A DNA stretch of 64,000 nucleotides from Crocinitomicaceae bacterium (GTDB lineage: Bacteria; Bacteroidota; Bacteroidia; Flavobacteriales_D; Crocinitomicaceae), in assembly GCA_014762645.1 (NCBI GenBank), contig JABURP010000067.1:10926-74925 (forward strand), read 5' to 3'. This document shows positions 1 through 64,000 of the stretch, one piece after another. Every line of letters starts with the position of its first letter. Positions within the stretch are counted from its first letter, which is position 1. The translations under genes and the position numbers were made by a program. The notes beneath the pieces were generated by a model. The model had not been told where the DNA came from. It saw only the letters and a program-made list of their open reading frames with translations, and ran no database searches.

Positions 1-1
1 C

Positions 2-868
2 TTAACCTTGCCATATGAACTGCCGCTTAAAAAGCAAGATGATCAAGGTGAATTAGATGAAGAAATAATAACAAACATCCCAAAGGATTTGAATGTATTA
101 ATCGTTGATGACGAGTCCTTTAACCGTCAACTGATTGCAAAAATTCTAAAAAATCACGGCTGCAAATTTAAGCAAGCTGAAAACGGACTTGAAGCCTCAA
201 AACTGGCAAAAAAAGAACAATTTGATGTGATTTTAATGGATACAAGAATGCCTGAAATGAACGGTGTTGAAGCCACTAAGAAGATTCGAAATGATGAAGG
301 GAAATCCCGTCATGCAGGAATTATAGCGCTCACAGCGGCTGTATCTACAGAAGATAGAGTGACGTATACCAATTCCGGTATGGACGGATTTCTGGCCAAA
401 CCATTCAAAGAGCAAGAACTGGTAACCGAAATTAACAGAGTTGTTGCCGCCGACACAACACAAAACACTACTGCAATAAATAAGAACAAAATAAACGGGA
501 AAAACATGTCTGAGAAAATTAATTTCGATCCGCTACTCAAAGCCTGCGATAATGATGTTCCTTTTTTCCTGGAACTGCTTACAACCTTTATCACATCAAC
601 TAATAAAGGAATTGAAGATATTAAGTTTGCCAATCAATCCGGTGATAAAGAACTTGTAGCAGATGTGGCACATAGAATCGCCTCTCCATGCGGACAGATC
701 GGAGCAGATCAACTTCATTCAAGCTTGAAAGACCTGGAAAAAATTTGCATGGAAAATGGTGATCAAAGCCAAATAGATGAATTAATTAAACAAATTGAAG
801 TTAAGGCAGGTGAAGCAATTGATCAAGTACAACAAGAACTTAAGAATCATAAAACTGCTTCCAATTAA
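2..868 (+). CDS. Receiver (REC) + HPt domain protein, probably the C-terminal end of a hybrid sensor kinase; frame is open to the left window edge
   Basis: REC motifs LNVLIVDDESFNRQ, DVILMDTRMPEMNG, KPF, then an HPt-like helix VAHRIASPCGQIGADQL. There is no in-frame stop between pos 2 and the listed TTG at 8. Confidence 0.75.
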   Translation, partial: LTLPYELPLKKQDDQGELDEEIITNIPKDLNVLIVDDESFNRQLIAKILKNHGCKFKQAENGLEASKLAKKEQFDVILMDTRMPEMNGVEATKKIRNDEGKSRHAGIIALTAAVSTEDRVTYTNSGMDGFLAKPFKEQELVTEINRVVAADTTQNTTAINKNKINGKNMSEKINFDPLLKACDNDVPFFLELLTTFITSTNKGIEDIKFANQSGDKELVADVAHRIASPCGQIGADQLHSSLKDLEKICMENGDQSQIDELIKQIEVKAGEAIDQVQQELKNHKTASN

Positions 869-953
869 TGTGTATTTTTAGATTAGAAAAAAGAGAAGGT
901 TACCGGCAATTTGATATACATTAACTAAAATTGTCCGCAAGAGACACAAAGTT

Positions 954-2336
954 ATGATTGACAAGAAGAATGGTTCATTTCTGATATATGTCGTTGAAGA
1001 CAACGAATGGTACAATAAATTACTTGTACATAACCTTTCTTTGCGCAAAGATTTTGAGATAAAAAGTTTCCTCAGTGCAAAGGATCTATTAAAGGAAATA
1101 CATCACCTTCCAGATATTGTTACGGTAGATTATCGTCTGCCGGATATGCTTGGTGATGAACTTTTAAAGCAAATTAAAAACTTCAATACAGATATTGAGG
1201 TGATCATGATCTCTGAGCAGGATGACATTGAAGTAGCAGTAGAACTCCTTAAAAAAGGAGCCGCCGATTACCTTGTGAAATCAAAAGATATTAAAGAACG
1301 ATTGCTTCACGCAGTTAACAAAATTGAAACCAATTCGAACCTTAAGAAAGAGCTTTCTAATCTTAAATCTGAAATTCAGGGACGCTATGAATTCCAAAAA
1401 AGCCTGATCGGAAACAGTCCTGTCATGAAAAAAGTGTTTGATACAATGAGCAAAGCATTGAATACAAACATTTCAGTTTCCATCACAGGTGCCACAGGTA
1501 CAGGTAAAGAAGTCGTTGCCAAAGCTATTCACTATAATTCGTATTGTAAAGACGGACCTTTTGTGGCATTAAACATGGCCGCAATCCCATCTGAATTGAT
1601 AGAGAGTGAACTTTTTGGACATGAAAAAGGAGCTTTCACGGGCGCCAATGCAAAGCGTATTGGAAAATTTCAACAAGCTCAGGGCGGAACACTTTTTTTG
1701 GATGAGATAGGAGAAATGGACATCAACCTGCAGGCAAAACTTTTACGCGTTTTACAAGAAAAAGAAGTTACACCAATTGGTGGAAACAAAACAATTAAAA
1801 TTAATTGTAGAATTATCGTGGCCACCAATAGAGATCTTGCCAATGAGGTTAAAAACAAAAATTTCAGAGAAGATTTATATTACCGTTTCCTTGGGCTTCC
1901 AATTCATCTCCCTCCACTCAAAGAACGAGGAAATGACGTGATTTTACTTAGTGATCATTTCATAAATCTCTTTGCTAAAGAAAACAACCTAAGTCCAAAA
2001 GAGCTTTCGAAAGAAGCTAAAAAGAAGCTGCTGAATTACACTTGGCCAGGAAACATCCGTGAACTGAAATCAGTCATTGATCTGGCTTTTGTGTTGAGCT
2101 CTTCTGACATCATTGAAGAGGGAGATATCACTTTGCAGGCCGCACCTTCACCCGTTGATCAATTCTCTGAAAATATGACGCTCAGAGAGTACAACATTCT
2201 TGTGGTCAAAAACTTTATGAAAAAGTACAACAACAATACAAAAATGGTGGCTGATAAATTAGGTATTGGTCAAACAACCGTGTATCGTATGTTGAAAGAG
2301 GATGAAGAAGCCAAAACCTCTGAAGAAGTTTCGTAA
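954..2336 (+). CDS. Sigma-54-dependent response regulator (NtrC-family enhancer-binding protein)
   Basis: N-terminal REC (VVEDNEWYNKLL, TVDYRLPDMLG). AAA+ activator core with Walker A GATGTGKE, GAFTGA loop (ESELFGHEKGAFTGA) and Walker B LFLDEIGEM. C-terminal Fis-type HTH (LGIGQTTVYRMLKE). Confidence 0.92.
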   Translation: MIDKKNGSFLIYVVEDNEWYNKLLVHNLSLRKDFEIKSFLSAKDLLKEIHHLPDIVTVDYRLPDMLGDELLKQIKNFNTDIEVIMISEQDDIEVAVELLKKGAADYLVKSKDIKERLLHAVNKIETNSNLKKELSNLKSEIQGRYEFQKSLIGNSPVMKKVFDTMSKALNTNISVSITGATGTGKEVVAKAIHYNSYCKDGPFVALNMAAIPSELIESELFGHEKGAFTGANAKRIGKFQQAQGGTLFLDEIGEMDINLQAKLLRVLQEKEVTPIGGNKTIKINCRIIVATNRDLANEVKNKNFREDLYYRFLGLPIHLPPLKERGNDVILLSDHFINLFAKENNLSPKELSKEAKKKLLNYTWPGNIRELKSVIDLAFVLSSSDIIEEGDITLQAAPSPVDQFSENMTLREYNILVVKNFMKKYNNNTKMVADKLGIGQTTVYRMLKEDEEAKTSEEVS

Positions 2337-2370
2337 TATCCCAGCAACATCTAAAAACAACTTCAATAAC

Positions 2371-2384
2371 TGAAAAGCATTTCA
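2371..2384. promoter_or_regulatory. Inverted repeat TGAAA-N4-TTTCA, possible second activator site next to the 2398 palindrome
   Basis: TGAAAAGCATTTCA read directly; centre is 27.5 bp from the 2398-2412 palindrome. Confidence 0.25.
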
Positions 2385-2397
2385 TTCCGAAATTATA

Positions 2398-2412
2398 TTT
2401 TCAATTTGAAAA
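2398..2412. promoter_or_regulatory. Candidate enhancer (UAS) palindrome TTTTCAA-T-TTGAAAA upstream of a sigma-54-type promoter
   Basis: Perfect 7+1+7 palindrome about 74 bp upstream of the GG of the 2478 promoter. The same repeat type recurs at 14858 and 16623. Confidence 0.5.
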
Positions 2413-2477
2413 AACCGTTGACTGCGGATTTTTTATAACTAATTGATTTCTTGTTTATTACAGTAATTACTACGTAT

Positions 2478-2493
2478 TGGTACTGGTTTGGCA
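2478..2493 (+). promoter_or_regulatory. Sigma-54-type -24/-12 promoter (TGGTAC-N5-TGGCA)
   Basis: The GG and GC dinucleotides have the canonical spacing of TGGCAC-N5-TTGC. It lies 58 bp upstream of the ATG at 2551. Confidence 0.5.
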
Positions 2494-2550
2494 ATACTAC
2501 TTTTGACTTAGAACCTAAGGGCTCAAAATAATAAGAACCAAACTAGTGTT

Positions 2551-3561
2551 ATGAATCTCGAAAGAACCAAAAAAGAATACCTGCTATACTCAGTAACTCT
2601 GATTCCACTCGTACTATCAGTTCTCATCTTGAGCTCGTTAGTGTATTCCACACATCAGCAATTATTAGAGCGTGAACAGAAGATTGCGCAGCAACAGAGA
2701 AATATTCAGATGTGGGAAGACCGGAATGAGTTGCAGGCCATCCAAAAAAACTTAGACCTCATCTATCAGCATGAAGATCGGTTACAAACTTTGATTTCCA
2801 AAGTTCGAAAAAGCAAATACACCAAAGCGTTCACTCTTCAATATGATGAGGAGTTATTGTCTATTGAACAACTCGTGCAAAGTGCTTATCTAAAACTTGA
2901 GTTCAGCAATAAACGAATTGGTGATAACCATATTACTTACCAAAGCATGCACAATGAACTTGAGGAAATTTCTCAAAGGTTAAACAACTACCAAAAACAT
3001 AAAAAGGAATTAGAGTTAATCCATCATCTCGTTACTATTAACCCAAATGCGGACATTAGATGGGATGATTTATCAGCCTATGCTATAAATCGGGAACTCA
3101 GTAAGAAAGAAGATGAAATGTATGATCAGGTCATCTACTTTGAAGAAAAAGCCAAGTTGCCTAAAGCCTTTAGAGACGACCTGGCCCTTCACCCCAATGA
3201 GAATAATATGGTGTATTACATGATAGATTCTTATGAAAATCTGGAGAAAAACCATGTGATTCAACAAGAAAACAATGAGTTTTTGGGGTTAACAAGAAAG
3301 TTCGAATTGAAAGATGAATTCAACAAAGAAGATTTCATCCGAATCAATAAGAACAAAGTTCAAAACATCCCCATAAATAGTGAACAAGTCGAATTAATCA
3401 CTGATCACCCTATACAATCTTATTCGTTTTTCACCAATGCTGATGAAACAGAGGTTGTTTATCTCAGCATTTCTGATACGGACAAGTTCTGGGAACAGAG
3501 CAAATACCTGGTAATTGCAACCCGAGATAAAGCAAATTTCAAACTCGCATATAACAACTAA
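2551..3561 (+). CDS. Hypothetical membrane-anchored protein with a long charged, coiled-coil-like region
   Basis: 336 aa ATG ORF with one N-terminal TM helix (LLYSVTLIPLVLSVLILSSLVY). No family recognised. First gene after the sigma-54-type promoter. Confidence 0.5.
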   Translation: MNLERTKKEYLLYSVTLIPLVLSVLILSSLVYSTHQQLLEREQKIAQQQRNIQMWEDRNELQAIQKNLDLIYQHEDRLQTLISKVRKSKYTKAFTLQYDEELLSIEQLVQSAYLKLEFSNKRIGDNHITYQSMHNELEEISQRLNNYQKHKKELELIHHLVTINPNADIRWDDLSAYAINRELSKKEDEMYDQVIYFEEKAKLPKAFRDDLALHPNENNMVYYMIDSYENLEKNHVIQQENNEFLGLTRKFELKDEFNKEDFIRINKNKVQNIPINSEQVELITDHPIQSYSFFTNADETEVVYLSISDTDKFWEQSKYLVIATRDKANFKLAYNN

Positions 3562-3593
3562 ACACACAAGTATTAACTCAAAAATCAATTGTT

Positions 3594-4130
3594 ATGAAAA
3601 CCATAAAAAGAATTTCCATAATTGCATTGTTTTTGTTGTTTGGACCTGGTGTTTACGCACAGGAAACAGGAACAACTCCAACATTAGCAGTCAATAAGAA
3701 ATCATATTCCACTGCAATCGGTTTACGTGCCGGAGGTACATCCGGATTAACGATTAAACAGTTTCTCGGACAACGAAGTGCCCTTGAAGGGATACTCGGT
3801 GTTTGGGGACACGGATTCAGTGCTACACTCCTTTACGAAAACCACGTAAATGCATTCGGTGTACCTGGTTTTAGCTGGTACTTTGGTGCTGGTGGACACG
3901 CCGCATTTCACAGCGGTCATTATGTCTATTATCATAGAGACTTTAGATATGAATATTATGAACCAGGAGCATTTGGACTAGGTGTAGATGGTATTGTCGG
4001 ATTAGAGTATAAAATTCCGCCAATCCCAATGGCCATCAGTTTGGATGTCAAACCTTTCATTGAAGTTATATCAACAGGAAGAGCCTGGATGTCCTTAGAC
4101 CCCGGCCTTGGTATAAAGGTCACTTTTTAA
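3594..4130 (+). CDS. Small outer-membrane beta-barrel (porin-family) protein
   Basis: Signal peptide (ISIIALFLLFGPGVYAQ), Gly/aromatic-rich alternating strands, C-terminal GIKVTF. Confidence 0.6.
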   Translation: MKTIKRISIIALFLLFGPGVYAQETGTTPTLAVNKKSYSTAIGLRAGGTSGLTIKQFLGQRSALEGILGVWGHGFSATLLYENHVNAFGVPGFSWYFGAGGHAAFHSGHYVYYHRDFRYEYYEPGAFGLGVDGIVGLEYKIPPIPMAISLDVKPFIEVISTGRAWMSLDPGLGIKVTF

Positions 4131-4167
4131 GAATGAAAACAACGAACACTTTAAATGAGAACAAATT

Positions 4168-4902
4168 ATGAAAAAAGTAAGTAAGTATCTGATGCTCGTA
4201 TTAATCGCCTTTATAGCGATTGCCTGTAACAAACAGGATCCGATAGATTTAAGGTTAACGCCCAATGATTATTTATCGGATAAACATTACGACAAATTGA
4301 CGGTTGAATTGCTGTATGTTGAGGGCCACGCCCCAAATGCACAAGCCGTAGACAACCTGGAGGCGTTTCTAAATGAGCGTTTAAACAAACCAAAAGGAAT
4401 CTACTTTATAGAAAGAAGTATTCCTGCTACCGGTAATCACAGTTTTTCCATCAGTGATATTGAGGATATAGAAAAAGCAGAGCGAACACAATACAGGAAT
4501 AAGCGAAACCTGGCTGCTTTTATCTTCTATACGGATGCTGAATACGCCGGTAACGAAGGGGACTCCAAAACTCTGGGGGTTCAATACGGACCTTCATCTA
4601 TGGCGCTCTTTGAGCCAACCATTGATGAGTACTCAGGCGGCCTTGGACAGGTTTCAGAAGAAAAATTACAATCAGCAGTTCTCATTCACGAGTTCTGTCA
4701 TGTTCTGGGACTTGTAAACAATGGAACAAAAATGCAGCAGGATCATGAAGATTACAACAATCCGTATCACTGTGATAATGAGGATTGCCTGATGTATTAT
4801 GCTTCTAACACCGGAGACATGCTTGGGATCCTTATACAGGGAGAAAGACCCGAACTGGATCAACAATGTATAGATGATCTACGAGCCAATGGAGGAAAAT
4901 AA
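4168..4902 (+). CDS. Zinc metalloprotease lipoprotein, archaemetzincin-like
   Basis: Lipobox (LIAFIAIAC), HEFCHVLGL zinc motif followed by C-x4-C-x-M (HCDNEDCLMYY). Confidence 0.55.
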   Translation: MKKVSKYLMLVLIAFIAIACNKQDPIDLRLTPNDYLSDKHYDKLTVELLYVEGHAPNAQAVDNLEAFLNERLNKPKGIYFIERSIPATGNHSFSISDIEDIEKAERTQYRNKRNLAAFIFYTDAEYAGNEGDSKTLGVQYGPSSMALFEPTIDEYSGGLGQVSEEKLQSAVLIHEFCHVLGLVNNGTKMQQDHEDYNNPYHCDNEDCLMYYASNTGDMLGILIQGERPELDQQCIDDLRANGGK

Positions 4903-4953
4903 AAGCGTTGTAGAACACAGCAACAAAACAAAAATCCCATAATCTACAACGTA

Positions 4954-4993
4954 AAGGATAAGTCAGCAGAACACTAGTTGACTTATCCTTTTT
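4954..4993 (+). terminator. Rho-independent terminator after the metalloprotease gene
   Basis: 12-bp perfect stem AAGGATAAGTCA / TGACTTATCCTT (4954-4965 with 4979-4990), 13-nt loop, then TTT. Confidence 0.7.
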
Positions 4994-5123
4994 AAAGCTA
5001 AAAAAGGAGCAACCCGCCTATAAGCTCAACTTGCCTAACAAAGACTGTGATCCACAGATTGTGAGCACATTAACCCAAATAAAGAATGTACCTTAAAGTG
5101 TAGACAAACCAAATAAAAACACC

Positions 5124-5618
5124 ATGGATGAGCCAATGATGAATTCCAACGAAACTTCGACACCGATCATCAAAGTGGTCGTTTTAGAAGACAATGAATT
5201 TTACAACAAACTCCTATCAAAAAAACTTCATGCCTGTATAGAGCAAATTGAAATGGAGTTGGCATGTACGGTTGATCTGATCTCTTTCACAAGTGTTGAT
5301 GATTTACTGACCAATCTGGAAACCATACAACAAATAGACGTTGCGTTTATTGATTACTACCTCGGTGATCAGCTGAGTGGTCTTGATATGATGAAAACAA
5401 TTCTGAACTATCACCCGCAGTGTAGTGTTGTGGTATTTTCAAGAAGCCAAAACAAAATGATTGAACAGGATAACTTGAACAATGGCGCGCTGGAATTTAT
5501 TCAAAAGGACCGGAAGGCCTTAAAAAAACTCGTCAACATCTTTGAAGACCTGGTGTTTAAAATCTTTATCAATAAGCAGATAAGGCCTGGAAAACAGTTT
5601 GGGTTTCACCTAAATTAA
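5124..5618 (+). CDS. Stand-alone response-regulator receiver protein
   Basis: VVVLEDNEFYNKLL, VAFIDYYLGD, VVVFSRSQ. Same REC subtype as the NtrC-like REC at 954. Confidence 0.75.
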   Translation: MDEPMMNSNETSTPIIKVVVLEDNEFYNKLLSKKLHACIEQIEMELACTVDLISFTSVDDLLTNLETIQQIDVAFIDYYLGDQLSGLDMMKTILNYHPQCSVVVFSRSQNKMIEQDNLNNGALEFIQKDRKALKKLVNIFEDLVFKIFINKQIRPGKQFGFHLN

Positions 5619-5798
5619 GTGGTATTTCACCAGCTAAATGGGTTTATTCAAACGCGAAAAATAATCGTTCACCATCCAATTTAGTTAGTTAACAGTACAG
5701 GCTATCCCGCCGACCGTCCTGCACTAGGTATTCCAAAGATAAATTCGTAAATTAAAGAAAGCATTTAATCACCTAATATTCAACTAAAAACACACGTC

Positions 5799-6392
5799 AT
5801 GAAAGCAACAATTAAAACAGTCGAGCACCTTATCAGAGCTCTGGACATGTGTTCAGGCGATTATTGTGTAATAGACATTATGAATCAGGCAGATATACCT
5901 GCGTCCGAATTTGAAAACTACTATACGTGGAACGACAATCATTACACGCGTAATAGAATAGCCAAAACTGACAAATACGAAGTATTACTCGTGTGTTGGG
6001 AAGCCGGTCAGGAATCTGCAATTCATGATTTTGATTCACATGAAGCCTGGATACACCCTATTTGTGGTCAACTACGAGAAGAAAGATATATTCAAGCAAA
6101 AAATTCCAACGAACTTATTAAAGTAAGCTCTGTTGTACTTAAGAAAAATGACTTTTCGTACATGCGAGATGTTGGTATTCACAGGTACAGTAATATTTAT
6201 GGAGCCCGAACAGTGAGCCTTGTGATCTTTTCTCCACCACTGAAAAAAATTCGTGTATATGATAAAGAATCAGGAGCTGGTACCTGGCAACAGATCTGGT
6301 ATGATAAAGAGTACGATTTACTCAAGAACCAGGACAAGCATATTAGTCTGGATCAAAATGCAAGTGGTATTGGAAACAATCCGCCAATTTAG
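5799..6392 (+). CDS. Cysteine dioxygenase type I-like cupin with non-canonical active-site residues
   Basis: YTRN...LLVCWEAGQESAIHDFDSHEAW...GQLREE...GIHRYSN...VIFSPP aligns without gaps, from memory, to mammalian CDO ([20 protein letters not shown]...GNLKE...GLHRVEN...HLYSPP). Confidence 0.6.
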   Translation: MKATIKTVEHLIRALDMCSGDYCVIDIMNQADIPASEFENYYTWNDNHYTRNRIAKTDKYEVLLVCWEAGQESAIHDFDSHEAWIHPICGQLREERYIQAKNSNELIKVSSVVLKKNDFSYMRDVGIHRYSNIYGARTVSLVIFSPPLKKIRVYDKESGAGTWQQIWYDKEYDLLKNQDKHISLDQNASGIGNNPPI

Positions 6393-6552
6393 CGGGTGTT
6401 TACCAATGGGTATCAATGTGGAGGATAAACATCCTTCTTAAGAAAATTAAGCAATATGATATATGCCACTCAAAATCATAAACATAAATGTCTATAATGT
6501 TATTATCCGATTATATTGGTGGTATACAATTTATTTGCTAACTTTTTACGAT

Positions 6553-7254
6553 ATGCTCCTGAATACATTAATATTGGATGATGACAAGGTATTTTCAGAC
6601 ATAATGGAACATTACGTCTCCAAAGTCAAATTTTTGCATCATCTCGGAACTTACAAAACTACTTCGGATCTTATCAATTCAGGCAAACTGGATGAAACAG
6701 ACCTTCTTTTCCTTGATATCGAACTCCCCATGATGAACGGGCTTGAATTTTTAGAAATGATGGGGGATAAGGCACCGGCCGTTATCATTATATCTTCTAA
6801 AAAAGAATACGGTGTAGAAGCCTTTGAATATGACGTGTTGGACTATCTACACAAGCCCGTTTCATTTTCTCGTTTTATGAAATCAGCAAACCGGGCATCT
6901 ACAATTCTCAAGAAAGAATTGCTTTCCAAACCCCACAATGACCACTTTTTTATTCGAACAGATGGTCTTTGGATAAGAATGCCTTTTGAAGATGTTTCCC
7001 TCGTAAAGGGAGATAATAACCAGGTGATTATTAAAACAAAAAATGAACGCATAAATAGCCCTATGCGGTTGAAGGACATAATGGAGAAGCTGCCCAAAAC
7101 CAAATTTATGCAAGTCCACAGGTCCTACATTATTCACCTCGATAAGATCACTAAAGTGGACGGCGAAGTAATTGTTGTTGACAACAAAACAGTGCCCGTC
7201 AGCAAAACTTATATAAAAGAACTTTATGAACGATTAAATATAGAACGAAAATGA
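6553..7254 (+). CDS. LytTR-family response regulator (REC + LytTR DNA-binding domain)
   Basis: REC begins at MLLNTLILDDD (ATG 6553), then LFLDIELPMMNG. LytTR-type C-terminus (FMQVHRSYIIHLDKI). The upstream 30 codons of ORF 6463 are AT-rich and unlikely to be coding. Confidence 0.85.
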   Translation: MLLNTLILDDDKVFSDIMEHYVSKVKFLHHLGTYKTTSDLINSGKLDETDLLFLDIELPMMNGLEFLEMMGDKAPAVIIISSKKEYGVEAFEYDVLDYLHKPVSFSRFMKSANRASTILKKELLSKPHNDHFFIRTDGLWIRMPFEDVSLVKGDNNQVIIKTKNERINSPMRLKDIMEKLPKTKFMQVHRSYIIHLDKITKVDGEVIVVDNKTVPVSKTYIKELYERLNIERK

Positions 7255-7622
7255 AACACTTAAGATTTACAATAAAGCGCGTTCGGATAGACAGCAGTTA
7301 GGGTCACAATTGAATAACCATTTCTATGCACTAATTACCCTGCTACCAAGTGTAAACCAAACGACAACAAGCTGTTATGTCAAACGAAACATCAGTGATA
7401 ATGAGACCAACAACTATAAGAACAGACATACAGAAAACTGAAAAATGCGTAATTGTGCTGCTACCTTTCCTAAATAGGAGTGCTCCAAGTTGCATGAAGA
7501 ATACTCGTCACCTCGTGACACCTGAACGGCTGTTCTTAGTCACCTAATGCTGTTCTCATTAATGCCTAAATAAAGGTGATGTCTTAACGGACAACACCAA
7601 ATATTAATGAAAAAGTGTCCCT

Positions 7623-8021
7623 ATGAGTAAAATTAATACCCTTTACCTGGTTGATGACGATAAGAATTATCAGTTTTTTGCTGAACACGTGATAAACTCA
7701 TCCGGAGCAGTAGACAAGTTAAAAGTATTTGGAAATGGCAGAGAAGCTGTGCAGTATATCCAGTCTGTGGTGAACATGAATGAAGAGCTTCCGGATGTTA
7801 TTTTTCTTGATCTGGATATGCCCATCATGGATGGCTGGGAGTTTCTGCAAGAATTCCGATATCTACGCCCTATTTTAGAGAAGAAGATTACCCTGTTTGT
7901 GGTAACATCCTCTGTTAATCCTAAAGACATAATCAAAGCCAAAAGCATGCCTGAGGTTAAGGACTTTATTATTAAACCGGTAACGAAAGAGAAATTTGAT
8001 CAATTAATTAAAAATATTTAA
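7623..8021 (+). CDS. CheY-like stand-alone receiver protein
   Basis: LYLVDDDKNYQ, VIFLDLDMPIMDG, FVVTSS, IKP. Confidence 0.85.
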   Translation: MSKINTLYLVDDDKNYQFFAEHVINSSGAVDKLKVFGNGREAVQYIQSVVNMNEELPDVIFLDLDMPIMDGWEFLQEFRYLRPILEKKITLFVVTSSVNPKDIIKAKSMPEVKDFIIKPVTKEKFDQLIKNI

Positions 8022-8047
8022 TAACGAATCTTGAGTATTGTGGGGAT

Positions 8048-8632
8048 ATGGCAAAAGAAAAAAAGAGTAAAAAAGAACATAAAACCAGTAACACGAAACC
8101 ACCAACAATTAAAGGAATGTTCGTAAACAGTCACATAAATGCACTAAAAAAGGCGAAAGGAGAAAAAAGTCTGACGCTACTGGAAGAAAAATGTGGTTTT
8201 CATCCGCAATTCGGTGCCCTGGAAGATGTTCCTGTTCGTTTGGAAATAGAAATAATAGAACATGTATTAGACATTCTTACGAATGACTCTCTACCCAAAA
8301 ACCAACGCGCTTTTGAAGCCGGCAGATTGCACTTCAACAATTTTCAAAACACAGTATATGGAAGATTAATACTCAACTTTCTGTCAAAAGATTTTAAATC
8401 GGCAATGTTAAACTCACCCAACATTGCCATTTATGTTTTTAAACATATTGAGTTTTCTGTTTTTGATCGGGGAGAAAAATCTGTAATGCTACGAATGGAA
8501 AACAACGATTATAACATTGATCATTTTAGGGGATTTTTCTTTGAGTGGCTTAAAGATTGGGGCTATGATGCCGAAGTAGAAGGTATTGATTACGGTAATG
8601 GCACCTATGAGTATGTAATGAAATGGAAATAG
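8048..8632 (+). CDS. Small H-NOX-like / DUF2378-like sensor-domain protein (family tentative)
   Basis: IKGMFVNSHINALKK..G....LEDV......AGR..FNNF....GRLILNFL follows the N-terminal pattern of bacterial H-NOX (MKGxIV..WI..L....G, LEDI, VGR, GRRLVNFL). The stop overlaps the kinase start by 10 nt. Confidence 0.4.
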   Translation: MAKEKKSKKEHKTSNTKPPTIKGMFVNSHINALKKAKGEKSLTLLEEKCGFHPQFGALEDVPVRLEIEIIEHVLDILTNDSLPKNQRAFEAGRLHFNNFQNTVYGRLILNFLSKDFKSAMLNSPNIAIYVFKHIEFSVFDRGEKSVMLRMENNDYNIDHFRGFFFEWLKDWGYDAEVEGIDYGNGTYEYVMKWK

Positions 8633-11600
8633 ATAAAGAACATACCGACCTTGACGAATATAAAAAATTCGTTAGAGAGCAGCTAGAGGCGTTGTTCCCT
8701 GTCTTTGCTTCGGCAGCTGTGGGAGATTTCTCTCGTAATGTGTCTATTCCTGCTGAAGAAGATGAATTTTCAGAAATTCGGGTGGGTATCCAGGTGATGC
8801 TGGAAGTTATTCGTGATAAAATTGCTGAACTTGAAGAATGGAACGATAAACTTCAGGCAACCGTTTATGACAAAACAAAAGCACTCAACGAGGCACAGTA
8901 TCTTGCTCATATTGGAAGTTGGGAATGGGATGTCCACAATAATAAAATTACCTGGTCCAATGAATTGTACCGTATTTACGGTCTAACCCCACAGGAAAAA
9001 GAAATTGACTTCGAAGTTTTTCTTGAGATGATTCACCCCGAAAGTAGAGAGATGGTTCAAAATGTTATTAATGAGGCATATGAGTCTGGTAAGCCCTTTA
9101 ATTTCTACCATAAAATTATTAAAAAAGATGGAAGCGAGCGGATTCTACATGGTCGCGGTAAAGTAATTCTCAATGAAAAGAAAGAACCCGTAAAAATGCT
9201 GGGAACCGCCCAGGATGTAACAGAGTTAAAACTCGCCGAAGCCCAGTTAATTAATGCTAAAAAAGATCTCTCTGCAAAAGTTGAACAGCGAACAAAAAAA
9301 ATAGGACAGGTATTGCAAGACCTCCGTGAAGAAATGGAGCAGCGCAAGCAAGCGCAAGAAGAAGCTGAAAAACTGGCAACCATAGTTGAAACTTCTAACG
9401 ATTCCATATTAAGTAAAACCCTGGATGGGAAAATATTGAGTTGGAACAAGGCTTCAGAAAAACTTTATGGTTACAAAGCCAAAGAAATTATTGGAAAGAA
9501 CGTATTAACCATTGTTCCTCCGGATAAGAGGAAGGAACACAAAGAGATCATGCGTAAATTAAAAATGGGTAAGGGACTTAAAAGCTTTCGTACTACGCGA
9601 CTCTCAAAAAGTGGTGAAATTATATATATCAGTCTCACCTTATCCCCAATACATGACAAAAAGGGAAAGGTAATCGGAGCTTCAAGTATTGCTAAAGATA
9701 TTTCTGAAAGGGTGAAAGCCCAGGAGCAGTTAAAAGAAAGCCAGGAACGACTTTCCAGCTTTATGAATGCTGCTAAAGACATTTTTGTCATTATTGATAA
9801 GGACCTTAACCTAAAAGACATTAACAAAGCTGGTTTAAAGTTACTCCGATCACGCTCTAAAAAGAAACTGGTAGGTCAACCTGCTGACAAGATATTGTCC
9901 ATGTTTGACAAACGTTTCCGAGCTAAAACTTTTAAAGAAACCTTAAAAAGTGGCAAGCCTCAAAAATTTGAAGAAGCAATCGTTGACCTCAAAGGAAACC
10001 AACGCCATTACATTACAGATGTCTTTAGGATCGATAATGGTTTGGGTGTGATTAGTCGTGATATTACCAAACAAAAACACTACGAAACAGAACTCAACGA
10101 GAGCGAAAGAAAATACAGAACGCTGGTTGAAACCATGAATGAAGGTATCGTCATGGTGAACAAATCCAAAGAAATTGAATTTGTAAATGATGCTTTTTGC
10201 AATTGGTTTGGCTATCGTCAAAAAGAACTAATTGGTAAAAAATTACATTCACTTGTAGAGAGTGATAACAAATCCAAACAAAAAGAAATTGACCGTAAAT
10301 CACTATCCAAACCACAACAATACGAAATTGAAATGCGTGGCAAAGACAATCGCAGCATGTGGATGCTTGTCAACAGTGCCCCAATTTATGATGAAGATGG
10401 AAGCAGCATTGGTTCGGTGGGACTCTATACCGACATCAGTCAACGAAAAAAATACGAAGCCGAACTGGATCTTTTAGCAAAATTCCCTGCAGAAGACCCC
10501 AACCCGGTATTGCGTTTCTCAATGAACGATCGTGTGCTCACCTATGTCAACAAAGCTGCAAAACATTTTATCAACTTTTTTGAAGGAGAAAGGGAGTTGC
10601 GCAAGAAATGGATGAACATAATAAACGAGGTTTACAAGGGAGGTAAAGTAGTTAAAGAAGAATTGGTGGTAAATGAACGTATTTACTTAATTACCATGGT
10701 TCCGATCAAGGAAGGAAAGTATATCAATTTTTACGGAACAGATATTACCACAGCAAAAAAAGCCGAAGAAGAGATTAGAAGGTTATTATTTGTTCTTGGA
10801 CAAACAGATAACTCTATTGTTATTGCTGATTCCAAAGGATATATTCAGTGGGTAAATGCAGCCTTTGAAAAAACAACCGGTTATTCGCTGGAAGATGTTA
10901 AAGGAACTCACGGAGAAAAGCTGCGACACGGAAAACGAACAGGTTTGGATATCGAGCATCCATCCTATAAAAAGATGCTTAAAACACGTAAATCTGTGTC
11001 TTATGAAAGCAAGAACTATACAAAATCAGGAGAAGAATACTGGTCGTTAACCAACCTAACACCTGTGCTTGCAGAAGATGGAGGAATTGAAGGAATTGTA
11101 GCGGTAGATACTGACGTAACAGAAAAAAAGAGAGCCGAACACGCTATGCTACACGCTAAAAGGCTTGCCGAAGTTTCATCCAAAGCCAAAGAACGCTTTT
11201 TGGCTAATATGAGTCACGAGATACGTACCCCCATGAATGCTATAATGGGGATCATTCAATTACTACAGGAAACGAATGTAGATGAACAACAAAAAGAATA
11301 TCTCCGATCCATAGATTTTGCCGGTGAAAATTTACTGCGTATTATCAATGATGTCCTTGACCTCTCAAAGATTGAATCTGGTAAGTTAAGCGTGGAAGAA
11401 ATTCCGTTCAATCCAAAATACATCTTAAATGACCTGGTCAACTCCATGAGTCACCGGGCACATGAAAACAATATTGAACTTCGGTTGGAACTTGATGAGG
11501 AAATCCCTGAAAATATTATGGGAGACCCGGTACGTGTCAATCAAATTCTCATAAACTTGGTGGGCAACGCCATTAAGTTTACAGATGAAGGACACGTAAA

Positions 11601-12300
11601 ACTAACGGTCCGTCTCCTTGAAGAAAAAGACAATAAATGCAAATTGAGTTTTGCTGTTGAAGATACCGGAATTGGTATCCCGGAAAAATTACAAAATCAA
11701 ATCTTTCAGGAATTTGAGCAGGCTCAGAATGAAACTACCCGAAAAAAAGGAGGAACCGGTCTTGGACTGGCCATTGTACGTAGACTAGTAAGGTTGATGG
11801 ACGGTAAACTAAGCCTTCAAAGCAAGGCAGGTGAAGGATCGGTGTTCACGATTGAATTACCGTTTAAAAAGGCAGAAAAAGATCAATCCCAGGGAAATTT
11901 TGTTGGCGAAGGTTTAAAAAATAGCGGCCAGTTAGAAGGTAAGCGAATCCTATTGGTGGAAGATAATAAACTCAACCAAATGGTTGCTGAAAAATTCCTT
12001 ATTTCAATGGGCCTTGAGGTTGAAATTGCCGGTGACGGAAGTGAAGCGATTAAACTACTCAAAGATAATAAGTACGACGCTATTCTTATGGATATAAGAA
12101 TGCCGGAAATGGATGGGTACATGGCCACCCAGTACATCCGAAAAAAAATGAAATCTAAAATCCCAATAATGGCCATGACGGCGCATGCGCTAAACAAAGA
12201 AGAAAAAAAGTGTTTTAAGGTAGGCATGAATGACTACATTACTAAACCCTTGAAGAAACAACGCCTGTTTGAAAAGATTGTTGAACTCGTTAAAAAATAA
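8623..12300 (+). CDS. Hybrid sensor histidine kinase with about six PAS-type modules, HisKA, HATPase_c and a C-terminal REC
   Basis: Repeated PAS cores (IGSWEWDV..ITWSNELYRIYG, ILSWNKASEKLYGYKAKEIIGKN, IEFVNDAFCNWFGYRQKELIGKK, IQWVNAAFEKTTGYSLEDVKG). H-box FLANMSHEIRTPMNAI, then N, G1 and G2 boxes. REC ILLVEDNKLNQ, AILMDIRMPEMDG. Confidence 0.92.
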   Translation: MEIDKEHTDLDEYKKFVREQLEALFPVFASAAVGDFSRNVSIPAEEDEFSEIRVGIQVMLEVIRDKIAELEEWNDKLQATVYDKTKALNEAQYLAHIGSWEWDVHNNKITWSNELYRIYGLTPQEKEIDFEVFLEMIHPESREMVQNVINEAYESGKPFNFYHKIIKKDGSERILHGRGKVILNEKKEPVKMLGTAQDVTELKLAEAQLINAKKDLSAKVEQRTKKIGQVLQDLREEMEQRKQAQEEAEKLATIVETSNDSILSKTLDGKILSWNKASEKLYGYKAKEIIGKNVLTIVPPDKRKEHKEIMRKLKMGKGLKSFRTTRLSKSGEIIYISLTLSPIHDKKGKVIGASSIAKDISERVKAQEQLKESQERLSSFMNAAKDIFVIIDKDLNLKDINKAGLKLLRSRSKKKLVGQPADKILSMFDKRFRAKTFKETLKSGKPQKFEEAIVDLKGNQRHYITDVFRIDNGLGVISRDITKQKHYETELNESERKYRTLVETMNEGIVMVNKSKEIEFVNDAFCNWFGYRQKELIGKKLHSLVESDNKSKQKEIDRKSLSKPQQYEIEMRGKDNRSMWMLVNSAPIYDEDGSSIGSVGLYTDISQRKKYEAELDLLAKFPAEDPNPVLRFSMNDRVLTYVNKAAKHFINFFEGERELRKKWMNIINEVYKGGKVVKEELVVNERIYLITMVPIKEGKYINFYGTDITTAKKAEEEIRRLLFVLGQTDNSIVIADSKGYIQWVNAAFEKTTGYSLEDVKGTHGEKLRHGKRTGLDIEHPSYKKMLKTRKSVSYESKNYTKSGEEYWSLTNLTPVLAEDGGIEGIVAVDTDVTEKKRAEHAMLHAKRLAEVSSKAKERFLANMSHEIRTPMNAIMGIIQLLQETNVDEQQKEYLRSIDFAGENLLRIINDVLDLSKIESGKLSVEEIPFNPKYILNDLVNSMSHRAHENNIELRLELDEEIPENIMGDPVRVNQILINLVGNAIKFTDEGHVKLTVRLLEEKDNKCKLSFAVEDTGIGIPEKLQNQIFQEFEQAQNETTRKKGGTGLGLAIVRRLVRLMDGKLSLQSKAGEGSVFTIELPFKKAEKDQSQGNFVGEGLKNSGQLEGKRILLVEDNKLNQMVAEKFLISMGLEVEIAGDGSEAIKLLKDNKYDAILMDIRMPEMDGYMATQYIRKKMKSKIPIMAMTAHALNKEEKKCFKVGMNDYITKPLKKQRLFEKIVELVKK

Positions 12301-12306
12301 GAAGGT

Positions 12307-12651
12307 ATGTTAAGTGTTGAAGACTTGAAGAAATATTTGGACTGTGATGATGATTTCATTGTAACACTCATCAATAACTTCCTTGAAGAATCAAAGGAAA
12401 TGATGGATAAGATGAACAGTGGGTTAAAATCTCTGGACCGTAAAGCAATTGGATCAGCGGCACATAAAATGTTAAGCTCTACCCGTATTTTGAAACTGGA
12501 CGATTTAACGAGTGAATTAGTAAACCTGGAAAAAGCTATACATGAAGGTGCCAAGAATTCTAAAATTGAAAAACACGTTGAGGAAATCAATTCGCGTTAC
12601 GAAACACTCAAGATAGAAGTGAAATCAATCCGGGATGAATTGAAGGGCTAG
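12307..12651 (+). CDS. Stand-alone HPt phosphotransfer protein
   Basis: 114 aa helical protein with AAHKMLSSTRILKLD (HPt His helix), directly after the hybrid kinase. Confidence 0.7.
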   Translation: MLSVEDLKKYLDCDDDFIVTLINNFLEESKEMMDKMNSGLKSLDRKAIGSAAHKMLSSTRILKLDDLTSELVNLEKAIHEGAKNSKIEKHVEEINSRYETLKIEVKSIRDELKG

Positions 12652-12657
12652 TTTATT

Positions 12658-14262
12658 CTACTCAATAAATAACCTGCGTTTAATAAGTCGATCTCCTGTA
12701 TTATAAATAATATAATATTTCCCTTTTTCAAACAGTTTTAAATCCAATGTAAGTGTGTTTTCATCTACCGCAGGGTAATGTTCCGTTGTGTAAACTTCTC
12801 TACCGATAAAATCATATATCGATATATCACCACCGTTCAGGGTTTTATCAAAAACAACATTGAATTCTCCATTAGATGGGTTCGGATAAATAAACATCTC
12901 CTCCGGCGCCGGTTCTACTGCATAAGTGCTCAGTTGACCAATGGCCACCAACAACGTTTTATAGGCATTGATTCTCCCCGCTCCTAATTGACCTTCGTAT
13001 CCAGAATTCAATTGATCAATTGGATCACATCCATTTTCAATAAATGTCTTCACATCCTGAGCGGATGCTCCAGGTTCAAGTGACATCACTAAACCAGCAA
13101 GTGCTGCAACCACCGGGCTTGCCATAGATGTACCACTTAGATAGCCGTAAGAATTTTGACCTTCAACAAGTGTACTTTCAATACCTAATCCCGGTGCCAT
13201 AACATCTACCCAGCTACCGTAGTTTGAAAAACCTGCTCGCATGTCATTTTGATCCGTTGCTCCTACTGAAAATACATAAGAATATCCAGCAGGATAATGC
13301 ATTGCAGAGGTATCTGAGTTACCCGCAGCAGCCACCATTAAGATGCCCTGTGCTTGCGCCTGACTTACCAGTAAATCCCATGTTAAAAATGAGTCTGAAC
13401 TACCAAATGACATGTTGATTATATCTGCACCTGCAGATATTGCATAATCAACCCCTTCATAAGCATGTGTCAAATAAGTACCGTCACCGGCGTCTTCCGA
13501 ACACTTTACAGGGATTATTGATATGGAGTATCCCAAAGAAGAAACACCCATGCCGTTGTCAGTTGTTGCTGAAACAATTCCGGCTACGTGTGTTCCGTGA
13601 ATAAATTGACTGGTATTTACAGTGCCTACCGGTGGACGCGGATCATTATCATCATCTGCCACATCATATCCATTTATATCATCCGCATAACCATTTAGAT
13701 CATCATCTAAAGTATTTCCAGGATTTTCATTGGGATTGTTGTAAATATTTGCCTGAAGATCTTCATGATCAATTGCCACTGCATTATCTACAACGGCAAC
13801 TTTTACTGAAGAAGATCCGGTAGTAAGGTTCCAGGCATCCGGCGCTTGTATTTTATCAAGATACCATTGACTACTCGAATTATAATCATTTGGAACAAGG
13901 TCCAAATTATAGATTGGGGCTTTTTCTGCATACTCAACAAATGGCAGTGCTTCCAAATCACTAATTATAGAATTAGCCGATATAATATCATCAAAAGCAA
14001 ACCTGTATACCTTTTGTAGTGATGCATTTGGGGTTTTAAACGGTTTCTTTATTTCGTATACCGAATAATTTGCCACAATTTGATCAAGATCCGGAATACC
14101 ACCCGCATAGTTTGATAAGTCTACTGCGCTGGTGTCTTCAACCTTCATGTAAATCACCCCATCTAAAAAATTGGGTTCAACCAATTGGGCGAAACTATGA
14201 CTGATAGATAACAACAGTGCCAGTATACTACTTACAATAACTTTAGGTAAAAATCTCTTCAT
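12658..14262 (-). CDS. Secreted subtilisin-like serine protease (S8) with T9SS C-terminal sorting domain
   Basis: Signal peptide, catalytic triad motifs (VAVVDNAV, HGTHVAGI, GTSMASP), C-terminal IYPNPSNGEFNV...ISIYDFIGREV...GKYYI type CTD. Confidence 0.9.
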   Translation of the reverse strand: MKRFLPKVIVSSILALLLSISHSFAQLVEPNFLDGVIYMKVEDTSAVDLSNYAGGIPDLDQIVANYSVYEIKKPFKTPNASLQKVYRFAFDDIISANSIISDLEALPFVEYAEKAPIYNLDLVPNDYNSSSQWYLDKIQAPDAWNLTTGSSSVKVAVVDNAVAIDHEDLQANIYNNPNENPGNTLDDDLNGYADDINGYDVADDDNDPRPPVGTVNTSQFIHGTHVAGIVSATTDNGMGVSSLGYSISIIPVKCSEDAGDGTYLTHAYEGVDYAISAGADIINMSFGSSDSFLTWDLLVSQAQAQGILMVAAAGNSDTSAMHYPAGYSYVFSVGATDQNDMRAGFSNYGSWVDVMAPGLGIESTLVEGQNSYGYLSGTSMASPVVAALAGLVMSLEPGASAQDVKTFIENGCDPIDQLNSGYEGQLGAGRINAYKTLLVAIGQLSTYAVEPAPEEMFIYPNPSNGEFNVVFDKTLNGGDISIYDFIGREVYTTEHYPAVDENTLTLDLKLFEKGKYYIIYNTGDRLIKRRLFIE

Positions 14263-14310
14263 ATCCTTCTCTTTTAGTAATCATTCATAAATAACCGATC
14301 TACTCCTAAT

Positions 14311-14748
14311 TTAGGATGCAACTCTCGGCTTATTCAATTCGGCATCCAGCGCTTTTTGTATAGCAGAACCAATTCGGTTTTTCGTAGATACCGTTTTATC
14401 GATATAATCGAAAACACCTTTTCTCATTAATTCTGCGGTTACGTGCGCACTCTGTTGTTCACTTACCACAATAACTTTACAATCATCACAATACTCCCTG
14501 ACGATTTCAAATACGTCCAGACCATTGAGCTCTTCGTTTGATAAGTTGTGATCAAGTATCATAATCGTTGTATCCTTCTCCAACTTCTCAATGCAGTCTT
14601 CAGGATCCTTGTATGATTTAATATCAAAATCAAGGTCGAGATAAACCGCTCCATTGCAGATATTTTTTATATATCTGTTCAGTGCTTTGTTGTAGTAATC
14701 ATCATCTTCAAGAATGACAACTTTGATTATTTTCTTTCTAAACTTCAT
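14311..14748 (-). CDS. Stand-alone receiver protein
   Basis: VVILEDDDYYNKAL, IMILDHNLSNEELNG, VIVVSEQQ. Confidence 0.8.
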   Translation of the reverse strand: MKFRKKIIKVVILEDDDYYNKALNRYIKNICNGAVYLDLDFDIKSYKDPEDCIEKLEKDTTIMILDHNLSNEELNGLDVFEIVREYCDDCKVIVVSEQQSAHVTAELMRKGVFDYIDKTVSTKNRIGSAIQKALDAELNKPRVAS

Positions 14749-14775
14749 AGTGCATGTATTTTCTATATAATAACG

Positions 14776-14791
14776 TGCTATAACAGTGCCA
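14776..14791 (-). promoter_or_regulatory. Sigma-54-type -24/-12 promoter (minus-strand TGGCAC-N5-TAGCA)
   Basis: Plus strand reads TGCTA-TAACA-GTGCCA. GG/GC spacing is canonical. It lies 28 bp upstream of the start at 14748. Confidence 0.55.
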
Positions 14792-14857
14792 ACAAGGCGC
14801 CTAAAGTCGTAACTTGCTGTTTATCAATATGTTTTAAGAAATGACTGAAAAGAGATA

Positions 14858-14872
14858 TTTTCATTTTGAAAA
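14858..14872. promoter_or_regulatory. Candidate enhancer palindrome TTTTCA-TTT-TGAAAA
   Basis: Perfect 6+3+6 inverted repeat about 75 bp upstream of the GG of the 14776 promoter. Confidence 0.5.
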
Positions 14873-14877
14873 AATAT

Positions 14878-14892
14878 TTTTCAGTATTGACG
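14878..14892. promoter_or_regulatory. Degenerate second copy of the enhancer repeat (TTTTCA-GTA-TTGACG)
   Basis: Left half-site intact; centre is 20 bp from the 14858 palindrome. Confidence 0.3.
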
Positions 14893-14918
14893 GAGTGTGT
14901 ATCAGAAGATTGCCGGGC

Positions 14919-15290
14919 CTAATGCGGTGTTTGCGTATTTTCCAACTCTTTAAGTACCTCTTCCAAAGAGATCATAAGGTTACTTTTCAAGCTTTTCCAG
15001 GTGATTTCAAGTTTCTCGGTATCGTTTTCACGCCCCATTTTCTCTATTAACTTAAGATCTTTATAGACTTCATTTGCCTGCATGTGCATGAAAGAAGAAC
15101 AAAGTTTATGCGCGCTATCGGCCATCTTATCGAAGTTTTTTTGCCGCATGTTTTTCTCAATATCAACTAAACCTCTTTTGCATCCATCCCTAAAGGTCTG
15201 TAGCATATCAACATAAAACTCCTGATCTCCTTCACTCAATTCCCGGAGATTTGAAAAATCTAATATTTTCTCAGGAACTCTCGCACTCAT
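14919..15290 (-). CDS. Stand-alone HPt phosphotransfer protein
   Basis: 123 aa helical protein with SAHKLCSSFMHMQA His helix. Confidence 0.65.
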   Translation of the reverse strand: MSARVPEKILDFSNLRELSEGDQEFYVDMLQTFRDGCKRGLVDIEKNMRQKNFDKMADSAHKLCSSFMHMQANEVYKDLKLIEKMGRENDTEKLEITWKSLKSNLMISLEEVLKELENTQTPH

Positions 15291-15322
15291 ATTTATGTCT
15301 TATTGGTTCAATTTCTCATGGT

Positions 15323-15730
15323 TCAGTCACCATTATTAAGGGCTAGTAATTCTTTAACAGTTTCCTGTAGTTGTTCAAATAAATTATCTGAATCTTTATG
15401 TATGATGGCATCAAACTCCATTGTTTTAAGTTCACTAAGGGTTTTCTCATCATTGATGCCCGTTAACATAATAACCGGAATTTCTAATCCTTCAGAACGG
15501 ATATGTTTAAGTACATCAGCGCCATTCATTGCGCCGGTATCTTTGGTATCAAGAATATAATCCAGGATAATTAGTTTAGGTTTGTCCACGGACAATTGCT
15601 GAATCATTAACTCGCCGGTTTGAAAATCCTGCACGGTTAAATCACCAATACCCTGAATTACGGCAGATAGAATATTTGAAACTGTCGTACTATCATCTAC
15701 CAGAAATATGAATCCGTTCTCTTTCATCAT
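15323..15730 (-). CDS. CheY-like stand-alone receiver protein
   Basis: FIFLVDDSTTV, LIILDYILDTKDTGAMNG, VIMLTG, IHK. Confidence 0.8.
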   Translation of the reverse strand: MMKENGFIFLVDDSTTVSNILSAVIQGIGDLTVQDFQTGELMIQQLSVDKPKLIILDYILDTKDTGAMNGADVLKHIRSEGLEIPVIMLTGINDEKTLSELKTMEFDAIIHKDSDNLFEQLQETVKELLALNNGD

Positions 15731-15748
15731 TTGCTTTGTTTTGTTGTC

Positions 15749-16189
15749 TTAGGCACTAAGCTGAATTTTTTGCTCTATCAGTGCACATGTTTTAAAGAGC
15801 AGGTCTTTATCACCTTTGAATAAAAAACCGGTGGCCCCTTTGTCAATAGTATGGTACGCCGTTAGATCAGTGTACTGTTGTGAAGTAACATAGACTTCAC
15901 AGTCTGGTTGATACTTCTTAAATTCAGGAATAAGATCTATTGCCGTACAATTATCGTCAAGATAATAATCTAAAAATGCAATGTCATACTTTTCCTTATC
16001 TAATTTTAATGTGGCCGGATCGTGTATAGCATTAATCCGCACAGTACAATCCGATTGGAAAATTGATGATCCCAACCTGCGTGTCAGCCATTTCTTAACA
16101 AAATCAACATAAAACTGATTGTCATCAATAATGGCAATTGAAATTAACTTTTTCTTTGATAACTCCATACTCTTCATATTTAAAATCAT
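15749..16189 (-). CDS. Stand-alone receiver protein (DYYL subtype)
   Basis: IAIIDDNQFYVDF, IAFLDYYLDD, VYVTSQQ. Confidence 0.75.
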   Translation of the reverse strand: MILNMKSMELSKKKLISIAIIDDNQFYVDFVKKWLTRRLGSSIFQSDCTVRINAIHDPATLKLDKEKYDIAFLDYYLDDNCTAIDLIPEFKKYQPDCEVYVTSQQYTDLTAYHTIDKGATGFLFKGDKDLLFKTCALIEQKIQLSA

Positions 16190-16209
16190 CCTTCAACTTT
16201 CCTTCTCTA

Positions 16210-16467
16210 CTATTTAAATACGAATGTTCTTTCGTGATTTTCCTTTTCAGGTAACTGGTCTTTAACCGGTTGAATAATGTCCTTTTGATCAGACTGGATG
16301 AGGTCCAAATATCTGTCTTCAAAAGCAGTAACTTTATGTTTCACTGCATTTTGGCCTTGTTTTTTATCTAATTGATACGAAATAACTGAGATTACCAGGA
16401 TAGCAATCATCAATATAATCATAGCTAAGGATAAGGCCACATATGCTAATAATCTTATATTTTTCAT
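16210..16467 (-). CDS. Small single-pass membrane protein, hypothetical
   Basis: 85 aa with an N-terminal TM helix (LLAYVALSLAMIILMIAILVISVI). First ORF after the sigma-54-type promoter. Confidence 0.45.
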   Translation of the reverse strand: MKNIRLLAYVALSLAMIILMIAILVISVISYQLDKKQGQNAVKHKVTAFEDRYLDLIQSDQKDIIQPVKDQLPEKENHERTFVFK

Positions 16468-16504
16468 GACGCTGATTTTTGAGGATTAATGCTAAACTTC
16501 TTAT

Positions 16505-16520
16505 TGCCAATTGAGTGCCA
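16505..16520 (-). promoter_or_regulatory. Sigma-54-type -24/-12 promoter (minus-strand TGGCAC-N5-TGGCA)
   Basis: Plus strand reads TGCCA-ATTGA-GTGCCA. It lies 38 bp upstream of the start at 16467. Confidence 0.55.
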
Positions 16521-16622
16521 TAAACCAGTCACTGCCCTAAAAATCAACACCTAAATCTTAATATTCAACGATTTAGGCAAATTTGCATGCCTGTACTAAA
16601 AAAGCGTTATTCTATCCAGATA

Positions 16623-16637
16623 TTTCCATTTTGAAAA
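16623..16637. promoter_or_regulatory. Candidate enhancer repeat TTTCCA-TTT-TGAAAA
   Basis: 11 of 12 palindromic positions match; about 111 bp upstream of the GG of the 16505 promoter. Confidence 0.45.
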
Positions 16638-16642
16638 TATAA

Positions 16643-16657
16643 TTTTCATTTTGAGTG
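16643..16657. promoter_or_regulatory. Degenerate enhancer repeat TTTTCA-TTT-TGAGTG
   Basis: Left half-site intact; centre is 20 bp from the 16623 repeat. Confidence 0.3.
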
Positions 16658-16747
16658 CCATAAAAAACAGGACGATATAACCCAAAAAAGGTATTCGAAA
16701 GGCTTACAGGGCCTACATTTTACAGAAATTGAATAGGTGATAAATTA

Positions 16748-17389
16748 TTAAGAATCTCCAAGAAAGTCAGCTTTTGCAACCAATAACTTTAGGGCATCCA
16801 TATCCTTAATGATCAATTTGTGTTGTTCACTCCGAACTATATTCTTGCTTTCCATATTACTTAGAACCTTCTTTGCGCGGCGTGAAGAAATATTAGAAAT
16901 TGACGCCATTTTATTTAAGTCGGGCTCCAAATAATATTGCTTCTTCTTAATACCTTCACTGCGCGTATTCAACATCATCATTGAAAGCAACCTTTTCGTT
17001 GCTGATGTTTCCCGAAGTATCTGGATCATGTTATCGACTTTGTTCAACTGACAAATTACTTGTTGCATGCATCTGGTAACCATTTGAGGTCGATCCATAA
17101 CAAATTGTTGCAGTTGTGACCTGTCAAATAATCTTACTTTCGTATCTGAAGTAGCCTGAAGGGAATAAAAAGAAGTGCTTTCATGCGAAAATAGCGGAAT
17201 CAAATCTACCGGTTCGTTGTTCGTTCGCAGGAGTACTGATCTGTTGTTTTTATTCAACACCAGACATCCGTGTTCAACAAAGGCGATTGAAGTTGAAATT
17301 TCCCCTTCGTCAAATAAGGTATCCCCTTTTTTCAATTCAATGGTTCTTGATTCTACAGAAGAAGTTATATCGTTCAAAAGCGTTTCCAA
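16748..17389 (-). CDS. Crp/Fnr-family regulator without a Cys cluster and with a divergent HTH (TTG start as listed)
   Basis: cNMP-binding-like beta-roll (KKGDTLFDEGEISTSIAFVEHGCLVL). C-terminal HTH ISNISSRRAKKVLSNM. No in-frame ATG near the 5' end. Confidence 0.65.
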   Translation of the reverse strand: METLLNDITSSVESRTIELKKGDTLFDEGEISTSIAFVEHGCLVLNKNNRSVLLRTNNEPVDLIPLFSHESTSFYSLQATSDTKVRLFDRSQLQQFVMDRPQMVTRCMQQVICQLNKVDNMIQILRETSATKRLLSMMMLNTRSEGIKKKQYYLEPDLNKMASISNISSRRAKKVLSNMESKNIVRSEQHKLIIKDMDALKLLVAKADFLGDS

Positions 17390-17445
17390 TTCTAATAAGG
17401 ATTTAACTTACTAGGCAAGTATACCAACTATATGAACCCAAAAAA

Positions 17446-17459
17446 ATGATTCATATCAT
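17446..17459. promoter_or_regulatory. FNR-type box ATGATTCATATCAT
   Basis: Perfect ATGAT-N4-ATCAT. A minus-strand -7-like TATACTTG (17416-17423) lies 33.5 bp from the dyad centre. Upstream of the Crp paralogue at 17389. Confidence 0.65.
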
Positions 17460-17475
17460 AGAAATAGAATCTAAA

Positions 17476-18186
17476 TCAACCCAAAAAGTTAGCTTCCTGA
17501 GCCAACCTTTTTATATCAGGAATTACAATGGATTTTGCAACCAAATCTATCACGCCTTCTTTATTCAATTGCGACAATGTTCGTATAGCTGTTTCCGTAG
17601 TAGTTCCTGCTATGTCAGCAATTTCCGATCGCGATAACGCAACATTCAGTGTTTTGCCATCTTCTTTAAACCCAAACGTATCGTGAATATGTAGAATTGA
17701 TTCAGAGATCCTTTCCTTAACCGTCTTTTGGGCAAGATTAATCAAATGTTGTTCTGCATTCCTTAAATCTTTCGTTAACTGACGGATAATATTTAATGAT
17801 AAATCAGAATTTTCATTGATCAATGCCATGCAATTGTCTTTGGCCAGATGACACACGTAACAATCTTCCATAGCTGTGGCCGTTGCCTGATAAGGTTCGT
17901 TACTCAATAAGGCACGATAACCTAAAATATCTCCGGTCCCGGCAAATCGTATGACCTGTTCTTTACCATCTTCCCCAAGTTTTGACAATTTCACCTTTCC
18001 TGAATAAATACAGTAAAGACCGTGTGAATAATTTCCCTGATAGAAGATGTTTTGCCCTTTCTTGTAGTAATTACTTCCTTTATTTTCAGATAGGGCTTCC
18101 TTTTCTAGTGCAGATAACGCACAAAAAATTTTGCTATCATTTGTGCAATCCTGACAAGATGGAATATGTAATTGTCCTTCTTTCAT
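17476..18186 (-). CDS. fnr: FNR-type oxygen-sensing Crp/Fnr regulator with an N-terminal Cys cluster
   Basis: IPSCQDCTNDSKIFC resembles E. coli FNR HCQDCSISQLC. An internal Cys lies in EDCYVC. HTH is AGTTTETAIRTL. Confidence 0.75.
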   Translation of the reverse strand: MKEGQLHIPSCQDCTNDSKIFCALSALEKEALSENKGSNYYKKGQNIFYQGNYSHGLYCIYSGKVKLSKLGEDGKEQVIRFAGTGDILGYRALLSNEPYQATATAMEDCYVCHLAKDNCMALINENSDLSLNIIRQLTKDLRNAEQHLINLAQKTVKERISESILHIHDTFGFKEDGKTLNVALSRSEIADIAGTTTETAIRTLSQLNKEGVIDLVAKSIVIPDIKRLAQEANFLG

Positions 18187-18260
18187 AAAAGTAGGTGCTA
18201 TTTGTTAGTCAAAGTTACATATACTCACATATTTTAATCTTATCGAAATCATTCTAAAAC

Positions 18261-18274
18261 ATGATATATATCAC
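18261..18274. promoter_or_regulatory. FNR-type box ATGATATATATCAC (one mismatch)
   Basis: Lies between divergent fnr and moeA. AAAATTTG (18298-18305) is 34.5 bp from the dyad centre on the moeA side. Confidence 0.55.
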
Positions 18275-18332
18275 ATTGCCTCTGGGGTGAATTGTCCAAA
18301 ATTTGTAGGAACTTTGTTCAAATCACACGTAC

Positions 18333-19505
18333 ATGATTAGTATTGAAAAGGCACAAACGCTAGTAACTGAAAACACATCAACTTTAAAATCACATAAACT
18401 TCCTCTGAGCCAGGCACTTAATTGTGTGTTAGCTGAAGACCTTGTATCTCCCTACCACCTTCCTTTATTTGACCAATCGGCAATGGATGGTTATGCGATA
18501 AATGGAAATCATGACACATATCAGGTTACTGGCGTAATAAAAGCTGGTGATGATGCCAGTGCTGTACAGGTACGAAACAACGAGGCTGTTAGAATTTTTA
18601 CCGGTGCCATGATTCCCAAAGGAACAAAAATGGTTGTGATGCAGGAAAAAATCAACTTTTTAGGTTCGGATAAAATCACATTAAAAGAGCAGGCCTTATC
18701 AGAAGGTATGAACATTCGTTATTCCGGAGAAGAGCTGAAAGAGGGAGACCTTGTATTGCCGAAAGGAACCTCAATGAATGCAGCTGCTATTGGATTAGCA
18801 AGTACGTTGGGGATTTCAGAAGTTGAAGTAACCAAAAGGCCGGTGATCACCATTATCGAAACCGGAAGCGAATTGCTCCAACCGGGTGATCGTTTAAGTC
18901 CGGGGAAAATATATGCCTCCAACGCCGTAATGCTACAGGCCATATTGAACCAAAGCGGATTTGATTGTACGACTACTCGTGTAAGTGATGACCTGGAACA
19001 AACGGAAGAAGCAATTAAAAATGCAACAGAAACAAGTGACGTTGTAATTTTAACTGGTGGGATATCCGTGGGAGATTATGATTTTGTGGAGCAAGCTTTG
19101 TCGGCGAATGAAGTTGAACAAGTATTTTATAAAATCAATCAAAAACCCGGAAAGCCTATGTATTACGGCAGAAAGGAAAATGTGCATGTGTTCGCATTGC
19201 CTGGAAATCCTGCAGCCACACTTACTTGTTATTTCATGTACGTTCTACCCTGTTTAAAGAATTTATCCGGACAGAAGAACCCGGTTAACAATGTAAAAAC
19301 CGCTATGTTAAATAGTGAATTTATCCGAAAAGGGAACCGTACTTATTTATTGAAAGGATATTATAATAAAGGAGTGGTTAACATATTAACTGGTCAGAGT
19401 TCAGCTATGTTAAGTGCTTTTGTTGATGCTAATTGCCTGATTAAACTCAATGGTGAGAAAACGCATTACTCACAGGGGGATCAAGTAGAATGTTACCCCC
19501 TTTAA
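18333..19505 (+). CDS. moeA: Molybdopterin molybdenumtransferase
   Basis: 390 aa. LAEDLVSPYHLPLFDQSAMDGYAI, TGGISVGDYDF, LPGNPAA. Confidence 0.9.
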   Translation: MISIEKAQTLVTENTSTLKSHKLPLSQALNCVLAEDLVSPYHLPLFDQSAMDGYAINGNHDTYQVTGVIKAGDDASAVQVRNNEAVRIFTGAMIPKGTKMVVMQEKINFLGSDKITLKEQALSEGMNIRYSGEELKEGDLVLPKGTSMNAAAIGLASTLGISEVEVTKRPVITIIETGSELLQPGDRLSPGKIYASNAVMLQAILNQSGFDCTTTRVSDDLEQTEEAIKNATETSDVVILTGGISVGDYDFVEQALSANEVEQVFYKINQKPGKPMYYGRKENVHVFALPGNPAATLTCYFMYVLPCLKNLSGQKNPVNNVKTAMLNSEFIRKGNRTYLLKGYYNKGVVNILTGQSSAMLSAFVDANCLIKLNGEKTHYSQGDQVECYPL

Positions 19506-19531
19506 TCAAGCAAAAAGAAATGCAGTAAATT

Positions 19532-20443
19532 ATGGTAGATATTACAAACAAATCCACAACCCTACGTCTGGCGGTAGCAGAAGCAACAGTTACTGTTGGA
19601 AGCCAGGCAACAATTGATGCAATCAACAACAAAACTGTACCTAAAGGAGATGTATTTGCCTCAAGCAAAGCAACGGGTTTACTGGGAATAAAAAAAACAG
19701 CTGATCTTTTACCGGATTGCCACCCACTACCTATTGAATATGCAGGAATTGATTTTAAAATAGAAGGTCTTGAAATCATTATTACAGTATCTGTAAAAAC
19801 AATTTATAAGACCGGAGTTGAAGTGGAAGCCATGCATGGTGCAAGTATCGTTGCATTGAACATTTATGACATGTTGAAACCAATTGATAAAAATATTGAA
19901 ATCAACACAATTCGACTGCTTCAGAAAAAAGGCGGAAAATCTGATTTTAAGGATAAATACAGAAAGGATTTAACTGCGGTGGTTGTTGTGTGTTCGGATA
20001 CCATATCTGCCGGACAAAAGGAAGACAAATCCGGTAAAGCCATTATCAATGCTTTAGAGAATAATGACGTTCAAATTGTAGAATATGTTATCATTCCGGA
20101 TGAAATTGATGAAATACAAAAAGTAGTAACGACCTATACTCAAAGTAAAACAGACCTCATCATCTTTACCGGTGGTACAGGTCTTTCAAAACGAGATGTC
20201 ACACCAGAGGCAATTGTTCCATTATTGGACAGAGAAATTCCGGGAATTGCTGAAGCTGTCCGCACATACGGCCAGGCAAGGACACCCTATTCCATGCTAT
20301 CGCGTAGTTTAGCCGGTGTTAAAGATGAATCCTTGATATTGGCTCTTCCAGGCTCTACAAAAGGCGCCAGTGAATCCATGGATGCACTTTTTCCTCATGT
20401 GTTGCATATATTCAGAATATTTAAAGGAGCACGACACGAATAA
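19532..20443 (+). CDS. moaC: Fusion of cyclic pyranopterin monophosphate synthase (MoaC) with a MoaB/Mog-type molybdopterin-binding domain
   Basis: N-terminal MoaC (VPKGDVFASSKATGLLGIKKTADLLPDCHPLP, KTGVEVEAMHGASIVALNIYDM). C-terminal MoaB/Mog (VVVCSDTISAG..EDKSG, IFTGGTGLSKRDVTPEA). Confidence 0.88.
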   Translation: MVDITNKSTTLRLAVAEATVTVGSQATIDAINNKTVPKGDVFASSKATGLLGIKKTADLLPDCHPLPIEYAGIDFKIEGLEIIITVSVKTIYKTGVEVEAMHGASIVALNIYDMLKPIDKNIEINTIRLLQKKGGKSDFKDKYRKDLTAVVVVCSDTISAGQKEDKSGKAIINALENNDVQIVEYVIIPDEIDEIQKVVTTYTQSKTDLIIFTGGTGLSKRDVTPEAIVPLLDREIPGIAEAVRTYGQARTPYSMLSRSLAGVKDESLILALPGSTKGASESMDALFPHVLHIFRIFKGARHE

Positions 20444-20452
20444 CTAAAGATT

Positions 20453-20854
20453 ATGTACAGGTATAACAGCTATCATAAAATAATAACGGTCTTGATAGTA
20501 TTATGCTGGGCCATCTTTCATTTTTCTAACCGATCCAAAGAGAGTGACATTCAATACGATAATGGACAAGTAGTCACCTCAGGGAATAAAGAAAATGCCT
20601 TAAAAGAAGGCTTGTGGAAATGGTACTATGAAGACGGATCCGTAAGTATGCAGGGTTATTTCTCCAAAGGAAAAAGAACCGGAATTTGGCAAACCTTTTC
20701 ACGGAATGGAACCCTACAAACGGAATCCATTTATGAAAATAATCTTCTTAATGGGACCTATAAGAAATATGACTCACTTGGTAATATCATTGAAGAAATT
20801 GAGTACCGCAATGATACAATCGTCTCAAGAACACCTAAAGTTTTAGGCAGGTAA
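20453..20854 (+). CDS. MORN-repeat-variant protein with an N-terminal membrane anchor
   Basis: GLWKWYYEDGSV..GYFSKGKRTGIWQTFSRNGTL..YENNLLNGTYKKYDSLGN repeats. Confidence 0.6.
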   Translation: MYRYNSYHKIITVLIVLCWAIFHFSNRSKESDIQYDNGQVVTSGNKENALKEGLWKWYYEDGSVSMQGYFSKGKRTGIWQTFSRNGTLQTESIYENNLLNGTYKKYDSLGNIIEEIEYRNDTIVSRTPKVLGR

Positions 20855-21304
20855 TTCAAATCTTGTCTTCCACTTCTCTTTAGCTGCCACTTTTTCAAGT
20901 GTCACCTCTAAAAAGCTGTGATCTCCTTCTTTTACCATTTTCCTGTCTATCACTTTGCTTTCTTCTTCACCCTCATTTTGAATTGGATCTCCTATTCTAG
21001 GCAAAAATGGATAGAGCAGTGTTATTCTTTCATCTTCGGTTTTTACAAGATGAGACGCCGATTCAAAGATGATTTCTTCGAATTTCTCACCTACCATTTC
21101 ATCATTCAACTCATCCTTGGCTTTTGGATTTAAACCTTTTGCCCAGGCAAAGAACTTTTCAGTTGCTATTCTTTTTAAGTCATTATGAATATAGGACGGA
21201 AATGGCGACCTGATATGCTCATTATCTGAAAACCAGAACTCAAACGTCTGATTAACTAATTCACTACTTTCTAAACTATTATAAACTAATTCCTTCATCA
21301 TCAC
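20843..21304 (-). CDS. Hypothetical acidic protein co-transcribed with RIC
   Basis: 153 aa, no family recognised. Its start overlaps the RIC stop by 4 nt. Confidence 0.45.
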   Translation of the reverse strand: MMMKELVYNSLESSELVNQTFEFWFSDNEHIRSPFPSYIHNDLKRIATEKFFAWAKGLNPKAKDELNDEMVGEKFEEIIFESASHLVKTEDERITLLYPFLPRIGDPIQNEGEEESKVIDRKMVKEGDHSFLEVTLEKVAAKEKWKTRFELPA

Positions 21305-22029
21305 TTATTTATCATCAACTCCTGCTCAAGAGCTATTGCTTTTGGAAATAAAATATTATTCTCTAAATGTATATGCAAAAATAAGTCTTCTTGAAATTCT
21401 TTCAATTTTGCATATAATGCCTTAAAGGTATTGCAAGCTTCTGCAGGTGGTTCAAAGTTTTTTGTTATTTCTTGTATTTGTCTCATTTTATGCCCTGCCA
21501 GATCGTGCTCATACTCCATATTTCGAATAGGGTTCTGAGACGTACCAAACCTGGGTGGATTGATTTGCATATTTACTCTTTTGGCTTCTGCCAGATTTTT
21601 AATATATGGAAATAAGATGAGTTCTTCCTTTTTCATATGACCGGCAAGCTCGCTTGCAAGTTCATGAAAAATCTGATTCACCTTCACAACCTCAGTATAA
21701 CAATGACCGTGTACTTTCGCCACTTTATCAGCATACTGAATAATCAGCTGAGTCGCCTCTTCAACGTAGTTGTGATGTTTATTCTCAATATGGTCTATAA
21801 GATCGTCCAGATCCAATTTGTCATATGCATATTCCACTTTTGACTTAAGTTTTAACTCTTCTATCTGTTTGGTTACTTTGTTAAATGAAATTCCTTTCTT
21901 GTGACACACATCTTTAAGCGAAACATTTCCATTGCAACAAAAGTCAATACCATTTTTCTTAAAGACATCTGCCGTCAAAACATTTTGAGAGACGATTTCG
22001 GCTACGGTTGTTGTGTTATCAAGATCCAT
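21301..22029 (-). CDS. ric: Iron-sulfur cluster repair di-iron protein (RIC/ScdA/YtfE family)
   Basis: ScdA_N-type N-terminus (VAEIVSQNVLTADVFKKNGIDFCCNGNVSL) followed by hemerythrin-like His/Glu motifs (HHNYVEE, HMKKEELILFP, HIHLENNILFP). Confidence 0.88.
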   Translation of the reverse strand: MDLDNTTTVAEIVSQNVLTADVFKKNGIDFCCNGNVSLKDVCHKKGISFNKVTKQIEELKLKSKVEYAYDKLDLDDLIDHIENKHHNYVEEATQLIIQYADKVAKVHGHCYTEVVKVNQIFHELASELAGHMKKEELILFPYIKNLAEAKRVNMQINPPRFGTSQNPIRNMEYEHDLAGHKMRQIQEITKNFEPPAEACNTFKALYAKLKEFQEDLFLHIHLENNILFPKAIALEQELMINK

Positions 22030-22082
22030 AATCTGTAATCAATTATTTAATACAAACTTACGATCTAGGAAGAATACAAATT

Positions 22083-22096
22083 ATGATAAATATCAT
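22083..22096. promoter_or_regulatory. FNR-type box ATGATAAATATCAT
   Basis: Perfect match. A minus-strand TAAGTTTG (22053-22060) lies 33.5 bp from the dyad centre. Upstream of ric. Confidence 0.7.
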
Positions 22097-22111
22097 ATTT
22101 TAGGGAGACTT

Positions 22112-22726
22112 TCAATCGTCATTCTTCCAGGAAGAAATGACTTGAAACAAGTCAGCACAAATGGATGCGCCTTTATCTTTAGTGTAAAAACTATGAAGAC
22201 CTTTTTTGAATTCTTCTGAAGTATATTCCGGATGTTCTGTTTTGAATTCCTGCACCCAATTTAGAACAGCTTTTGGTCGGGGTCCCCAATAACCAATTTC
22301 CTCCTGAGATTCAGTATCTACACAGATTAAAACAGGAATGGAACGCGTTCCATTAGTAAGATGGTTATCCATCAATTCGGGGTTCTCGTCCCGCAATACA
22401 ATTTTAAGATTTATTTGGGGATTAACTTCTGATATTTTATTGATATATGGCGCTATTTGAGCACCGTCTCCGCACCATCCTTCCAATATTAATATCCAAT
22501 CCCACTTTGATTGCACTGACTTTATTAATTTGATTAAATCAAGATCCAACTGAATAGTCTTATTCAACCTGTGAATCCTGCTAAGATTTAGCTTTGTAGC
22601 TTGCAACCTATCACTGCTCTGTTCACTTCCTGTAGCTTTGCCCTCATTATAAAGTTGCTCTACATAATCTACATATTCCTGATATGAAAAAGATCTTTGT
22701 TTTGTTCCTGCTCCAATTAATATCAT
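22112..22726 (-). CDS. Thioredoxin-fold protein lacking the CxxC motif (Thioredoxin_9-like)
   Basis: ILEGWCGDGAQIAPYI occupies the position of WCGPC; 204 aa. Confidence 0.6.
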   Translation of the reverse strand: MILIGAGTKQRSFSYQEYVDYVEQLYNEGKATGSEQSSDRLQATKLNLSRIHRLNKTIQLDLDLIKLIKSVQSKWDWILILEGWCGDGAQIAPYINKISEVNPQINLKIVLRDENPELMDNHLTNGTRSIPVLICVDTESQEEIGYWGPRPKAVLNWVQEFKTEHPEYTSEEFKKGLHSFYTKDKGASICADLFQVISSWKNDD

Positions 22727-22772
22727 AAATCAATATTTCGGGCAAAGTACGTGAATACTAAAACCGCAAAAA

Positions 22773-22786
22773 ATGATTCATATCAT
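22773..22786. promoter_or_regulatory. FNR-type box ATGATTCATATCAT
   Basis: Perfect match and identical to the 17446 box. A minus-strand GTACTTTG (22743-22750) lies 33.5 bp from the dyad centre. Confidence 0.65.
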
Positions 22787-22810
22787 ATTCCTGGCTAATT
22801 TTTACCGAAC

Positions 22811-23200
22811 TCAAATATCAATTCCGTAAATCGCAAGCAAGGTGTTGAAGCCAATTCCTGCCAACAGAAAAATGATGAAAATGTTCAGAAAGATCATATT
22901 CATCTCATCCCGTTTCAGGTGTACTGTAGCAGATCCTGCCATCACCATAGCCAAACCCGTTGCCGCCATAGGTGTTAGTATTGGGAAAAAATCCAAATAA
23001 TAAGGCAGAACCAAACCAAGGGCTCCCAGAATTTCAACAAATCCGAAAAATTTTATCCTTGATGGAGGATAATCATGTGCCCATGACACACGTTTCGCGA
23101 TCTGCTCAATCGGCATAAACAACTTCAAAGCGCCAAAGTACAGAAACACCATACACAGACCGATTTGAAGCACCAAAATTATTATATCTATGTTTTCCAT
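22811..23200 (-). CDS. DoxX-family small membrane protein
   Basis: 129 aa, four TM helices, FGALKLF / FGFVEILGALGLVLP pattern. Confidence 0.65.
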   Translation of the reverse strand: MENIDIIILVLQIGLCMVFLYFGALKLFMPIEQIAKRVSWAHDYPPSRIKFFGFVEILGALGLVLPYYLDFFPILTPMAATGLAMVMAGSATVHLKRDEMNMIFLNIFIIFLLAGIGFNTLLAIYGIDI

Positions 23201-23235
23201 GTACCAAATTTAACGCACACGCCAAAGTTTATAAC

Positions 23236-23249
23236 ATGATATCCATCAT
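23236..23249. promoter_or_regulatory. FNR-type box ATGATATCCATCAT
   Basis: Perfect match. A minus-strand TAAATTTG (23205-23212) lies 34.5 bp from the dyad centre, just upstream of the doxX-like start. Confidence 0.6.
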
Positions 23250-23323
23250 ATTCCAATATGACTTCATCACAAAACCCAATAAATCCGCAATTTCTTTAAA
23301 AGTTGGTGTTTTTCAGATAAAAA

Positions 23324-23340
23324 TCAAACTTTTTGATTTT
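23324..23340. repeat. 17-nt direct repeat copy 1 (TCAAACTTTTTGATTTT), inside a near-palindrome AAAATCAAAC-T-TTTTGATTTT
   Basis: Identical 17-mer found again at 23474-23490. Confidence 0.8.
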
Positions 23341-23370
23341 CAGTGAGTTCTGTCCACATCTTCAAAAAAC

Positions 23371-23384
23371 ATGTTTCATATCAT
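23371..23384. promoter_or_regulatory. FNR-type box ATGTTTCATATCAT (one mismatch)
   Basis: Lies 74 bp upstream of the first NarK-type gene. No TTTG at the 33.5-bp position; the nearest TTTG is at 23432. Confidence 0.45.
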
Positions 23385-23457
23385 GTTTTTTCATGGCATA
23401 ACTCATTTATGAAGCTATTAAACACATCTAATTTGGTACTATCAAAAATTAATCCAC

Positions 23458-25026
23458 ATGACTGAAGAAAGATTCAAACTTTTTGATTTTAAACAAGAGA
23501 AGGTCAGGGTTTTGCATTACACATGGATAGCATTCTTCCTGACTTTCTTCGTTTGGTTCAATATGGCGCCGTTAAAAACGGCAATGGTAGATTCATTTGA
23601 CTTTTTAGATGGTAAAAACTTTAAGTCATTATTGTTATGTAACGTGGCGTTGACTATTCCGGCAAGGATCATTGTCGGAGCTTTGGTTGATAGATATGGT
23701 CCACGTGTTGTATTCTCAGGAATCATGATAATAACACTAATTCCAGGGTTATTATTTGCTTTCGGAAATTCATTCACTCAACTGGTTATTTCCAGGTTAT
23801 TACTCAGCTCTATTGGAGCAGGTTTTGTAATTGGTATTAAAATGACCGCTAACTGGTTTCCAGCGAAACACATTGGTAGAGCGGAAGGGTTTTATGCTGG
23901 TTGGGGTAACTTCGGTTCAGCCGCCGCTGCCGGATTAATCCCATTTATTGGCTTAACCTTATTACAAGGCGAGATGGGCTGGAGATGGGCCATGGCCATC
24001 AGTAGTATTGTTACTGCAGTTTATGGTGTTATTTATTACTTCCTGGTAAGAGATCATCCGGATGAAAAAACAACGGTTAAAAAGGAGAAGAAGAAGAAAG
24101 GGCCAAGTATTATGCCTGTATCTTCCTACGCCGGTTTGGTACAATATATATTCTGGACCATGCCGCTTTATGCTGCACTCGGTTTGCTGGTTCGTAATCT
24201 TCAAAGACAACAGGTTCACGGAAAAGACATGTTTTCCGAACAAGTGATGTACATCATTTTTGCCGTATTGGCAGCATTTCTAATTTATCAATGCATTAGA
24301 ATATTAAGATTTAACCTTCCGAGGCTGAAAGCAGGCATACCGGAAGAAGAGAAATTCGCATTTAGTAGTGTAGGCGCATTAAACATGACCTATTTTGCAA
24401 ACTTCGGAGCAGAGTTAGCTGTTGTTTCCATGCTACCATTCTTCTTCGAAAGTACCTTTAAAATATCCCCCCAAATAGCAGGTTTGGTGGCTGGTTCGTT
24501 TGCAGTAATTAATCTAATCGCGAGACCGCTAGGGGGATATTTATCTGATAAAATGCATAGCAGAAAGAAAACCATGCTTATGTATATGCTGGGTATTGCC
24601 ATTGGTTTTGGCTTAATGAGTCTGATCAGTAAATATGGTCCTGTTGTAAATGGAGAACAAACACTTTTACCAATGTTTGAAGGTACATGGTGGTTAGTGG
24701 TTGCCGTTATAATTACCATGTTTTGCTCCCTATTTGTACAGGGTGCAGAAGGAGCTACATTCGCAATGATTCCATCCATTAAAAAAGAAATGACCGGTAG
24801 AATTGCTGGAATGGCTGGAGCTTACGGTAATGTTGGCGCGGTAACCTATCTCTTCATACTCAGCATGGTCGATTCTAAAACATTCTTTGTCGTTCTGGCA
24901 TGCGGAGCCGCCGTCAGTTTTCTCTATTGCATTATCGCATTGAAAGAACCTAAAGGCGCCTTTGGAGAAGAGGAAGTGACTGAAAAAGTTGTTCCCGAAC
25001 AGTATAGCATTATAGCAGAAAAATAA
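23458..25026 (+). CDS. MFS nitrate/nitrite porter (NNP family, NarK1/NrtP-like)
   Basis: 12-TM MFS with the NNP signatures YAGWGNFGSAAAAG and GAYGNVGAV. Confidence 0.85.
   Translation: MTEERFKLFDFKQEKVRVLHYTWIAFFLTFFVWFNMAPLKTAMVDSFDFLDGKNFKSLLLCNVALTIPARIIVGALVDRYGPRVVFSGIMIITLIPGLLFAFGNSFTQLVISRLLLSSIGAGFVIGIKMTANWFPAKHIGRAEGFYAGWGNFGSAAAAGLIPFIGLTLLQGEMGWRWAMAISSIVTAVYGVIYYFLVRDHPDEKTTVKKEKKKKGPSIMPVSSYAGLVQYIFWTMPLYAALGLLVRNLQRQQVHGKDMFSEQVMYIIFAVLAAFLIYQCIRILRFNLPRLKAGIPEEEKFAFSSVGALNMTYFANFGAELAVVSMLPFFFESTFKISPQIAGLVAGSFAVINLIARPLGGYLSDKMHSRKKTMLMYMLGIAIGFGLMSLISKYGPVVNGEQTLLPMFEGTWWLVVAVIITMFCSLFVQGAEGATFAMIPSIKKEMTGRIAGMAGAYGNVGAVTYLFILSMVDSKTFFVVLACGAAVSFLYCIIALKEPKGAFGEEEVTEKVVPEQYSIIAEK
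23474..23490. repeat. 17-nt direct repeat copy 2, inside codons 6-11 of the NarK1-like gene
   Basis: TCAAACTTTTTGATTTT, exactly 150 bp downstream of copy 1. Confidence 0.8.
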
Positions 25027-25056
25027 TACTGCTACAAACTGATAAATTAATAAACT

Positions 25057-26661
25057 ATGAAAACGAATATTGATAATTGGGATGTAGAGGACGATAAGTT
25101 CTGGAAGTCTACTGGTAAGAAAATTGCCAATAAAAACCTTTGGATTTCTATTCCAGCTCTATTATTGTCTTTCTCTGTGTGGATAATGTGGGGAGTTATT
25201 ATTAAATACATGAAAGATTTTGGCTACAACTTCGGCATGACCGAAGGACTGGTTCCCGGATCTGACGCGTATAACTCCGTATTAAATGAAGTAAACTCAC
25301 TGTATTATACACTGCCAGCAATTGCAGGTCTTGCAGGCGCAACACTTCGATTACCCAACTCTTTTTTAATTTCATTGGGTGGAGGTCGAAATGTTATATT
25401 CCTGACAACCTTGCTTTTGGCAATTCCCGCATTTGGAACAGGTATAGCTTTGAGCAACCTGAATACGCCGTACATGTTTTTTGCGGCAATGGCCCTGTTA
25501 TCAGGATTCGGTGGTGGTAACTTCTCCTCTTCCATGAGTAATATTTCCTTTTTCTTTCCTAAGAGAATGCAGGGTTATGCACTTGGAATGAATGCTGGAA
25601 TCGGTAATCTAGGAGTGGCTGTTATGCAAAAACTAATCCCATTTGTGGTGACGTTCAGCATATTTGGAGTAACTGGACATGCAATTGGTACAAATGCAGA
25701 TATTCCGTTGGCCGGAATTCAAAATGCAGGCTGGGTTTGGGTTCCATTGACAATAATTGCAGCAATAGCGGCATTTTTTGGAATGAATAATGTAATTACG
25801 GGAACGCCAAATCTTCCAAACACCGTTCAGGGTGTTGGTAAAACAGCTTACATGGTATTTCTTGGATTAGTGGCTGCCGGTTTAGGTGCATTCTTGTTGG
25901 TGTATGTCAAATTGAACATGTGGATTGTATTACCCATTGTGATAATTACAGCCGTCATGCTCATGAAATTTGCAACACCCGGCACCATTAAAGGAAATCT
26001 AAAAAAACAGTTCTCTATCTTTAATGATAAACACAACTGGATCATGACGGTCATATACACCATGACTTTTGGTTCATTTATTGGGTTTTCTGCAGCATTC
26101 CCTAAACTGTGTCAAGATATTTTTGTCTATACCAATCCGGATGACCCTTCTTTTGTCAATCCGAATGCTCCAGACTTTATGCTTTGGGTATTCCTGGGAC
26201 CGGCACTTGGGGCACTTATTCGTCCGGTAGGAGGAATTATTTCGGATAAAGTAAACAGTGGTGCTAAAGTAACTATGTGGAGTACCATCTTCCAAATTAT
26301 AGCTGCACTTGCGGTTGCTTACTTCATTATTCAAGCGAAAGCTGCTGATTCACCTGAACAATACTGGTGGCCATTCTTCGCGTGCTTTATGGTGTTGTTC
26401 TTAACTACTGGAATTGGTAACGGGTCTACCTTCCGATCTATTCCATACATTTTCAGTAAAGAAAAGGCCGGACCGGTACTAGGATGGACTGCAGCTATTG
26501 CTGCTTATGGTGCCTTCATTATTCCAAAAGTTTTTGGTCAACAAATTAAGAACGGAACAGCAGAATATGCTTTATATGGATTCGCCATTTACTACGTAAT
26601 CTGCCTGGTCTTAAACTGGTGGTATTACCAGGGGCCTAAAAGAGAGTTTGATAATCCATAA
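25057..26661 (+). CDS. narK: Nitrate/nitrite antiporter, E. coli NarK type
   Basis: SGFGGGNFSSSMSNISFFFPKRMQGYALGMNAGIGNLGVAVMQ closely follows the recalled E. coli NarK GFGGGNFASSMANISFFFPK..GLNGGLGNMGVSVMQ. Confidence 0.88.
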   Translation: MKTNIDNWDVEDDKFWKSTGKKIANKNLWISIPALLLSFSVWIMWGVIIKYMKDFGYNFGMTEGLVPGSDAYNSVLNEVNSLYYTLPAIAGLAGATLRLPNSFLISLGGGRNVIFLTTLLLAIPAFGTGIALSNLNTPYMFFAAMALLSGFGGGNFSSSMSNISFFFPKRMQGYALGMNAGIGNLGVAVMQKLIPFVVTFSIFGVTGHAIGTNADIPLAGIQNAGWVWVPLTIIAAIAAFFGMNNVITGTPNLPNTVQGVGKTAYMVFLGLVAAGLGAFLLVYVKLNMWIVLPIVIITAVMLMKFATPGTIKGNLKKQFSIFNDKHNWIMTVIYTMTFGSFIGFSAAFPKLCQDIFVYTNPDDPSFVNPNAPDFMLWVFLGPALGALIRPVGGIISDKVNSGAKVTMWSTIFQIIAALAVAYFIIQAKAADSPEQYWWPFFACFMVLFLTTGIGNGSTFRSIPYIFSKEKAGPVLGWTAAIAAYGAFIIPKVFGQQIKNGTAEYALYGFAIYYVICLVLNWWYYQGPKREFDNP

Positions 26662-26736
26662 AGTGAAAGAAGATCTGCTTTGAGTTTGTGTTACATTTGA
26701 ATATTTCGGGTTTAATCCTGATATTTTCCAAATAAT

Positions 26737-27933
26737 ATGAATTCAAAGTGGATCTTACTTTCTTTATTCTTCTTATCGATTGCTGCCATAGCTGGTACCA
26801 TGATGAGATTGTCAATATTCACTGACGTATTTATTCCCTACAACAACCTACTTCATGCACATTCACACATTGCCTTCCAGGGTTGGATTTACCTCACTTT
26901 ATTTTTATTAATAACCAAAACTTATTTACCCCAAGATCTCTATAACAGCAACCGCTACCGTTGGCAATTATACTTTACGGTTTTTGTATTATTTGGTATA
27001 CTAATTTCATTCGCGGCACAGGGATACGGATTGGTATCCATTATCTTCTCAAGCCTATTTCAACTACTGAACTATGTTTTTGCCTGGACCTTTCTGAAGG
27101 ACACACGTAAAACTCCGACTGGAAAGAAAAAAAGTATTTCATTAAAGTTTATTCAGGCATCAATAATATTAATGTGTGTATCTACACTTGGCCCCTGGGC
27201 AGTAGCTGTTTTCTCAGCCAATGGCATGGCTCAAACCGAGTACTTTGATGCTTCACTTTATTTTTTCTTTCATTTCCAATACAACGGCTGGTTCAGTTTT
27301 GCCGTGATAGGCTTGTTATTTTATCTGGCAGAAACCAAAGGGTATTCATTCAATAAATCTCATGCCAACAAATCATTTATTTTGTTTAGTTGGACCATTG
27401 TTCCGGGTTATTTACTTTCCCTACTTGGAATGAGCTTTGGGCATTATCTATATCTCCCATCCCTCATAATAGCAATCGGACAATGCCTGGGACTTTATTA
27501 CTTCATCAAATCATGGAAAAGTTCAGGGATTGACAAAGCTACCTGGAAGAATTTGTTGTTGTTCATATTTGTTTGCTGTCTTATTATAAAATTTATATTG
27601 CAACTGAGTTCTGCCATTCCACAATTACAGGAATTTGCTTTTCACAACCGGTTTGTAATAATTGCTTACATCCATTTAACCCTGATTGGGTTTCTGACTT
27701 TTGCTTTACTATTTATCTTAAATAAATTAGGCTGGATAATGAAAAGTAGGATTGGACAATTGTTCTTTATAACCGGATTTATCACCACTGAAATCACGCT
27801 CTTATTCCTGACATTTTCACCGCAACTATCACAGTATCAATTAATGGTGTTTTTTAGCACTTTAATGGTCATTGGTTCTTTGTGGATTCTCATTCGTCAA
27901 TTCTTTTTTCAACCCCACCCGAAAAGAGCGTAA
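26737..27933 (+). CDS. Polytopic (about 12 TM) membrane protein with intramembrane His motifs, possibly NnrS-like
   Basis: LLHAHSHIAFQGW, FFHFQYNGWF, AYIHLTLIGF. Located between narK and the porin gene. The family assignment is weak. Confidence 0.3.
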   Translation: MNSKWILLSLFFLSIAAIAGTMMRLSIFTDVFIPYNNLLHAHSHIAFQGWIYLTLFLLITKTYLPQDLYNSNRYRWQLYFTVFVLFGILISFAAQGYGLVSIIFSSLFQLLNYVFAWTFLKDTRKTPTGKKKSISLKFIQASIILMCVSTLGPWAVAVFSANGMAQTEYFDASLYFFFHFQYNGWFSFAVIGLLFYLAETKGYSFNKSHANKSFILFSWTIVPGYLLSLLGMSFGHYLYLPSLIIAIGQCLGLYYFIKSWKSSGIDKATWKNLLLFIFVCCLIIKFILQLSSAIPQLQEFAFHNRFVIIAYIHLTLIGFLTFALLFILNKLGWIMKSRIGQLFFITGFITTEITLLFLTFSPQLSQYQLMVFFSTLMVIGSLWILIRQFFFQPHPKRA

Positions 27934-28052
27934 CCCTAATAAAACTGACTGCTTCAGAATAGGACAAATGATATCAAAAAAGCTGTCCTAAATCATTTTC
28001 TACGCCAATATTTTCAAGAAACTTTACACCATAAATAGTAAAACAGCAAGTA

Positions 28053-29396
28053 ATGAAAATTTTAACTTCAAGATCAATTCTAACGACACTGTTCACCGTA
28101 TTAGCAAGCGTCAGTTTCTCACAATTGAAAATAACTGGGGAGATAAGGCCCAGAATGGAATACAGACATGGTTTCAAGACACTTCCAGATTCGGGTGCAA
28201 GGCATGCCATTTTCGTTGACCAACGTACACGGCTCAACTTTGACTACGCCAAAAACAAAATTGCCTTCAGAGTTTCTTTGCAGGATGTAAGGGTTTGGGG
28301 TAATCAAAGCCAGTTGGTAGGCAACGAAGATTTCGGAACCTCTATTCACGAAGCGTGGGGGCTGGTAAAATTAACCGATAGCCTTAGCTTGAAGTTTGGA
28401 CGTCAGGAATTAGTATATGACGATCACCGGATTCTTGGTAATGTTGGCTGGGCACAACAAGCCAGAAGCCATGATGCCGCGATATTTCAATGGAACAGAA
28501 ACAAGTTAAAACTACACTTTGGTGGTGCCTACAATCAAAGTGCAGCTAATTTATTTTCGACAAATTACACTGTTTCAAAAAGCTACAAATCAATGCAAAT
28601 GTTATGGGCCAATTACAAATTCAACCCATCCATGAACTTGAGCTTCTTAGCTATGAGTGTAGGTCAGCAGGTAAACTTTACAAACTCTAACGGAGATGCT
28701 GACTATCAGGACAACTATACACTGACAACAGGGACCAGATTTGTTTTTGATAAAAAATCATTTGGTTTTAATTTTAACGGTTATTACCAGTTAGGATCAA
28801 CCAATGAATGGCCGAAAAGAAGTGTAAGTGCTTATGACGTAGGATTAGAAGTCTACTACAAAGTGAAAGAATCCATGAAATTTACATTAGGGCTTGAAAT
28901 GCTTTCTGGAAATAGTCAAACAGATACAACGGCAAGTTATAATGATGTACAGCATGCATTTAATCCATACTTCGGAACAAATCACAAATTCAACGGATTA
29001 ATGGACTATTTCTATGTAGGGAACCACATTGGTAGTGTAGGACTAAACGATTTTTACTTCCGATTTGACTATAAACGAGAAAAATTTAATGCGGGACTCT
29101 GCGCACATGCTTTTATGGCGAATGCCGACATTCTTGATGTTGACTGGCTCATGGATCCAGCAAATACCACCGGTGAAATCAGAGCAATGAGCCCATACCT
29201 GGGTGCTGAAATTGACCTGTTCGGAGGATTTAAAATCGTTGAAGGTGCAAGCTGTAAACTAGGATATTCTCACATGTTGGGAACAAGTTCTATGGAAGCA
29301 CTTAAAGGAGGTGACAGAAATGAAATAGCAAATTGGGGATGGGTAATGATCACACTGAAACCAACCTTATTCGAACAAAAACCAAAAGATAAATAA
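28053..29396 (+). CDS. Outer-membrane porin of the alginate-export family
   Basis: Signal peptide, then ITGEIRPRMEYRHGF, RVWG, and a long aromatic/Gly beta-strand pattern; 447 aa. Confidence 0.65.
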   Translation: MKILTSRSILTTLFTVLASVSFSQLKITGEIRPRMEYRHGFKTLPDSGARHAIFVDQRTRLNFDYAKNKIAFRVSLQDVRVWGNQSQLVGNEDFGTSIHEAWGLVKLTDSLSLKFGRQELVYDDHRILGNVGWAQQARSHDAAIFQWNRNKLKLHFGGAYNQSAANLFSTNYTVSKSYKSMQMLWANYKFNPSMNLSFLAMSVGQQVNFTNSNGDADYQDNYTLTTGTRFVFDKKSFGFNFNGYYQLGSTNEWPKRSVSAYDVGLEVYYKVKESMKFTLGLEMLSGNSQTDTTASYNDVQHAFNPYFGTNHKFNGLMDYFYVGNHIGSVGLNDFYFRFDYKREKFNAGLCAHAFMANADILDVDWLMDPANTTGEIRAMSPYLGAEIDLFGGFKIVEGASCKLGYSHMLGTSSMEALKGGDRNEIANWGWVMITLKPTLFEQKPKDK

Positions 29397-29430
29397 TCTT
29401 CATAGAGGGTGTCTCTTTTCTAAAAAAAAA

Positions 29431-29462
29431 CCTGCAATACTCCTGTGGTATTGCAGGTTTTT
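29431..29462 (+). terminator. Rho-independent terminator closing the narK-porin unit
   Basis: Perfect 10-bp stem CCTGCAATAC / GTATTGCAGG, 7-nt loop, then TTTTT; preceded by an A-run. Confidence 0.85.
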
Positions 29463-29527
29463 ACTGTTGTCAAATCATAAAATTCTGCACAAAATTTCAG
29501 TTAGACTAACAAATATTAGTCTCAATT

Positions 29528-29541
29528 ATGATTTGTATCAT
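29528..29541. promoter_or_regulatory. FNR-type box ATGATTTGTATCAT
   Basis: Perfect match. GAAATTTG (29564-29571) lies 33.5 bp from the dyad centre. Upstream of the hemerythrin-moaA-crp unit. Confidence 0.7.
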
Positions 29542-29598
29542 AATTCGACGCTCAGAAAATGGTGAAATTTGAATATTCACTAACAAATTACTGAGTAA

Positions 29599-30312
29599 AT
29601 GAAAATTGTAGATAAATCAGGAAAGAGAGTTGATGGTAAAGCCTCAAACAAGGCAATCAAGAAGCAGTTGAAAGAAACTGATCCAATCATTAGAAATGCA
29701 GAAAAAGGTGATATAGAGGAATTATCACCCATGGATCCTCCCAGCGGATTTGACGAAGAACGAGTTATTGGAGTTGATTATGAGAACTTCCATGAAAGTC
29801 TGAAGGAGTTTTGTGATGAACACAAAGAGGCACATGCCGTTTGTGAAAGATTTGAAGCAGCACTAAACGATTTCAAAAAAGGAGGATATTATATCACCAC
29901 TGAAATCAATGATGCCTTCAACGAATTTTTTGTAGCCTTTGATGAGGAGGTGATGCCACACAACCGAAAAGAGGAGAAAGGATTATTTATTATCCTTCAG
30001 GAGAAATTATTGGCTTCCGGTGAGCACAGTGTCGGAGATGAAAAGCATACTCCGGTTGATTTAATGGAAGATGAGCATATCAAAATGATTCAGCTTGCTT
30101 CTTTAACATTTAACATGCTTGGTTTGGCAATGAGGCTTAAAGATGAAGTTGATATTGCTATGACTTTTGACCTGGCCTATCACAAGGGGATGGAATTGGT
30201 TGAAATGCTAAAACTGCACATCTTCAGAGAAGATAACACCATCTTCCCTTTAGCGCAGAAACTATTAACCGAAGAGGAATTTGAGAAGTTTTATAATGGA
30301 CAACACCACTAA
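29599..30312 (+). CDS. Hemerythrin (HHE cation-binding) domain protein
   Basis: HNRKEEKGLFIIL, MEDEHIKM, HIFREDNTIFPLAQKLLTEEEF. Confidence 0.7.
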   Translation: MKIVDKSGKRVDGKASNKAIKKQLKETDPIIRNAEKGDIEELSPMDPPSGFDEERVIGVDYENFHESLKEFCDEHKEAHAVCERFEAALNDFKKGGYYITTEINDAFNEFFVAFDEEVMPHNRKEEKGLFIILQEKLLASGEHSVGDEKHTPVDLMEDEHIKMIQLASLTFNMLGLAMRLKDEVDIAMTFDLAYHKGMELVEMLKLHIFREDNTIFPLAQKLLTEEEFEKFYNGQHH

Positions 30313-31294
30313 AATAGTTGATCGCTTTGGTAGGGAACACAAATACTTAAGAATTTCCTTAACAGAACGTTGTAACTTACGTTGTTTTTACTGCATGCCT
30401 GAAGAAGGGGTGAAGCTACGTGAGAAGTCATGTTTTATGACCAGTGAAGAGGTCATTGAACTGGCTGAAAAATTTGTAGCGCTCGGAGTAACCAAAATTC
30501 GACTGACTGGTGGTGAACCGCTTATAAAAAAGGATATTGGGAATATCCTTTCTCAATTGAGTAAGCTGCCAGTTGAACTGGGCATCACTACCAACGGTGT
30601 TTTGGTTGATAAGTACATTGATACCTTTAAGAAAGCCGGAATTAAATCCGTTAATGTCAGCCTGGATTCCTTAAAAGAAGATCGGTTTAATGCCATTTCT
30701 AGAAGAAATTACTTTAATCGGATTAAATCGAATATTGACCTTTTAATTGAGAATGATTTCAATGTTAAAGTCAATGTTGTTCTTATTAAGGATGTAAATG
30801 ATGATGAGATTACAGACTTTATTGACTGGAGCATTATCAAGCCTATTGAAGTACGGTTTATTGAGTTCATGCCCTTTGATGGAAACAAATGGAACTGGGA
30901 TAAATTGGTTTCGAATAAAAAAATTCTTGAGACCGTTCATTCCCACTACGGCGAAGATTATGTAGAAAAAATCAAGGATAAGAAAAACGACACTACCAGA
31001 AGTTATCGCATCAAAAAAGCGAAGGGATCGTTCGGTATTATCAGTTCAATGACCAATCCGTTTTGTGATACATGTAACCGTATCAGGCTTACGGCAGATG
31101 GAAAAATTCGCAATTGTCTTTTTTCAAATTCTGAAGTAGACCTGCTTGGAGCTTTACGCAGAAAACAAAATGTTGAGCAATTGATATTACAATCCATCTA
31201 TAACAAGGAGAAACAACGCGGTGGGATTAACAATTTCGAAACGTCAGATTTCGTTTTAAAGGACGATCGGTCTATGGTAACCATTGGTGGGTAA
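30296..31294 (+). CDS. moaA: GTP 3',8-cyclase (radical SAM Moco biosynthesis protein A)
   Basis: LRISLTERCNLRCFYCMPEEG, RLTGGEPL, C-terminal CDTCNRIRLTADGKIRNC. ATG at 30296 preferred over the listed TTG at 30281. Confidence 0.92.
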   Translation: MDNTTKIVDRFGREHKYLRISLTERCNLRCFYCMPEEGVKLREKSCFMTSEEVIELAEKFVALGVTKIRLTGGEPLIKKDIGNILSQLSKLPVELGITTNGVLVDKYIDTFKKAGIKSVNVSLDSLKEDRFNAISRRNYFNRIKSNIDLLIENDFNVKVNVVLIKDVNDDEITDFIDWSIIKPIEVRFIEFMPFDGNKWNWDKLVSNKKILETVHSHYGEDYVEKIKDKKNDTTRSYRIKKAKGSFGIISSMTNPFCDTCNRIRLTADGKIRNCLFSNSEVDLLGALRRKQNVEQLILQSIYNKEKQRGGINNFETSDFVLKDDRSMVTIGG

Positions 31295-31304
31295 AAAAAT
31301 TTTT

Positions 31305-31964
31305 ATGAATCTATTTTCAAAAAAATATCTAAAAGAGTGGAAGTCTTTTGTTGATCATCATAAAAAAAGCTGCTCCTTTAAAAAAGGTGATGTTATTTTC
31401 TCAGCTGGTGATAAAACAGATGGAATCTACATCATTGATAGTGGCTTTGTAAAAATTACGTATAAGCAGTATGACGGGAATGAATTGCTTATCAGAATAA
31501 CAGGTAAGGGAAATGTTTTAGGGCATAGAGGAATTGGTGGTGATTGGAAATACCCAATTTCTGCTTATGCACTAAGTGACCTTAAACTGTCTTTCATTCC
31601 TATAGACACTTTTAACTCAATTGCTACGACCAATGCTGAATTCTGTTATGAAATGATGATCTTTTTTGCCAATGAACTTAAAAGGTCAGAAAAACGCATT
31701 AGTCAGTTACCTGTTTTAAACAGAATTGCATCAGCCGTCCTTGAGAATTATCAGGTGTTTGGGTTTGATGCGGACGAACCAAATAAGCTTTCATTCACCA
31801 TTAGTCGTAATGATATTTCGAATATGGCCCGAACCACTTATGAATCGGTGATCAGGTCATTGTCAGAATTAAAAAAGATGGGGGTTATAAAACTACAAGG
31901 AAAATCCATCTACATTCTGGACCTCAATAAATTGGAGGAGTTAGCCAATCCAAACGGGAAGTAA
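31305..31964 (+). CDS. Crp/Fnr-family transcriptional regulator without an N-terminal Cys cluster
   Basis: FKKGDVIFSAGDKTDGIYIIDSGFVKI, HTH ARTTYESVIRSLSEL. ATG at 31305 preferred over the listed TTG at 31284. Confidence 0.8.
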   Translation: MNLFSKKYLKEWKSFVDHHKKSCSFKKGDVIFSAGDKTDGIYIIDSGFVKITYKQYDGNELLIRITGKGNVLGHRGIGGDWKYPISAYALSDLKLSFIPIDTFNSIATTNAEFCYEMMIFFANELKRSEKRISQLPVLNRIASAVLENYQVFGFDADEPNKLSFTISRNDISNMARTTYESVIRSLSELKKMGVIKLQGKSIYILDLNKLEELANPNGK

Positions 31965-31990
31965 ATTGAGTTTTTATGCACGATTAAACT

Positions 31991-32004
31991 ATGATATAAG
32001 TCAT
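31991..32004. promoter_or_regulatory. FNR-type box ATGATATAAGTCAT (one mismatch)
   Basis: Lies 50 bp upstream of the phenol-lyase-type gene. Only a weak CATTTTTA sits at the 33.5-bp position. Confidence 0.45.
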
Positions 32005-32023
32005 AGTAATACTATCCAATTAG

Positions 32024-33433
<1,410 letters not shown>

Positions 33434-33457
33434 CCATATATACAAAACATACTTTTC

Positions 33458-34834
33458 ATGAAGCATAAAACAATTATCGAACCTTTTAAGATTAAGTCGG
33501 TTGAGCCAATATCACTGAGCACTGAAGAAGAGAGAAATGCGTACTTAAAAAAGGCCTTCTATAATCCTTTTTTGCTTACCTCTGATCAAGTTATCATTGA
33601 TTTACTTACCGATAGCGGTACTTCTGCTATGAGTGCCGATCAATGGGCCGGAATAATGAAAGGAGATGAATCGTATGCGGGATCTTCTTCATGGAAATCA
33701 ATGGAAGCAGCAGTAAAGCACCTCACGGGTATGGAATTTGTTTTGCCAACACACCAGGGCCGGGCTGCTGAGCGTATAATATATGGCTATTTAGGAGGTG
33801 AAGGAAAAGTCTTTATCAGCAATACACATTTTGACACTACACGTGCCAATATTGAGTATTCCGGTGCTGAAGCCATTGATATTCCTATTCAGGAGTCGTA
33901 TGATACAACCCTTATTCACCCCTTTAAGGGAAATATGGATACGGAACGTTTAAAAGAAATTATTACGGATAGAGGTGCAGAAAATATTGGAGCAGTCATC
34001 CTAACCGTAACGAACAATAGCGGCGGCGGTCAACCGGTTAGCATGCAAAACACAAAGGAGGTAAGCAAAATCTGTAAAGAACACGGAATAATCCTCTTGT
34101 TAGACTGTTGTAGGGTGGCGGAAAATGCGTACTTCATAAAGCATAGAGAAGGAGGTTTTGAGAATAAATCCTACGAAGAAATTGCGCAACAAATGTTTCA
34201 GCTGGTGGATGGTGCTGCCATGAGCTCTAAAAAAGATGCCCTAGTGAATATGGGCGGTTTTTTGACTTTACGTGATAAGGAAATAGCCAAGGCCTGTACC
34301 AACATGCTCATCATCACAGAAGGGTTTTCAACGTATGGTGGGTTATCCGGAAGAGATATGGAAGCACTTGCTATTGGTTTAAAAGAGGTGTTTGACCCCC
34401 ATTATCTGCAGTATAGAATTCGAAGCACCACTTATTTAGGAGAAAAACTAGATGAAATGGGCGTACCGGTAATGCTTCCCATTGGTGGTCATGCGGTTTA
34501 TATAGATGCACAAAAGCTATATCCACATATACCTGCAAATGAATATCCAGGACAGGCACTGGTTTGTCAACTGTATCTCAAAGGGGGGATCCGGTCTGTT
34601 GAAATTGGTTCTGTTATGTTTGGGAAATATGCTGAAGACGGAAACCTTATAGCAGCACCTATGGAACTCGTACGACTAGCAATTCCAAGACGGGTGTACA
34701 CCCAAAGTCATATTGAATATGTCATTGAAACTTTTGATGAAATTTTGAAAGAAGCACCGGAAATTCGCGGTTACAAAATTGTTGAAGAACCAAAGTTTCT
34801 CAGACATTTTACAGCTAAATTCGAAAAGCTTTAA
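33458..34834 (+). CDS. tnaA: Beta-eliminating lyase, tryptophanase type
   Basis: TnaA-type residues in SNTHFDTTR (Asp) and FLRHFTAKF (His), plus HIPANEYPGQALVCQLY and [15 protein letters not shown]. Confidence 0.75.
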   Translation: MKHKTIIEPFKIKSVEPISLSTEEERNAYLKKAFYNPFLLTSDQVIIDLLTDSGTSAMSADQWAGIMKGDESYAGSSSWKSMEAAVKHLTGMEFVLPTHQGRAAERIIYGYLGGEGKVFISNTHFDTTRANIEYSGAEAIDIPIQESYDTTLIHPFKGNMDTERLKEIITDRGAENIGAVILTVTNNSGGGQPVSMQNTKEVSKICKEHGIILLLDCCRVAENAYFIKHREGGFENKSYEEIAQQMFQLVDGAAMSSKKDALVNMGGFLTLRDKEIAKACTNMLIITEGFSTYGGLSGRDMEALAIGLKEVFDPHYLQYRIRSTTYLGEKLDEMGVPVMLPIGGHAVYIDAQKLYPHIPANEYPGQALVCQLYLKGGIRSVEIGSVMFGKYAEDGNLIAAPMELVRLAIPRRVYTQSHIEYVIETFDEILKEAPEIRGYKIVEEPKFLRHFTAKFEKL

Positions 34835-34835
34835 T

Positions 34836-36173
34836 TCACTTTTTTTCTTGCTGATATACAGATTCACCCAGATCTTTGAATAGCTGGTGTACAATAATCG
34901 CCAGGCTAATAAAAAGCAAACAACCCGAGAGAATGAACACGACGAAAATCGGCGAAGAATTCTCATGCATTTGTGCAAAAGATGAGTGTCCGTTTTCTGC
35001 AGACCAAACGGCTTTATAGATGCCCCCGATCACCAAGGACAACCAAAAAATAAAGAGAGATCCGTTGAAGAACAGGAACGCATAGTAAACCAGGGTATTC
35101 TCCACCGTGTTATTTGGATTTAATTTTTTGGCAATAAATGAAACGGATGCCAACAAAATACAGGTGTTAATCCCAATGGTTGTTCCCATAGAATGTGCTA
35201 CTGTGATATGGGTACCGTGTGTATAGTAATTAATTGTCGGTATAGACATAAGTAAGGCCAGCAACAGATTGACAAAGACCCAAAACTCACTTGCCATCAG
35301 AAAACGATAAGGCATGGCGTAAATTTTTCGTTCAGCCTGCCCTAAATTTTTGATAAAGATGTAAACGATATTCAAGAACAAGATCCACTCGGTCATGCTT
35401 ATACCGTAAGCCACATATCGTATCCATGGTGCTGTTGGAACGATATACGTATGATGCGCCCAACCGAACATTAAATTCGTCAATCCTAAAAAGTAGAAAA
35501 AGAACACCTTTTTGCCCCTGGCGAGCTCTCCATCTTTCTTCATTTTTGACATCAGATAAATGGCCGTACCGTATACCAGCATGTTCCAACTCCCCACAAA
35601 AGAGCCGTATGATTTCCACTGAATCGTCAGGTCTTTGATGAAATCACTGCGGATATCTGTAATGGCCCAAAAGTGTGCTTCAGTCAAGTGAAAGATCATA
35701 AATAGTATACCTGTCCCCCACATCCAAAAATATACTGGACCATCTTTGATCTTCTTCCAAACTACTTTGAAATAATTTATCCCAAATAAAACCCAACCAA
35801 GCAACACCGGAATAATAAGCACTGGCAAGAACTCCAGGTATTCTCTACCTCCCATCACACCAAAGATGTAACACATATAAATGACTACTCCCAGGCATAG
35901 AAATAATACCAGATGCGTTTTTTGTAATCTCTCTGAATAGAGCTTCAAACGCTCTACCCTGGTTAAGTAATAATAAATTCCACCTGTAGCTGTAAGCACT
36001 ATCCATGAAACAGCACTTGTTGTATGAATAGGTCGTAACCGGTTAAACGGAATAATGTCTTTAAGCAAATCTGGGTTGATGTACACAATGGATATGATCA
36101 TCCCGATAAATCCTGCAATCAATAAGGCAATTAAACCCGCAAGTAAAAATAGAATAGAGACATTTAATTTCAT
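34836..36173 (-). CDS. norB: NorB-like heme-copper oxidase superfamily subunit I (putative nitric oxide reductase large subunit)
   Basis: 12-TM protein of 445 aa. RPIHTTSAVSW, FHLTEAHFW, GWAHHTYIV and INYYTHGTHITVAH match the recalled cNOR NorB landmarks (VHTN, VHLWVEG, GHHYF, NYYTHGTQLTAAHGH). Confidence 0.6.
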   Translation of the reverse strand: MKLNVSILFLLAGLIALLIAGFIGMIISIVYINPDLLKDIIPFNRLRPIHTTSAVSWIVLTATGGIYYYLTRVERLKLYSERLQKTHLVLFLCLGVVIYMCYIFGVMGGREYLEFLPVLIIPVLLGWVLFGINYFKVVWKKIKDGPVYFWMWGTGILFMIFHLTEAHFWAITDIRSDFIKDLTIQWKSYGSFVGSWNMLVYGTAIYLMSKMKKDGELARGKKVFFFYFLGLTNLMFGWAHHTYIVPTAPWIRYVAYGISMTEWILFLNIVYIFIKNLGQAERKIYAMPYRFLMASEFWVFVNLLLALLMSIPTINYYTHGTHITVAHSMGTTIGINTCILLASVSFIAKKLNPNNTVENTLVYYAFLFFNGSLFIFWLSLVIGGIYKAVWSAENGHSSFAQMHENSSPIFVVFILSGCLLFISLAIIVHQLFKDLGESVYQQEKK

Positions 36174-36181
36174 TGCTTCAC

Positions 36182-36607
36182 TTATTTATACTTGATGGTT
36201 ACCCAACCGTCTTTAGAAAATTCTGAATCATAATTGGGGTAATAGCCCGTTGCGTTTACGTGTTCCAGGTAAGATATTATTGCATTCTGTTCTTCTGTCG
36301 AAAAATCAAACTGAGGCATAGATTTTACACCGCTATTTAGAAAAGTCCTCACATAATCGGACCCTTTGGCTGGGTCAGATATGACATTTGTCAGGTCTGG
36401 ACCAAGATATCCACCCAAACCATACAATTGATGACAAGCCGTACAGTTATTTTCTTGCCATAATTGTTCACCCCGGATAGCTTCTTTCGACATTCTTGGT
36501 GCAGAAGATGAAGATGTCTCTTCCCCCATGTATAGTACGGCATTGTAGACGGTAAAGACACTCACCAATGCAATTAAAACTATAAAATTCCCTTTGCCCT
36601 TGTACAT
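36182..36607 (-). CDS. norC: NorC-like membrane-anchored monoheme cytochrome c
   Basis: TM anchor (FIVLIALVSVFTVYNAVLYM). CTACHQLYGLGGYLGPDLT fits the NorC pattern CxxCH..G.G.Y..PDL. ATG at 36607 preferred because the listed TTG extension (to 36688) contains an FNR-type box. Confidence 0.6.
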   Translation of the reverse strand: MYKGKGNFIVLIALVSVFTVYNAVLYMGEETSSSSAPRMSKEAIRGEQLWQENNCTACHQLYGLGGYLGPDLTNVISDPAKGSDYVRTFLNSGVKSMPQFDFSTEEQNAIISYLEHVNATGYYPNYDSEFSKDGWVTIKYK

Positions 36608-36652
36608 AAATATATCTCCTGCTAAAAATAGTGGTGAATGCGGCCACCAAAA

Positions 36653-36666
36653 ATGATATACATCAT
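36653..36666. promoter_or_regulatory. FNR-type box ATGATATACATCAT shared by divergent promoters
   Basis: Perfect match. TATTTTTA (36623-36630, minus) and GAACTTTG (36689-36696, plus) each lie 33.5 bp from the dyad centre. Confidence 0.65.
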
Positions 36667-36757
36667 ATAAATGCTGATCAATATTCAAGAACTTTGAGTA
36701 AATGAACTTCGACTTGTGGAAACAACAGAAAGAAATGCCAAATTATCGAAAGATTCC

Positions 36758-38815
36758 ATGATAAACAAACAATTAATTAACCCTGAAAGTATTGTTGTTG
36801 TAGGGGGATCCAATGACATCCGGAAACCTGGAGGTAAAATCGTTAAAAATTTATTGGACGGCAACTTTGGGGGTGCTATACATGTAGTAAATCACAGGCA
36901 AAAAGTCGTTCAGGGAATTCAATGCTATCAGGACCTAAATGAATTACCAAAAACCGATTTGGCCATCATTGTAATCCCTTCACAATACTGCCTTGAAACA
37001 GTTAAACTACTCGCTCACGAAAAAGGAACCAGGGCCTTCATCATCCTTTCCGCAGGATTTGGTGAATCCGGAGTAGAAGGTAAACAACTCGAGAATGAGT
37101 TGGTCAGGGTTGTAGAGGAAGTTGACGGTTGTCTTATCGGTCCAAACTGTATTGGCGTACTTAACAAGAATTATACAGGTGTATTTACCACACCAATTCC
37201 CGAATTAAGTGCAACCGGATGTGACCTTATCTCATCCTCCGGCGCCACAGCAGTTTTTATCATGGAAGCAGGCATGACCATTGGGTTAAAATTTAATAGT
37301 GTCTATTCTGTTGGAAATGCAGCACAAATTGGAATTGAAGAGATACTGGAACACATGGACCTCAACTATGAGGAACAGGTAGATTCAAAAATTAAATTGC
37401 TCTATATTGAATCCTTAAAAAATCCACAGAAATTTTTAAAACATACCAAATCCCTGATCAATAAAGGGGTAAAAATTGCCGCCATAAAATCAGGTGCAAC
37501 CGAAGTGGGTAGTAGAGCAGCCGCCTCGCATACTGGAGCCCTGGCAAGTTCTGACAGATTAATCAGAGCCCTGTTTGAAAAAGCAGGAATTGTCTATTGT
37601 TCAAGCCGAGAAGAATTAATCAGTGCAGCCTCTATTTTTAATTACAAACCTCTTCAGGGAAAGAACATTGCTATCATCACCCACGCAGGAGGCTCGGCAG
37701 TTATGTTGGCGGATGCCTTATCTAACGGAGGACTATCTGTTCCGAAAATTGAAGGCCCGGATGCTGAAAAGCTTTTGACATACCTCGACGGTGGTTCTTC
37801 TGTAACAAATCCAATAGACTTTTTAGCTACCGGAACGGCAGAGCAACTCGGAATAATCATAGATTACTGCGAGCACAAGTTTGACAACGTTGATGCTATG
37901 GTTGTCGTATTCGGAAGCCCGGGGTTGTTTGATGTTGAGAACGTCTACAATGTCCTTAGTGTTAAGATGGATATTTGCTCCAAGCCTATTTATCCGGTAC
38001 TTCCTTCATTAATTAATGCACAAGAAGAAATTAAGGTATTTATGGCACAGGGGAACGTCAACTTCCCGGATGAAGTTGTTCTTGGGAAATCCTTATCCCA
38101 CGTATACCACACTTCAAAACCGACTGATCGCTCAGAGAATCAGGAGAAAATAGATGTTGAAAGAATAAAAGCAATTATAGGTCAATCAGAAAATGGATTC
38201 CTTCCACCCCAAAAAGTGGGTCAGTTGCTAGATGCTGCTGGAATTGTTCGAACGCAAGAAAGCATTGTAGATACCGAAGAACAACTTATCAATGAATTGC
38301 GAAAATTTGAATATCCTCTTGTGATGAAAGCGGTTGGGCCCATTCATAAATCCGACTTTGGCGGGGTGGTATTAGGAATTGTCGATCAAAACCAGGCCAT
38401 TTCTTCTTTTCACGCCTTGCTGAAAATTGAAAATTCCAATGCTGTGATGATACAATCAATGCAATCCGGTGTGGAACTTTTTGCCGGGAGTACACGAGAA
38501 AAAGGATTTGGTCATACAATTATGTGTGGTATTGGCGGTGTGTTTGTGGAAGTCCTTAATGATGTTTCAATCTCCCTTACTCCGGTAAATACTGCCGAAG
38601 CATACGGAATGCTGAGAAAATTGAGGGGATACTCCGTATTTAAAGGTGTTCGCGGCATGGATCCAGTAAGTGAAAGGCTAATGGTAGATGTCATTAGGAA
38701 ATTGTCTGCAGTTGTAGAGGTTGCCCCTGAAATAGTTGAAATAGATCTCAATCCACTGATGGGTAGAAAGGATGATATTGTTGTGGTTGATGCCCGATTT
38801 AGAATTGAAAAATGA
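36758..38815 (+). CDS. ADP-forming acetyl-CoA synthetase family protein (CoA-binding + succinyl-CoA-synthetase-like + ATP-grasp domains)
   Basis: [36 protein letters not shown]-terminal ATP-grasp region. The start may instead be the listed GTG at 36716. Confidence 0.75.
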
Positions 38816-39738
38816 ACAATCTAGCTGAAAAAATTCGTCAACTAAAGCGAGAGAAAAATGCGGTAATTCTAGCGCATTATTACCAAACTCCGGATATACA
38901 AGACATAGCCGATTATGTTGGTGACAGCCTGGGATTATCACAGGAGGCAACTAAAGTTAATGCTGAAATAATCGTTTTTGCAGGTGTTCATTTCATGGCA
39001 GAAACAGCAAAAATTTTAAATCCAGATAAAAAGGTACTGTTACCCGATTTAGAAGCTGGATGCTCACTTGCCTCATCTTGCCCTCCTGATGCATTTGAGA
39101 AATTCATCCAGGCACATCCGGATCATGTAGTTATCACATACGTAAACTGTTCGGCGGAAGTAAAAGCGTTGAGCGATATTGTTTGCACTTCTTCAAACGC
39201 CTTGAAGATTGTCAATTCTGTTCCAAAAGACAAACCGATCATATTTGCACCCGATCAAAACCTTGGTAAATACATAATGAAGCAAACAGGACGAAAAATG
39301 CTCTTGTGGGATGGAGAGTGTGTTATTCACACTGCGTTTTCAATTGAAAAATTACTTGAATTACATAAGGAACATCCCGGCGCAAGTATTATTGCTCATC
39401 CAGAATCTGAAGAACACATTTTAGATGTTGCCAAATTTATCGGATCCACAGCGGCCCTTCTTAATCATGTAAAACAGGATTCAAATGATGAATTTATTGT
39501 TGCCACAGAAGCAGGAATATTACACAAAATGCAACAAGCAGTTCCTCAAAAAAAATTAATCCCGGCACCTGCAAAAGAAGATAATACCTGTGCTTGCAGT
39601 GAATGTGGTTATATGAAAGTAAACACCATGCAGAAGCTTTACGATTGTTTGCAGAATGAAGCTCCTGAAATCATACTGGATCCTGAGCTTATAAAAAAGG
39701 CCGCGATCCCAATAAAACGAATGTTGGAATTATCCTAA
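38812..39738 (+). CDS. nadA: Quinolinate synthase
   Basis: [35 protein letters not shown], conserved Cys residues; 4-nt overlap with the preceding gene. Confidence 0.9.
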
Positions 39739-39743
39739 TAAAG

Positions 39744-41318
39744 ATGACTGTTGATTTTTTAGTGATTGGTTCCGGTATAGCAGGTTTGACATACGTCATC
39801 AAAGTAGCAGAAAAGTTTCCCGATAAGAAGGTTTTGGTGGTTAACAAAGGGGGGTACGAAGATTCGAATACTTCACTGGCACAAGGTGGTGTTGCCATAG
39901 TGCAACAAAAAAACGACTCTTTTGAAAAACACGTAGAGGACACCTTAATTGCAGGAGACGGATTGTGTAATGAAGAGATCGTGAGAATGGTAATTAAAGA
40001 GGGACCCCGTTGCCTCAATGATCTCGTAAATTGGGGCGTACACTTTGACAAAGATCACAAAGGTGATTTTGACCTTGGTAAAGAAGGAGGACATTCGAAA
40101 CACAGAGTGGTACATTACAAAGACATTACCGGAGCAGAAATTAGCCGGGCTTTGGTTGCTAAAATGAATCAGCTAAAGAATGTGGAATTTCTGGGTAATC
40201 ACTTTGTTATTGACCTGATCACAGAGCATCACCTAAAAGATCAGCCAAGTGATGCCACCACCACATGTTACGGTGTTTACGCATTAAATGAAGAAGATGG
40301 CAACATCATTACCATTAAGTCTAAAATCACCGTACTGGCAACCGGAGGAATAGGGCAAATTTATAAGCATACCACTAATCCACGTGTTGCAACTGGAGAT
40401 GGGATTGCAATGGCGTACAGAGCGAAAGCGAAAATTCTGGATCTTGAATTCATACAATTTCATCCCACCGCCTTATACAACCCTCAGGAAACACCTTCTT
40501 TCTTAATTTCTGAAGCGGTCAGAGGTGCTGGAGGAATTCTACGAACCCAGGATGGCAAATCCTTTGCCGAAAGTTATGACCCCAGAGGTAATCTTGCTCC
40601 AAGGGATATCGTGGCAAGAGCCATTGATACCGAACTAAAAAAAAGAGGTGAAAAATTCGTTTACCTGGATTGTACACATATTGATCAGAATGCATTTGCC
40701 CAACACTTTCCCAATATTCGGAACAAATGCCTGGAAATTGGCATTGACATACACACACAGTTCATACCCGTTGCTCCAGCCGCTCATTACGTATGCGGTG
40801 GAATTGCGGTGGACCGCAACGGTCAAACAAGTATTAACAACTTATTTGCCTGTGGAGAATGTTCAAGAACCGGACTTCATGGCGCGAACAGATTGGCGTC
40901 AAATTCATTATTGGAAGCCTTTGTCTTTGCCGAAAAAGCTGCACAACGTTCTACTGAACTAATCAACGGAATTAATGGTAACATCTACATTCCTGACTGG
41001 GATTCAAAAGGTACAACCCGCCAGGAAGAGCATGTACTGATAACGCATAATCGGGATGAATTAAATGAAATTATGCAAAACTATGTCGGAATTGTACGCT
41101 CCAATGAACGACTGGTAAGAGCACTTAACAGGCTTAAAATACTTTACCTGGAAACTGAAAACCTATATAAAAAAGAGAAAATTTCACCTCAATTATGTGA
41201 GCTGAGGAATATGATAGCTGTTGCCTACCTGATTGTAACGTTCTCACAAAATCGTACTGAAAATTGTGGCGGATACTTTAATATTGACCTTGAGGAACGG
41301 TTCTTTTCCCCAACGTAA
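39744..41318 (+). CDS. nadB: L-aspartate oxidase
   Basis: DFLVIGSGIAGL FAD fold, AQGGVA, EFIQFHPT, GECSRTGLHGANRLASNSLLE. Confidence 0.9.
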   Translation: MTVDFLVIGSGIAGLTYVIKVAEKFPDKKVLVVNKGGYEDSNTSLAQGGVAIVQQKNDSFEKHVEDTLIAGDGLCNEEIVRMVIKEGPRCLNDLVNWGVHFDKDHKGDFDLGKEGGHSKHRVVHYKDITGAEISRALVAKMNQLKNVEFLGNHFVIDLITEHHLKDQPSDATTTCYGVYALNEEDGNIITIKSKITVLATGGIGQIYKHTTNPRVATGDGIAMAYRAKAKILDLEFIQFHPTALYNPQETPSFLISEAVRGAGGILRTQDGKSFAESYDPRGNLAPRDIVARAIDTELKKRGEKFVYLDCTHIDQNAFAQHFPNIRNKCLEIGIDIHTQFIPVAPAAHYVCGGIAVDRNGQTSINNLFACGECSRTGLHGANRLASNSLLEAFVFAEKAAQRSTELINGINGNIYIPDWDSKGTTRQEEHVLITHNRDELNEIMQNYVGIVRSNERLVRALNRLKILYLETENLYKKEKISPQLCELRNMIAVAYLIVTFSQNRTENCGGYFNIDLEERFFSPT

Positions 41319-42330
41319 ACAAGAAATAAAAAGCACTTAACAATACTAGCATTCCTACAAATTGATGTAATACACCCAAGGTAACAGGAACCCTATATAA
41401 TAATGTCACAATACCAAGAGTAATCTGCAGAATAACGGCAATTGTTAAACCGTACAAGGCCCGTTTCTGATGTAGGAACGAAACATAATTTTTCCTGATC
41501 CAAAACACGCCGAGCAGTATAAGCAGTAAAAAAGCGAGTATTCTATGGATAAATTGAACCAACACGGGATTTTCCATCAACGCAAGTCCACCTTCTTTTT
41601 TAATAATTAAGCTTGAACCGGCTGGAATCCAGTTTTCACCCATTTTGGGAAAGGTATTATAATATAATCCCGCTTTTAATCCAGCAACAAAAGCACCATA
41701 GATCAACTGAATAAATACAACAGCTATAAATAATTTCAAATAGAACCCTGCCCGGGATTTAAATTCACTCTTGCCATACTTAAGTGATAAAGCCACCCAA
41801 AAAATATAAATTATAAGTGTTAATGCCGTGATTAAATGAGTTGCTAACCGGTAATGACTCACGTGAGGTTCATCAACCAGTCCACTTTTTACCATAAACC
41901 ACCCAATAATTGCTTGCATAACGCCAAGCACGAAGATGATCACTACCTTTTTCTTCATCTCAGTATTAAAGTATCCCTTGACCCAAAAAAAGATACATGG
42001 AACGATAAATACAAGACCTATTAGCCGCGCTATAAGTCGGTGCAAGTATTCCCAAAAAAAGATCTTTTTAAAATCGGCAAGTGTAAAGTTTGAATTGTAG
42101 TGTTCAAACTCTGGTGATGCTTTATATAAGTCAAAAGCTTCCGTCCATTCTTGGTTAGATAAAGGTGGTAAAGTACCTACTATTGGTTCCCATTTTACCA
42201 TAGAAAGTCCTGACTGTGTAAGACGTGTCACTCCACCAATTACAACAATGAGCATAATCATCACGCAACCGGTTATCAGCCAGCGATAGACTAGTTTTTG
42301 ACTGCGTGTATATTCTGCTAAAGCCTTCAT
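41278..42330 (-). CDS. ctaA: COX15/CtaA-family heme A synthase
   Basis: VTRLTQSGLSMVKWEP, WEYLHRLIARL, HRILAF, LGVLHQ; 8 TM helices. The 3' end overlaps nadB by 41 nt (convergent). Confidence 0.8.
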   Translation of the reverse strand: MKALAEYTRSQKLVYRWLITGCVMIMLIVVIGGVTRLTQSGLSMVKWEPIVGTLPPLSNQEWTEAFDLYKASPEFEHYNSNFTLADFKKIFFWEYLHRLIARLIGLVFIVPCIFFWVKGYFNTEMKKKVVIIFVLGVMQAIIGWFMVKSGLVDEPHVSHYRLATHLITALTLIIYIFWVALSLKYGKSEFKSRAGFYLKLFIAVVFIQLIYGAFVAGLKAGLYYNTFPKMGENWIPAGSSLIIKKEGGLALMENPVLVQFIHRILAFLLLILLGVFWIRKNYVSFLHQKRALYGLTIAVILQITLGIVTLLYRVPVTLGVLHQFVGMLVLLSAFYFLFTLGKRTVPQGQY

Positions 42331-42371
42331 CTTTGAAAGCTCAAAAGTAGTGCTATCACAACTAAAATTAT

Positions 42372-42385
42372 ATGATAAAAATCAG
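42372..42385. promoter_or_regulatory. FNR-type box ATGATAAAAATCAG (one mismatch)
   Basis: A perfect minus-strand -7 box TACTTTTG (42342-42349) lies 33.5 bp from the dyad centre. Upstream of ctaA. Confidence 0.6.
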
Positions 42386-42427
42386 CCTGCTTAATTCACT
42401 TTTTTCTGGACACTAAAAACCCCTTAT

Positions 42428-42441
42428 ATGATCTAGATCAT
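42428..42441. promoter_or_regulatory. FNR-type box ATGATCTAGATCAT
   Basis: Perfect match in the ctaA/nrdJ divergent region, 216 bp upstream of nrdJ. No -7 box at the standard spacing on either side. Confidence 0.45.
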
Positions 42442-42656
42442 GTGGTTCAATGATTCCATATCCAAATGTGTAGAACTTCAAAAAATTATGTAAAAAAAAG
42501 ACGAAATAATAACCTTATTTGGTTTGGGAATTACCTCTCAAATTTTCCAGCATAAATATGATTCACTGAAGGAACATATTCCTACTGGAAGAGGAAACTC
42601 TCACTTTTAAAAACAACAAACCACTCAACACTTTGTTGAGCAAAATCAAATAAGAT

Positions 42657-45221
42657 ATGGAATTGATCAAAGAAAAGGTAGTAAGCTCTGAGAAACAAAA
42701 AGTGTACGAATATGACCAGGTGCTAAAAGACTGTATGGCGTATTTTGGTGGTGATGAATTGGCCGCTACAACATGGATGAATAAGTACGCCATGAAAAAT
42801 AAGAACGGTGAATTTGTAGAAAAGACACCGCGTGATATGCACCTCAGAATGGCAAAAGAATTTGCTCGAATTGAAGGAATGTATGCCTTAGAAGAACCGA
42901 GCTATAATCTGGAAAGTTTATCCAAATACGGACAAAACCGAAAGCAACTTACCACGGAAAAAATTGTTGATCTCTTTGATGGATTTAAATATGTTATACC
43001 GCAAGGAAGCGTGATGTCAGGCCTTGGAAATCCATACGTCCTGGCATCACTTTCTAATTGTGTTGTGATGCCTGAAATCTATGATTCTTATGGCGGGATC
43101 TTCAAAACAGATCAACAGTTGGCACAATTGTTTAAAAGGAGATGTGGAGTTGGAATAGACCTATCTGAACTTCGACCTGAAAACATGAAAGTATCTAACG
43201 CGGCTGGAACTACTTCCGGAGTGGTTTCATTTATGGAGCGATTTTCAAATACCACAAGAGAAGTAGCTCAAAATGGAAGAAGAGGAGCGCTCATGTTAAC
43301 TATAGACATTGCGCACCCGGACGTTGAAAACTTCATATTGAGTAAACAAGATCTGAAGAAAGTTACCGGAGCAAACATTTCCATCCGATTATCGGATGAG
43401 TTTTTGACTGCGGTTAAAAATGACACGGAATTCACTCAAAAATGGCCCATTAATTCTGACGAACCGCAAATGCAGAAAACAATTCGTGCCAAGGAGTTGT
43501 GGGACACCATTATTCAGTGTGCGCACAACACCGCAGAACCTGGACTGATTTTTTGGGATAAACAACACTATTACTCAACTTCATCCATCTATCCGGGATT
43601 CAAAAATACCTCTACCAACCCATGCTCGGAAATTGCCATGCAAGGAGGAGATAGCTGCAGACTTATTGCCATCAACCTGTACAATTTTGTCAAAAATCCA
43701 TTTACCAAAAAAGCCCGTTTTGACTTTAAGAAGTTTTATGAGGTTACTTATGAATCACAACGACTTATGGATGACCTGGTGGACCTTGAGCTTGAAGCAA
43801 TCGACAGAATTATTGCGAAAGTAGAGAGTGATCCGGAACCAAATAATATTAAATCTGTTGAATTGGAAACCTGGAAATTGCTTTCAGATACCGGTAGAAG
43901 AGGTAGACGAACCGGATTAGGATTTACAGCTTTGGCAGATACAATTGCCGCAATGGGATTGGCTTTTGATTCAGATGATGCTGTTGAAACGGTTGAAAAA
44001 ATTATGAAAGAAAAATGCCGGGCTGAGTTTGACAGCTCAGTGGATCTTTCTATTCAACGCGGAAGTTTTGAAGGCTTTGATGCCGTCATTGACAATTCCT
44101 CAGAATTTGTTCAGATGATGCGAAAAGAATTACCGGAGGTTTATAACCGAATGATGGAATATGGAAGAAGAAATATTTCTATCAGCACAGTTGCTCCTAC
44201 GGGTAGTTTGAGTATGTTGGCGCAAACATCTTCCGGCATAGAGCCAGTATTTATGATGTCATACAAACGGCGTAGAAAAGTAAATGTAGATGACCAAACT
44301 GCCAAAATAGATTTCGTAGATGAAATGGGCGATAAATGGCAGGAATTTGATGTTTACCACGGTAAACTTAAGGAGTGGATGCGAATTACAAAAAATGAAG
44401 ACATTACCCAAAGTCCCTATGCGGGATCAACAGCACCGGAAATTAATTGGAAAAAGAGAATTGAATTACAAGCTGTAACACAAAAATATGTGACACATTC
44501 CATCAGCTCTACCATTAATTTACCAAGTGATGTCTCTGTAGAACGAATCGGTGAGATATACATGGAAGCGTGGTTAAAGGGCCTTAAGGGTATCACTGTT
44601 TACAGAGATGGTTCAAGAGATGGAGTGTTAATTTCCAATGACGATAAAGAAGAGAAAACAGGCATTGTTGAAAGTACACCACCGAAACGACCTAAAGTGC
44701 TGGAGGCAGATGTACTAAGATTTAAAAACCACAATGAAAAATGGATTGCTGTTATTGGGTTAATTGATGATCATCCCTATGAAATTTTTACAGGACGTGC
44801 AGAAGACTCATTCTATCTTCCAACCTGGGTAACGAAAGGTAAAGTGATCAAAAGTAAGACTGAAAACGGCAGATCCCGTTACGATTTCCAATATTGCGAC
44901 AAAGACCAATACAAAGTGACTATTGAAGGACTTTCACGGTCATTTGAGAAAGAATGCTGGAACTATGCGAAACTCATCTCCGGTGTTTTACGCCACGGAA
45001 TGCCTTTGCCGTATGTAGTGGATCTGGTAACTAATCTTGACCTTCATCACGACAACATCAATACCTGGAAAGCAGGTGTTGCCAGAGCCTTGAAACAATA
45101 TATTAAAGACGGAACTAAAGCCGTTGATCACACCTGCTCCGAATGTGGAGATGAAGAAGGAATAGTTTATGAAGAGGGATGTCTGAAGTGTAAAAGTTGT
45201 GGTCATACCAAATGTGGCTAA
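42657..45221 (+). CDS. nrdJ: Class II (adenosylcobalamin-dependent) ribonucleotide reductase
   Basis: 854 aa monomeric-type RNR. NPCSEI active-site Cys, VAPTGS, C-terminal Cys cluster CSECG...CLKCKSCGHTKCG. Confidence 0.85.
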   Translation: MELIKEKVVSSEKQKVYEYDQVLKDCMAYFGGDELAATTWMNKYAMKNKNGEFVEKTPRDMHLRMAKEFARIEGMYALEEPSYNLESLSKYGQNRKQLTTEKIVDLFDGFKYVIPQGSVMSGLGNPYVLASLSNCVVMPEIYDSYGGIFKTDQQLAQLFKRRCGVGIDLSELRPENMKVSNAAGTTSGVVSFMERFSNTTREVAQNGRRGALMLTIDIAHPDVENFILSKQDLKKVTGANISIRLSDEFLTAVKNDTEFTQKWPINSDEPQMQKTIRAKELWDTIIQCAHNTAEPGLIFWDKQHYYSTSSIYPGFKNTSTNPCSEIAMQGGDSCRLIAINLYNFVKNPFTKKARFDFKKFYEVTYESQRLMDDLVDLELEAIDRIIAKVESDPEPNNIKSVELETWKLLSDTGRRGRRTGLGFTALADTIAAMGLAFDSDDAVETVEKIMKEKCRAEFDSSVDLSIQRGSFEGFDAVIDNSSEFVQMMRKELPEVYNRMMEYGRRNISISTVAPTGSLSMLAQTSSGIEPVFMMSYKRRRKVNVDDQTAKIDFVDEMGDKWQEFDVYHGKLKEWMRITKNEDITQSPYAGSTAPEINWKKRIELQAVTQKYVTHSISSTINLPSDVSVERIGEIYMEAWLKGLKGITVYRDGSRDGVLISNDDKEEKTGIVESTPPKRPKVLEADVLRFKNHNEKWIAVIGLIDDHPYEIFTGRAEDSFYLPTWVTKGKVIKSKTENGRSRYDFQYCDKDQYKVTIEGLSRSFEKECWNYAKLISGVLRHGMPLPYVVDLVTNLDLHHDNINTWKAGVARALKQYIKDGTKAVDHTCSECGDEEGIVYEEGCLKCKSCGHTKCG

Positions 45222-45230
45222 TTCTGAGCC

Positions 45231-45268
45231 TAATAGGTCTGCAGTCAGGATGGCGGCAGGCCTATTTT
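45231..45268 (+). terminator. Rho-independent terminator between convergent nrdJ and modC
   Basis: 11-bp stem AATAGGTCTGC / GCAGGCCTATT (one G-U pair), 13-nt loop, then TTTTT. Confidence 0.7.
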
Positions 45269-46140
45269 TCTAATCGTATGACAACCGGGTTAAACGCTTT
45301 TGATGTCAGCATAATCTTATCGCCAATTGATAGATCCCGAACATCATCTTCTGTAACAATTACTGAAAACAGACTATTTTGCGACAGTACATCCAGGCGA
45401 TAGACAATATCAGCTTTTGTGATGGAAACAACTTCCCCTACCAGGTTCATTTTACTGCTGATATTTTCATTGAAAAACACCGTTCTGACATCCCCTCTTT
45501 TGGTTATTATTCCATTGTCAAGGCACATCACCTGTTCGGATACATACAATATCTCTGAAAGTTGATGTGAAACCATAAATACAGTGAACTGATACTTTTG
45601 ATGCACCTTTATCAGGTACTTGAGTAACTTAAACCTGATTTGATCATCCAGGGAAGAAAAAGGTTCATCCAATAATAAAACCTTTGGCTGTTGAACCAGA
45701 GCTCTGGCCAATGCCACTCGTTGCTTTTGACCTCCGGATAACGTTGCTGGCTTTCTTTCCAGTAGCTCCCCTAATTCAACGATATCAATCAGTTCCTCAA
45801 TAATTTGCTTTGAAGCTCCTTTCGGAAGACCAAATTCCAGATTTTCCCTGATGCTCATATTAGGGAAGAGTGCATAATCCTGAAAAACATAACCAATGGA
45901 TCGCTTTTGAGGGGACAAGTCAATTTTTTGTACAGCATCAAACCAAACCGTATCACCCATTACTATTTTTCCATTGTCCGGTTTTTCCAAACCAGCCAAC
46001 AATCTGAAAAATGTAGTTTTTCCTGATCCTGAAGGACCATAAACAGTAACAACCTGAGCAGATCTTGCCTCAAAATCCAACTCAAGATTGAACGTGTTTC
46101 CGTTCGAAACCAACTTTTTATTTATACTAATTGAAATCAA
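45262..46140 (-). CDS. modC: Molybdate ABC transporter ATP-binding protein with C-terminal TOBE domain
   Basis: GPSGSGKTT, LSGGQKQRVALARAL, LLLDEPFSSLD; operon context with modAB. Confidence 0.88.
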   Translation of the reverse strand: MISISINKKLVSNGNTFNLELDFEARSAQVVTVYGPSGSGKTTFFRLLAGLEKPDNGKIVMGDTVWFDAVQKIDLSPQKRSIGYVFQDYALFPNMSIRENLEFGLPKGASKQIIEELIDIVELGELLERKPATLSGGQKQRVALARALVQQPKVLLLDEPFSSLDDQIRFKLLKYLIKVHQKYQFTVFMVSHQLSEILYVSEQVMCLDNGIITKRGDVRTVFFNENISSKMNLVGEVVSITKADIVYRLDVLSQNSLFSVIVTEDDVRDLSIGDKIMLTSKAFNPVVIRLEK

Positions 46141-46805
46141 TTTAACAGATTGGATGATTTATTTTTTCTCAAATTAACTATCAGTAAGATGAGGAACATA
46201 ACTATTAACAATGCCAGTGAATACAAGTGCGCGGCACCATAATTCAGTGATTCCACTTCATCATAAATGGCGATAGACATCACTTTGGTTTGATCGGGTA
46301 TGTTTCCGCCTATCATTAATACCACACCGAATTCTCCAATGGTATGCGCAAAAGTTAACACGATTCCTGTGATCAGTGAGCTTTTCATATTCGGTAAAAT
46401 CACCTTTGCTATGGTCGTCCATTTCGACTTCCCCATTAGACTTGATGCCTCCCTATATGATCTGGGCACCCCAGAAAACCCTGACTGTAAAGGCTGCACC
46501 ATGAACGGCAAGCTGTAAATTACAGATCCAATAACCAATCCCGGAAAGGAAAACACCAAACGAATTCCTAAATAATCATTTAAAAATGATCCGAACCAAC
46601 TTTCAGGACTGAAGGCTATCAACAAATAAAAACCCAGTACCGTCGGTGGGAGCACTAAAGGTAAACTCACAATTGACTCTATGACACCTTTGTATTTGGC
46701 TCTGGAATAAGACAACCAGTAGGCTAGTGGGATGGATATGACGAATAGGATGACTGTTGTAACAACAGCCAGCAGCAACGTCAATTTTACCGGTCCCCAT
46801 TCCAT
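46137..46805 (-). CDS. modB: Molybdate ABC transporter permease
   Basis: 222 aa, about 5-6 TM helices, EAA-type loop (YREASSLMGKSKWTTIAKVILP). Confidence 0.85.
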   Translation of the reverse strand: MEWGPVKLTLLLAVVTTVILFVISIPLAYWLSYSRAKYKGVIESIVSLPLVLPPTVLGFYLLIAFSPESWFGSFLNDYLGIRLVFSFPGLVIGSVIYSLPFMVQPLQSGFSGVPRSYREASSLMGKSKWTTIAKVILPNMKSSLITGIVLTFAHTIGEFGVVLMIGGNIPDQTKVMSIAIYDEVESLNYGAAHLYSLALLIVMFLILLIVNLRKNKSSNLLN

Positions 46806-47203
46806 TATGTAGAAATTATTATTTCATTCGACTTGATCAGGGCCCAAACGTTATCTCCTTGTTTAACATCTAGTTCCTGTACTAATTCCGTCAGTAATAC
46901 TGCTTTGATCATACCTCCCTGGCAGTCCATTTCTACCTGAGAAAGTATCTCTCCAATTTCTATGCGTTTTACGGTACATTCCAACTTGTTAGATATACCA
47001 ACTTTTACCGATTCTTCTTTAGCCAGTACAACTTCAGTTTCTTTGAATAACACATGAACTTCCTCATCAGCTTTTACCTTAAATGCCTCATTTTCTGTGT
47101 TGACGATCAGGGCTTTTATCAAATTTCCGGAAACTTCTAGCTGAACAACTGAAATTCCATGATTTGATTTTACACTTGATACGGTTGCTTTAAGTTTATT
47201 CAT
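46805..47203 (-). CDS. Di-TOBE (Mop-like) molybdate-binding protein without a DNA-binding domain
   Basis: 132 aa, two tandem TOBE-like halves (NKLKATVSSVKSN.., NKLECTVKRIEIG..); inserted between modA and modB. Confidence 0.7.
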   Translation of the reverse strand: MNKLKATVSSVKSNHGISVVQLEVSGNLIKALIVNTENEAFKVKADEEVHVLFKETEVVLAKEESVKVGISNKLECTVKRIEIGEILSQVEMDCQGGMIKAVLLTELVQELDVKQGDNVWALIKSNEIIIST

Positions 47204-47945
47204 GACCTGGGATTAAATATCCATAATTTTGTAAGATATCTATAGCCGGATCGGAAAATAAAAATTCGTAGAACTTTCTGGCAGCTTCTTTTTTATCCGA
47301 GTTTTTAATGATCACAGCCGCTTGTTCAATGGGGTCATGATCAGTATTATCCACAGCTATCCAGTTACCCGTATTTTTCATCTTTTCACTACTAATGGTA
47401 GAATAAGATGTAAAACCAACATCTACAGCCTTTGTCGTAATCAGGTGATTACATTGCGAAATGCTTTCGGCGTATACCAGCTTGGGCAGTACAGCATCAT
47501 AGATCCCTTCATTTTTCAGCACACTCACTGCGGCTTCTCCGTAAGGCGCATGTTTTGGGTTGGCAATTGCAATTTTTTCAATAGCACCTGATGTCAGGGA
47601 ATCCAAACTGGGAATAAAGTTTTTGCAGGTCCACAGAACCAATCTCCCATGAGCGTATACTTTTGGTTCGTCCTCCGTGAGGTTTTTATCAAACAAGTAT
47701 TGCGGGTATTTCGTATTTGCAGAAATAAATACATCATACGGTGCACCCTGCTCAATTTGCGCAGAAAGTTTCCCGGACGATCCAATAATCAGATCAATTG
47801 CAATTCCTTCTTCTTTCTCAAATTTATCCTGGATTTCCTCAACAGCGAACTGCATATTGGCAGAAGTAGCGACAACAAGTTTTGACTTATTACTACATCC
47901 AATAAGTACAAAAACAGCTAGTATTGAGTAAACAATTTGACGCAT
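47196..47945 (-). CDS. modA: Molybdate-binding periplasmic lipoprotein
   Basis: Lipobox (VLIGC), VATSANM, YDVFISANTKYP. Confidence 0.85.
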   Translation of the reverse strand: MRQIVYSILAVFVLIGCSNKSKLVVATSANMQFAVEEIQDKFEKEEGIAIDLIIGSSGKLSAQIEQGAPYDVFISANTKYPQYLFDKNLTEDEPKVYAHGRLVLWTCKNFIPSLDSLTSGAIEKIAIANPKHAPYGEAAVSVLKNEGIYDAVLPKLVYAESISQCNHLITTKAVDVGFTSYSTISSEKMKNTGNWIAVDNTDHDPIEQAAVIIKNSDKKEAARKFYEFLFSDPAIDILQNYGYLIPGHE

Positions 47946-47971
47946 TTCCAGTTGAACTTAAGAGTCAAAGA

Positions 47972-47992
47972 TATTCTATTCCTATTAGAATA
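47972..47992. promoter_or_regulatory. Candidate operator palindrome TATTCTA-N7-TAGAATA abutting the modA -7 box
   Basis: 7-bp perfect arms. A perfect minus-strand TATCTTTG (47966-47973) overlaps its proximal edge. It lies 27 bp upstream of modA. Confidence 0.35.
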
Positions 47993-48011
47993 AGTTGCAA
48001 ACCATTTAAAG

Positions 48012-48039
48012 AAAAAACTGCCCTACCAGAGTAGAGCAG
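48012..48039 (-). terminator. Rho-independent terminator after the nar operon
   Basis: On the minus strand, a 9-bp stem CTGCTCTAC / GTAGGGCAG (one G-U pair), 4-nt loop, then TTTTTT. Confidence 0.7.
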
Positions 48040-48065
48040 TTCAGATGATAAGAATACCAGGAATA

Positions 48066-49493
48066 TTAATGATTCCTTGGTCTTTTCCCTATGTTATGTC
48101 TGCTAGTGTGTCTCATGGCTTTTCTATCCCAGTTCCAAATAACCACCTGGTATTTTCTCCATAGATAATCAATAGGAGCAACCAAAAAGTGCATAAACCT
48201 GCTGAACGGGATTATGGCTATGATTAAGAATGCCGAGACAACGTGAATCTGTACCCACATAGGTGCAACTGAAATCGCTTCAATGTCTGGGTTAAATGAA
48301 AATATCGATCTCAAATAAGGCGTAAGGACACTGGCAAACCAGGTTGAACCCCATCTTACAAAGAAGGCAACACTTAATCCGGATACGATCTGAATCATAA
48401 GTACAGTGTATACCATCATATCCATTCGGTTAGCCACAACTTGCAAGCTTCGTGTGGTCAATCTTCTTTTTATTAATAGTATTAATCCCAGTAAAGCGGC
48501 TAACCCAAATGCAAATGAACTGATTTCAAGGATTAACAATCGTACTGGATGTCCATTAAATGCTATTAAGGTTGACGGGAACAAGAAGGCTATTAAGTGA
48601 CCAAAGAACAAGATGATAAGTCCCCAGTGAAATGGTTGTGATCCCCAGAACAACTTTTTACCCTCAAGAAATTGAGTTGACAATGAGGATACTTTAAATC
48701 CGTTCTTGGTATATCGGTAAATAGACCCAATGATGAAAATAGCGAAGGCAACATAAGGGAATACGGCAAACATAATTCCATTTAATTGCCCTGTATTATT
48801 CTGTAATCCGATCGATAACAAATAAAACAGCCCCACCATAATCCCAAGGATTCCAGCAAAAAGCACCACATAATTCCTTGTAGCATGAGCTTCAGGAGCT
48901 ATACCAAGTTCCATTAATCGTTTTTTCGTATTTCTGATCATTCTGAATACGAAGAACAGGATAACCGCCATGATCAATATTGTCCATTTGATCGCCGTTT
49001 TTTCCCCTTCCGTTAACAATGGTTCATCTGCCTCAGCAGCTGTTGCAGTTGTAGCTGTCGCTTCTCCTCCTCCTGCATCTGCTGGTGCAGCAACTTCTAA
49101 ATAATCAATGATGCTTACAACCTCAGCTTCTGATAACTGGGTAAAAGGAGGCATCATCATTTTATTGTAGTCCTCATAAACCTGTACGGCATCCGGGTCT
49201 CCAGAATTAATTAATTCAGTTGAATTAGTAATCCATGAAACGAGCCATTCTTTGGATCTTTTTTCAGTGATTCCTGCCAATCCCGGTCCGGTTGATTCCG
49301 TAGAAGATAAAAGGTGACATGAATTACAGTATGTTTTAAACAGTTCTTCACCTGACTGCGCATTAGTGCTATTAGAGATGAAAAAACACGAAATGGTCAA
49401 TACCAAAAACGAATAGAATCGTTTATTTACAATTGATCGGAATTTATAACTAGACATAACGTTCACTTTTTTATTTATTTTACAACTGCTCAT
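48066..49493 (-). CDS. narI: Fusion of a periplasmic monoheme cytochrome c domain, two extra TM helices and the nitrate reductase gamma subunit (NarI)
   Basis: Signal peptide, CNSCH heme site with a MMMPPF Met region, Ala/Thr-rich linker. The NarI core then aligns to the recalled E. coli NarI (FPYVAFAIFIIGSIYRY, PFHWGLIILFFGHLIAFLFP, IIPFSRFMHFLVAPIDYLWRKYQ). The start may be Met13 (49457). Confidence 0.8.
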   Translation of the reverse strand: MSSCKINKKVNVMSSYKFRSIVNKRFYSFLVLTISCFFISNSTNAQSGEELFKTYCNSCHLLSSTESTGPGLAGITEKRSKEWLVSWITNSTELINSGDPDAVQVYEDYNKMMMPPFTQLSEAEVVSIIDYLEVAAPADAGGGEATATTATAAEADEPLLTEGEKTAIKWTILIMAVILFFVFRMIRNTKKRLMELGIAPEAHATRNYVVLFAGILGIMVGLFYLLSIGLQNNTGQLNGIMFAVFPYVAFAIFIIGSIYRYTKNGFKVSSLSTQFLEGKKLFWGSQPFHWGLIILFFGHLIAFLFPSTLIAFNGHPVRLLILEISSFAFGLAALLGLILLIKRRLTTRSLQVVANRMDMMVYTVLMIQIVSGLSVAFFVRWGSTWFASVLTPYLRSIFSFNPDIEAISVAPMWVQIHVVSAFLIIAIIPFSRFMHFLVAPIDYLWRKYQVVIWNWDRKAMRHTSRHNIGKRPRNH

Positions 49494-49497
49494 GCGA

Positions 49498-50184
49498 TTA
49501 TTTTTTATCTGATGGTTTCGATTCTACACATGACCCTTCGCAATTCGGCAAGAACGAACTCAAAGGATCTGCATTAATCTCTTTTCCTTCGAACTCACTT
49601 ACCTGAAAATCTATCTGCAGAACACTCAAGGTTGCTTCAATAGCATACTTGTAGATATTTCTGTTTTGTAGATTTTCCTGAATCACCACCTTTTGTTTCT
49701 TTTTGCGTACTTTATCTTTTAGTTGCATTCTTGCGGTGTCAAACTCTTTCACCATCATTTCAAGAGCAGGTATGTACATTCTGACCACAAGCTCTTCTTT
49801 AAAGGCCTCATCTTCAATCAGAGGAAGCAATGTCAACGCATTAGGTAAATTATCCGCTAACTCGACACCACAATCATTATTCACCTTGCGTTGCTCATTT
49901 TTCATTTGCACCAAAAACTCCCCTCTCTTATAGTCCTCAGCAAATAGCACATATCCCAGATCCAAATAGCATATTGCCTGAATATGAAATGTCTTACCAA
50001 ATAGTTCTTCTATCTCAATTAAGCTCATGGTGTTAATCACCTCAACAAATGGAAGAACCTGTTGATAAACTCCCGGATAGTGCTCCTTTAAGTAAGATGC
50101 GCACTCATTCACCTGTTCAACATATCCTTCTTGAGGATAGCGGAACAAGTTGGCCAGCAGGTTATATTGATTTTGTTTATTCAT
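49498..50184 (-). CDS. narJ: NarJ/TorD-like nitrate reductase assembly chaperone
   Basis: LLANLFRYPQEGY, ELFGKTF, LADNLPNALTLLPL; positioned between narH and narI. Confidence 0.7.
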   Translation of the reverse strand: MNKQNQYNLLANLFRYPQEGYVEQVNECASYLKEHYPGVYQQVLPFVEVINTMSLIEIEELFGKTFHIQAICYLDLGYVLFAEDYKRGEFLVQMKNEQRKVNNDCGVELADNLPNALTLLPLIEDEAFKEELVVRMYIPALEMMVKEFDTARMQLKDKVRKKKQKVVIQENLQNRNIYKYAIEATLSVLQIDFQVSEFEGKEINADPLSSFLPNCEGSCVESKPSDKK

Positions 50185-50203
50185 ATTAGTTTCAAATTAA
50201 CGC

Positions 50204-51697
50204 CTATACGCCTCTGGCTGGTTTTTCTTTAAATCCAAACCCTGTTTCACCTTTGGCATCAGCTGTTGCTTCTAGCATTTCAATTGATTCTTCACGGTGT
50301 GCCGGAGGAATCACAAAGCGCTCTTCAAAAGTGGCCAGAGATGTCAAACGGAAAATTGCGTTTGCTGTATCCTTATCAACTTTAGCATTCGCCATAAGCT
50401 CAGCAACTTCATCTTTAGACAAGTCTCCCACTGTTTCGTTTCTTCTGTGATATTTAACACTCAACAATTTTTGGTACACTTCCGTGATTACCTGTGTGTC
50501 TCCATTTGAGAATAGAGATGCTAGATACTTCACCGGCACCCTGTTTTGATCCACTTTAGGGAACAAGTCAGTAGAAGCAGTTTGATAGTTTGAGTTCTCG
50601 TCAACCTGTGCCATTGCCGGTAGCATTGGCGGTACATAAAACAAGTTAGGTAGTGTTCTGAACTCAGGGTGAAGCGGTAATGCTATTCCCCATTTTTTCA
50701 CAAACTTATATACTGGTGAATCCTGGGCAGCTTTAATCGTAGAATCATGAATTCCATTTTTTCTAGCCGCTTCAATCACTTTTGGATTGGTAGGATCAAC
50801 ATAAATATCCAACTGGCTTTGTAGTAAATCATTATCCGAAGCGTTAGCTACTTCATGAATTTTAGAAGCATCATATAGCATTACACCCAGGTATCTGATT
50901 CGGCCTACACAAGAGTGCATACAAGCCGGTGCTTGTCCAGACTCCAATCTTGGATAGCACAGGATACATTTTTCAGATTTACCGGTATGCCAGTTGTAGT
51001 ATGATTTTTTATACGGGCAAGCTGTCACACACATTCTCCAGGCTCTACATCTCTCCTGATTAATTAGTACAACTCCATCTTCACCTCTCTTGTACAAAGC
51101 TCCGGACGGGCATGAAGCAACACAAGCAGGGTTTAGACAGTGATTACAAATACGCGGTAAATAGTGCAACGTCATTTTCTCTAACTGGAACATAGCTTCT
51201 TGCTCTGAACCTGTCAGGTCTTTAAAGTTGACATCATTTCTTGCGTAGTCAGGTGATCCACCTAAATCATCATCCCAGTTGGGTCCTGATTTAATATCAA
51301 TTGGTTCACCAGTGATCAGTGACACTGCCCTACCGATTGGCTGATCATTTCCTTCAGGTGCAGTGAAAAGATCACTGTATTTATAACACCATGGGTGGTA
51401 ATAATCTTCCAACACTGGCATATTTGGGTTGTGAAAGATGTTCTTCAGGCCTTTTAATTTACCAGCACCTTTCAGCACCAGCTTGTCGCCTTTTTTCTCC
51501 CATCCACCTTTGTAAATATCCTGATCTTCCCACTTGGTAGGATAACCAGTTCCCGGTTTTGTTTCTACGTTATTCCACCACATGTATTCCGCACCTCTTC
51601 TGTCCGTCCAAACGTTTTTACATGCGACCGAGCAGGTATGACATCCGATACACTTATCGAGATGAAAAACCATTGAAACTTGTGCCCTAATATCCAT
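50204..51697 (-). CDS. narH: Respiratory nitrate reductase beta subunit
   Basis: CIGCHTCSVACKNVW, CNHCLNPACVASCPSGA, CRAWRMCVTACPYKK, CILCYPR. Confidence 0.95.
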   Translation of the reverse strand: MDIRAQVSMVFHLDKCIGCHTCSVACKNVWTDRRGAEYMWWNNVETKPGTGYPTKWEDQDIYKGGWEKKGDKLVLKGAGKLKGLKNIFHNPNMPVLEDYYHPWCYKYSDLFTAPEGNDQPIGRAVSLITGEPIDIKSGPNWDDDLGGSPDYARNDVNFKDLTGSEQEAMFQLEKMTLHYLPRICNHCLNPACVASCPSGALYKRGEDGVVLINQERCRAWRMCVTACPYKKSYYNWHTGKSEKCILCYPRLESGQAPACMHSCVGRIRYLGVMLYDASKIHEVANASDNDLLQSQLDIYVDPTNPKVIEAARKNGIHDSTIKAAQDSPVYKFVKKWGIALPLHPEFRTLPNLFYVPPMLPAMAQVDENSNYQTASTDLFPKVDQNRVPVKYLASLFSNGDTQVITEVYQKLLSVKYHRRNETVGDLSKDEVAELMANAKVDKDTANAIFRLTSLATFEERFVIPPAHREESIEMLEATADAKGETGFGFKEKPARGV

Positions 51698-51721
51698 AAT
51701 CTTTGATTTAATCTGTACTAA

Positions 51722-54700
51722 TTAGTATTCTACTTTGTCCATTTTTCTCACCAATACGTGAGTATCTCTATTCACCCCTACAGGTCCCCAATAATTGAAG
51801 TGGTATGTAAACTGTCCGTAACCACCACACATTAGATTCGGTTTAAGGTGAACCCGGGTAAATGAGTTATTCATTCCTCCTCGTCTTGGCTCTCCATTTT
51901 TACCTCGTCTAATTTGAGACTTCGGTATGTTGTAGGTTCTTTCTACAGCGTGATACACGATACATACTCCTTTCGGAATTCGTGCACTCACACAAGCTCG
52001 TGCTACGTACACACCATGGTCATTATATACCTCAACGTGATCGTTGTCTTTAATTCCGAGTTCTTCTGCATCTTTTTCACTCATCCAGCATGGTTCGTTA
52101 CCCCTTGATAAGGTTAACATTCGCAGGGTATCACCATAAGTTGAGTGGATGTGCCATTTACCGTGAGGTGTAAGACAGTTCAACATTTTTGCTTTACCGT
52201 CATTCACTGTTTTTCTCAAATCTCCGTACGCTTCCGGAGTTGGAGATGGCTTATACGTTGACAGGTGTTCACCAAATGCTATATAAGCGTCATGATCCAG
52301 GTAAAAGTGCTGACGTCCGGTTAGGGTTCGCCATGGCACAAACATGTCTACATTGTAGGTGTAGGCCGCGTAGGTTCTTCCCTCATGCATTAACCCTGAC
52401 CAAAGAGGTGAGGAATTATACCTTTTGGGTTGTGCCTGTAAATCGCGGTACTCAATATTCACCTCCAAATACGGTTCTCCCAGCTCAGCTATTTCCTTCA
52501 CACCAATCTTCTCTGACATGTTTTTGTAACATCTGTCAGCAAGTGTACCATTGGTTAAGGTGGATAGTTTTAAAATGGCGTTGATTGCTTCCGTATCATC
52601 TTTCAAAGAAGGATACTCTGTACCATCATCCCATTTTTGAATGTGTTGTCTGTGCGCCAACATCTCTTCGTAAACATCTTCACACATGTAGTGATTTCCG
52701 TGCGCTCCCAGTCCATTTTCTGCAACACCTTTTCCAAGAGAAATAAACTTATCATAGATCTTCGTATAATCTCTCTCTTTGAAAACAATCTTATGCATTG
52801 TTTTACCAGGAATTGCTTCACACTCTCCTTTGTACCAATCTTTCAATTCCGGTTGACTGATCTCATCTTTTGAATCGTGCGATAGTGGTTGATTCACCAC
52901 ATCTTTCATCACATTCGGAAGATATTTAGGCGCCATTTCCTGAACTTTCTTTGCAAGTCCCTGGAAAATTTGCCAGTCAGTTTTAGCTTCCCACACCGGA
53001 GGAATCGCCTCTGAAAGTGGGTGGATGAAAGAGTGCATATCGGTTGAGTTGATATCCGCTTTCTCGTACCATGAAGCTGTTGGTAAAACAATGTCAGAAT
53101 ACAAGGCTGAAGTATCCATTCTAAAGTTGATATCAATCACCAGGTCCATTTTACCTCTGGCACCTTCTTTCTTAAATTCGATATCTTCAACAATGTCTCC
53201 AGCTACTTCATCTGCAATTTTGTTGGTATGCGTTCCCAGATAGTGATCCAGGAAGTATTCATGCCCTTTTGCTGAAGTACCAATGGCATTCCCTCTCCAG
53301 ATAAACCAAACTCTTGGGAAGTTTATTTCTTCATCAGGTTGAACAACTGAGTGTTTCAAATCACCTGATTTAAGTTGATTTACAATATATTCTCTCTTTT
53401 CATCATCCGTAGAACAACCAGCAGCTTCTGCATCTTTTATAATATCAAAATTGCTTTTGTTGTACTGAGGATAGTACGGCATCCAACCATTCCTAACTGC
53501 CTTCACACACCAGTCTGCAGAGTGCAGATTAGCTAATTTATTATCTGGCGAGCTGTTGTAGTATTTCTGGTTACCGTCGTATCTCCACTGGCTTGAATTA
53601 ATGTAGTGCCAAATTGGTCCTTGTTGTAGTCTTGGAGCTGTACCCCAATCTTTAGAACTCATAATGGTTGACCACGAATCCATTGGTGCCAGTTTCTCCT
53701 GACCAACATAGTGGTTCATTCCACCACCATTTTTACCGTTACATCCGGTAAGCATTTGGGCCATGATCGCAGAACGATACATTAAATTGTTATGGAACCA
53801 GTGGTTAATGGCGGCTCCTACAATCACCATACAAGCACCTTCTGTTGATTCAGCTGTACTTGCCCATTCACGCGCTAACTGAATCACTTCTTTACGACCA
53901 ATTCCCGTAAATATTTCTTGCCATGCAGGTGTGTACGCCTGGTCTTTATCATCATACGAAGTTGGATAAGCACCTTCCAGTCCTCTGCCAACACCATACT
54001 GTGCCATTGTTACATCATAGATAGTTGTTACCGGAATCTTTTCACCATCATTTGTGGTGATATATTTTACCGGAACTCCTCTCATCACTTTTTGATCCAA
54101 TCCGTACTCTGTAAATTCAACCTGAAGAACATCTTCTTTCGAATCAATTAGCGTCAACTCCGGATCGTACTCGTTACCTGATTCACCATCTTTGAAATTC
54201 AGGTTCCATTTACCTTTTTCATCCTGCCATCTGTATCCTGATGTTCCCATTGGAGATACAAGGCCACCACTTTTCGAATCAAAATTCAAAAATTTCCAGT
54301 CACCGTTTTCAGCATCTTTAAACTGAGACACCTCATTGGCACGAACCATTCTTCCTGGTAGGTATTTATCTCCTTCTTTATTTAATTTGATAAGGAAAGG
54401 ACAATCTGTAAACCTTTTCACGTAGTCCATGAAGTAAGGCACTTGTCTGTCAACGTGGAACTCTTTAAGAATTACATGTGTGACCGCCATCCAGAACGCA
54501 CCGTCTGATCCCTGGTGAACAGGAATCCACTGATCAGCATGTTTAGCCACCATACTAAAGTCAGGTGACATAACCACTGTTTTGGTTCCGTTGTGTCTTG
54601 CCTCAGAGAAGAAGTGAATATCTGGTGTTCTTGTCATCCCCAGGTTAGCACCCATGGATACAATGAACTTGGATTTGTACCAGTCAGCAGATTCACAAAC

Positions 54701-55363
54701 ATCCGTTTGTTCTCCCCAAATTTCAGGGAATGCATTCGGTAAGTCACAATACCAGTCATAGAAACTCAGGTTAACACCTCCCATTAATTGAAGGTATCGA
54801 GCTCCTGAAGCATAACTTAACATACTCATAGCCGGAATCGGTGAGAAACCAATCAACCTATCTGGCCCATATTTTTGAATGGTATAGATATTTGAAGCTG
54901 CAATTAGCTCAGTTATCTCATCCCAGTGAACTCTTCTAAATCCACCTTTACCTCTTGCATTTTGATATCTCTTTCTGTTGTTTGGACTTGCTTGTAAGTT
55001 AGCCCATGCCTGAACCGGATCTCCTCCTGCTTTTTCTTTTTCCTCTCTAAAAAGGTCTATCAAAGCTCCTCTTACAATTGGGTACTTCACCCTAATCGGG
55101 CTATATAAATACCAGGAATAAGAAATCCCTCTTTGACATCCTCTAGGCTCATACGGAGGAACCTCTTTGTTGAACTGAGGATAGTCAAGTTGTTGTAGTT
55201 CCCATACGACAATACCATCTTTTACGTGAATTGCCCATGAACATCCACCAGTACAGTTTACACCATGAGTACTTCTGACAACTTTGTCATACTGCCATCT
55301 GTTGCGGTAGAACTCTTCCCATTTACGGGTTTTAGGTGATATTATATCTTCGATCCAACTCAT
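51722..55363 (-). CDS. narG: Respiratory nitrate reductase alpha subunit (cytoplasm-facing type, no Tat signal)
   Basis: 1213 aa. FS0 motif [11 protein letters not shown]. The N-terminus ([27 protein letters not shown]) lacks an RRxF twin-arginine motif. Confidence 0.95.
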
Positions 55364-55392
55364 AATTGTTGTATATTAATGTTCGTATTGAA

Positions 55393-56067
55393 TTAAAATT
55401 TTGCGTCCCAGGCCTTACTTTGCCTTTTGAAAATTGCTTGTTTCGTCATTCTTCTTTTTCTTTTCATCCAGAGTATCTGTATCAATCCTAAAATGACCAA
55501 CAGACCGAAACCACCTCCGAAATAAAACAGCTCGTTACCATTAGCTACTGTTGCTGCTTCACTGTCATTTTTATTTTCAAGCGTTTCTTTAAAAAATGCT
55601 GTTAAATCAACCCTTTCTTGTTCGGTTAATGGGTTATCGGTATAAGATGATGCCATGGCAGGAAAAGGAGGAGCCATTAACCATCCGATTAAACCGTCTC
55701 CGAGTCGTTCATAAACATCTGTCAAATCCTTTGCAAATAACCCACCAGGAATTACACCTTCAGCATTCACATTATGACAGGTAACACAAGCAGGGCCGCC
55801 TTCAGCAAATCGCTCTTCACCTTGAAATAGTGCCTTGCCATTTTCAGCATCTGGAATTAGAATTACGGTCTCTTCTACAGTTGCCGTTTCATCCGCGACT
55901 ACCGCTGTTTCATTTGTGGTTTCATCAGTGTTTTCAACTACTGCAGTGTCATTCTCTGTTGTAACACTATCACCATCATCCTGTGAGAAAACGGTGGTGC
56001 TTAACATAAGAGCCGATACTATAATTGCAACTCGCATAAAAGCATTTAAGGACTTAGCTCGTTTCAT
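55393..56067 (-). CDS. Membrane-anchored monoheme cytochrome c, first gene of the nar operon (NarC-like position)
   Basis: Signal peptide, acidic Thr/Glu/Val-rich linker, a single CVTCH, Met-containing PFPAMAS, C-terminal TM anchor (FGLLVILGLIQILWM). Confidence 0.75.
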   Translation of the reverse strand: MKRAKSLNAFMRVAIIVSALMLSTTVFSQDDGDSVTTENDTAVVENTDETTNETAVVADETATVEETVILIPDAENGKALFQGEERFAEGGPACVTCHNVNAEGVIPGGLFAKDLTDVYERLGDGLIGWLMAPPFPAMASSYTDNPLTEQERVDLTAFFKETLENKNDSEAATVANGNELFYFGGGFGLLVILGLIQILWMKRKRRMTKQAIFKRQSKAWDAKF

Positions 56068-56140
56068 ATTTATTTGATTAAAATTGATATCTAACTATTG
56101 TTTGTTAGAACAAATTTCCCCTATAAACATGACTGAGAAA

Positions 56141-56154
56141 ATGATATATATCAT
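56141..56154. promoter_or_regulatory. FNR-type box ATGATATATATCAT upstream of the nar operon
   Basis: Perfect match. A minus-strand GAAATTTG (56111-56118) lies 33.5 bp from the dyad centre. It is 74 bp upstream of the start at 56067. Confidence 0.7.
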
Positions 56155-56555
56155 AAATTTCATGAATAATATCAGTTTTCGCATAACCAGTTGTTTATTA
56201 GTTAAATGCGAACAATCTAATGGGATGAGTTCAAGAAATTTTTTTTGATTTAGCGTGAAGATTTCATCATTTCACAGGAAAAAATGGGCCATTTGAAATC
56301 AAAAAAAACAGCAAAATGATGTTTATAATTGGCCGAAAGTAGTTCTCAAGAGAAAATTAACACCATGAGTACGGCGAATTCTTGTATCACCACTTTACGG
56401 TGACAAGAGACTAAGGTATTATTGATCTAACCATTTGTAATTCAGAGGTTAATTGACGTACTTATCCAACTGGGAATTTCAATACTATCTACTTTAACTA
56501 AGCCTGGGTGGCTGGCCATAACCCCTGAGTAGCAAGCACGATCACATATAATAGC

Positions 56556-56569
56556 ATGATTTAGATCAT
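56556..56569. promoter_or_regulatory. FNR-type box ATGATTTAGATCAT overlapping the stop codon of the sugar reductase gene
   Basis: Perfect match but no -7 box at the standard spacing. It lies about 490 bp upstream of the nar operon. Confidence 0.35.
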
Positions 56570-57441
56570 GAGGTTTTATACCTCATATAATCGTCTACAT
56601 TTGAAAATCTATAATCCGGATACTCGGACAAGAATTTTTCAGAAATGTGCCCGCTCATTAATGGTCTGGCTGCTGCCTGACCGAGTTCATTTGTGTTCTT
56701 ACCAATAACAGTGCATTTATGATTTGGCAAATAACTAAGAACCTTGTGTGCCAATTGAACCCGATTCATAAAATCGGTGCTACCGATATGATAAATACCC
56801 GATTTTTTATCCTCTGCTAATAGGACAGCTGCCCCAGCGACATCCATAGCCCAGACTGGTGTTGCGTATTGGTCTTGCGGTAAGTTCATGGTCCATTCGC
56901 GATTATCTTTTACATCATTAATAATACGTATGATAAAATTTTTCCCGCGAATTTCATCACCATAAACTCCACATATTCGAAGAATAATGCCATTGTCTGG
57001 CAACTCTTTCTGGATTAATTCTTCAACGAGAAGTTTGTGTTTACCATATACACTAAGTGGGTTTACATCATCTGTCTCTACATAAGGTCCGGATGTACCA
57101 TCAAACACATAATCAGTAGAAGTATAAACTATGCCAGCATTAAGTTGTTTGCAAAGCTCTACTAAATTCTTTGCTGTGCTCACTGTTTTCTCGTAACTCT
57201 CGTCTTCGTTAGCTTCACAATAATCGACATTGGCCAAAGCGGCACAATGCACGACAACATCCGGCTGATAATTTTTTACATCAAAATTTTGCGGATTGTC
57301 TAGATCAAGGGCATCAAAATATACTGTATCATCAGTTGGTAAAGTAAGATGTGTTCCTACTACTTCGTGTCCTTTTTCTTTTAAGTGTTTTACAAAACTA
57401 CCTCCGACCAGGCCTGAGGCACCAACAATAAAAAACTTCAT
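56566..57441 (-). CDS. RmlD-like NAD(P)-dependent sugar-nucleotide reductase (SDR)
   Basis: MKFFIVGASGLVGG Rossmann motif, VYGKHK catalytic YxxxK; 291 aa. Confidence 0.7.
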   Translation of the reverse strand: MKFFIVGASGLVGGSFVKHLKEKGHEVVGTHLTLPTDDTVYFDALDLDNPQNFDVKNYQPDVVVHCAALANVDYCEANEDESYEKTVSTAKNLVELCKQLNAGIVYTSTDYVFDGTSGPYVETDDVNPLSVYGKHKLLVEELIQKELPDNGIILRICGVYGDEIRGKNFIIRIINDVKDNREWTMNLPQDQYATPVWAMDVAGAAVLLAEDKKSGIYHIGSTDFMNRVQLAHKVLSYLPNHKCTVIGKNTNELGQAAARPLMSGHISEKFLSEYPDYRFSNVDDYMRYKTS

Positions 57442-57452
57442 GTCGTTTGAAT

Positions 57453-58004
57453 TTATTTAATAAAATCTGGATGTTTTCTGTCCTTATCAGATAGCACCGG
57501 GTTATCTGTTGGCCATTGAATGTTAAACAGAGGATCGTTCCAGCGAATTCCTTTTTCTTTATTAGGTGTATAAAATTCAGAAACCTGATAAAAGACTTCG
57601 CAGTTATCTTCCAGCGTAATGAAACCATGTGCAAATCCTTCGGGAACGTAGAGCATGGTATTGTTCTTATCTGTGAGTTCTATTTGCAAATGCTGACAAT
57701 ACGTTTCTGAGTCCTTTCGAATATCAATTATAGTATCAAGGATAGCTCCCTTTTGGCACCGGATCAACTTTGCTTCCTCTGCCCCGTTTATCTGATAATG
57801 CATACCTCTCAAAGTATATTTTTTGGTCGAAACGGATAGATTACTCTGGGGCATCACTGTATTCAGGCCATGCTCTTTAAATTCATTTGCACAAAAGGCC
57901 CGTGCAAAAGATCCCCGATCATCTATCATGGGTTCAAGCTCTATAATAAAAGCACCTTTTAAATGTGATTCTGTAAATTTCATAAGTACTCGCTTATTGT
58001 GCAA
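57453..58004 (-). CDS. dTDP-4-dehydrorhamnose 3,5-epimerase-family protein
   Basis: DDRGSFARAF, LRGMHYQ, VPEGFAHGF. Confidence 0.8.
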   Translation of the reverse strand: MHNKRVLMKFTESHLKGAFIIELEPMIDDRGSFARAFCANEFKEHGLNTVMPQSNLSVSTKKYTLRGMHYQINGAEEAKLIRCQKGAILDTIIDIRKDSETYCQHLQIELTDKNNTMLYVPEGFAHGFITLEDNCEVFYQVSEFYTPNKEKGIRWNDPLFNIQWPTDNPVLSDKDRKHPDFIK

Positions 58005-59001
58005 CTTCTAATTTATTCAACTTGTGTTTTAGCGTTCTGATCCTTACAAATTGATCCCCATCAAAATCTTCCTTTGAAAAGTTGTGTTCCTTGAACTTAT
58101 CAAAGAGTTCTACCATTCCTGATTCTACACTATATTCTAGTTTAAAGCCTGGAATAACTTCTGATAACAGATCAAAATTAACCCGATAGTTTCGCGGATC
58201 TTCTCCTACTTCATTTGTGTAAACGATCTCCGCATCAGGGAGCAGTTTTTGTACAATGTCTGCCACATCTTTTACCTGATAGTTCTCCTCATTGCTGCCA
58301 ATATTAACTGCTTTGTTAAAAATTGCTTCTCTTGGAGCTTCTGCAAATGCAAGGAATGCTCTGGCAATATCCTTACAATGAACGAGCGGTCTCCAGGGAG
58401 TGCCATCACTTTTGATCTGGATATTTCCATTTACAAAAGCACAGCCCAACAGGTTATTAACCACCAAATCAATTCTCAAATTAGGAGAGTGACCGTAAGC
58501 AGTGGCATTTCTAAGGTATGCAGGTGCAAAATTATCATCTGCCATTTTCTTTACTTCCTTCTCGGTTTCGATTTTAGAATGTGCATAAGCAGTAATGGGG
58601 TTTAGATTCGCTGTTTCGTCCAAATCCAATGATTCACCTTTTCCGTAAACTGAACAGCTCCCCGAGAATAAAAATCTAGGCACGCCAGCTTCTTTACTTT
58701 TCTTCGCCAGGTCAATTGATCCTCTTAGATTATTTGCATAAGTCAGGTCCTCTACGAGGTCTCCCATTGGATCATTTGAAATAGCTGCAAGATGAATAAC
58801 GCAGTCATGCCCGCTTAACTCATCCATGGTTAAATCTCTGAAATCTTTACTCAGTTCATTATCTGCTGTTGGCAAATTTTCCCAGGCGCATTCTTCAAAC
58901 AAGTTCAAATCAACACCTGTAACCTGATGCCCGGCATTTTGAAATAATTTTACCACGTGCGGACCGATATATCCTTTGTGTCCTGTTACTAATACTTTCA
59001 T
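57994..59001 (-). CDS. NAD-dependent epimerase/dehydratase family protein
   Basis: MKVLVTGHKGYIG, SGSCSVYG, YAHSK. Confidence 0.75.
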   Translation of the reverse strand: MKVLVTGHKGYIGPHVVKLFQNAGHQVTGVDLNLFEECAWENLPTADNELSKDFRDLTMDELSGHDCVIHLAAISNDPMGDLVEDLTYANNLRGSIDLAKKSKEAGVPRFLFSGSCSVYGKGESLDLDETANLNPITAYAHSKIETEKEVKKMADDNFAPAYLRNATAYGHSPNLRIDLVVNNLLGCAFVNGNIQIKSDGTPWRPLVHCKDIARAFLAFAEAPREAIFNKAVNIGSNEENYQVKDVADIVQKLLPDAEIVYTNEVGEDPRNYRVNFDLLSEVIPGFKLEYSVESGMVELFDKFKEHNFSKEDFDGDQFVRIRTLKHKLNKLEVAQ

Positions 59002-59052
59002 TACGTCTTTTATTTAATTAAATGTTTTTAATCCGATTGAAGTTGTATTTAA

Positions 59053-59829
59053 CTACTCCCAAATTCTCCAGGGTGGATTAGTATTCCATAATTTTTCTAG
59101 GTCAACTTTATCGCGCAAGGTATCCATGCACTTCCAAAAACCATGATGCTTATACACTACAATTTCACCGTTTTTAGACAAATCGCTTAAGGGTTGTGCT
59201 TCCCACATTATGTCATCAGCATCATCATGCAGGTAATTGAACACTTCTGGCTTGAGCACGAAAAACCCACCATTGATCCAACCACTGTTCTCTTTTGGTT
59301 TTTCCGTAAATGTTTTTACCACGTTATTATTGTCCATCTCCAACACACCAAACCTGTTTCCAGGCTGGACACCTGTCATGGTACAAATCTTCCCATTTTC
59401 ATTGTGGAACTGAATGAGTTCTTTAATGTTTACATCTGCTACACCATCACCGTAGGTCAATAAAAAATCCTCATCTCCAATATAGTCCTTTACGCGTCTC
59501 AACCTTCCTGCAGTCAATGTCTCCAAGCCTGTATCTACCAGAGAAATTTTGAAATTTTCAGCATGTTTATGGTGTACATCAACACTATTTGTGGCCAAAT
59601 CTACTGTACAATCAGCATTGTACATAAAGTAGTTGAGGAAGTAGTTTTTAATAATCTCTCCTTTATAACCGAGACAGATGACAAACTCGTTAACGTCATA
59701 AGCAGAATAAATCTTCATAATATGCCACAAAATGGGCTTGCCACCAATTTCTATCATTGGTTTTGGCTTCAAATGTGATTCTTCCGAAATACGTGTTCCT
59801 TTTCCGCCTGCAAATAGCACTACTTTCAT
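59053..59829 (-). CDS. rfbF: Glucose-1-phosphate cytidylyltransferase
   Basis: MKVVLFAGGKGTRISEESHLKPKPMIEIGGKPILWHIMKIYS; 258 aa. Confidence 0.85.
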   Translation of the reverse strand: MKVVLFAGGKGTRISEESHLKPKPMIEIGGKPILWHIMKIYSAYDVNEFVICLGYKGEIIKNYFLNYFMYNADCTVDLATNSVDVHHKHAENFKISLVDTGLETLTAGRLRRVKDYIGDEDFLLTYGDGVADVNIKELIQFHNENGKICTMTGVQPGNRFGVLEMDNNNVVKTFTEKPKENSGWINGGFFVLKPEVFNYLHDDADDIMWEAQPLSDLSKNGEIVVYKHHGFWKCMDTLRDKVDLEKLWNTNPPWRIWE

Positions 59830-59846
59830 TTCTTTCTATTTTTAAA

Positions 59847-60911
59847 TCAAAACTTCAGTCTAGAAAACTTTTTTTTTCCCAATATAAAATAGTCCCAAAC
59901 AATACTTCTTCTATAGATTCCGTTTTTGGCTTCCGTTTTCACATGTTTGAGCGCGTTTAATCTGCTTTGTTTCCATAATTTTCGTTTGAAAAAAAAGTGA
60001 AGATGAGCTGTCATAATAGCTCTTACCTCTGTAAACCTCAGCGTAAACAAAGCACGCGTTGCTGCTACTATATCCAAACCAATGCGCATAAAAATTGTTG
60101 GAAAGATTCTGCGTTTGGGTAAGTTCTTATATAACATCACCAAATTATTCCTGTAATTGTGGTAGAGTTTAGTAAAGCTTCCGTATTTAATAATACTTCC
60201 TCCAACGTGATACACGACTGATTTCGGATAGACAACAATATCGTACCCTGCATTGCTAATTCTCCAGGAAAGATCAATTTCTTCCATGTGCGTAAAAAAA
60301 TTGTTGTCTAACCCACCCAACTCGTGATATAGGTCTGCTTTGAGGATCATACATGCACCAGATGCCCAAAATATTTTTTCGCACGAATCATATTGATGTT
60401 CATCTTTTTCCAGTGTATTGAAAATTCTTCCCCGGCAAAACGGATAACCATATTTGTCAATATACCCTCCAGAAGCTCCAGCATAATCAAAATGATCCGG
60501 CTCTGGTTGGTGCAATATTTTTGGTTGAGCAGCACCAATATTTTTATGTTGGTCCATGTAATCAATTATGGTATCCAACCATTCTGGGGTTACTTCTACA
60601 TCAGAATTAAGCAATACGTAATATTCTGCATCTATATTAGCGAGTGACTGGTTATAACCACCAGTAAACCCGGCATTAATTTCAATTTTAAAAATCTCAA
60701 CTTCCGGAAAATTTTCCTCAACGTATTTTATGGAATCGTCTGTAGAACCGTTGTCAATATATACTACAGTTCTATCTTGATATTTGGTTTGAAGAATGCC
60801 AGGAATAAAGCGTTCCAGATAATCTTTACTGTTGTATCCTAATAACGCGATAGCGACTTTTTTACAAGTTATCCTGGGAGTTGAACTCATTATAAACTGT
60901 AAAGCTATCAA
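59847..60911 (-). CDS. Family 2 glycosyltransferase
   Basis: VAIALLGYNSKDYL, YIDNGSTDDS, LNSDVEV. The start may be the internal Met (MSSTPR). Confidence 0.8.
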   Translation of the reverse strand: MIALQFIMSSTPRITCKKVAIALLGYNSKDYLERFIPGILQTKYQDRTVVYIDNGSTDDSIKYVEENFPEVEIFKIEINAGFTGGYNQSLANIDAEYYVLLNSDVEVTPEWLDTIIDYMDQHKNIGAAQPKILHQPEPDHFDYAGASGGYIDKYGYPFCRGRIFNTLEKDEHQYDSCEKIFWASGACMILKADLYHELGGLDNNFFTHMEEIDLSWRISNAGYDIVVYPKSVVYHVGGSIIKYGSFTKLYHNYRNNLVMLYKNLPKRRIFPTIFMRIGLDIVAATRALFTLRFTEVRAIMTAHLHFFFKRKLWKQSRLNALKHVKTEAKNGIYRRSIVWDYFILGKKKFSRLKF

Positions 60912-60923
60912 TTAAAAATGTTT

Positions 60924-61988
60924 TCACGTATATATTGATTCATCTTCAATTTGAACTCTAACAGATTCTTTATGTATTAACTCCAGTAAATCCTTTACAA
61001 ATTCAGTACTCAGACCTTTTTCAGCTCCTATTGCAGTTCGTGTTTCGAGAATTTTTTTCCAGCGTTTAAGCTGCAAAACCGGAAGGTCACTTTTACTTTT
61101 AATCCTTCCAACCTCTTTAATTAATTGCAGCCGTTCATATATAATGTCTATTAGCTGCATATCAATATCATCAATAGATGAACGCAATTGTTCTATCATC
61201 AGGAGCTCTCCATTTCTCAGTGGCGACCTTTTATGTTTTAGTGAGGCTAAGATGGTTTTAAGATCACTTGGTACAACTTGTTGTTTTGCGTCACTCAATG
61301 CAGTTTCCGGATGAATATGACTTTCAATCATGAGCCCTCGAAAACTAAGGTCTAAGGCAAATTGTGATACTGATTTTATTAGCTGCCTGTTGCCGGCTAT
61401 GTGCGAAGGATCACAGATGATATCCAGATCAGGAAATAATCGTTGTAATTCAATGGGAATTTCCCATTTTGGGATGTTTCTAAACGGCGCATCCTTATGA
61501 GCCGTGAATCCGCGGTGAATTGCTGCAATTTTGTAGGTACCTGCCTGGTAGATGCGCTCAATCGCTCCGATCCAAAGTGACAGATCAGGGAACATTGGGT
61601 TTTTAATCATAACCGGCACCTTGGTTCCTTTCAAAGCATCAGCAATTTCCTGAACGGAAAACGGGTTTACCGTTGTTCGCGCTCCGATCCATAATATATC
61701 CACATCATGTTTGAGCGCATGTTCAACGTGTTGCGCATTGGCAACTTCAACGGTTATCGGAACTTTAAATTCTTCTTTGATGCGTTGCATCCATGGCAAT
61801 GCAATTGCACCTCTTCCTTCAAATGAATTCGGGCGCGTTCTGGGTTTCCAAATTCCAGCTCGAAATGCAGAAATAGAACAACTACCTATTAGTTCCTTTG
61901 CCGTATCGTACAATTGCTCCTCCGATTCTGCACTGCAAGGGCCTGATATAATTATAGGATGCCGGTCGTGATCAAAAATACTCTCCAT
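60924..61988 (-). CDS. Bifunctional 3-deoxy-7-phosphoheptulonate synthase (type I-beta) / chorismate mutase
   Basis: N-terminal DAHPS/KDO8PS-like barrel (IISGPCSAESEEQ, GIWKPRTRPNSFEG, CDPSH). C-terminal AroQ-type chorismate mutase helix (LRSSIDDIDMQLIDIIYERLQLIKEVG). Confidence 0.8.
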   Translation of the reverse strand: MESIFDHDRHPIIISGPCSAESEEQLYDTAKELIGSCSISAFRAGIWKPRTRPNSFEGRGAIALPWMQRIKEEFKVPITVEVANAQHVEHALKHDVDILWIGARTTVNPFSVQEIADALKGTKVPVMIKNPMFPDLSLWIGAIERIYQAGTYKIAAIHRGFTAHKDAPFRNIPKWEIPIELQRLFPDLDIICDPSHIAGNRQLIKSVSQFALDLSFRGLMIESHIHPETALSDAKQQVVPSDLKTILASLKHKRSPLRNGELLMIEQLRSSIDDIDMQLIDIIYERLQLIKEVGRIKSKSDLPVLQLKRWKKILETRTAIGAEKGLSTEFVKDLLELIHKESVRVQIEDESIYT

Positions 61989-62003
61989 TGGTTTGAGATC
62001 TAA

Positions 62004-63509
62004 TTAGTTCTGATTCTTTTTGGATTGAATTTTCTCTTCCGGTGTCAATCCTTCATTACCTACACTTAAAATACCTTCAGGCATTTCTTTGGTACATGGT
62101 TTTTCTTTTGGCGCGACAGAGGCTCCTTTATATTTTCGGTTCTTCATTTTTGGCAAGACTTCGCCACCCATATCTCTTTGAGATTTTCCTTTCTTGTTTT
62201 TACCACCAGAAAACAACCTGTTCTTAAGTGTTTTATAATAAGGTTCCCAAAGTTCACCATTGTGTAGATCTTCCAGTAAATGATCGTATTGTTCAGTCAT
62301 TTTTTCACGCCACTCCTTATTAAAATAGACCGTCTTTTCAGCCCATTTGTGGCAGTAGAAGCAGTTTTCACAATCCAGTTCCTCACATCCTTGTTTTTCA
62401 AATCGTTTTAAGAATCCATCCAGTGCGCGGTTATCAACAAACACCGGATTGTCTTCTTTTCTTGGATAGAGCATTGAAGTATTTTTACCATATTCATCAA
62501 TTTCAGTGAACTTGGTCATGTTGAACTGGAAAGGCTTGAAGAAATATTTCATTTTTCTCTTCAGGGAATAGCTGTCCTTCTCGTCTTTTGATTTCATTGA
62601 ACTAGCCGGGTAAGCGTAGTTCTGAACGATATCCAATAAATTTCCGTCGTACTTTCTGTTGTGGTATGCATCAACCCGTAAGGTTAAGATGTCCGTAGGT
62701 GTATTTCTTTCAACGATCTTGAAGTTGGTATATCCCATTTCTTCGTAATAATGCAGGTCTTCAGGTCGAATCCAGTTAGCGCGCAAGTAGTTTACAGGCT
62801 CTTCCAGACGGAATGCATTACAATACACAGAGCAATAATCCAATGGGAAATTCTGTTTACCGCGCCTTGAAGCATTGGAAAGCAAAACCGCATGATTAGA
62901 TGCAATGGCACAATCCTGTCTACACCAATTGTTGACAATAAGAGACAGATCAATGTCTACAGCTTCCCGCATGGCTCTTAAAATCTTAAACTCTCGGTGT
63001 ATGGTAGTTTCAGAAATCACAACACAATCTGCGCCATTGTCTTCCCAGAACCGCACCTGACGGGCGTTATCAGTTTCTCTGTGGGCCGAAATTCGAACTT
63101 TAAACTCCGGATAATTCTTTTTAATTGCCCTTAGAAAGAACAAGTTGGAAACGGTAATGGAATCTACTTCAATTGAACTTAACCAATCCAATAGTTTTCG
63201 CAGTTCTCTTTGCCCTTTCGTTGTGAATTCAACATTATTCATACTGGATGAATTCAGTAGGTAATTGAACTCTATGCCATTTTCATGACAGTATTTAACG
63301 TAATTGGCCAACCTTGTTTTATCTACATCAGGTAAATAGAAGGACGGTCTACCACCTCCAAAAAAATCGGTAGTTAGCTTTCCGTAAACCTCATAAACAG
63401 GGTAATCAGAAATGTTTTCAATTAATTTCTTATCAAAATTTGATGCAACCGAGAATCGGACGGGTCTGTCCTTCACTGGTACATTGTTTATATTCTTTGG
63501 GAACTTCAT
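62004..63509 (-). CDS. U32-peptidase-like TIM-barrel protein with extra Cys clusters (divergent; function unknown)
   Basis: Layout resembles the U32 family (GIEFNYLLNSS, VDSITVSN, ISAHRETDNARQV, GADCVVISE, IDLSLIVNNWC). Cys motifs WCRQDC...DYCSVYC and CEELDCENCFYC. Lys-rich tail. Confidence 0.4.
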   Translation of the reverse strand: MKFPKNINNVPVKDRPVRFSVASNFDKKLIENISDYPVYEVYGKLTTDFFGGGRPSFYLPDVDKTRLANYVKYCHENGIEFNYLLNSSSMNNVEFTTKGQRELRKLLDWLSSIEVDSITVSNLFFLRAIKKNYPEFKVRISAHRETDNARQVRFWEDNGADCVVISETTIHREFKILRAMREAVDIDLSLIVNNWCRQDCAIASNHAVLLSNASRRGKQNFPLDYCSVYCNAFRLEEPVNYLRANWIRPEDLHYYEEMGYTNFKIVERNTPTDILTLRVDAYHNRKYDGNLLDIVQNYAYPASSMKSKDEKDSYSLKRKMKYFFKPFQFNMTKFTEIDEYGKNTSMLYPRKEDNPVFVDNRALDGFLKRFEKQGCEELDCENCFYCHKWAEKTVYFNKEWREKMTEQYDHLLEDLHNGELWEPYYKTLKNRLFSGGKNKKGKSQRDMGGEVLPKMKNRKYKGASVAPKEKPCTKEMPEGILSVGNEGLTPEEKIQSKKNQN

Positions 63510-63556
63510 TTATTCAATATTTTGTGCGAAGTTCGATCAATAGAGGAGTAAATAAT

Positions 63557-63570
63557 ATGATCCACATCAT
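63557..63570. promoter_or_regulatory. FNR-type box ATGATCCACATCAT
   Basis: Perfect match. A minus-strand GAACTTCG (63527-63534) lies 33.5 bp from the dyad centre. It is 48 bp upstream of the U32-like gene. Confidence 0.6.
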
Positions 63571-63644
63571 ATAATTGGGGTGGTCCACAACACTCTCATT
63601 TGCAGTTCCCGTTGGAAATCGTTATTTTAACCAAAATTTATCAT

Positions 63645-64000
63645 ATGAACTCAAAACTTACTTTATTTATTTCCTTGTTAATTATTTCGAGTGTTGCATT
63701 CGATCAGAGTTTAATTCTTCAACCGGATGCCGTGGATGGCAAGGATGCAATGATATATGATTCTTATCCGGATAATAACTTTGGGACTTATCCTAATATT
63801 CAAACTGAAGCATGGACCACTGGTGGTTCAGCTTTTTTAAGTAGAAGTTTCATTGGTTTTAGTCTGGCAGGATTACCCGCCAATTCTACAGTTACAAGTG
63901 CTAAATTATCTCTTTTTTATGGTCCGCAAGGAGACGGCGATCCTCATTCAACTCTTAGCGGTTCAAATGCGAGTATAATTGAGAGAATCCTAGATAATTG
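63645..64000 (+). CDS. Secreted protein, N-terminal DNRLRE-like domain; truncated by the window end (not in the supplied ORF track)
   Basis: ATG at 63645, signal peptide (LTLFISLLIISSVAF), DSYPDNNFGTYPN...SRSFIGFSLAGLPANSTVTSAKLSLFY. Open frame to pos 64000. Confidence 0.5.
   Translation, partial: MNSKLTLFISLLIISSVAFDQSLILQPDAVDGKDAMIYDSYPDNNFGTYPNIQTEAWTTGGSAFLSRSFIGFSLAGLPANSTVTSAKLSLFYGPQGDGDPHSTLSGSNASIIERILDN

Follow-up and report, generated by a model that had tools for sequence, protein, structure and literature searches.

Gene content of the locus

We analyzed a 64-kb stretch of DNA, referred to as the window, on a Bacteroidota contig from a mangrove metagenome. The following two genes encode a kinase and an activator:

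2-868 (+): C-terminal REC and Hpt part of a hybrid histidine kinase extending past the window start (open frame from base 2 without a stop; Pfam Response_reg, Hpt)
954-2336 (+): NtrC-type response-regulator enhancer-binding protein with REC, AAA+ with GAFTGA, and Fis-type HTH (helix IGQTTVYR) (Pfam Sigma54_activat 9.8e-70, Response_reg, AAA_lid_14)

In 63 of 70 related loci, a hybrid kinase of ~800 aa ends directly upstream of the activator gene, and the kinase ending at position 868 is presumed to be the cognate kinase of the activator encoded at 954-2336. The layout of the kinase from the related locus L005 is CHASE3-HisKA-HATPase-REC-Hpt. An initial annotation of this DNA had named the protein encoded at 954-2336 as the only sigma-54 activator in the window, and a phmmer search of six-frame translations confirmed this, with the GAFTGA motif present. 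The only function known for AAA+ domains with GAFTGA is remodelling of the sigma-54 holoenzyme. Sigma-54 itself is assumed, because rpoN was absent from both the window and the fetched loci.

Predicted promoters and activator sites

Three sigma-54-type promoters, P1 to P3, are predicted, each with a pair of putative activator sites upstream:

2379-2393 (no strand): putative distal activator site of P1, degenerate, ATTTCATTCCGAAAT (9/12)
2398-2412 (no strand): putative proximal activator site (UAS) of P1, TTTTCAATTTGAAAA (centre 74 bp from GG)
2436-2448 (-): IHF-consensus-like element AATCAATTAGTTA (WATCAANNNNTTR) in the spacer between UAS and P1 (consensus match)
2478-2493 (+): sigma-54-type promoter P1, TGGTAC-N5-TGGCA (motif match)
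14878-14892 (no strand): putative distal activator site of P2, degenerate, CGTCAATACTGAAAA on the minus strand (8/12)
14858-14872 (no strand): putative proximal activator site of P2, TTTTCAAAATGAAAA on the minus strand (centre 75 bp from GG)
14776-14791 (-): sigma-54-type promoter P2, TGGCAC-N5-TAGCA (motif match)
16643-16657 (no strand): putative distal activator site of P3, CACTCAAAATGAAAA (9/12; centre 131 bp from GG)
16623-16637 (no strand): putative proximal activator site of P3, TTTTCAAAATGGAAA on the minus strand (centre 111 bp from GG)
16505-16520 (-): sigma-54-type promoter P3, TGGCAC-N5-TGGCA (motif match)

The three -24/-12 elements and the inverted repeats at 2398, 14858, and 16623 lie where the initial annotation had placed them. 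Its distance of 74-75 bp between repeat centre and GG at the first two sites was reproduced (74 and 75 bp; 111 bp at the third), as were the degenerate second copies 20 bp further upstream at P2 and P3. The right half (TGAAAA) of the distal P2 site is perfect, and the 20-bp tandem at P3 was also recovered by an independent repeat search. The second copy at P1, which had been missing from that annotation, is located 19 bp from the strong site, in agreement with the 20-bp tandem rule of the relatives (see below). ATG codons follow 57, 27, and 37 nt downstream of P1, P2, and P3, respectively.

Within the window, TGGYAC-N5-TNGCA matched four times, compared to 0.19 expected from shuffles; the fourth match (13120-13135, minus strand) is intragenic and without an upstream palindrome. 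The palindrome TTTYCA-N3-TGAAAA occurred at three sites only in these 64 kb, against 0.23 expected. When the window was scanned in full for a relaxed composite of the two, promoter and palindrome were found together only at P1, P2, and P3.

The IHF-like element in the P1 spacer is a possible DNA-bending site. Matches of this kind numbered 11 in 57 related spacers (0.74 expected) and lay mostly 41-45 nt upstream of TGG. Downstream of P1, a sigmaA-type -7 box, TACTTTTG, is located at 2498-2505 and could allow activator-independent transcription.

Predicted target genes

The candidate transcription units behind the three promoters comprise the following features:

2551-3561 (+): P1 gene 1, N-terminally anchored coiled-coil protein, distant Cbp1-family relative (NCBIfam Cbp1_fam_LP 9.2e-23)
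3594-4130 (+): P1 gene 2, small 8-stranded outer-membrane beta-barrel, 178-aa family (AlphaFold2 and Foldseek)
4168-4902 (+): P1 gene 3, lipoprotein with zincin motif HEFCHVLGL (translation)
4953-4993 (+): likely terminator of the P1 operon, strong hairpin and T-run (RNAfold)
14311-14748 (-): P2 gene, REC-A, a receiver-only protein paralogous to the receiver domain of the activator (Pfam Response_reg)
12658-14262 (-): S8 subtilase with T9SS C-terminal sorting domain (Pfam)
16210-16467 (-): P3 gene 1, 85-aa protein with N-terminal transmembrane segment (translation)
15749-16189 (-): P3 gene 2, receiver-only protein, REC-B-like (Pfam)
15323-15730 (-): P3 gene 3, receiver-only protein (Pfam)
14919-15290 (-): P3 gene 4, stand-alone Hpt protein (Pfam Hpt)

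The initial descriptions of these products as a membrane protein, a beta-barrel, a metalloprotease lipoprotein, REC and Hpt proteins, and a T9SS-secreted S8 protease were each confirmed. P1 gene 1 scored 81 bits against Cbp1_fam_LP, for which the cutoff is 90. In 46 of 75 loci, a homologue is encoded within 3 kb downstream of the activator, and in 22 it is the first gene. The AlphaFold2 model of P1 gene 2 (pLDDT 86.5) has eight long strands; its best Foldseek matches were OmpW, the OmpA transmembrane domain, and OprH (TM 0.5-0.59). In relatives, orthologues of this gene (50-64% identity) are preceded by a UAS and promoter of their own. In both Parvicella tangerina and Marinoscillum furvescens, an independent protein search revealed a P178 homologue adjoining a kinase-activator pair, together with the matching palindrome; the promoter match is clear in M. 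furvescens only, the -24 element of P. tangerina being CGG, not TGG. Orthologues of P1 gene 3 (43-53% identity) occur in the same clusters, and the one from L005 gave a weak Reprolysin_2 match. Between the end of the P1 operon and the next gene at 5124, a search for UAS and promoter yielded none.

REC-A is the window protein closest to the activator's REC domain (3.5e-13) and keeps the phospho-acceptor Asp. In at least 20 relatives, the gene that immediately follows the activator is 45-53% identical to REC-A, and each of these counterparts has a UAS pair and a promoter. REC-A and the S8 subtilase gene are 48 nt apart, and no terminator-like fold is predicted between them. No subtilase orthologue was found at the corresponding position in relatives, so its membership in the regulon is uncertain, and co-transcription with REC-A from P2 is only plausible.

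No homologue of P3 gene 1 was detected in the related loci. P3 gene 2 shows 28-36% identity to REC-B genes of relatives that have UAS and promoter. The receiver proteins retain the phospho-acceptor Asp and the Lys, both conserved in P3 gene 3. The nearest counterparts of P3 gene 4 in the loci are Hpt domains of hybrid kinases adjoining the activator; according to BLASTP, it is 33-45% identical to the C-termini of these ~810-aa kinases.

Conservation and covariation in related loci

The comparative set consisted of the window and 36 related loci (711 kb). Here, 60 of 67 exact palindromes lay 60-135 bp from TGG[CTA]A[CT]-N5-TNG, compared to 2% expected. About 25 related genomes show this coupling, with the sites again in 20-bp tandem and at identical discrete distances; the pair spacing was 20 bp at 42 of 57 promoters. 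The proximal site was 73-76 bp from GG in 34 of these 57 and 106-111 bp in 13, so that the pairs occupy fixed positions at 74/94 or about 110/130 bp. The two distance classes (74 and ~110 bp) do not differ by a whole number of helical turns. The genes behind these units are orthologues of REC-A and the 178-aa barrel, REC-B-like receivers, and lipoproteins. In L005, UAS and promoter precede a REC-B-kinase-activator cluster.

It is improbable that only some of the three sites function, with P3 as a decayed or duplicated copy. Such a reading would fit the P3 palindrome, which has a mismatch (TTTCCA instead of TTTTCA) and is located at 111 bp, and the duplication of the P3 -24 element 140 bp upstream (a 14-nt direct repeat with TGGCAC at 16511-16524 and 16651-16664). 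The 111/131 spacing of P3, however, belongs to the second conserved class (108-111/128-131 bp), which in relatives lies upstream of REC-B and lipoprotein genes, and P3 has a REC-B-like gene of its own.

A palindrome pair is located right behind the activator's stop codon across the phylum, and the recognition helix covaries with the half-site across 80 Bacteroidota loci. Helix QTT pairs with TTTTCA (27/27 loci), V/I-ST with TTCTCA, KST with TTCCCA (3/3), and VAT/TAT with TATCA. Since the covariation follows clades, shared ancestry contributes to it. Conservation and covariation together connect the sites with the activator, whose physical binding there we infer. We see little chance that the palindromes are instead operators of another nearby factor, of Crp/Fnr type (16748-17389 or 17476-18186) or LytTR type (6463-7254), with the sigma-54 activator working at other places or needing no specific sites. 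A Crp-family gene does end ~90 bp from the P3 sites, and palindromes of such size with an AT-rich centre are generally typical of dimeric HTH regulators. Yet the palindrome tracks the activator gene in the 80 loci and shifts with its recognition helix, the fixed 74/94 or 110/130 bp to the -24/-12 element correspond to bEBP enhancer geometry, and in the related loci examined, neither Crp nor LytTR genes are conserved next to the activator.

Among 57 promoters of relatives, only 13 have the canonical C at -12, a departure from textbook TTGCW. Least likely of all is that the -24/-12 elements are unused and that housekeeping sigmaA (TAnnTTTG -7 box) or an ECF sigma factor transcribes the operons, the palindrome-bound activator being a conventional activator or repressor: the box downstream of P1 and the poor -12 C conservation favour it, but TAnnTTTG is lacking at P2 and P3 and is not conserved in aligned relatives, the activator's AAA+ domain is intact, and TGG at -24 and G at -12 recur with exact spacing far above chance.

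Proposed regulatory circuit

Judging from the sequence, the three sites are very probably sigma-54 (enhancer-dependent) promoters of one local regulon under the activator 954-2336. Such a three-unit regulon had been proposed initially, and coupling, target orthologues, position, and covariation in relatives support it. Because the same layout occurs in dozens of related genomes, we judge the circuit to be real but conventionally built, an NtrC-type enhancer/sigma-54 regulon of a known kind.

The hybrid kinase would pass phosphate via its own receiver and its own Hpt domain to Asp59 of the activator. Activator dimers would bind the paired 15-bp palindromes TTTTCA-N3-TGAAAA through the C-terminal Fis-type HTH (helix QTTVYR). 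Within a pair, the sites are 20 bp (about two helical turns) apart; measured from the -24 GG, their centres lie 74/94 bp upstream at P1 and P2 and 111/131 bp upstream at P3. Following the established bEBP mechanism, the tandem sites would nucleate the AAA+ ring, which would reach the closed complex of the sigma-54 holoenzyme at TGGYAC-N5-TRGCA by looping, with possible help from an IHF/HU-type bend in the spacer, and open the promoter using ATP and the GAFTGA loop.

P1 would deliver the Cbp1-like anchored coiled-coil protein, the outer-membrane barrel, and the zincin lipoprotein, with transcription stopping at the terminator. The predicted output of P2 is REC-A and perhaps the T9SS S8 protease, and that of P3 the small membrane protein, two receiver-only proteins, and the Hpt protein. 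From these outputs, the regulon would remodel the cell envelope and induce spare parts of its own phosphorelay. The induced receiver and Hpt paralogues would most likely provide feedback, by acting as phosphate sinks or branches.

Comparison with known systems

NtrB/NtrC at glnAp2 of enteric bacteria operates by phosphorylation-driven oligomerisation and DNA looping. The present system resembles it in the REC-AAA+-HTH regulator and in having a -24/-12 promoter preceded by tandem palindromic sites for dimers. The activator is, however, not an NtrC orthologue (TIGR01818, 389 bits; cutoff 559). The kinase here forms a hybrid REC-Hpt relay, the palindromes are of the form TTTTCA-N3-TGAAAA and lie at 74/94 or 110/130 bp, and the predicted targets are envelope and signalling genes rather than nitrogen assimilation genes. 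The solved structures closest over the full length, Aquifex aeolicus NtrC4 (4l4u, E 2.4e-87; the best match) and NtrC1 (1ny5, 5.3e-82), share the three-domain layout, a likeness seen in sequence only; they come from another phylum, with unrelated regulon and DNA site.

In LuxQ/LuxU/LuxO of Vibrio, phosphate likewise passes from a hybrid kinase via an Hpt module to a sigma-54 activator, and LuxO and LuxQ models were among the best NCBIfam matches for the activator and the L005 kinase, with scores below the equivalog cutoffs; the activator scored under all such cutoffs. Here, in contrast, the Hpt is fused to the kinase, an additional stand-alone Hpt and receivers are predicted regulon members, and no small-RNA targets were seen. 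ZraS/ZraR-zraP is similar in that a sigma-54 activator controls envelope proteins and, in relatives of the present system, its own operon. The activator is not a ZraR orthologue (312 bits; cutoff 760), and the sensor domain (CHASE3 here) and targets differ.

In Flavobacterium psychrophilum, whose genome encodes three EBPs, a sigma-54 regulon (motif SM4) comprises -24/-12 promoters with mapped starts for envelope-stress, gliding, and exported-protein genes; activator sites were not assigned, and no EBP was tied to particular promoters (PMC9723704). F. psychrophilum shares its phylum with the window, whereas the family described here comes from Crocinitomicaceae/Vicingaceae-like lineages.

Sigma-54-type promoters and their upstream palindromes

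The initial annotation placed three −24/−12 elements in the window, each preceded by an inverted repeat, and read them as sigma-54 promoters with binding sites for the sigma-54 activator encoded at 954-2336. Pattern matching recovered all three elements, with GG and GC exactly 10 nt apart in a TGGCAC-N5-TTGCW-like sequence in each case. The palindromes (TTTYCA-N3-TGAAAA) were also found, as were the degenerate second copies described 20 bp further upstream at P2 and P3. P1 too has a degenerate second copy, and the 20-bp tandem at P3 was independently recovered by a repeat search. Distances are from the palindrome centre to the first G of the GG.

2478-2493 (+), promoter P1, TGGTAC-N5-TGGCA
2398-2412, strong palindrome of P1, 74 bp; degenerate copy 19 bp upstream (9/12)
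14776-14791 (−), promoter P2, TGGCAC-N5-TAGCA
14858-14872, strong palindrome of P2, 75 bp; degenerate copy 20 bp upstream (8/12)
16505-16520 (−), promoter P3, TGGCAC-N5-TGGCA
16623-16637, strong palindrome of P3, 111 bp; degenerate copy 20 bp upstream (9/12)

The pattern TGGYAC-N5-TNGCA has four matches in 64 kb (0.19 expected); the fourth, TGGTAC-N5-TGGCA at 13120-13135 (−), lies inside the S8 protease gene, has no strong palindrome upstream and is probably a chance match. Within the 64 kb, the palindrome has only those three copies (0.23 expected). Scanning the full window with a relaxed pattern that combines promoter and palindrome likewise returned P1, P2 and P3 only. A fourth site was sought before the receiver gene at 5124-5618, where none was found; a terminator precedes this gene. 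That the palindrome is a terminator or a mobile repeat was ruled out, as its stem consists of six A/T pairs and its copies are confined to the enhancer position. The sequence features expected of a bEBP enhancer, namely inverted repeats, usually two or more, approximately 70-150 bp upstream and conserved with the activator, are present, with pairs at 74/94 or 110/130 bp. The interpretation of the initial annotation is supported at the level of sequence.

The window contains no rpoN gene, and none of the RNA runs searched contains the window sequence. A scan with the sigma-70 consensus, which is not appropriate for Bacteroidota, gave matches at chance level. Directly downstream of P1, we observed a sigmaA-type −7 box, TACTTTTG (TAnnTTTG), at 2498-2505, which is absent at P2 and P3 and may either have arisen by chance or serve as a basal promoter. 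Furthermore, a 14-nt exact direct repeat, TTGAGTGCCATAAA, occurs at 16511-16524 and 16651-16664, so that the −24 element of P3 (TGGCAC) has a duplicate at a distance of 140 bp on its upstream side. This duplicate, which overlaps the distal P3 activator site, lacks a −12 GC at the right spacing; it could be a duplication remnant or a second holoenzyme docking site.

The activator and its probable kinase

The protein encoded at 954-2336 had been claimed as the sole sigma-54 activator of the window, and indeed no other was found.

2-868, open from the window edge; REC and Hpt domains, the C-terminus of a hybrid kinase
954-2336 (+), activator; REC-AAA+(Sigma54_activat, 9.8e-70)-HTH with GAFTGA

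The activator combines a receiver with a phospho-acceptor Asp (D16, D59 and K109 are conserved), an AAA+ domain with GAFTGA at residues 226-231, and a C-terminal HTH (...LGIGQTTVYRMLKE). On these features we assign it to the Group I (NtrC-type) bEBPs. Its best match among the NCBIfam equivalogs was ntrC, with 388.7 bits against a cutoff of 558.6, and AtoC, LuxO, ZraR, GlrR and NtrX also remained below their cutoffs; it is best classified as a member of the family and not as an orthologue of a named regulator. Among proteins of solved structure, Aquifex NtrC4 and NtrC1 are its nearest relatives. In 63 of 70 related loci, the gene immediately preceding that of the activator encodes a hybrid kinase. 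In one related locus, L005, it is a CHASE3 hybrid kinase (HisKA-HATPase-REC-Hpt).

Conservation of the layout in relatives

A scan with the activator, using one genome per species, yielded 80 loci at 57-67% identity. They belong to Vicingaceae, Crocinitomicaceae, Fluviicola and Parvicellaceae and, more distantly, to Bacteroidales, Prolixibacteraceae and others; the source of the window is a mangrove metagenome. Exact-protein look-ups found no record of the activator, and for the 178-aa protein encoded at 3594-4130 they gave only a 4.5-kb contig from a mangrove metagenome run. Each related locus was covered to 10 kb on both sides of the hit. In the closest 36, exact TTTTCA-N3-TGAAAA copies occur just past the activator gene and in two or three other intergenic places nearby. 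The recurring order is a tandem pair of palindromes exactly 20 bp apart, a spacer, a −24/−12-like element (TGGYAY-N5-T(T/G/A)G) and an ATG 20-45 nt further on. In the window and these 36 loci together (711 kb), 60 of the 67 exact palindromes have such an element, with TGG and the −12 G at fixed spacing, 60-135 nt away, compared with approximately 2% expected.

The strict pattern TGGYAC-N5-TNGCW matched almost nothing in the relatives because the −12 C is not conserved there, and it was relaxed to TGG[CTA]A[CT]-N5-TNG; part of the promoter invariance among relatives is therefore imposed by the search itself. Among the 57 activator-linked promoters collected in this way from the 36 loci, the −12 C is kept in only 13, the −12 region reading TTGG, TTAG or TTTG followed by any base. 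These promoters therefore deviate from TTGCW, while P1, P2 and P3 all keep GC. In 42 of the 57, the two sites of a pair lie 20 bp apart, and the distance from the proximal site to the GG falls into two classes, 73-76 bp (34/57) and 106-111 bp (13/57). With 74 bp at P1, 75 bp at P2 and 111/131 bp at P3, the window promoters fit these two classes exactly.

The genes behind these promoters also correspond. Sequence comparison identified orthologues of the window targets, including those of the receiver-only protein REC-A (45-53% identical, usually encoded directly downstream of the activator) and of the 178-aa barrel protein (50-64% identical). REC-B-like receivers, related to those at 5124-5618 and 15749-16189, and lipoproteins are found in the same position, and a Cbp1-like protein, DUF4382 and a zincin lipoprotein lie deeper in the operons.

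Units of L005; [UAS+P] denotes predicted enhancer sites plus promoter
Unit 1: [UAS+P] REC-B, 142-aa protein, CHASE3 hybrid kinase, activator, REC
Unit 2: [UAS+P] REC-A, OMP barrel, Cbp1-like protein
Unit 3: [UAS+P] 178-aa barrel, DUF4382, zincin-like protein

Since the kinase-activator operon of relatives lies behind such sites, autoregulation is implied there; the window starts inside the kinase gene. Of 75 loci, 46 have a Cbp1-like gene less than 3 kb downstream of the activator, and in 22, mostly Bacteroidales, this gene comes first. The arrangement at P1, where activator and sites are followed by a Cbp1-like gene, is thus the widespread one. Searching proteins independently with the 178-aa barrel as query led to two cultured species, Parvicella tangerina and Marinoscillum furvescens. 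Each has the barrel gene just downstream of the same kinase-activator pair, with REC-A intervening in P. tangerina, and a matching palindrome follows the activator gene. The promoter match is clear in M. furvescens; the −24 element of P. tangerina is CGG, not TGG. In the more distant loci (L039-L080; Bacteroidales, Prolixibacteraceae and others), we observed the same layout past the activator with the half-sites TTCTCA, TATCA, TTCCCA and TTACCA, and promoters of the form TGG(C/T/A)CC-N5-TTTGT ahead of a 327-aa Cbp1-like gene.

The spacers and leaders hold further motifs. The P1 spacer contains a perfect match to the IHF consensus, WATCAANNNNTTR, at 2436-2448 (−), and the P2 and P3 spacers have one-mismatch versions only. 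The same sequence occurs 11 times in the 57 enhancer-promoter spacers of the relatives, where 0.74 occurrences are expected, and most copies precede the TGG by 41-45 nt. The spacer may carry a candidate bend site, which we regard as a lead only. In Vicingaceae-like genomes, a terminator-like hairpin with a T-run separates the enhancer pair from the REC-A promoter (L005, approximately 11850-11890; equivalents in L001, L006, L007 and L011-L017), which places the enhancer there ahead of the preceding operon's terminator. A weak counterpart in the window, CCGTTGACTGCGG plus T6, lies at 2415-2435. A leader motif, CGAACnATAAAA, is conserved in relatives between promoter and ATG of the REC-A and 178-aa barrel genes; the P1 leader of the window contains TTAGAACCTAAG (2509-2520).

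Covariation of recognition helix and half-site

When all loci are compared, the palindrome just downstream of the activator gene covaries with the recognition helix in the C-terminal HTH.

Recognition helix, half-site and loci
IGQTT(V/I)YR: TTTTCA, 27/27 loci with a palindrome
IG(V/I)STIYR: TTCTCA, 15/18 loci
IGKSTIYR: TTCCCA, 3/3 loci
IG(V/T)AT(V/I)YR: TATCA, 5/6 loci
IGQSTIYR: mixed, 5 loci (2 TTCTCA, 1 TTCCCA, 2 TA(T/C)CA-like)

Because the classes follow clades, the number of independent changes is small. Such a pattern would be expected if the activator reads the palindromes. The alternative, that the palindromes serve another regulator, is hard to reconcile with the covariation.

Proposed target genes

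The gene contents that had been claimed for the three units proved correct in every description.

2551-3561 (P1), N-terminally anchored coiled-coil protein, Cbp1-like
3594-4130 (P1), 178-aa secreted protein, predicted 8-stranded barrel
4168-4902 (P1), lipoprotein with zincin motif HEFCHVLGL
4953-4993, strong hairpin and T-run, likely end of the P1 unit
14311-14748 (P2), receiver-only protein REC-A
12658-14262 (after P2), T9SS S8 subtilase
16210-14919 (P3), 85-aa membrane protein, two receiver-only proteins and a stand-alone Hpt protein

The 2551-3561 protein scored 81.1 bits against the Cbp1 family NF052320, below the cutoff of 90, and we classify it as a distant relative of that family only. 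Collagen binding is known for B. fragilis BF0586 (Cbp1) alone (PMC3949742). No regulator of B. fragilis Cbp1 is reported in the literature, where the protein has been studied solely as an adhesin.

The structural model of the 178-aa protein (pLDDT 86.5) has eight long strands, and its best Foldseek matches in the PDB were OmpW, OmpA-TM and OprH (TM 0.5-0.59). With a signal peptide, eight antiparallel modelled strands and a C-terminal aromatic residue (...IKVTF), it has the predicted features of an outer-membrane barrel. Profile comparison of its family with an OMP_b-brl family gave a probability of 15%, confined to the signal-peptide region.

The S8 subtilase gene begins 48 nt past REC-A, with no terminator-like fold between them. 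Its membership in the regulon is uncertain because relatives have no counterpart in that position. The receiver-only proteins carry the EDxxxYNK signature of the activator receiver and are its closest paralogues in the window; all receivers examined keep Asp and Lys. The P3 Hpt protein is closest to the Hpt domains of activator-adjacent kinases. From these relationships we infer that the regulon may induce sinks or branches of its own phosphorelay.

Proposed mechanism and comparison with known systems

The sequences themselves establish that the motifs are present, as well as their geometry, conservation and covariation and the domain content of the proteins. By analogy with established bEBP biology, the hybrid kinase would relay phosphate (His-Asp-His) to Asp59 of the activator. 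Activator dimers, bound at a pair of sites separated by two helical turns, would nucleate the AAA+ ring, and DNA looping would bring it to the closed sigma-54 complex, which the ring would then open with ATP through GAFTGA. CHASE3 is an extracytoplasmic sensor. The structural targets of the regulon are all envelope proteins, which fits this sensor and the sigma-54 role reported in F. psychrophilum, where sigma-54 promoters whose starts have been mapped serve genes for envelope stress, gliding and exported proteins (PMC9723704).

An NtrC-type enhancer with a −24/−12 promoter is textbook architecture, and the circuit is well defined. Tandem enhancer sites are shared with NtrC at glnAp2, the Hpt relay to an EBP with LuxQ-LuxU-LuxO, and the envelope targets and autoregulation (the window system and its relatives taken together) with ZraSR, but none of these systems is orthologous to the one described here. 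Our literature search for a similar Bacteroidota EBP regulon or its binding site found none described; apart from the map of transcription starts in F. psychrophilum, it gave only sigma-54 surveys of a general kind. Sigma-54 regulation in Bacteroidota is poorly mapped, and the published work that we located gives promoters, not activator-promoter pairing. The locus and its relatives provide a complete, testable wiring diagram for one conserved activator, comprising its likely kinase, DNA site, spacing rules and targets. Among these targets are a protein related to Cbp1, the collagen adhesin of B. fragilis, together with the small outer-membrane barrel and the zincin lipoprotein. The main value lies in this ready entry point into Bacteroidota sigma-54 signalling. 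The covariation lends itself to a simple specificity swap, and the presence of receiver-only and Hpt genes behind sigma-54-type promoters suggests that a phosphorelay has inducible feedback. Cultured carriers are available for direct testing (Parvicella tangerina, Marinoscillum furvescens, Crocinitomix catalasitica and Tangfeifania diversioriginum).

More tentatively, with doubt slightly outweighing conviction, we propose that this locus is one instance of a phylum-wide envelope-signalling module of Bacteroidota. The module would consist of a CHASE3 hybrid kinase, a sigma-54 activator and a Cbp1-like or outer-membrane target, with a co-evolved helix/half-site code (QTT/TTTTCA, VST/TTCTCA, KST/TTCCCA, VAT/TATCA), promoters commonly lacking the −12 C, and activator-induced paralogues of its own receiver and kinase Hpt acting as relay decoys or branches.

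Neighbouring genes

Between the regulon units, 5124-12651 holds a second set of signalling genes without activator sites.

5124-5618, REC-B-like receiver, followed by cysteine dioxygenase and a LytTR response regulator
7623-8021, receiver
8623-12300, 1225-aa four-PAS hybrid kinase, overlapped by DUF2378
12307-12651, Hpt protein

The region 16748-36700 looks like a nitrogen-oxide or anaerobic-respiration neighbourhood. It contains three Crp/Fnr-type regulators (16748, 17476 and 31284), molybdenum-cofactor genes (MoeA, a MoaC-MogA fusion and MoaA), hemerythrin/ScdA proteins, MFS transporters and a NorB-like haem-copper oxidase with cytochrome c, as well as two tandem beta-eliminating lyase paralogues at 32054-34834.

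Follow-up and report, generated by a model that had tools for sequence, protein, structure and literature searches.

In E. coli, the box recognized by FNR, TTGAT-N4-ATCAA, is centered at -41.5, and in class II promoters the dyad center lies 29.5 bp from the T at -12; the FNR regulon includes nar, narK, molybdenum cofactor synthesis, hemN, and usp. In the ANR-DNR (Pseudomonas), FnrP-NNR-NarR (Paracoccus), and FnrL-Dnr (Dinoroseobacter) cascades, an oxygen-sensing FNR stands on top, and paralogues devoid of the Cys cluster lie behind FNR-type boxes among denitrification genes (PMC1274295, PMC5398030). The Crp/Fnr regulators discussed so far for Bacteroidota are HcpR2 of Bacteroides/Porphyromonas and MalR (BT4338) of B. 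thetaiotaomicron. MalR is tied to carbohydrate use (PMC8510549). HcpR2 has the motif GTAACnnnnGTTAC and no FNR Cys motif, and its predicted regulon in most Bacteroides species consists of hcp alone (PMC1274295).

The window, i.e. the whole stretch of DNA analyzed here, comprises 64,000 nt of a Crocinitomicaceae bacterium (GCA_014762645.1, contig JABURP010000067.1, positions 10,926-74,925, forward strand). It encodes the following Crp/Fnr proteins, of the same superfamily and phylum as HcpR2 and MalR:

CrpB, 17476..18186, minus strand: fnr orthologue of 236 aa, with Pfam domains cNMP_binding, HTH_Crp_2, and Crp
CrpA, 16748..17389, minus strand: divergent Crp-family paralogue with a TTG start, Pfam cNMP_binding only
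CrpC, 31284..31964, plus strand: Crp/Fnr paralogue without the Cys cluster, Pfam cNMP_binding and HTH_Crp_2

Judged by its sequence, the gene at 17476-18186, located among the palindromes described below, is an FNR orthologue, and CrpB is proposed as the oxygen sensor and dyad binder. It shares the Crp/Fnr fold of E. coli FNR (residues 9-231 match the solved FNR structures 5cvr/5e44) and the four equivalent Cys ligands, C11, C14, C22, and C112 aligning to C20, C23, C29, and C122. The helix TTETAIRTL, aligned to TVETISRLL of E. coli FNR, keeps Glu209 and Arg213. A comparison of 26 fnr orthologues shows no variation in the three N-terminal cysteines or in the helix residues E, I, and R, and hardly any in the fourth ligand cysteine. 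Two features count against the FNR reading: the Cys spacing in the Bacteroidota lineage is CX2CX7C instead of CX2CX5C, and Ser212 is not conserved, being replaced by an invariant Ile, with Thr in place of Val208. The JGI/KEGG label for these orthologues is MalR-type; the lineage studied here differs from HcpR2 and MalR in combining the Cys cluster with a predicted respiratory regulon.

The crpA gene lies directly 3' of fnr and has its own dyad-linked promoter. The CrpA protein gives a full-length but weak match to Crp-family structures, and its helix, SSRRAKK, is without the Glu/Arg pattern and dissimilar to the recognition helix of DNR/NNR. The crpC gene is the last one of the hemerythrin-moaA-crp unit. 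The CrpC helix, YESVIR (ETLVR in its orthologues), repeats the E--[IV]R pattern seen in the FNR orthologue, so that CrpC could bind the same dyads; it is a possible second binder, and the assignment of sites to proteins goes beyond what sequence alone can give.

An earlier sequence-only reading of the window had described the palindrome ATGAT-N4-ATCAT as an intergenic FNR-type motif, expected by chance less than once. All ten of its perfect copies were recovered, compared with 0.32 expected per window from shuffles (maximum 3), and its four one-mismatch copies (18261, 23371, 31991, 42372) are real. With ~92% of the window coding (simple ORF call), the strictly non-coding DNA amounts to 5.3 kb and holds nine of the ten perfect dyads; the tenth, 56556, shares 4 nt with a stop codon, and none is located inside a gene. 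A first-order Markov model predicts 0.014 perfect and 0.53 one-mismatch dyads for these 5.3 kb, where nine and five are observed, respectively. Of all palindromes of the 5-N(0-10)-5 type, ATGAT-N4 is the leading one in the non-coding DNA of the window, with 10 non-coding copies and 0 coding. Nine more one-mismatch copies were found, one non-coding (56316) and eight intragenic, the latter at about chance level. The sites, with the distance from the dyad center to the first T of the -7 box, are:

17446..17459, perfect dyad: CrpA promoter; -7 box TATACTTG at 17416-17423, minus strand, 29.5 bp
18239..18252, degenerate dyad (two mismatches, one perfect half-site): promoter of fnr itself; -7 box TAACTTTG at 18210-18217, minus strand, 28.5 bp
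18261..18274, one-mismatch dyad: moeA-moaCB-MORN promoter; -7 box AAAATTTG at 18298-18305, plus strand, 30.5 bp
22083..22096, perfect dyad: ric/scdA and a 152-aa unknown gene; -7 box TAAGTTTG at 22053-22060, minus strand, 29.5 bp
22773..22786, perfect dyad: Thioredoxin_9 gene promoter; -7-like GTACTTTG at 22743-22750, minus strand, 29.5 bp
23236..23249, perfect dyad: DoxX_2 gene promoter; -7 box TAAATTTG at 23205-23212, minus strand, 30.5 bp
23371..23384, one-mismatch dyad: upstream of narK-type MFS genes; -7-like TAATTTGG at 23429-23436, 51.5 bp (about -63.5)
29528..29541, perfect dyad: hemerythrin-moaA-crpC promoter; -7-like GAAATTTG at 29564-29571, plus strand, 29.5 bp
31991..32004, one-mismatch dyad: two beta-eliminating lyase genes; weak box CATTTTTA at 32027-32034, plus strand, 29.5 bp
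36653..36666, perfect dyad between two divergent promoters, each box at 29.5 bp: on the minus side cytochrome c and heme-copper oxidase (NorCB-like), box TATTTTTA at 36623-36630; on the plus side ADP-forming acyl-CoA synthetase-nadA-nadB, box GAACTTTG at 36689-36696
42372..42385, one-mismatch dyad: ctaA promoter; -7 box TACTTTTG at 42342-42349, minus strand, 29.5 bp
42428..42441, perfect dyad without a locked box: about -97.5 relative to the ctaA promoter, 222 bp upstream of the class II RNR gene nrdJ
56141..56154, perfect dyad: nar operon promoter; -7-like GAAATTTG at 56111-56118, minus strand, 29.5 bp
56316..56329, one-mismatch orphan dyad, non-coding
56556..56569, perfect orphan dyad overlapping the rmlD-like stop codon: 415 bp upstream of the 56141 dyad, no locked box on either side
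63557..63570, perfect dyad: U32-family gene promoter; weak box GAACTTCG at 63527-63534, minus strand, 29.5 bp

The nar operon is ordered cytochrome c, narG, narH, narJ-like, and cytochrome c-narI, followed on the same strand by modA, TOBE, modB, and modC. Downstream of 63557, the U32-family gene is accompanied by a DAHP synthase/chorismate mutase gene and five sugar-nucleotide/glycosyltransferase genes. The gene labels proposed earlier are right, except that the 'NorB-like' protein of the NorCB-like pair has no match to any curated NorB model.

The first T of the TAnnTTTG -7 box is separated from the dyad center by 29.5 bp, sometimes by 30.5 bp. The sequence-only reading had correctly placed every listed box and noticed the constant distance, but its value of 33.5 bp is measured to position five of the box, where TTTG begins. 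In the window, a box matching at least 5/6 positions is found at exactly 29.5 bp in 6 of the 12 oriented site/gene pairs, and at 30.5 bp in one more (binomial P ~5e-8 at a 2% background rate); weaker boxes (4/6) stand at the same 29.5 offset for the dyads 22773, 63557, and 31991. Among the window sites, three dyads (42428, 56556, and 56316) are without a box at this fixed distance. The narK and fnr promoters show another spacing, about -63.5. At narK, a conserved CTCAT half-site occupies the place of the would-be -41.5 dyad, and the layout of 23371 recurs in three related loci (L002, L011, L012). The fnr -7 box (18210-18217), a perfect match, is 50.5 bp from the 18261 dyad; the 18239 dyad, an addition to the earlier set, has its center 22 bp from that of 18261.

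The -7 box of F. johnsoniae is T-12 A-11 .. T-8 T-7 T-6 G-5 (PMC6847099), and with this Flavobacterium numbering a distance of 29.5 bp sets the dyad center at -41.5, i.e. in the class II FNR/CRP position, near the -41 suggested before. The spacing thus equals that of E. coli class II promoters, whereas the -7 element, TAnnTTTG, is that of Bacteroidota promoters, which are recognized by a divergent primary sigma factor (PMC6847099). The -7 boxes at dyad promoters are sub-optimal (T-12 in only 54%, G-5 in only 43%) and the target promoters lack a clear -33 TTTG, which fits the need for an activator.

A set of 80 Bacteroidota loci with fnr conserves the motif, its spacing, and the target genes; since these loci were picked via the fnr gene, the joint presence of fnr and motif in them is in part built in. 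They contain 133 ATGAT..ATCAT sites against 6 of the TTGAT..ATCAA type; the TGAT-N4-ATCA core is common to both boxes and the outermost base of the half-site is A here instead of T, as had been claimed. The dyads number 121 in 174 kb of non-coding and 12 in 1,174 kb of coding DNA, so the motif is ~70-fold denser outside genes, contrary to the similar density that would have spoken against it. In 55 related loci ATGAT-N4-ATCAT is the top palindrome. A box with at least 5/6 positions lies at exactly 29.5 in 61/155 oriented pairs (background 2-3 per position), with TTT at -8 to -6 in 81/155. The dyad is present at the promoter of fnr itself in 27-32 related loci and upstream of a hemerythrin homologue in 14, each of these with a G[AT]nnTTTA box at 29.5; all eight CrpA homologues preceded by a perfect dyad show the -41.5 spacing. 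The recurring target families are fnr, moeA, the CrpA-like gene, MFS/narK, ric, hemerythrin, nar cytochrome c, DoxX, Trx9, U32, MobA, and ThiS. The motif is kept at orthologous promoters across several orders; conservation does not extend to the flanks beyond dyad and -7 box.

A metagenome scan with the pattern dyad-N22-TAnnTTTG, not anchored on fnr and run without a matched control pattern, gave 122 matches, 102 of them non-coding; for 77, a gene begins no more than 150 nt away (median leader 20 nt). It recovers classical FNR/ANR targets, namely hemN (equivalog), ccoS/fixS (five times), Usp (five times), nirK (equivalog), and narI, together with pta and PFOR, and offsets the fnr-based choice of loci only through these target functions.

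We put at about 80% the probability that the dyads are the DNA sites of the Bacteroidota FNR lineage encoded at 17476-18186. A chance origin in AT-rich DNA, or descent from a small repeated or mobile element, agrees with the AT-richness of motif and spacers, and at 0.32 copies expected per window one or two orphans could be accidental; for the whole set this origin is effectively refuted by the nine non-coding dyads against 0.014, the unconserved flanks, and the conservation at orthologous promoters, and it is possible for single orphans only. It is also very improbable that the dyad is the operator of a repressor, of the Crp or another family, silencing the promoters under oxic conditions. 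A palindrome near a promoter is the usual form of an operator too, and FNR itself represses some promoters, but the dyad spans -48 to -35, at a fixed place ahead of the -33 region and clear of the -7 box and the start, the -7 boxes are sub-optimal as expected where an activator is needed, and the single dyad at 36653 serves two divergent promoters symmetrically.

Reading of the dyads mainly or partly by a Crp paralogue without the Cys cluster (CrpC or the CrpA type) is unlikely, although less so. The signal would then be NO, nitrate/nitrite, or another one rather than oxygen, as for DNR/NNR, with FNR only topping the cascade. The Glu, Arg, and hydrophobic residue common to the helices of CrpC and the FNR orthologue, the place of crpC in a dyad-controlled operon beside hemerythrin, and the many NO-related targets (ric, the NorCB-like oxidase, hemerythrin) agree with such a reader, as do the near-identical boxes in the ANR/DNR and FnrP/NNR pairs (PMC1274295). 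On the other hand, a CrpC homologue is absent within 10 kb at many dyad-bearing related loci, the fnr promoter carries the dyad in 27-32 loci, hemN, ccoS, and usp are typically oxygen-regulated and not NO-regulated, and CrpA lacks the Glu/Arg pattern.

The FNR-type regulon is favored by every computational test run (regulator features, conservation, the -41.5 position, metagenome targets), and an oxygen-sensing activator of the FNR type very likely docks at the 14-base palindrome. Under anoxia, the four conserved cysteines would hold a [4Fe-4S] cluster, and the cluster-loaded FNR would dimerize and bind ATGAT-N4-ATCAT, its conserved Glu and Arg reading the TGA core; the change of the outer base from T to A is accompanied by Ile in place of Ser212 of FNR and by Thr at the position of R180 in CRP. 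Bound 29.5 bp upstream of the -7 box T, at -41.5 from the predicted start, it would activate RNA polymerase with the Bacteroidota primary sigma factor, like the class II FNR/CRP activators of E. coli. What the sequences show directly is the enriched and conserved motif, its spacing, the features of the regulator, and the functions of the targets; from these we infer binding by CrpB itself, activation, the oxygen response, and the transcription start positions. The predicted targets have nar and narK for nitrate respiration and the making of the molybdenum cofactor in common with the E. coli regulon, as the metagenome targets have hemN and usp; in the window they also comprise the NorCB-like oxidase, ric, hemerythrin, ctaA, the U32 operon, and ACS-nadAB. 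The two further Crp paralogues among them point to a regulatory cascade, which would differ from ANR-DNR, FnrP-NNR-NarR, and FnrL-Dnr in phylum, half-site, and promoter type. This Bacteroidota-specific variant of the FNR box seems to be undescribed so far.

The window belongs to a metagenome-assembled genome of Crocinitomicaceae (Flavobacteriales). The dyad ATGAT-N4-ATCAT is present in the window in ten perfect copies (ATGATNNNNATCAT), each at the position that the sequence-only reading had assigned to it; its estimate of less than one copy by chance also holds, the mean being 0.32 (maximum 3) in dinucleotide-preserving shuffles of the 64-kb window. With up to one mismatch, 23 copies are observed and 5.9 expected. 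The four one-mismatch copies recognized earlier are real, one more is non-coding (56316, dyads being named by their start position), and eight others are intragenic, which is about the chance number. By a simple ORF call, genes cover 92% of the window and the non-coding DNA amounts to 5.3 kb, in which 9 perfect and 5 one-mismatch dyads are found for 0.014 and 0.53 predicted by a first-order Markov model of that DNA. The earlier claim that the dyads avoid coding sequence thus stands, with nine perfect copies strictly non-coding and 56556 overlapping a stop codon by 4 nt. Among all palindromes of two 5-nt half-sites separated by 0-10 nt, ATGAT-N4 ranks first in the window (10 non-coding, 0 coding), and the runner-up palindromes are frame-shifted forms of the same motif. 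As had been proposed, the TGAT-N4-ATCA core and the 4-bp spacer are identical to those of the FNR box, and the outer base is swapped (A..T) in 10/10 window sites. The sole TTGAT-N4-ATCAA of the window (58051) is intragenic and was treated as a chance occurrence. The features to which the dyads are related below are (window positions):

6463-16189, a dense signalling cluster upstream of the regulon
16748-17389, minus strand, CrpA, a Crp/Fnr family member
17476-18186, minus strand, fnr, the candidate regulator (236 aa)
29561-29590, palindrome in the hemerythrin-moaA-crp promoter
31284-31964, plus strand, CrpC, a Crp/Fnr family member
34836-36607, minus strand, "NorCB-like" pair
48066-49493, minus strand, narI, with an N-terminal cytochrome c domain
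55393-56067, minus strand, first gene of the nar operon
56067-56566, 500-bp gap upstream of the nar operon
56566-63509, minus strand, seven-gene unit headed by dyad 63557

The dyads were oriented to the downstream gene, and the Bacteroidota primary-sigma promoter element TAnnTTTG (-7 box) was scored at every offset. In 6 of the 12 site/gene pairs of the window, a box matching at least 5/6 positions has its first T exactly 29.5 bp from the dyad centre (P ~5e-8 at a background rate of 2% per position); one further pair has such a box at 30.5, and weaker boxes (4/6) are found at 29.5 for dyads 22773, 63557, and 31991. Overall, 10 promoters of the window have a box of at least 5/6, and 3 others have a weaker one. 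All -7 boxes located by the sequence-only reading were recovered, although its distance of 33.5 bp to the first T of the box had to be corrected, as it refers to the fifth position (the first T of TTTG). The distance between dyad and start codon varies from 42.5 to 98.5 bp in the window, so the lock is to the promoter element and not to the gene start. At E. coli class II FNR or CRP sites, the -12 T is likewise separated from the site centre by 29.5 bp. The Flavobacterium johnsoniae box comprises T-12, A-11, T-8, T-7, T-6, and G-5, with transcription starting 4-5 nt past the box (PMC6847099). With the T at -12, the 29.5 bp spacing predicts the dyad centre at -41.5, in agreement with the earlier placement near -41, relative to predicted promoters only.

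Dyad 36653 is flanked by two boxes, each at a distance of 29.5 bp, one facing the cytochrome c/heme-copper oxidase pair and the other the acyl-CoA synthetase-nadAB unit. The fnr-moeA spacer contains two dyads with centres 22 bp apart: 18261 is 30.5 bp from the moeA box, and 18239, with two mismatches, is 28.5 bp from a perfect fnr -7 box. The narK dyad (23371) is 51.5 bp from its box, at ~-63.5, and a CTCAT half-site occupies the position that a -41.5 dyad would take; this layout is also present in 3 related loci. A -33 TTTG element was not found in the window or related-locus promoters, where the dyad is adjoined by a T-run (-33 to -30) without G enrichment; the -33 element is weak genome-wide in F. 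johnsoniae as well (PMC6847099).

An alignment of FNR orthologues was scanned against one genome per species, which gave 80 related fnr loci (L001-L080, maximum length 20.7 kb) in Flavobacteriales, Cytophagales, Chitinophagales, and groups further removed. They contain 133 perfect ATGAT-N4-ATCAT against 6 TTGAT-N4-ATCAA; 121 of the dyads fall in 174 kb of non-coding and 12 in 1,174 kb of coding DNA, a ~70-fold higher non-coding density. In L001-L055, the dyad is the top non-coding palindrome and is present in 49/55 loci, while in L056-L080 (Ignavibacteria, Calditrichota, Hydrotalea) it is only weakly present, with 7 non-coding copies, and these loci weigh neither for nor against an FNR reading. 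When the flanks are aligned on the dyad and oriented to the gene, information is found at two places only, the T-run at -33 to -30 and TA..TTT at +29.5 to +35.5. Among 155 oriented pairs, a box of at least 5/6 lies at exactly 29.5 in 61 and at 30.5 in 10, with a background of 2-3 per position, and TTT at -8 to -6 is found in 81 (~6 by chance). A second spacing peak, at 51.5, is mostly upstream of fnr, and of narK on sequence inspection. T-12 is present in 54% and G-5 in 43% of the related-locus promoters, and these two positions hardly vary among the constitutive promoters of F. johnsoniae (PMC6847099); such sub-optimal boxes are the expected look of activator-dependent promoters. The genes behind these dyads are fnr, moeA, the CrpA-type gene (dyad at -41.5 in 8/8 related loci), MFS/narK, ric, hemerythrin, nar cytochrome c, DoxX, Trx9, and a 152-aa protein, all window families, and also U32, MobA, ThiS, and radical-SAM proteins.

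Public metagenome contigs were also scanned, independently of fnr, for the composite ATGAT-N4-ATCAT-N22-TAnnTTTG, and at least 120 contigs matched. Of 122 matches listed, 102 are outside ORFs, and for 77 a gene begins no more than 150 nt from where transcription is predicted to start (median leader 20 nt). As the scan had no spacing-shifted control, only the functional content of the targets counts as evidence. At least 3 homologous radical-SAM genes behind the composite correspond to hemN, the oxygen-independent coproporphyrinogen oxidase (2/2 tested are above the equivalog cut-off); the other targets among the matches listed include ccoS/fixS and universal stress proteins (at least 5 each), cbb3-type cytochromes c (at least 3), nirK (copper nitrite reductase, equivalog), narI-cytochrome c (at least 4), narG, sulfide:quinone reductase, pta, PPDK, and pyruvate:ferredoxin oxidoreductase. 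Genes of these kinds are textbook FNR/ANR/FixK targets.

The candidate regulator has the two-domain Crp/Fnr architecture (Pfam cNMP_binding 3e-23, HTH_Crp_2 9e-15, Crp 3e-6) and matches the FNR structures 5cvr/5e44 at 4e-18 over almost its full length. Its residues C11/C14/C22/C112 align with C20/C23/C29/C122 of E. coli FNR (BLASTP), the N-terminal cysteines being spaced as CX2CX7C and not CX2CX5C. The recognition helix TTETAIRTL aligns with FNR TVETISRLL, with Glu209 and Arg213 kept and Ser212 replaced by Ile. In 26 orthologues (55-85% identity), no variation is seen in the three N-terminal cysteines or in the helix residues Glu, Ile, and Arg, and the fourth ligand cysteine (C112) is nearly invariant. 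Glu209 and Arg213 of FNR read the TGA core, and Ser212 is said, from the 1990 work of Spiro et al., to help select the outer T of TTGAT. Since Ile is found in place of Ser212 and the sites carry an outer A, the protein is filed here as a putative specificity variant and not as a canonical FNR. According to a regulon comparison (PMC1274295), CRP residues 180, 181, and 185 contact DNA, and throughout the family residue 180 varies together with the base immediately 5' of TGA. The regulator has Thr, Glu, and Arg at these positions, for which the co-variation rule gives a retained TGA core and a changed outer base, as seen here. Several orthologues (P0012, P0037, P0075, P0080, P0106) bear the JGI/KEGG label "polysaccharide utilization system transcription regulator" of MalR type, which is probably a mis-annotation because the cysteines are conserved and the regulon is respiratory.

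The window dyads head a predicted regulon of anaerobic/microaerobic respiration, including narG, narI, narK-type MFS, molybdenum cofactor genes, and ctaA. Most of the earlier gene labels are borne out by Pfam and NCBIfam. The nitrate reductase genes are narG (equivalog, 1,469 bits), narH, a weak narJ, and narI, fused to a cytochrome c. The nar operon begins with a 224-aa membrane-anchored cytochrome c with a CVTCH motif; together with the NarI fusion, this is an unusual way of feeding electrons into a NarGHI-type reductase. Molybdate transport (modA, TOBE, modB, modC), nitrate/nitrite transport (two narK-type MFS genes), and molybdenum cofactor synthesis (moeA, moaC-moaB, moaA) are represented, together with ric/scdA, a second hemerythrin, Thioredoxin_9, DoxX_2, two beta-eliminating lyases, an ADP-forming acyl-CoA synthetase with nadA/nadB, ctaA, and a U32-family protein. 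The "NorCB-like" pair consists of a 445-aa heme-copper oxidase superfamily protein and a small cytochrome c. The "NorB-like" label of the large subunit is the exception and is tentative, because the protein gives only weak COX1/ccoN matches and none to curated NorB models; the pair may represent a non-canonical family of NO reductases or oxidases.

Beside dyad 42428 is nrdJ, encoding the class II, B12-dependent, oxygen-independent ribonucleotide reductase; its 222-bp upstream region begins at this perfect dyad (42428-42657) and lacks a locked -7 box. An Rfam scan of the whole window gave no match at gathering score, and so no Moco or B12 riboswitch that might account for the long leaders of genes like moeA, nar, and nrdJ. 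The gap upstream of the nar operon contains the promoter dyad 56141, the one-mismatch 56316, and, at the far end, the perfect 56556. No plausible small gene and no Rfam match were found in this gap, and a scan for sigma-70-type promoters gave chance-level results; neither 56316 nor 56556 has a -7 box at the locked distance, and the orphan 56556 has none at 51.5 either. The tightly packed unit behind dyad 63557 encodes a 501-aa U32-family protein, a DAHP synthase/chorismate mutase fusion, a GT2 glycosyltransferase, a nucleotidyl transferase, an epimerase, RmlC, and an RmlD-like reductase. UbiU/V, TrhP, and similar U32 proteins carry out hydroxylations without oxygen and need prephenate to do so, which makes a U32 gene adjoining chorismate mutase behind an FNR-type box suggestive.

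The hemerythrin-moaA-crp promoters keep an AT-rich imperfect palindrome of ~28 bp, roughly ACC-GATATTTA-CAtAAAAATATtACGG, just 3' of the hemerythrin dyads in the window and in L006, L007, L008, L013, L014, L023, L024, L026, L027, L030, and L044. This palindrome spans both the -7-like box and the start predicted from it, includes GTGAA-N9-TTCAC in its window form, and could serve a second regulator as operator, in addition to the FNR-type dyad. The signalling cluster comprises a 1,225-aa multi-PAS hybrid histidine kinase, a LytTR response regulator, and five stand-alone or short receiver-domain proteins; none of its genes has a dyad, and nitrate or redox sensing beside FNR is possible.

The best explanation of the dyads appears to be recognition by a Bacteroidota FNR lineage. 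From the motif, its geometry, the features of the regulator, and the content of the regulon, we infer that this FNR would bind ATGAT-N4-ATCAT at -41.5, or at ~-63.5 at fnr and narK, and at low oxygen would activate sub-optimal -7-type promoters. The Crp paralogues CrpA and CrpC would in turn be driven by it, forming an ANR-DNR-like cascade. CrpA is a full-length, divergent member of the family whose helix differs, CrpC has the E--IR helix pattern of the FNR orthologue, and both lack the Cys cluster; their position among denitrification genes fits DNR/NnrR-type regulators, and neither shows specific similarity to DNR above the family level. In six loci of Vicingaceae-type MAGs (L025, L028, L037, L040, L041, L043), a second FNR-like paralogue of 235-243 aa, whose N terminus has four cysteines and whose helix is of the classical E--SR type (TEQLSR), is encoded beside the E--IR type, 2-4 kb upstream of fnr. 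The co-occurrence of both types in one genome suggests differing half-site preferences and two orthogonal regulons; TTGAT-N4-ATCAA has 0 perfect and 2 one-mismatch non-coding copies in these six loci, few sites for a comparison.

The main rival to recognition by FNR is that CrpC, sharing the helix pattern, reads some or all of the dyads in response to NO or nitrogen oxides. The dyads at hemN, ccoS, and usp promoters, at fnr's own promoter, and in loci without a nearby CrpC argue against it and favour FNR as the probable main reader. A palindrome close to a promoter might also be a repressor operator, which is unlikely here, the dyad being located upstream of the -33 region. Chance would account for no more than one or two orphan copies, and an origin from a repeat or mobile element is rejected, as sequence conservation is confined to the dyad and the -7 box.

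Class II promoters with an FNR box are of a well-known kind, and the present finding is solid, useful, and not surprising in principle. The outer half-site base is A here, T in E. coli FNR, and G in CRP, Ser212 of E. coli FNR corresponds to an invariant Ile, and, unlike in E. coli, the classical FNR geometry is placed on the unusual Bacteroidota promoter type. No description of an FNR box or FNR regulon in Flavobacteriia/Bacteroidota was found in the literature searched. In a metagenomic study, the Crp/Fnr homologues from its MAGs of Flavobacteriales, Ignavibacteria, and Saprospiraceae were assigned to MalR-like carbon sensors, and the authors found no denitrification control by Crp/Fnr there (PMC8510549); the earlier nitrogen-oxide regulon comparison recovered only HcpR2 (GTAAC-N4-GTTAC) in Bacteroides (PMC1274295). 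We give about even odds (roughly 0.5) to the full reading, namely that an FNR lineage across much of Bacteroidota combines the Ser212 to Ile and outer T to A changes, yet keeps the exact -41.5 class II geometry on Bacteroidota primary-sigma promoters, including symmetric two-way activation from one dyad.

Bacteroidota have a major part in the nitrogen and carbon cycles of marine and freshwater habitats, wastewater, and the gut, and their switch to low-oxygen or nitrate respiration is poorly described. If true, the re-tuned FNR lineage would provide this phylum with its first regulatory code for oxygen and denitrification. The composite of ATGAT-N4-ATCAT, 22 bp, and TAnnTTTG would allow oxygen-responsive promoters to be predicted from genomes and metagenomes of Bacteroidota, and would also correct the annotation of the regulator. 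It offers a concrete system for the contact of a class II activator with an RNA polymerase carrying the divergent Bacteroidota sigma, and the Ile-A combination here, against Ser-T in E. coli, would provide a clean, testable case of regulator-site co-evolution.

Follow-up and report, generated by a model that had tools for sequence, protein, structure and literature searches.

A Crocinitomicaceae-like member of the Bacteroidota, known from a metagenome assembly of mangrove sediment, carries what homology shows to be a Thermus-type NarCGHJI respiratory nitrate reductase operon in which the two haem-c domains of NarC reside on two polypeptides. As judged from the sequence comparisons below, NarC domain 2 is kept with its C-terminal anchor as the 224-aa product of the first gene, here termed NarC′, and NarI carries the domain 1 counterpart as a fusion. 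This split arrangement is a common, so far unstudied variant of a known enzyme. The whole explanation offered here, namely a Thermus-type Nar with a split NarC that would act as a quinol:cytochrome c branch point and arose by the order of events proposed below, is held with moderate confidence.

The nar operon

The window, meaning the entire 64,000-nt stretch of DNA that was analysed, encodes five nar ORFs on its minus strand between positions 48066 and 56067, where a preliminary description of this DNA had placed them. From first to last gene, with intergenic gaps of 29, 24, 19 and 4 nt, these are:

55393..56067 (−), narC′, monohaem cytochrome c of 224 aa, counterpart of NarC domain 2 plus membrane anchor (PF00034, E 8e-5)
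51722..55363 (−), narG, catalytic molybdopterin subunit, predicted to face the cytoplasm (TIGR01580, 1469 bits vs a cut-off of 1084)
50204..51697 (−), narH, iron-sulfur subunit (TIGR01660, 641 bits vs a cut-off of 524)
49498..50184 (−), narJ-like assembly chaperone (TIGR00684, 30 bits, below the cut-off of 59)
48066..49493 (−), cytochrome c::NarI, 475 aa (463 aa from Met13), a single unbroken ORF

Pairwise protein alignment reveals colinearity with Thermus narCGHJI, with identities of 57% for NarG, 56% for NarH, 28% for NarJ, 39% for NarI, and 42% and 33% for NarC domains 2 and 1, respectively, and the NarG, NarH and NarI family models (TIGR01580, TIGR01660 and TIGR00351) all exceed their cut-offs. 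Relative to the narG family model, the window NarG is missing roughly the initial 26 positions and, as previously described, bears no twin-arginine (RR) motif in its first 40 residues; sequence features place the catalytic NarGH part on the cytoplasmic side. The narJ-like protein has no Pfam match, but is related to the TorD-family chaperone encoded at the same position in Thermus (28% identity, E 8e-12), and a narJ-like gene occupies this position in every locus whose contig reaches that far (those of L035, L039 and L075 are too short).

The monohaem NarC′

The first gene had been called NarC-like, a designation borne out by an alignment of 89 residues at 42% identity with residues 120-208 (domain 2) of Thermus thermophilus NarC (E 1e-15) and by the shared position before narG, with narC′ immediately upstream of narG in all 60 of the 60 loci with a complete upstream ORF. 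The protein may be divided as follows:

55984..56067 (−), predicted signal peptide, aa 1-28, ending TVFS/QDD (heuristic reading)
55852..55983 (−), acidic Thr/Glu-rich tail, aa 29-72, ~44 residues, predicted disordered
55774..55788 (−), haem c motif CVTCH, aa 94-98, checked in translation and invariant in the alignment of homologues
55474..55530 (−), C-terminal TM anchor, aa 180-198, hydropathy 2.0, followed by a basic cytoplasmic tail

The predicted signal peptide and the acidic disordered tail of ~44 residues are corrections to the preliminary description. The former is suggested by a basic N-terminus, a hydrophobic core and small residues at −3 and −1, while the tail has a pLDDT of 45-53 over residues 30-60 in the AlphaFold2 model. 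By position, this tail matches the inter-domain linker of dihaem NarC proteins, and an alignment pairs it with the D1-D2 linker of type-B NarC (defined below), though this deserves little weight because the sequence is of low complexity. Residues C94, C97, H98 and M138 are invariant across 47 aligned homologues. Toward the C-terminus, residues 166-223 are modelled as one long helix, and the tail that follows the anchor holds 10 K/R and 1 D/E.

The cytochrome c::NarI fusion

The product of the last gene comprises the following parts:

49359..49493 (−), signal peptide or signal anchor, aa 1-45, ending STNA/QSGEE (heuristic reading)
49092..49358 (−), monohaem cytochrome c domain, aa 46-134, counterpart of NarC domain 1 (PF00034 and PF13442)
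49314-49328 (−), haem c motif CNSCH
48993..49091 (−), Ala/Thr/Gly/Glu-rich linker, aa 135-167, ~33 residues, predicted flexible
48810..48992 (−), extra TM hairpin comprised of TM 168-186, basic loop 187-209 and TM 210-228 (from hydropathy and loop charges)
48066..48785 (−), NarI core, aa 237-475, five TM helices (PF02665, TIGR00351)

Both PF00034 (aa 46-133) and PF02665 (aa 239-453, 206 bits) score above their Pfam cut-offs, and the protein attains 125 bits against TIGR00351 (cut-off 105). The database gene call begins at Met13 and so yields 463 aa. A basic start, a hydrophobic stretch at aa 27-41 and an A/Q-x-GE pattern common to dihaem NarC proteins mark the N-terminus, and the loop charges obey the positive-inside rule if the protein has 7 TM helices with its N-terminus out and its C-terminus in. 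The NarI of E. coli is likewise N-out and C-in. A periplasmic location of the fused cytochrome c domain is thereby supported, in keeping with the original reading of a true fusion, encoded by one continuous ORF, that presents its cytochrome c domain to the periplasm.

The fused domain matches Thermus NarC domain 1 (33% identity, E 1e-9) and, in addition, the N-terminal domain of Flavobacterium johnsoniae ActA (6btm_A; E 1.4e-23) and the Rhodothermus marinus cytochrome c 3cp5 (Foldseek TM-score 0.71). In an AlphaFold2 structure of the lone chain, modelled without haems, it reaches a pLDDT of about 90, with Met114 the probable axial haem ligand. The linker is predicted to be disordered in the same structure, its residues 141-155 falling below a pLDDT of 50. 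Within the hairpin loop, G197, H203 and N207 are nearly invariant. The NarI core resembles its E. coli equivalent 3ir6_C (Foldseek TM-score 0.78) and contains the haem-b ligands H289, H299, H417 and H435, which, together with C56, C59, H60 and M114 of the cytochrome c domain, are invariant in 76 aligned homologues. R318, an invariant Arg, aligns with K86 of E. coli NarI (alignment to 3egw_C).

Distribution of the split arrangement

A database search for the cytochrome c-NarI architecture, proposed in the preliminary description, found both domains in all 120 of the 120 homologous protein clusters listed, from several data sources, and in 21 of the 80 species-level genome loci compared, at 46-80% identity to the window fusion. 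The architecture is thus widespread in Bacteroidota metagenome genomes, where the annotation reads only NarI. That description had also stated that its reading would fall if the architecture were both widespread and functionally described already: it has indeed proved widespread in databases, but literature searches aimed at the layout of a monohaem NarC with a cytochrome c::NarI found no description of it, functional or otherwise. That an overlooked stop, a frameshift or a chimera in the assembly joined what is really a separate 5′ gene to narI, a thought prompted by the metagenomic origin of the DNA and by two loci (L041 and L042) in which cytochrome c, linker and two TM helices form a free-standing gene beside narI, is hardly credible given the uninterrupted ORF and the recurrence of the same architecture in the 21 independent loci and every cluster listed, and this reading was discarded.

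The division of the two haem c domains over two proteins, also claimed at the outset, extends well beyond the window. A monohaem NarC was found in 16/16 loci with the fusion, whereas dihaem NarC accompanies unfused NarI in 44/45 loci of Bacteroidota, Chlorobiota and other origin (Fisher p = 8e-14, shared ancestry disregarded). Since the haem number of NarC tracks the fusion state of NarI, the complex keeps two c haems, one of them moved to the other polypeptide.

Origin of the hairpin and the fused domain

Other Flavobacteriales possess a cytochrome-free NarI of ~320 aa that also bears a hairpin (type B, as opposed to the fusion form, type A), and its N-terminal hairpin is homologous to that of the window protein (z 12.8-15.2). 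In the NarI tree, hairpin NarI proteins of both types form a single clade with bootstrap 99, which lies within the plain NarI sequences. The history favoured by parsimony would begin with a plain 5-TM NarI alongside a dihaem NarC, followed by gain of the hairpin to give a 7-TM NarI and, lastly, acquisition of a haem domain by NarI and loss of domain 1 by NarC. This order of plain, hairpin and fusion forms rests on parsimony because type A sequences are scattered among those of type B in the NarGH tree, and the NarI tree resolves the two types poorly. As to the source of the fused domain, bootstraps are near 0 in its tree of 95 columns, and it is on average about as similar to domain 1 of type-B NarC (44% mean identity) as to the N-terminal domains of ActA proteins (39%).

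Gene context and predicted regulation

Two further features flank the operon:

56141..56154 (−), candidate CRP/FNR-type box, palindrome ATGATATATATCAT, core TGAT-N4-ATCA, 74-87 nt upstream of narC′
45262..47945 (−), modA, a TOBE-domain gene, modB and modC, for molybdate uptake (Pfam SBP_bac_11, TOBE), 120 nt downstream of nar

The TGAT-N4-ATCA core recurs within 250 nt upstream of narC in 45/60 related loci, where the background frequency is 0.06 per 250 nt, and modA follows narI in 6 related loci. Elsewhere the window encodes NorB-like and NorC-like proteins, two NarK-family transporters, CRP/FNR regulators, and NO-stress and molybdenum cofactor genes; the scanned ORFs of the window include no gene for nitrite reductase or N2O reductase. 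Similarity of the NorB-like protein to solved NorB structures is remote (E 2.7e-12). Of the related loci, 7 have NorCB-like genes no more than 10 kb from nar, and another 2 show partial matches.

A proposed electron path and its alternatives

In the proposed scheme, menaquinol would be oxidised on the periplasmic side of NarI and its electrons received by the outer haem b, from which two routes would diverge. One would cross the membrane via NarH to NarG and nitrate reduction, and the other would lead sideways, by way of the anchored haem c of NarC′ and the NarI-tethered haem c, which is probably mobile, to acceptors in the periplasm or membrane that depend on cytochrome c, for instance the window's NorCB-like enzyme. 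Such a fork would make Nar a quinol:cytochrome c branch point in denitrifying conditions. The c-haem route is likely a periplasmic electron exit from the quinol-oxidising NarI, although we infer the direction of flow through the c haems solely from analogy with Thermus and ActA. The predicted disorder of the linker and the homology to the ActA N-terminal domain suggest that the fused haem domain is a tethered carrier, and probably a mobile one.

It is possible, though unlikely, that the c-haem domains serve to fold, mature and anchor NarGHI with no relevant electron flow, the fusion then stabilising their contact. Thermus narC mutants do produce a soluble, immature NarG and fail to grow on nitrate, NarC being required for an active, membrane-bound enzyme, and NarC interacts with NarI in two-hybrid assays (PMC7694296); the fusion of one domain to NarI would suit an obligatory, permanent contact of this kind. 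However, the CxxCH motif and probable axial Met are invariant among the 76 fusion and 47 NarC′ homologues, which suggests that the redox cofactor itself is under selection, and a disordered linker of ~33 residues is more in keeping with a carrier that moves than with a rigid scaffold. Moreover, Thermus NarC is also needed for respiration of nitrite and NO, being required for growth on them under repression of complex III, and the distal haem is the more important of its two (PMC7694296).

Alternatively, electrons could enter rather than leave by the c haems, passing from a reduced periplasmic cytochrome c through NarI to nitrate in the cytoplasm, in which case the enzyme would be a cytochrome c:nitrate oxidoreductase, with either Alternative Complex III or a periplasmic dehydrogenase as a possible donor; this we regard as improbable. 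The nitrate/nitrite couple (+420 mV) lies well above typical c-type cytochromes, which makes the overall reaction downhill, but transfer from a c haem to a b haem would be uphill. The homology of the fused domain to the ActA carrier domain favours such an entry, as does the presence of actA-actB directly after narI in two related loci (L052 and L053), although this adjacency is confined to just 2 of the 80 loci. The same wire is said to operate in the reverse direction in the nitrite oxidoreductase (NXR) of Nitrobacter (PMC7694296). Against entry stands the NarI core, where the invariant, basic R318 at the quinol-site position of E. coli K86 and the retention of all four haem-b ligands suggest that quinol oxidation has been kept.

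The very similar Nitrobacter cluster, which includes a NarC-like cytochrome c and encodes an NXR (PMC7694296), also raises the prospect of a reverse enzyme that would oxidise nitrite in the cytoplasm and pass electrons to a terminal oxidase by way of NarI and the c haems. This is very unlikely, as the catalytic subunit scores well above the narG equivalog cut-off, the CRP/FNR-type box is conserved upstream of narC, and the narK, CRP/FNR, NO-stress and NorCB-like neighbours suggest a setting of anaerobic nitrate and NO respiration; the hosts, moreover, belong to heterotrophic lineages of the Bacteroidota.

Comparison with known systems

The branch-point enzyme preferred here most resembles NarCGHJI of Thermus thermophilus, with which it shares the gene order, a cytochrome c gene first and directly upstream of narG-narH-narJ-narI, homology of every component and a cytoplasm-facing NarGH. 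NarC′ retains the signal peptide, class-I-type c haem domain and C-terminal TM anchor of Thermus NarC, but has one haem domain instead of two, and the plain Thermus NarI of 229 aa lacks the N-terminal domain 1 counterpart, linker and two extra TM helices. The name NarC is also used in haloarchaea, where it denotes a cytochrome b. E. coli NarGHI (1q16, 3egw and others) shares the redox-loop layout, and residues 4-221 of its NarI align with the window protein (E 3e-23), including the four haem-b histidines, but unlike the window enzyme it has no c-type haem, NarC or extra helices.

Actinobacterial QcrC, which links quinol oxidase to acceptor in the bc1-aa3 supercomplex, possesses two tandem class-I c domains and a C-terminal TM anchor, but works in another complex, where its partner is Rieske/cytochrome b. 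NarC′ is weakly similar to its domain 2 and anchor (7q21_C, E 4.6e-5; NF050122, E 5e-4); membership in the QcrC family was rejected at 19 bits against a cut-off of 200, and QcrC serves as an analogy only.

ActA of the Alternative Complex III from F. johnsoniae (6BTM) has a homologous cytochrome c domain, about 50% identical by eye, and the same layout of signal peptide, cytochrome c domain, low-complexity linker, two TM helices and the body of a quinol-oxidising complex, with the difference that the mobile domain is joined to pentahaem ActA rather than to NarI. No homology was detected between the TM hairpins of ActA and the window fusion (z about 1), so the likeness reflects homology in the haem domain but only a shared architecture in the tether. 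The ActA domain is described as membrane-anchored and mobile, was unresolved in the cryo-EM map, and is proposed to shuttle electrons to an aa3 oxidase (PMC8552683). A branch-point role for the window enzyme would parallel those proposed for Thermus NarC and for the sixth, mobile haem in Flavobacterium ActA.

The nar operon and its catalytic subunits

The five minus-strand reading frames that the preliminary description had assigned to a nar operon (narC', narG, narH, a narJ-like gene and a gene for a cytochrome c::NarI fusion) are all confirmed in the sequence at their proposed positions, and are separated by gaps of 29 (narC'-narG), 24, 19 and 4 nt. In profile searches, NarG scored 1469 bits against TIGR01580 (cut-off 1084) and NarH 641 bits against TIGR01660 (cut-off 524), which identifies them as a NarG equivalog and as the iron-sulfur subunit, respectively. 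The narJ-like product reached 30 bits against TIGR00684, under the cut-off of 59, and has no Pfam match; its gene keeps the position between narH and narI, and the protein is 28% identical (E = 8e-12) to a TorD-family gene at the same position in Thermus. In the fusion, aa 44-133 match the cytochrome c families PF00034 and PF13442, and aa 239-453 make up a full NarI domain (PF02665, 206 bits); the score against TIGR00351 is 125 bits (cut-off 105).

NarG had been described as devoid of a twin-arginine signal, and indeed both an RR motif and a hydrophobic signal are absent from its first 40 residues. Because NarG bears no functional twin-arginine export signal, its active site is predicted to face the cytoplasm, a reading with which the NarK-family transporters encoded in the window are also counted. 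The first position of the narG family model to be matched by the N-terminus of NarG (window 55285-55363) is 27, a shortening common to all related loci. The N-terminal stretch of NarG binds NarJ in E. coli, and the protein encoded here is therefore without it.

The window has a G+C content of 36-42%. Its DNA was almost completely recovered in one mangrove metagenome in a search of sequencing runs, and the runs matched were exclusively DNA metagenomes, from mangrove and soil. The closest genome locus belongs to a Crocinitomicaceae metagenome genome, with identities of 96% for NarG and 80% for the fusion.

Architecture of the cytochrome c::NarI fusion

Hydropathy and the charges of the loops divide the 475-aa fusion as follows.

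Segments of the fusion protein (aa positions; side of the membrane where assigned)
1-45: signal-like N-terminus
46-134: cytochrome c domain, outside
135-167: low-complexity linker, outside
168-186: TM helix
187-209: basic loop with 5 K+R, inside
210-228: TM helix
229-239: short loop with 0 K+R, outside
240-430: five NarI helices
431-475: basic C-terminal tail with 10 K+R, inside

The protein is thus predicted to be an N-out, C-in membrane protein of seven TM helices with a periplasmic haem c domain. The fusion would keep the topology of E. coli NarI, which is N-out and C-in, and c-type haem is attached on the periplasmic side only. The haem c residues C56, C59, H60 and M114 are invariant among 76 homologues, as are H289, H299, H417 and H435, which align with H56, H66, H187 and H205 of E. 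coli NarI; the NarI part is predicted from its sequence to have five TM helices and all four of the histidines that would bind two b haems. At the position of E. coli K86, a residue of the quinol site, the fusion has the invariant R318. Within the cytoplasmic loop of the extra hairpin lies a consensus, GxHxxPHxxxNY (window 48876-48908; aa 196-206), and G197, H203 and N207 of this loop are conserved in at least 90% of the 76 fusions.

An AlphaFold2 model of the fusion (mean pLDDT 79.5, pTM 0.65) has a haem domain at a pLDDT of about 90 and a confident membrane part, joined by a linker of which residues 141-155 fall below 50. Foldseek matched the model to E. coli NarI (TM-score 0.78) and to a Rhodothermus marinus cytochrome c (3cp5; 0.71), and returned no structure combining NarI with a cytochrome c. 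That the 5' part belongs to a single fused reading frame rather than to a separate gene holds, since the many independent occurrences of the fusion exclude an artefact.

NarC' and its relationship to Thermus NarC

A review describes Thermus NarC as a dihaem cytochrome c bound to the membrane on its periplasmic side, and its gene as the first of narCGHJIKT (PMC7694296). The review reports that it interacts with NarI, that it is needed for an active, membrane-attached enzyme, and that it is needed for growth on nitrite or NO under repression of complex III, and still calls its role in Thermus, the sole organism studied, not well defined (PMC7694296). The first gene of the operon in the window had been likened to narC, a relationship now supported by homology: NarC' is 42% identical (E = 1e-15) to residues 120-208 of Thermus NarC (domain 2). 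The fused domain in turn matches residues 20-102 (domain 1; 33% identity, E = 1e-9), in agreement with the earlier view that two haem c domains are here split between a separate protein and NarI. NarC' bears a single CxxCH in its 224 aa (CVTCH, aa 94-98) and the second domain resides on NarI, in contrast to the canonical protein with two haems on one polypeptide; NarC' is therefore a relative of NarC and not a canonical dihaem NarC. Nor does it belong with actinobacterial QcrC, as its score against NF050122 was 19 bits (cut-off 200).

The sequence of NarC' runs from a signal-like N-terminus through an acidic tail (aa 29-72) and the haem domain to a TM helix (180-198) and a basic tail. In its AlphaFold2 model the acidic tail has a pLDDT of 45-53 over residues 30-60 and a helix spans residues 166-223. 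The signal peptide and TM anchor, as seen in sequence and model, predict a periplasmic, membrane-bound protein. Foldseek found no significant neighbour for this model (best E = 0.5, TM-score about 0.44), and NarC domain 2 is, as far as the model tells, without a close solved relative.

The remainder of the operon is colinear with that of Thermus (NarG 57%, NarH 56%, NarJ-like protein 28%, NarI 39% identity). The dihaem relative encoded at locus L070 matches both domains of Thermus NarC (E = 2e-20), and a dihaem relative from the related loci gave tblastn matches in 14 Thermus plasmids; on one of these, pTHTHE1601, the matched gene lies directly upstream of narG-narH-(TorD-family)-narI. NarC-type Nar is also common outside Thermus, occurring in Flavobacteriales, Cytophagales, Chitinophagales, Chlorobiota, Balneolota-like lineages and some metagenome genomes of Gammaproteobacteria.

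Three layouts across related loci

A scan limited to one genome per species yielded 80 loci, in which the order cytochrome c-narG-narH-narJ-narI is kept wherever the contig is long enough; a complete reading frame precedes narG in 60 of them, and in each of these the cytochrome c gene comes first, directly upstream of narG. Three forms of NarI occur.

Forms of NarI in the related loci
Type A, 460-481 aa: cytochrome c, hairpin and NarI; Crocinitomicaceae, Fluviicola, Putridiphycobacter, Parvicellaceae, Cyclobacteriaceae, Roseivirgaceae
Type B, about 320 aa: hairpin and NarI, without CxxCH; other Flavobacteriales
Type C, about 241 aa: plain NarI; Chitinophagales, other Bacteroidia, Chlorobiota, a Gracilimonas genome, two Gammaproteobacteria genomes

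The taxonomic spread of the domain architecture, a point raised in the preliminary description, is thus several families of Bacteroidota, and the fusion is widespread among their uncultured members. In type-A loci the upstream cytochrome is always monohaem (184-252 aa), whereas in type-B and type-C loci it is dihaem (278-321 aa) with a sole exception; the counts of monohaem and dihaem NarC are 16 and 0 for type A versus 1 and 44 for types B and C together (Fisher p = 8e-14, uncorrected for shared ancestry). NarC-type Nar therefore exists in three interchangeable layouts, namely dihaem NarC with plain NarI, dihaem NarC with hairpin NarI, and monohaem NarC with cytochrome c::NarI, in which two c haems are always kept with one exception among 61 loci. 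This retention speaks for a functional part of both haems in the enzyme, and would place domain 1 on the periplasmic side of NarI. As to the interaction with NarI known from Thermus NarC, the covalent fusion of one domain to NarI offers indirect support for proximity.

The exception is a Gracilimonas metagenome genome (L077 2544-3095), which alone combines a monohaem NarC (183 aa) with a plain NarI of 243 aa; the 2 kb upstream showed no further cytochrome c gene, and the locus is apparently a one-haem version. Two further variants were observed. At L021 (8356-10488) and L078 (8326-9756), narJ and the next, in-frame narI are read without an intervening stop codon, and this single NarJ::(cytochrome c)::NarI frame may be genuine or may stem from misassembly. 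At L041 (9744-10469) and L042 (5820-6536), a free-standing gene directly downstream of plain narI codes for a cytochrome c domain preceded by a signal peptide and followed by a linker and two TM helices, which is the N-terminal layout of the window fusion as a separate polypeptide; both loci also have a dihaem NarC.

Gene context

Respiratory and cofactor genes accompany the operon, and many of them recur near nar in the related loci.

Context genes in the window
Window (Pfam/NCBIfam scan of ORFs): MoeA, MoaC/MoaB, MoaA
Window (profile scan): two NarK-family transporters
Window (profile scan): porin-like protein (Alginate_exp)
Window (profile scan): two hemerythrin/RIC-type proteins
Window (profile scan): three CRP/FNR-family proteins
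34836-36688, minus strand: NorB-like haem-copper protein and adjoining 168-aa cytochrome c

Molybdate uptake genes lie downstream of the operon. The NorB-like protein (445 aa) belongs to the haem-copper oxidase family and is distant from solved NorB structures (4xyd_A, E = 2.7e-12; 3o0r_B, E = 6.5e-6), with no match to the NCBIfam NorB models; it may be a divergent cytochrome-c-dependent NO reductase. NorCB-like pairs occur within 10 kb of nar in seven loci, with partial matches in two more.

On the plus strand, window 23458-31964 holds the two NarK-family transporters, a 398-aa ORF, the porin-like gene, a hemerythrin-domain protein, MoaA and a CRP/FNR regulator. In many related loci, nar is likewise adjoined by porin, hemerythrin, MoaA and FNR genes. 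The 398-aa ORF (26737-27933, plus strand), between narK2 and the porin-like gene, has no Pfam/NCBIfam match, and tblastn found no counterpart of it among the 80 related loci. A ScdA/RIC-type di-iron repair protein and two further cyclic-nucleotide-binding CRP-family proteins are encoded on the minus strand, at 21301-22029 and 16748-18186, upstream of the molybdenum cofactor genes. Their presence suggests a larger nitrate and NO-stress island.

In 45 of 60 loci narC is preceded by a predicted TGAT-N4-ATCA box, with the window copy at 56141-56154, and this relaxed core is the sole form conserved there. The strict FNR consensus TTGAT-N4-ATCAA was discarded: it is not enriched in the window, with 12 matches where 8 would be expected, and no match precedes the operon.

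Origin of the hairpin and of the fused haem domain

A tree of the NarI core unites types A and B in a single clade (bootstrap 99) that falls inside type C and is itself poorly resolved. The window hairpin is homologous to that of type B (z 12.8-15.2), and the most parsimonious order of events would run from type C through type B to type A. Monophyly of the fusion was not borne out by a NarG+NarH tree, in which types A and B are interleaved.

The fused domain is about equally similar to domain 1 of NarC from type-B loci (mean 44%, maximum 51% identity) and to the N-terminal domain of ActA, a subunit of Alternative Complex III (mean 39%, maximum 49%). Against the PDB its matches were F. johnsoniae ActA (6btm_A, E = 1.4e-23) and 3cp5 (E = 1.5e-9), and it is homologous to the ActA domain, both being monohaem cytochrome c domains of the type seen in Rhodothermus marinus. 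The source of the fused domain was not decided by a tree of 105 cytochrome c domains, among them those of the fusions, domain 1 of NarC, the N-terminal domains of ActA and small tethered cytochromes, in which bootstraps were near 0.

Domains of this type are found in 4310 clusters in a search of 1.84 billion representative proteins. Sorted by motif, the best 150 of these place it on ActA in one or two copies, on small tethered cytochromes of 170-240 aa, on NarI, and on di-, tri- and tetrahaem variants of NarC, which makes it a tethered carrier domain that has been reused widely. The NarC variants with three or four CxxCH (P0124, P0126, P0149, P0157, P0173, P0183, P0208 and P0252) carry extra copies of the domain-1 type ahead of the part consisting of domain 2 and anchor.

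At L052 (10027-14446) and L053 (10030-14449), narI is followed after about 300 nt by actA, encoding a 426-aa protein of cytochrome c, hairpin and pentahaem body, and by a 1038-aa ORF in the actB position; the Nar and Alternative Complex III operons are thus adjacent.

Proposed role of the c haems

The analysis establishes what the parts are, how they are predicted to lie in the membrane, that their cofactor ligands are conserved, and that the haem domains of NarC and NarI complement each other. As the likely mechanism, electrons would leave the outer haem b of a quinol-oxidising NarI by a periplasmic branch made up of the c haems and pass to cytochrome-c-dependent acceptors, with the NarI-borne haem domain as its probable mobile element. 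Less probably, the c haems could be purely structural, or they could serve as the point of entry for electrons from cytochrome c. Reverse operation, as in the nitrite oxidoreductase of Nitrobacter, is unlikely because narK, the CRP/FNR genes and the NorCB-like context favour nitrate respiration.

An extension of the periplasmic branch, which we put forward tentatively as a possibility, is that the tethered haem domain swings as a shuttle in the manner of the sixth haem of ActA, and that Nar is the menaquinol:cytochrome c oxidoreductase of denitrifying Bacteroidota, a complex III surrogate feeding the NO, nitrite and N2O reductases. Should it be true, the three layouts would be a ready-made evolutionary experiment on the docking site of NarC domain 1 on NarI. 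They also provide clean natural constructs for asking if, in bacteria without a bc1 complex, Nar has a second function as quinol:cytochrome c oxidoreductase.

Comparison with known systems

The ActA domain bears a sixth haem; the domain is not resolved in the cryo-EM map, and it has been proposed to be a membrane-anchored mobile shuttle to an aa3 oxidase (PMC8552683). The likeness of the window fusion to ActA is confined to this domain. ActA continues into a pentahaem body, the fusion instead into the C-terminal NarI part with one CxxCH in all, and the tethers (linker and hairpin) are not recognisably homologous. A phmmer alignment of the fusion with 6btm_A extends across the TM region. When the hairpins alone were compared, with shuffled sequences as the reference, z was 0.9 for each of the two from ActA and -0.3 to 1.4 for those of the free-standing relatives, and a cytochrome c and hairpin module shared by ActA and NarI was rejected on these values of about 1. 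Judged from sequence, the haem domain alone is homologous.

The fusion layout had been presented as uncharacterised, and literature searches yielded no description of a cytochrome c::NarI fusion, nor of NarC in Bacteroidota; a paper on Bacillus nar describes plain NarI alone. No cultured host is apparent among the cluster-member names of the fusion homologues, and looking up the exact protein of the window brought up no recorded genomic context. Databases label the fusion 'nitrate reductase gamma subunit' or NarI and the domain-2 cytochrome mostly 'hypothetical', usually without a Pfam match on record, so that metagenomic surveys of denitrification miss this electron branch. What is known, then, is the NarC-containing nitrate reductase; what is new is its split-haem version, a variant rather than a system of a new kind, which occurs widely among uncultured Bacteroidota.
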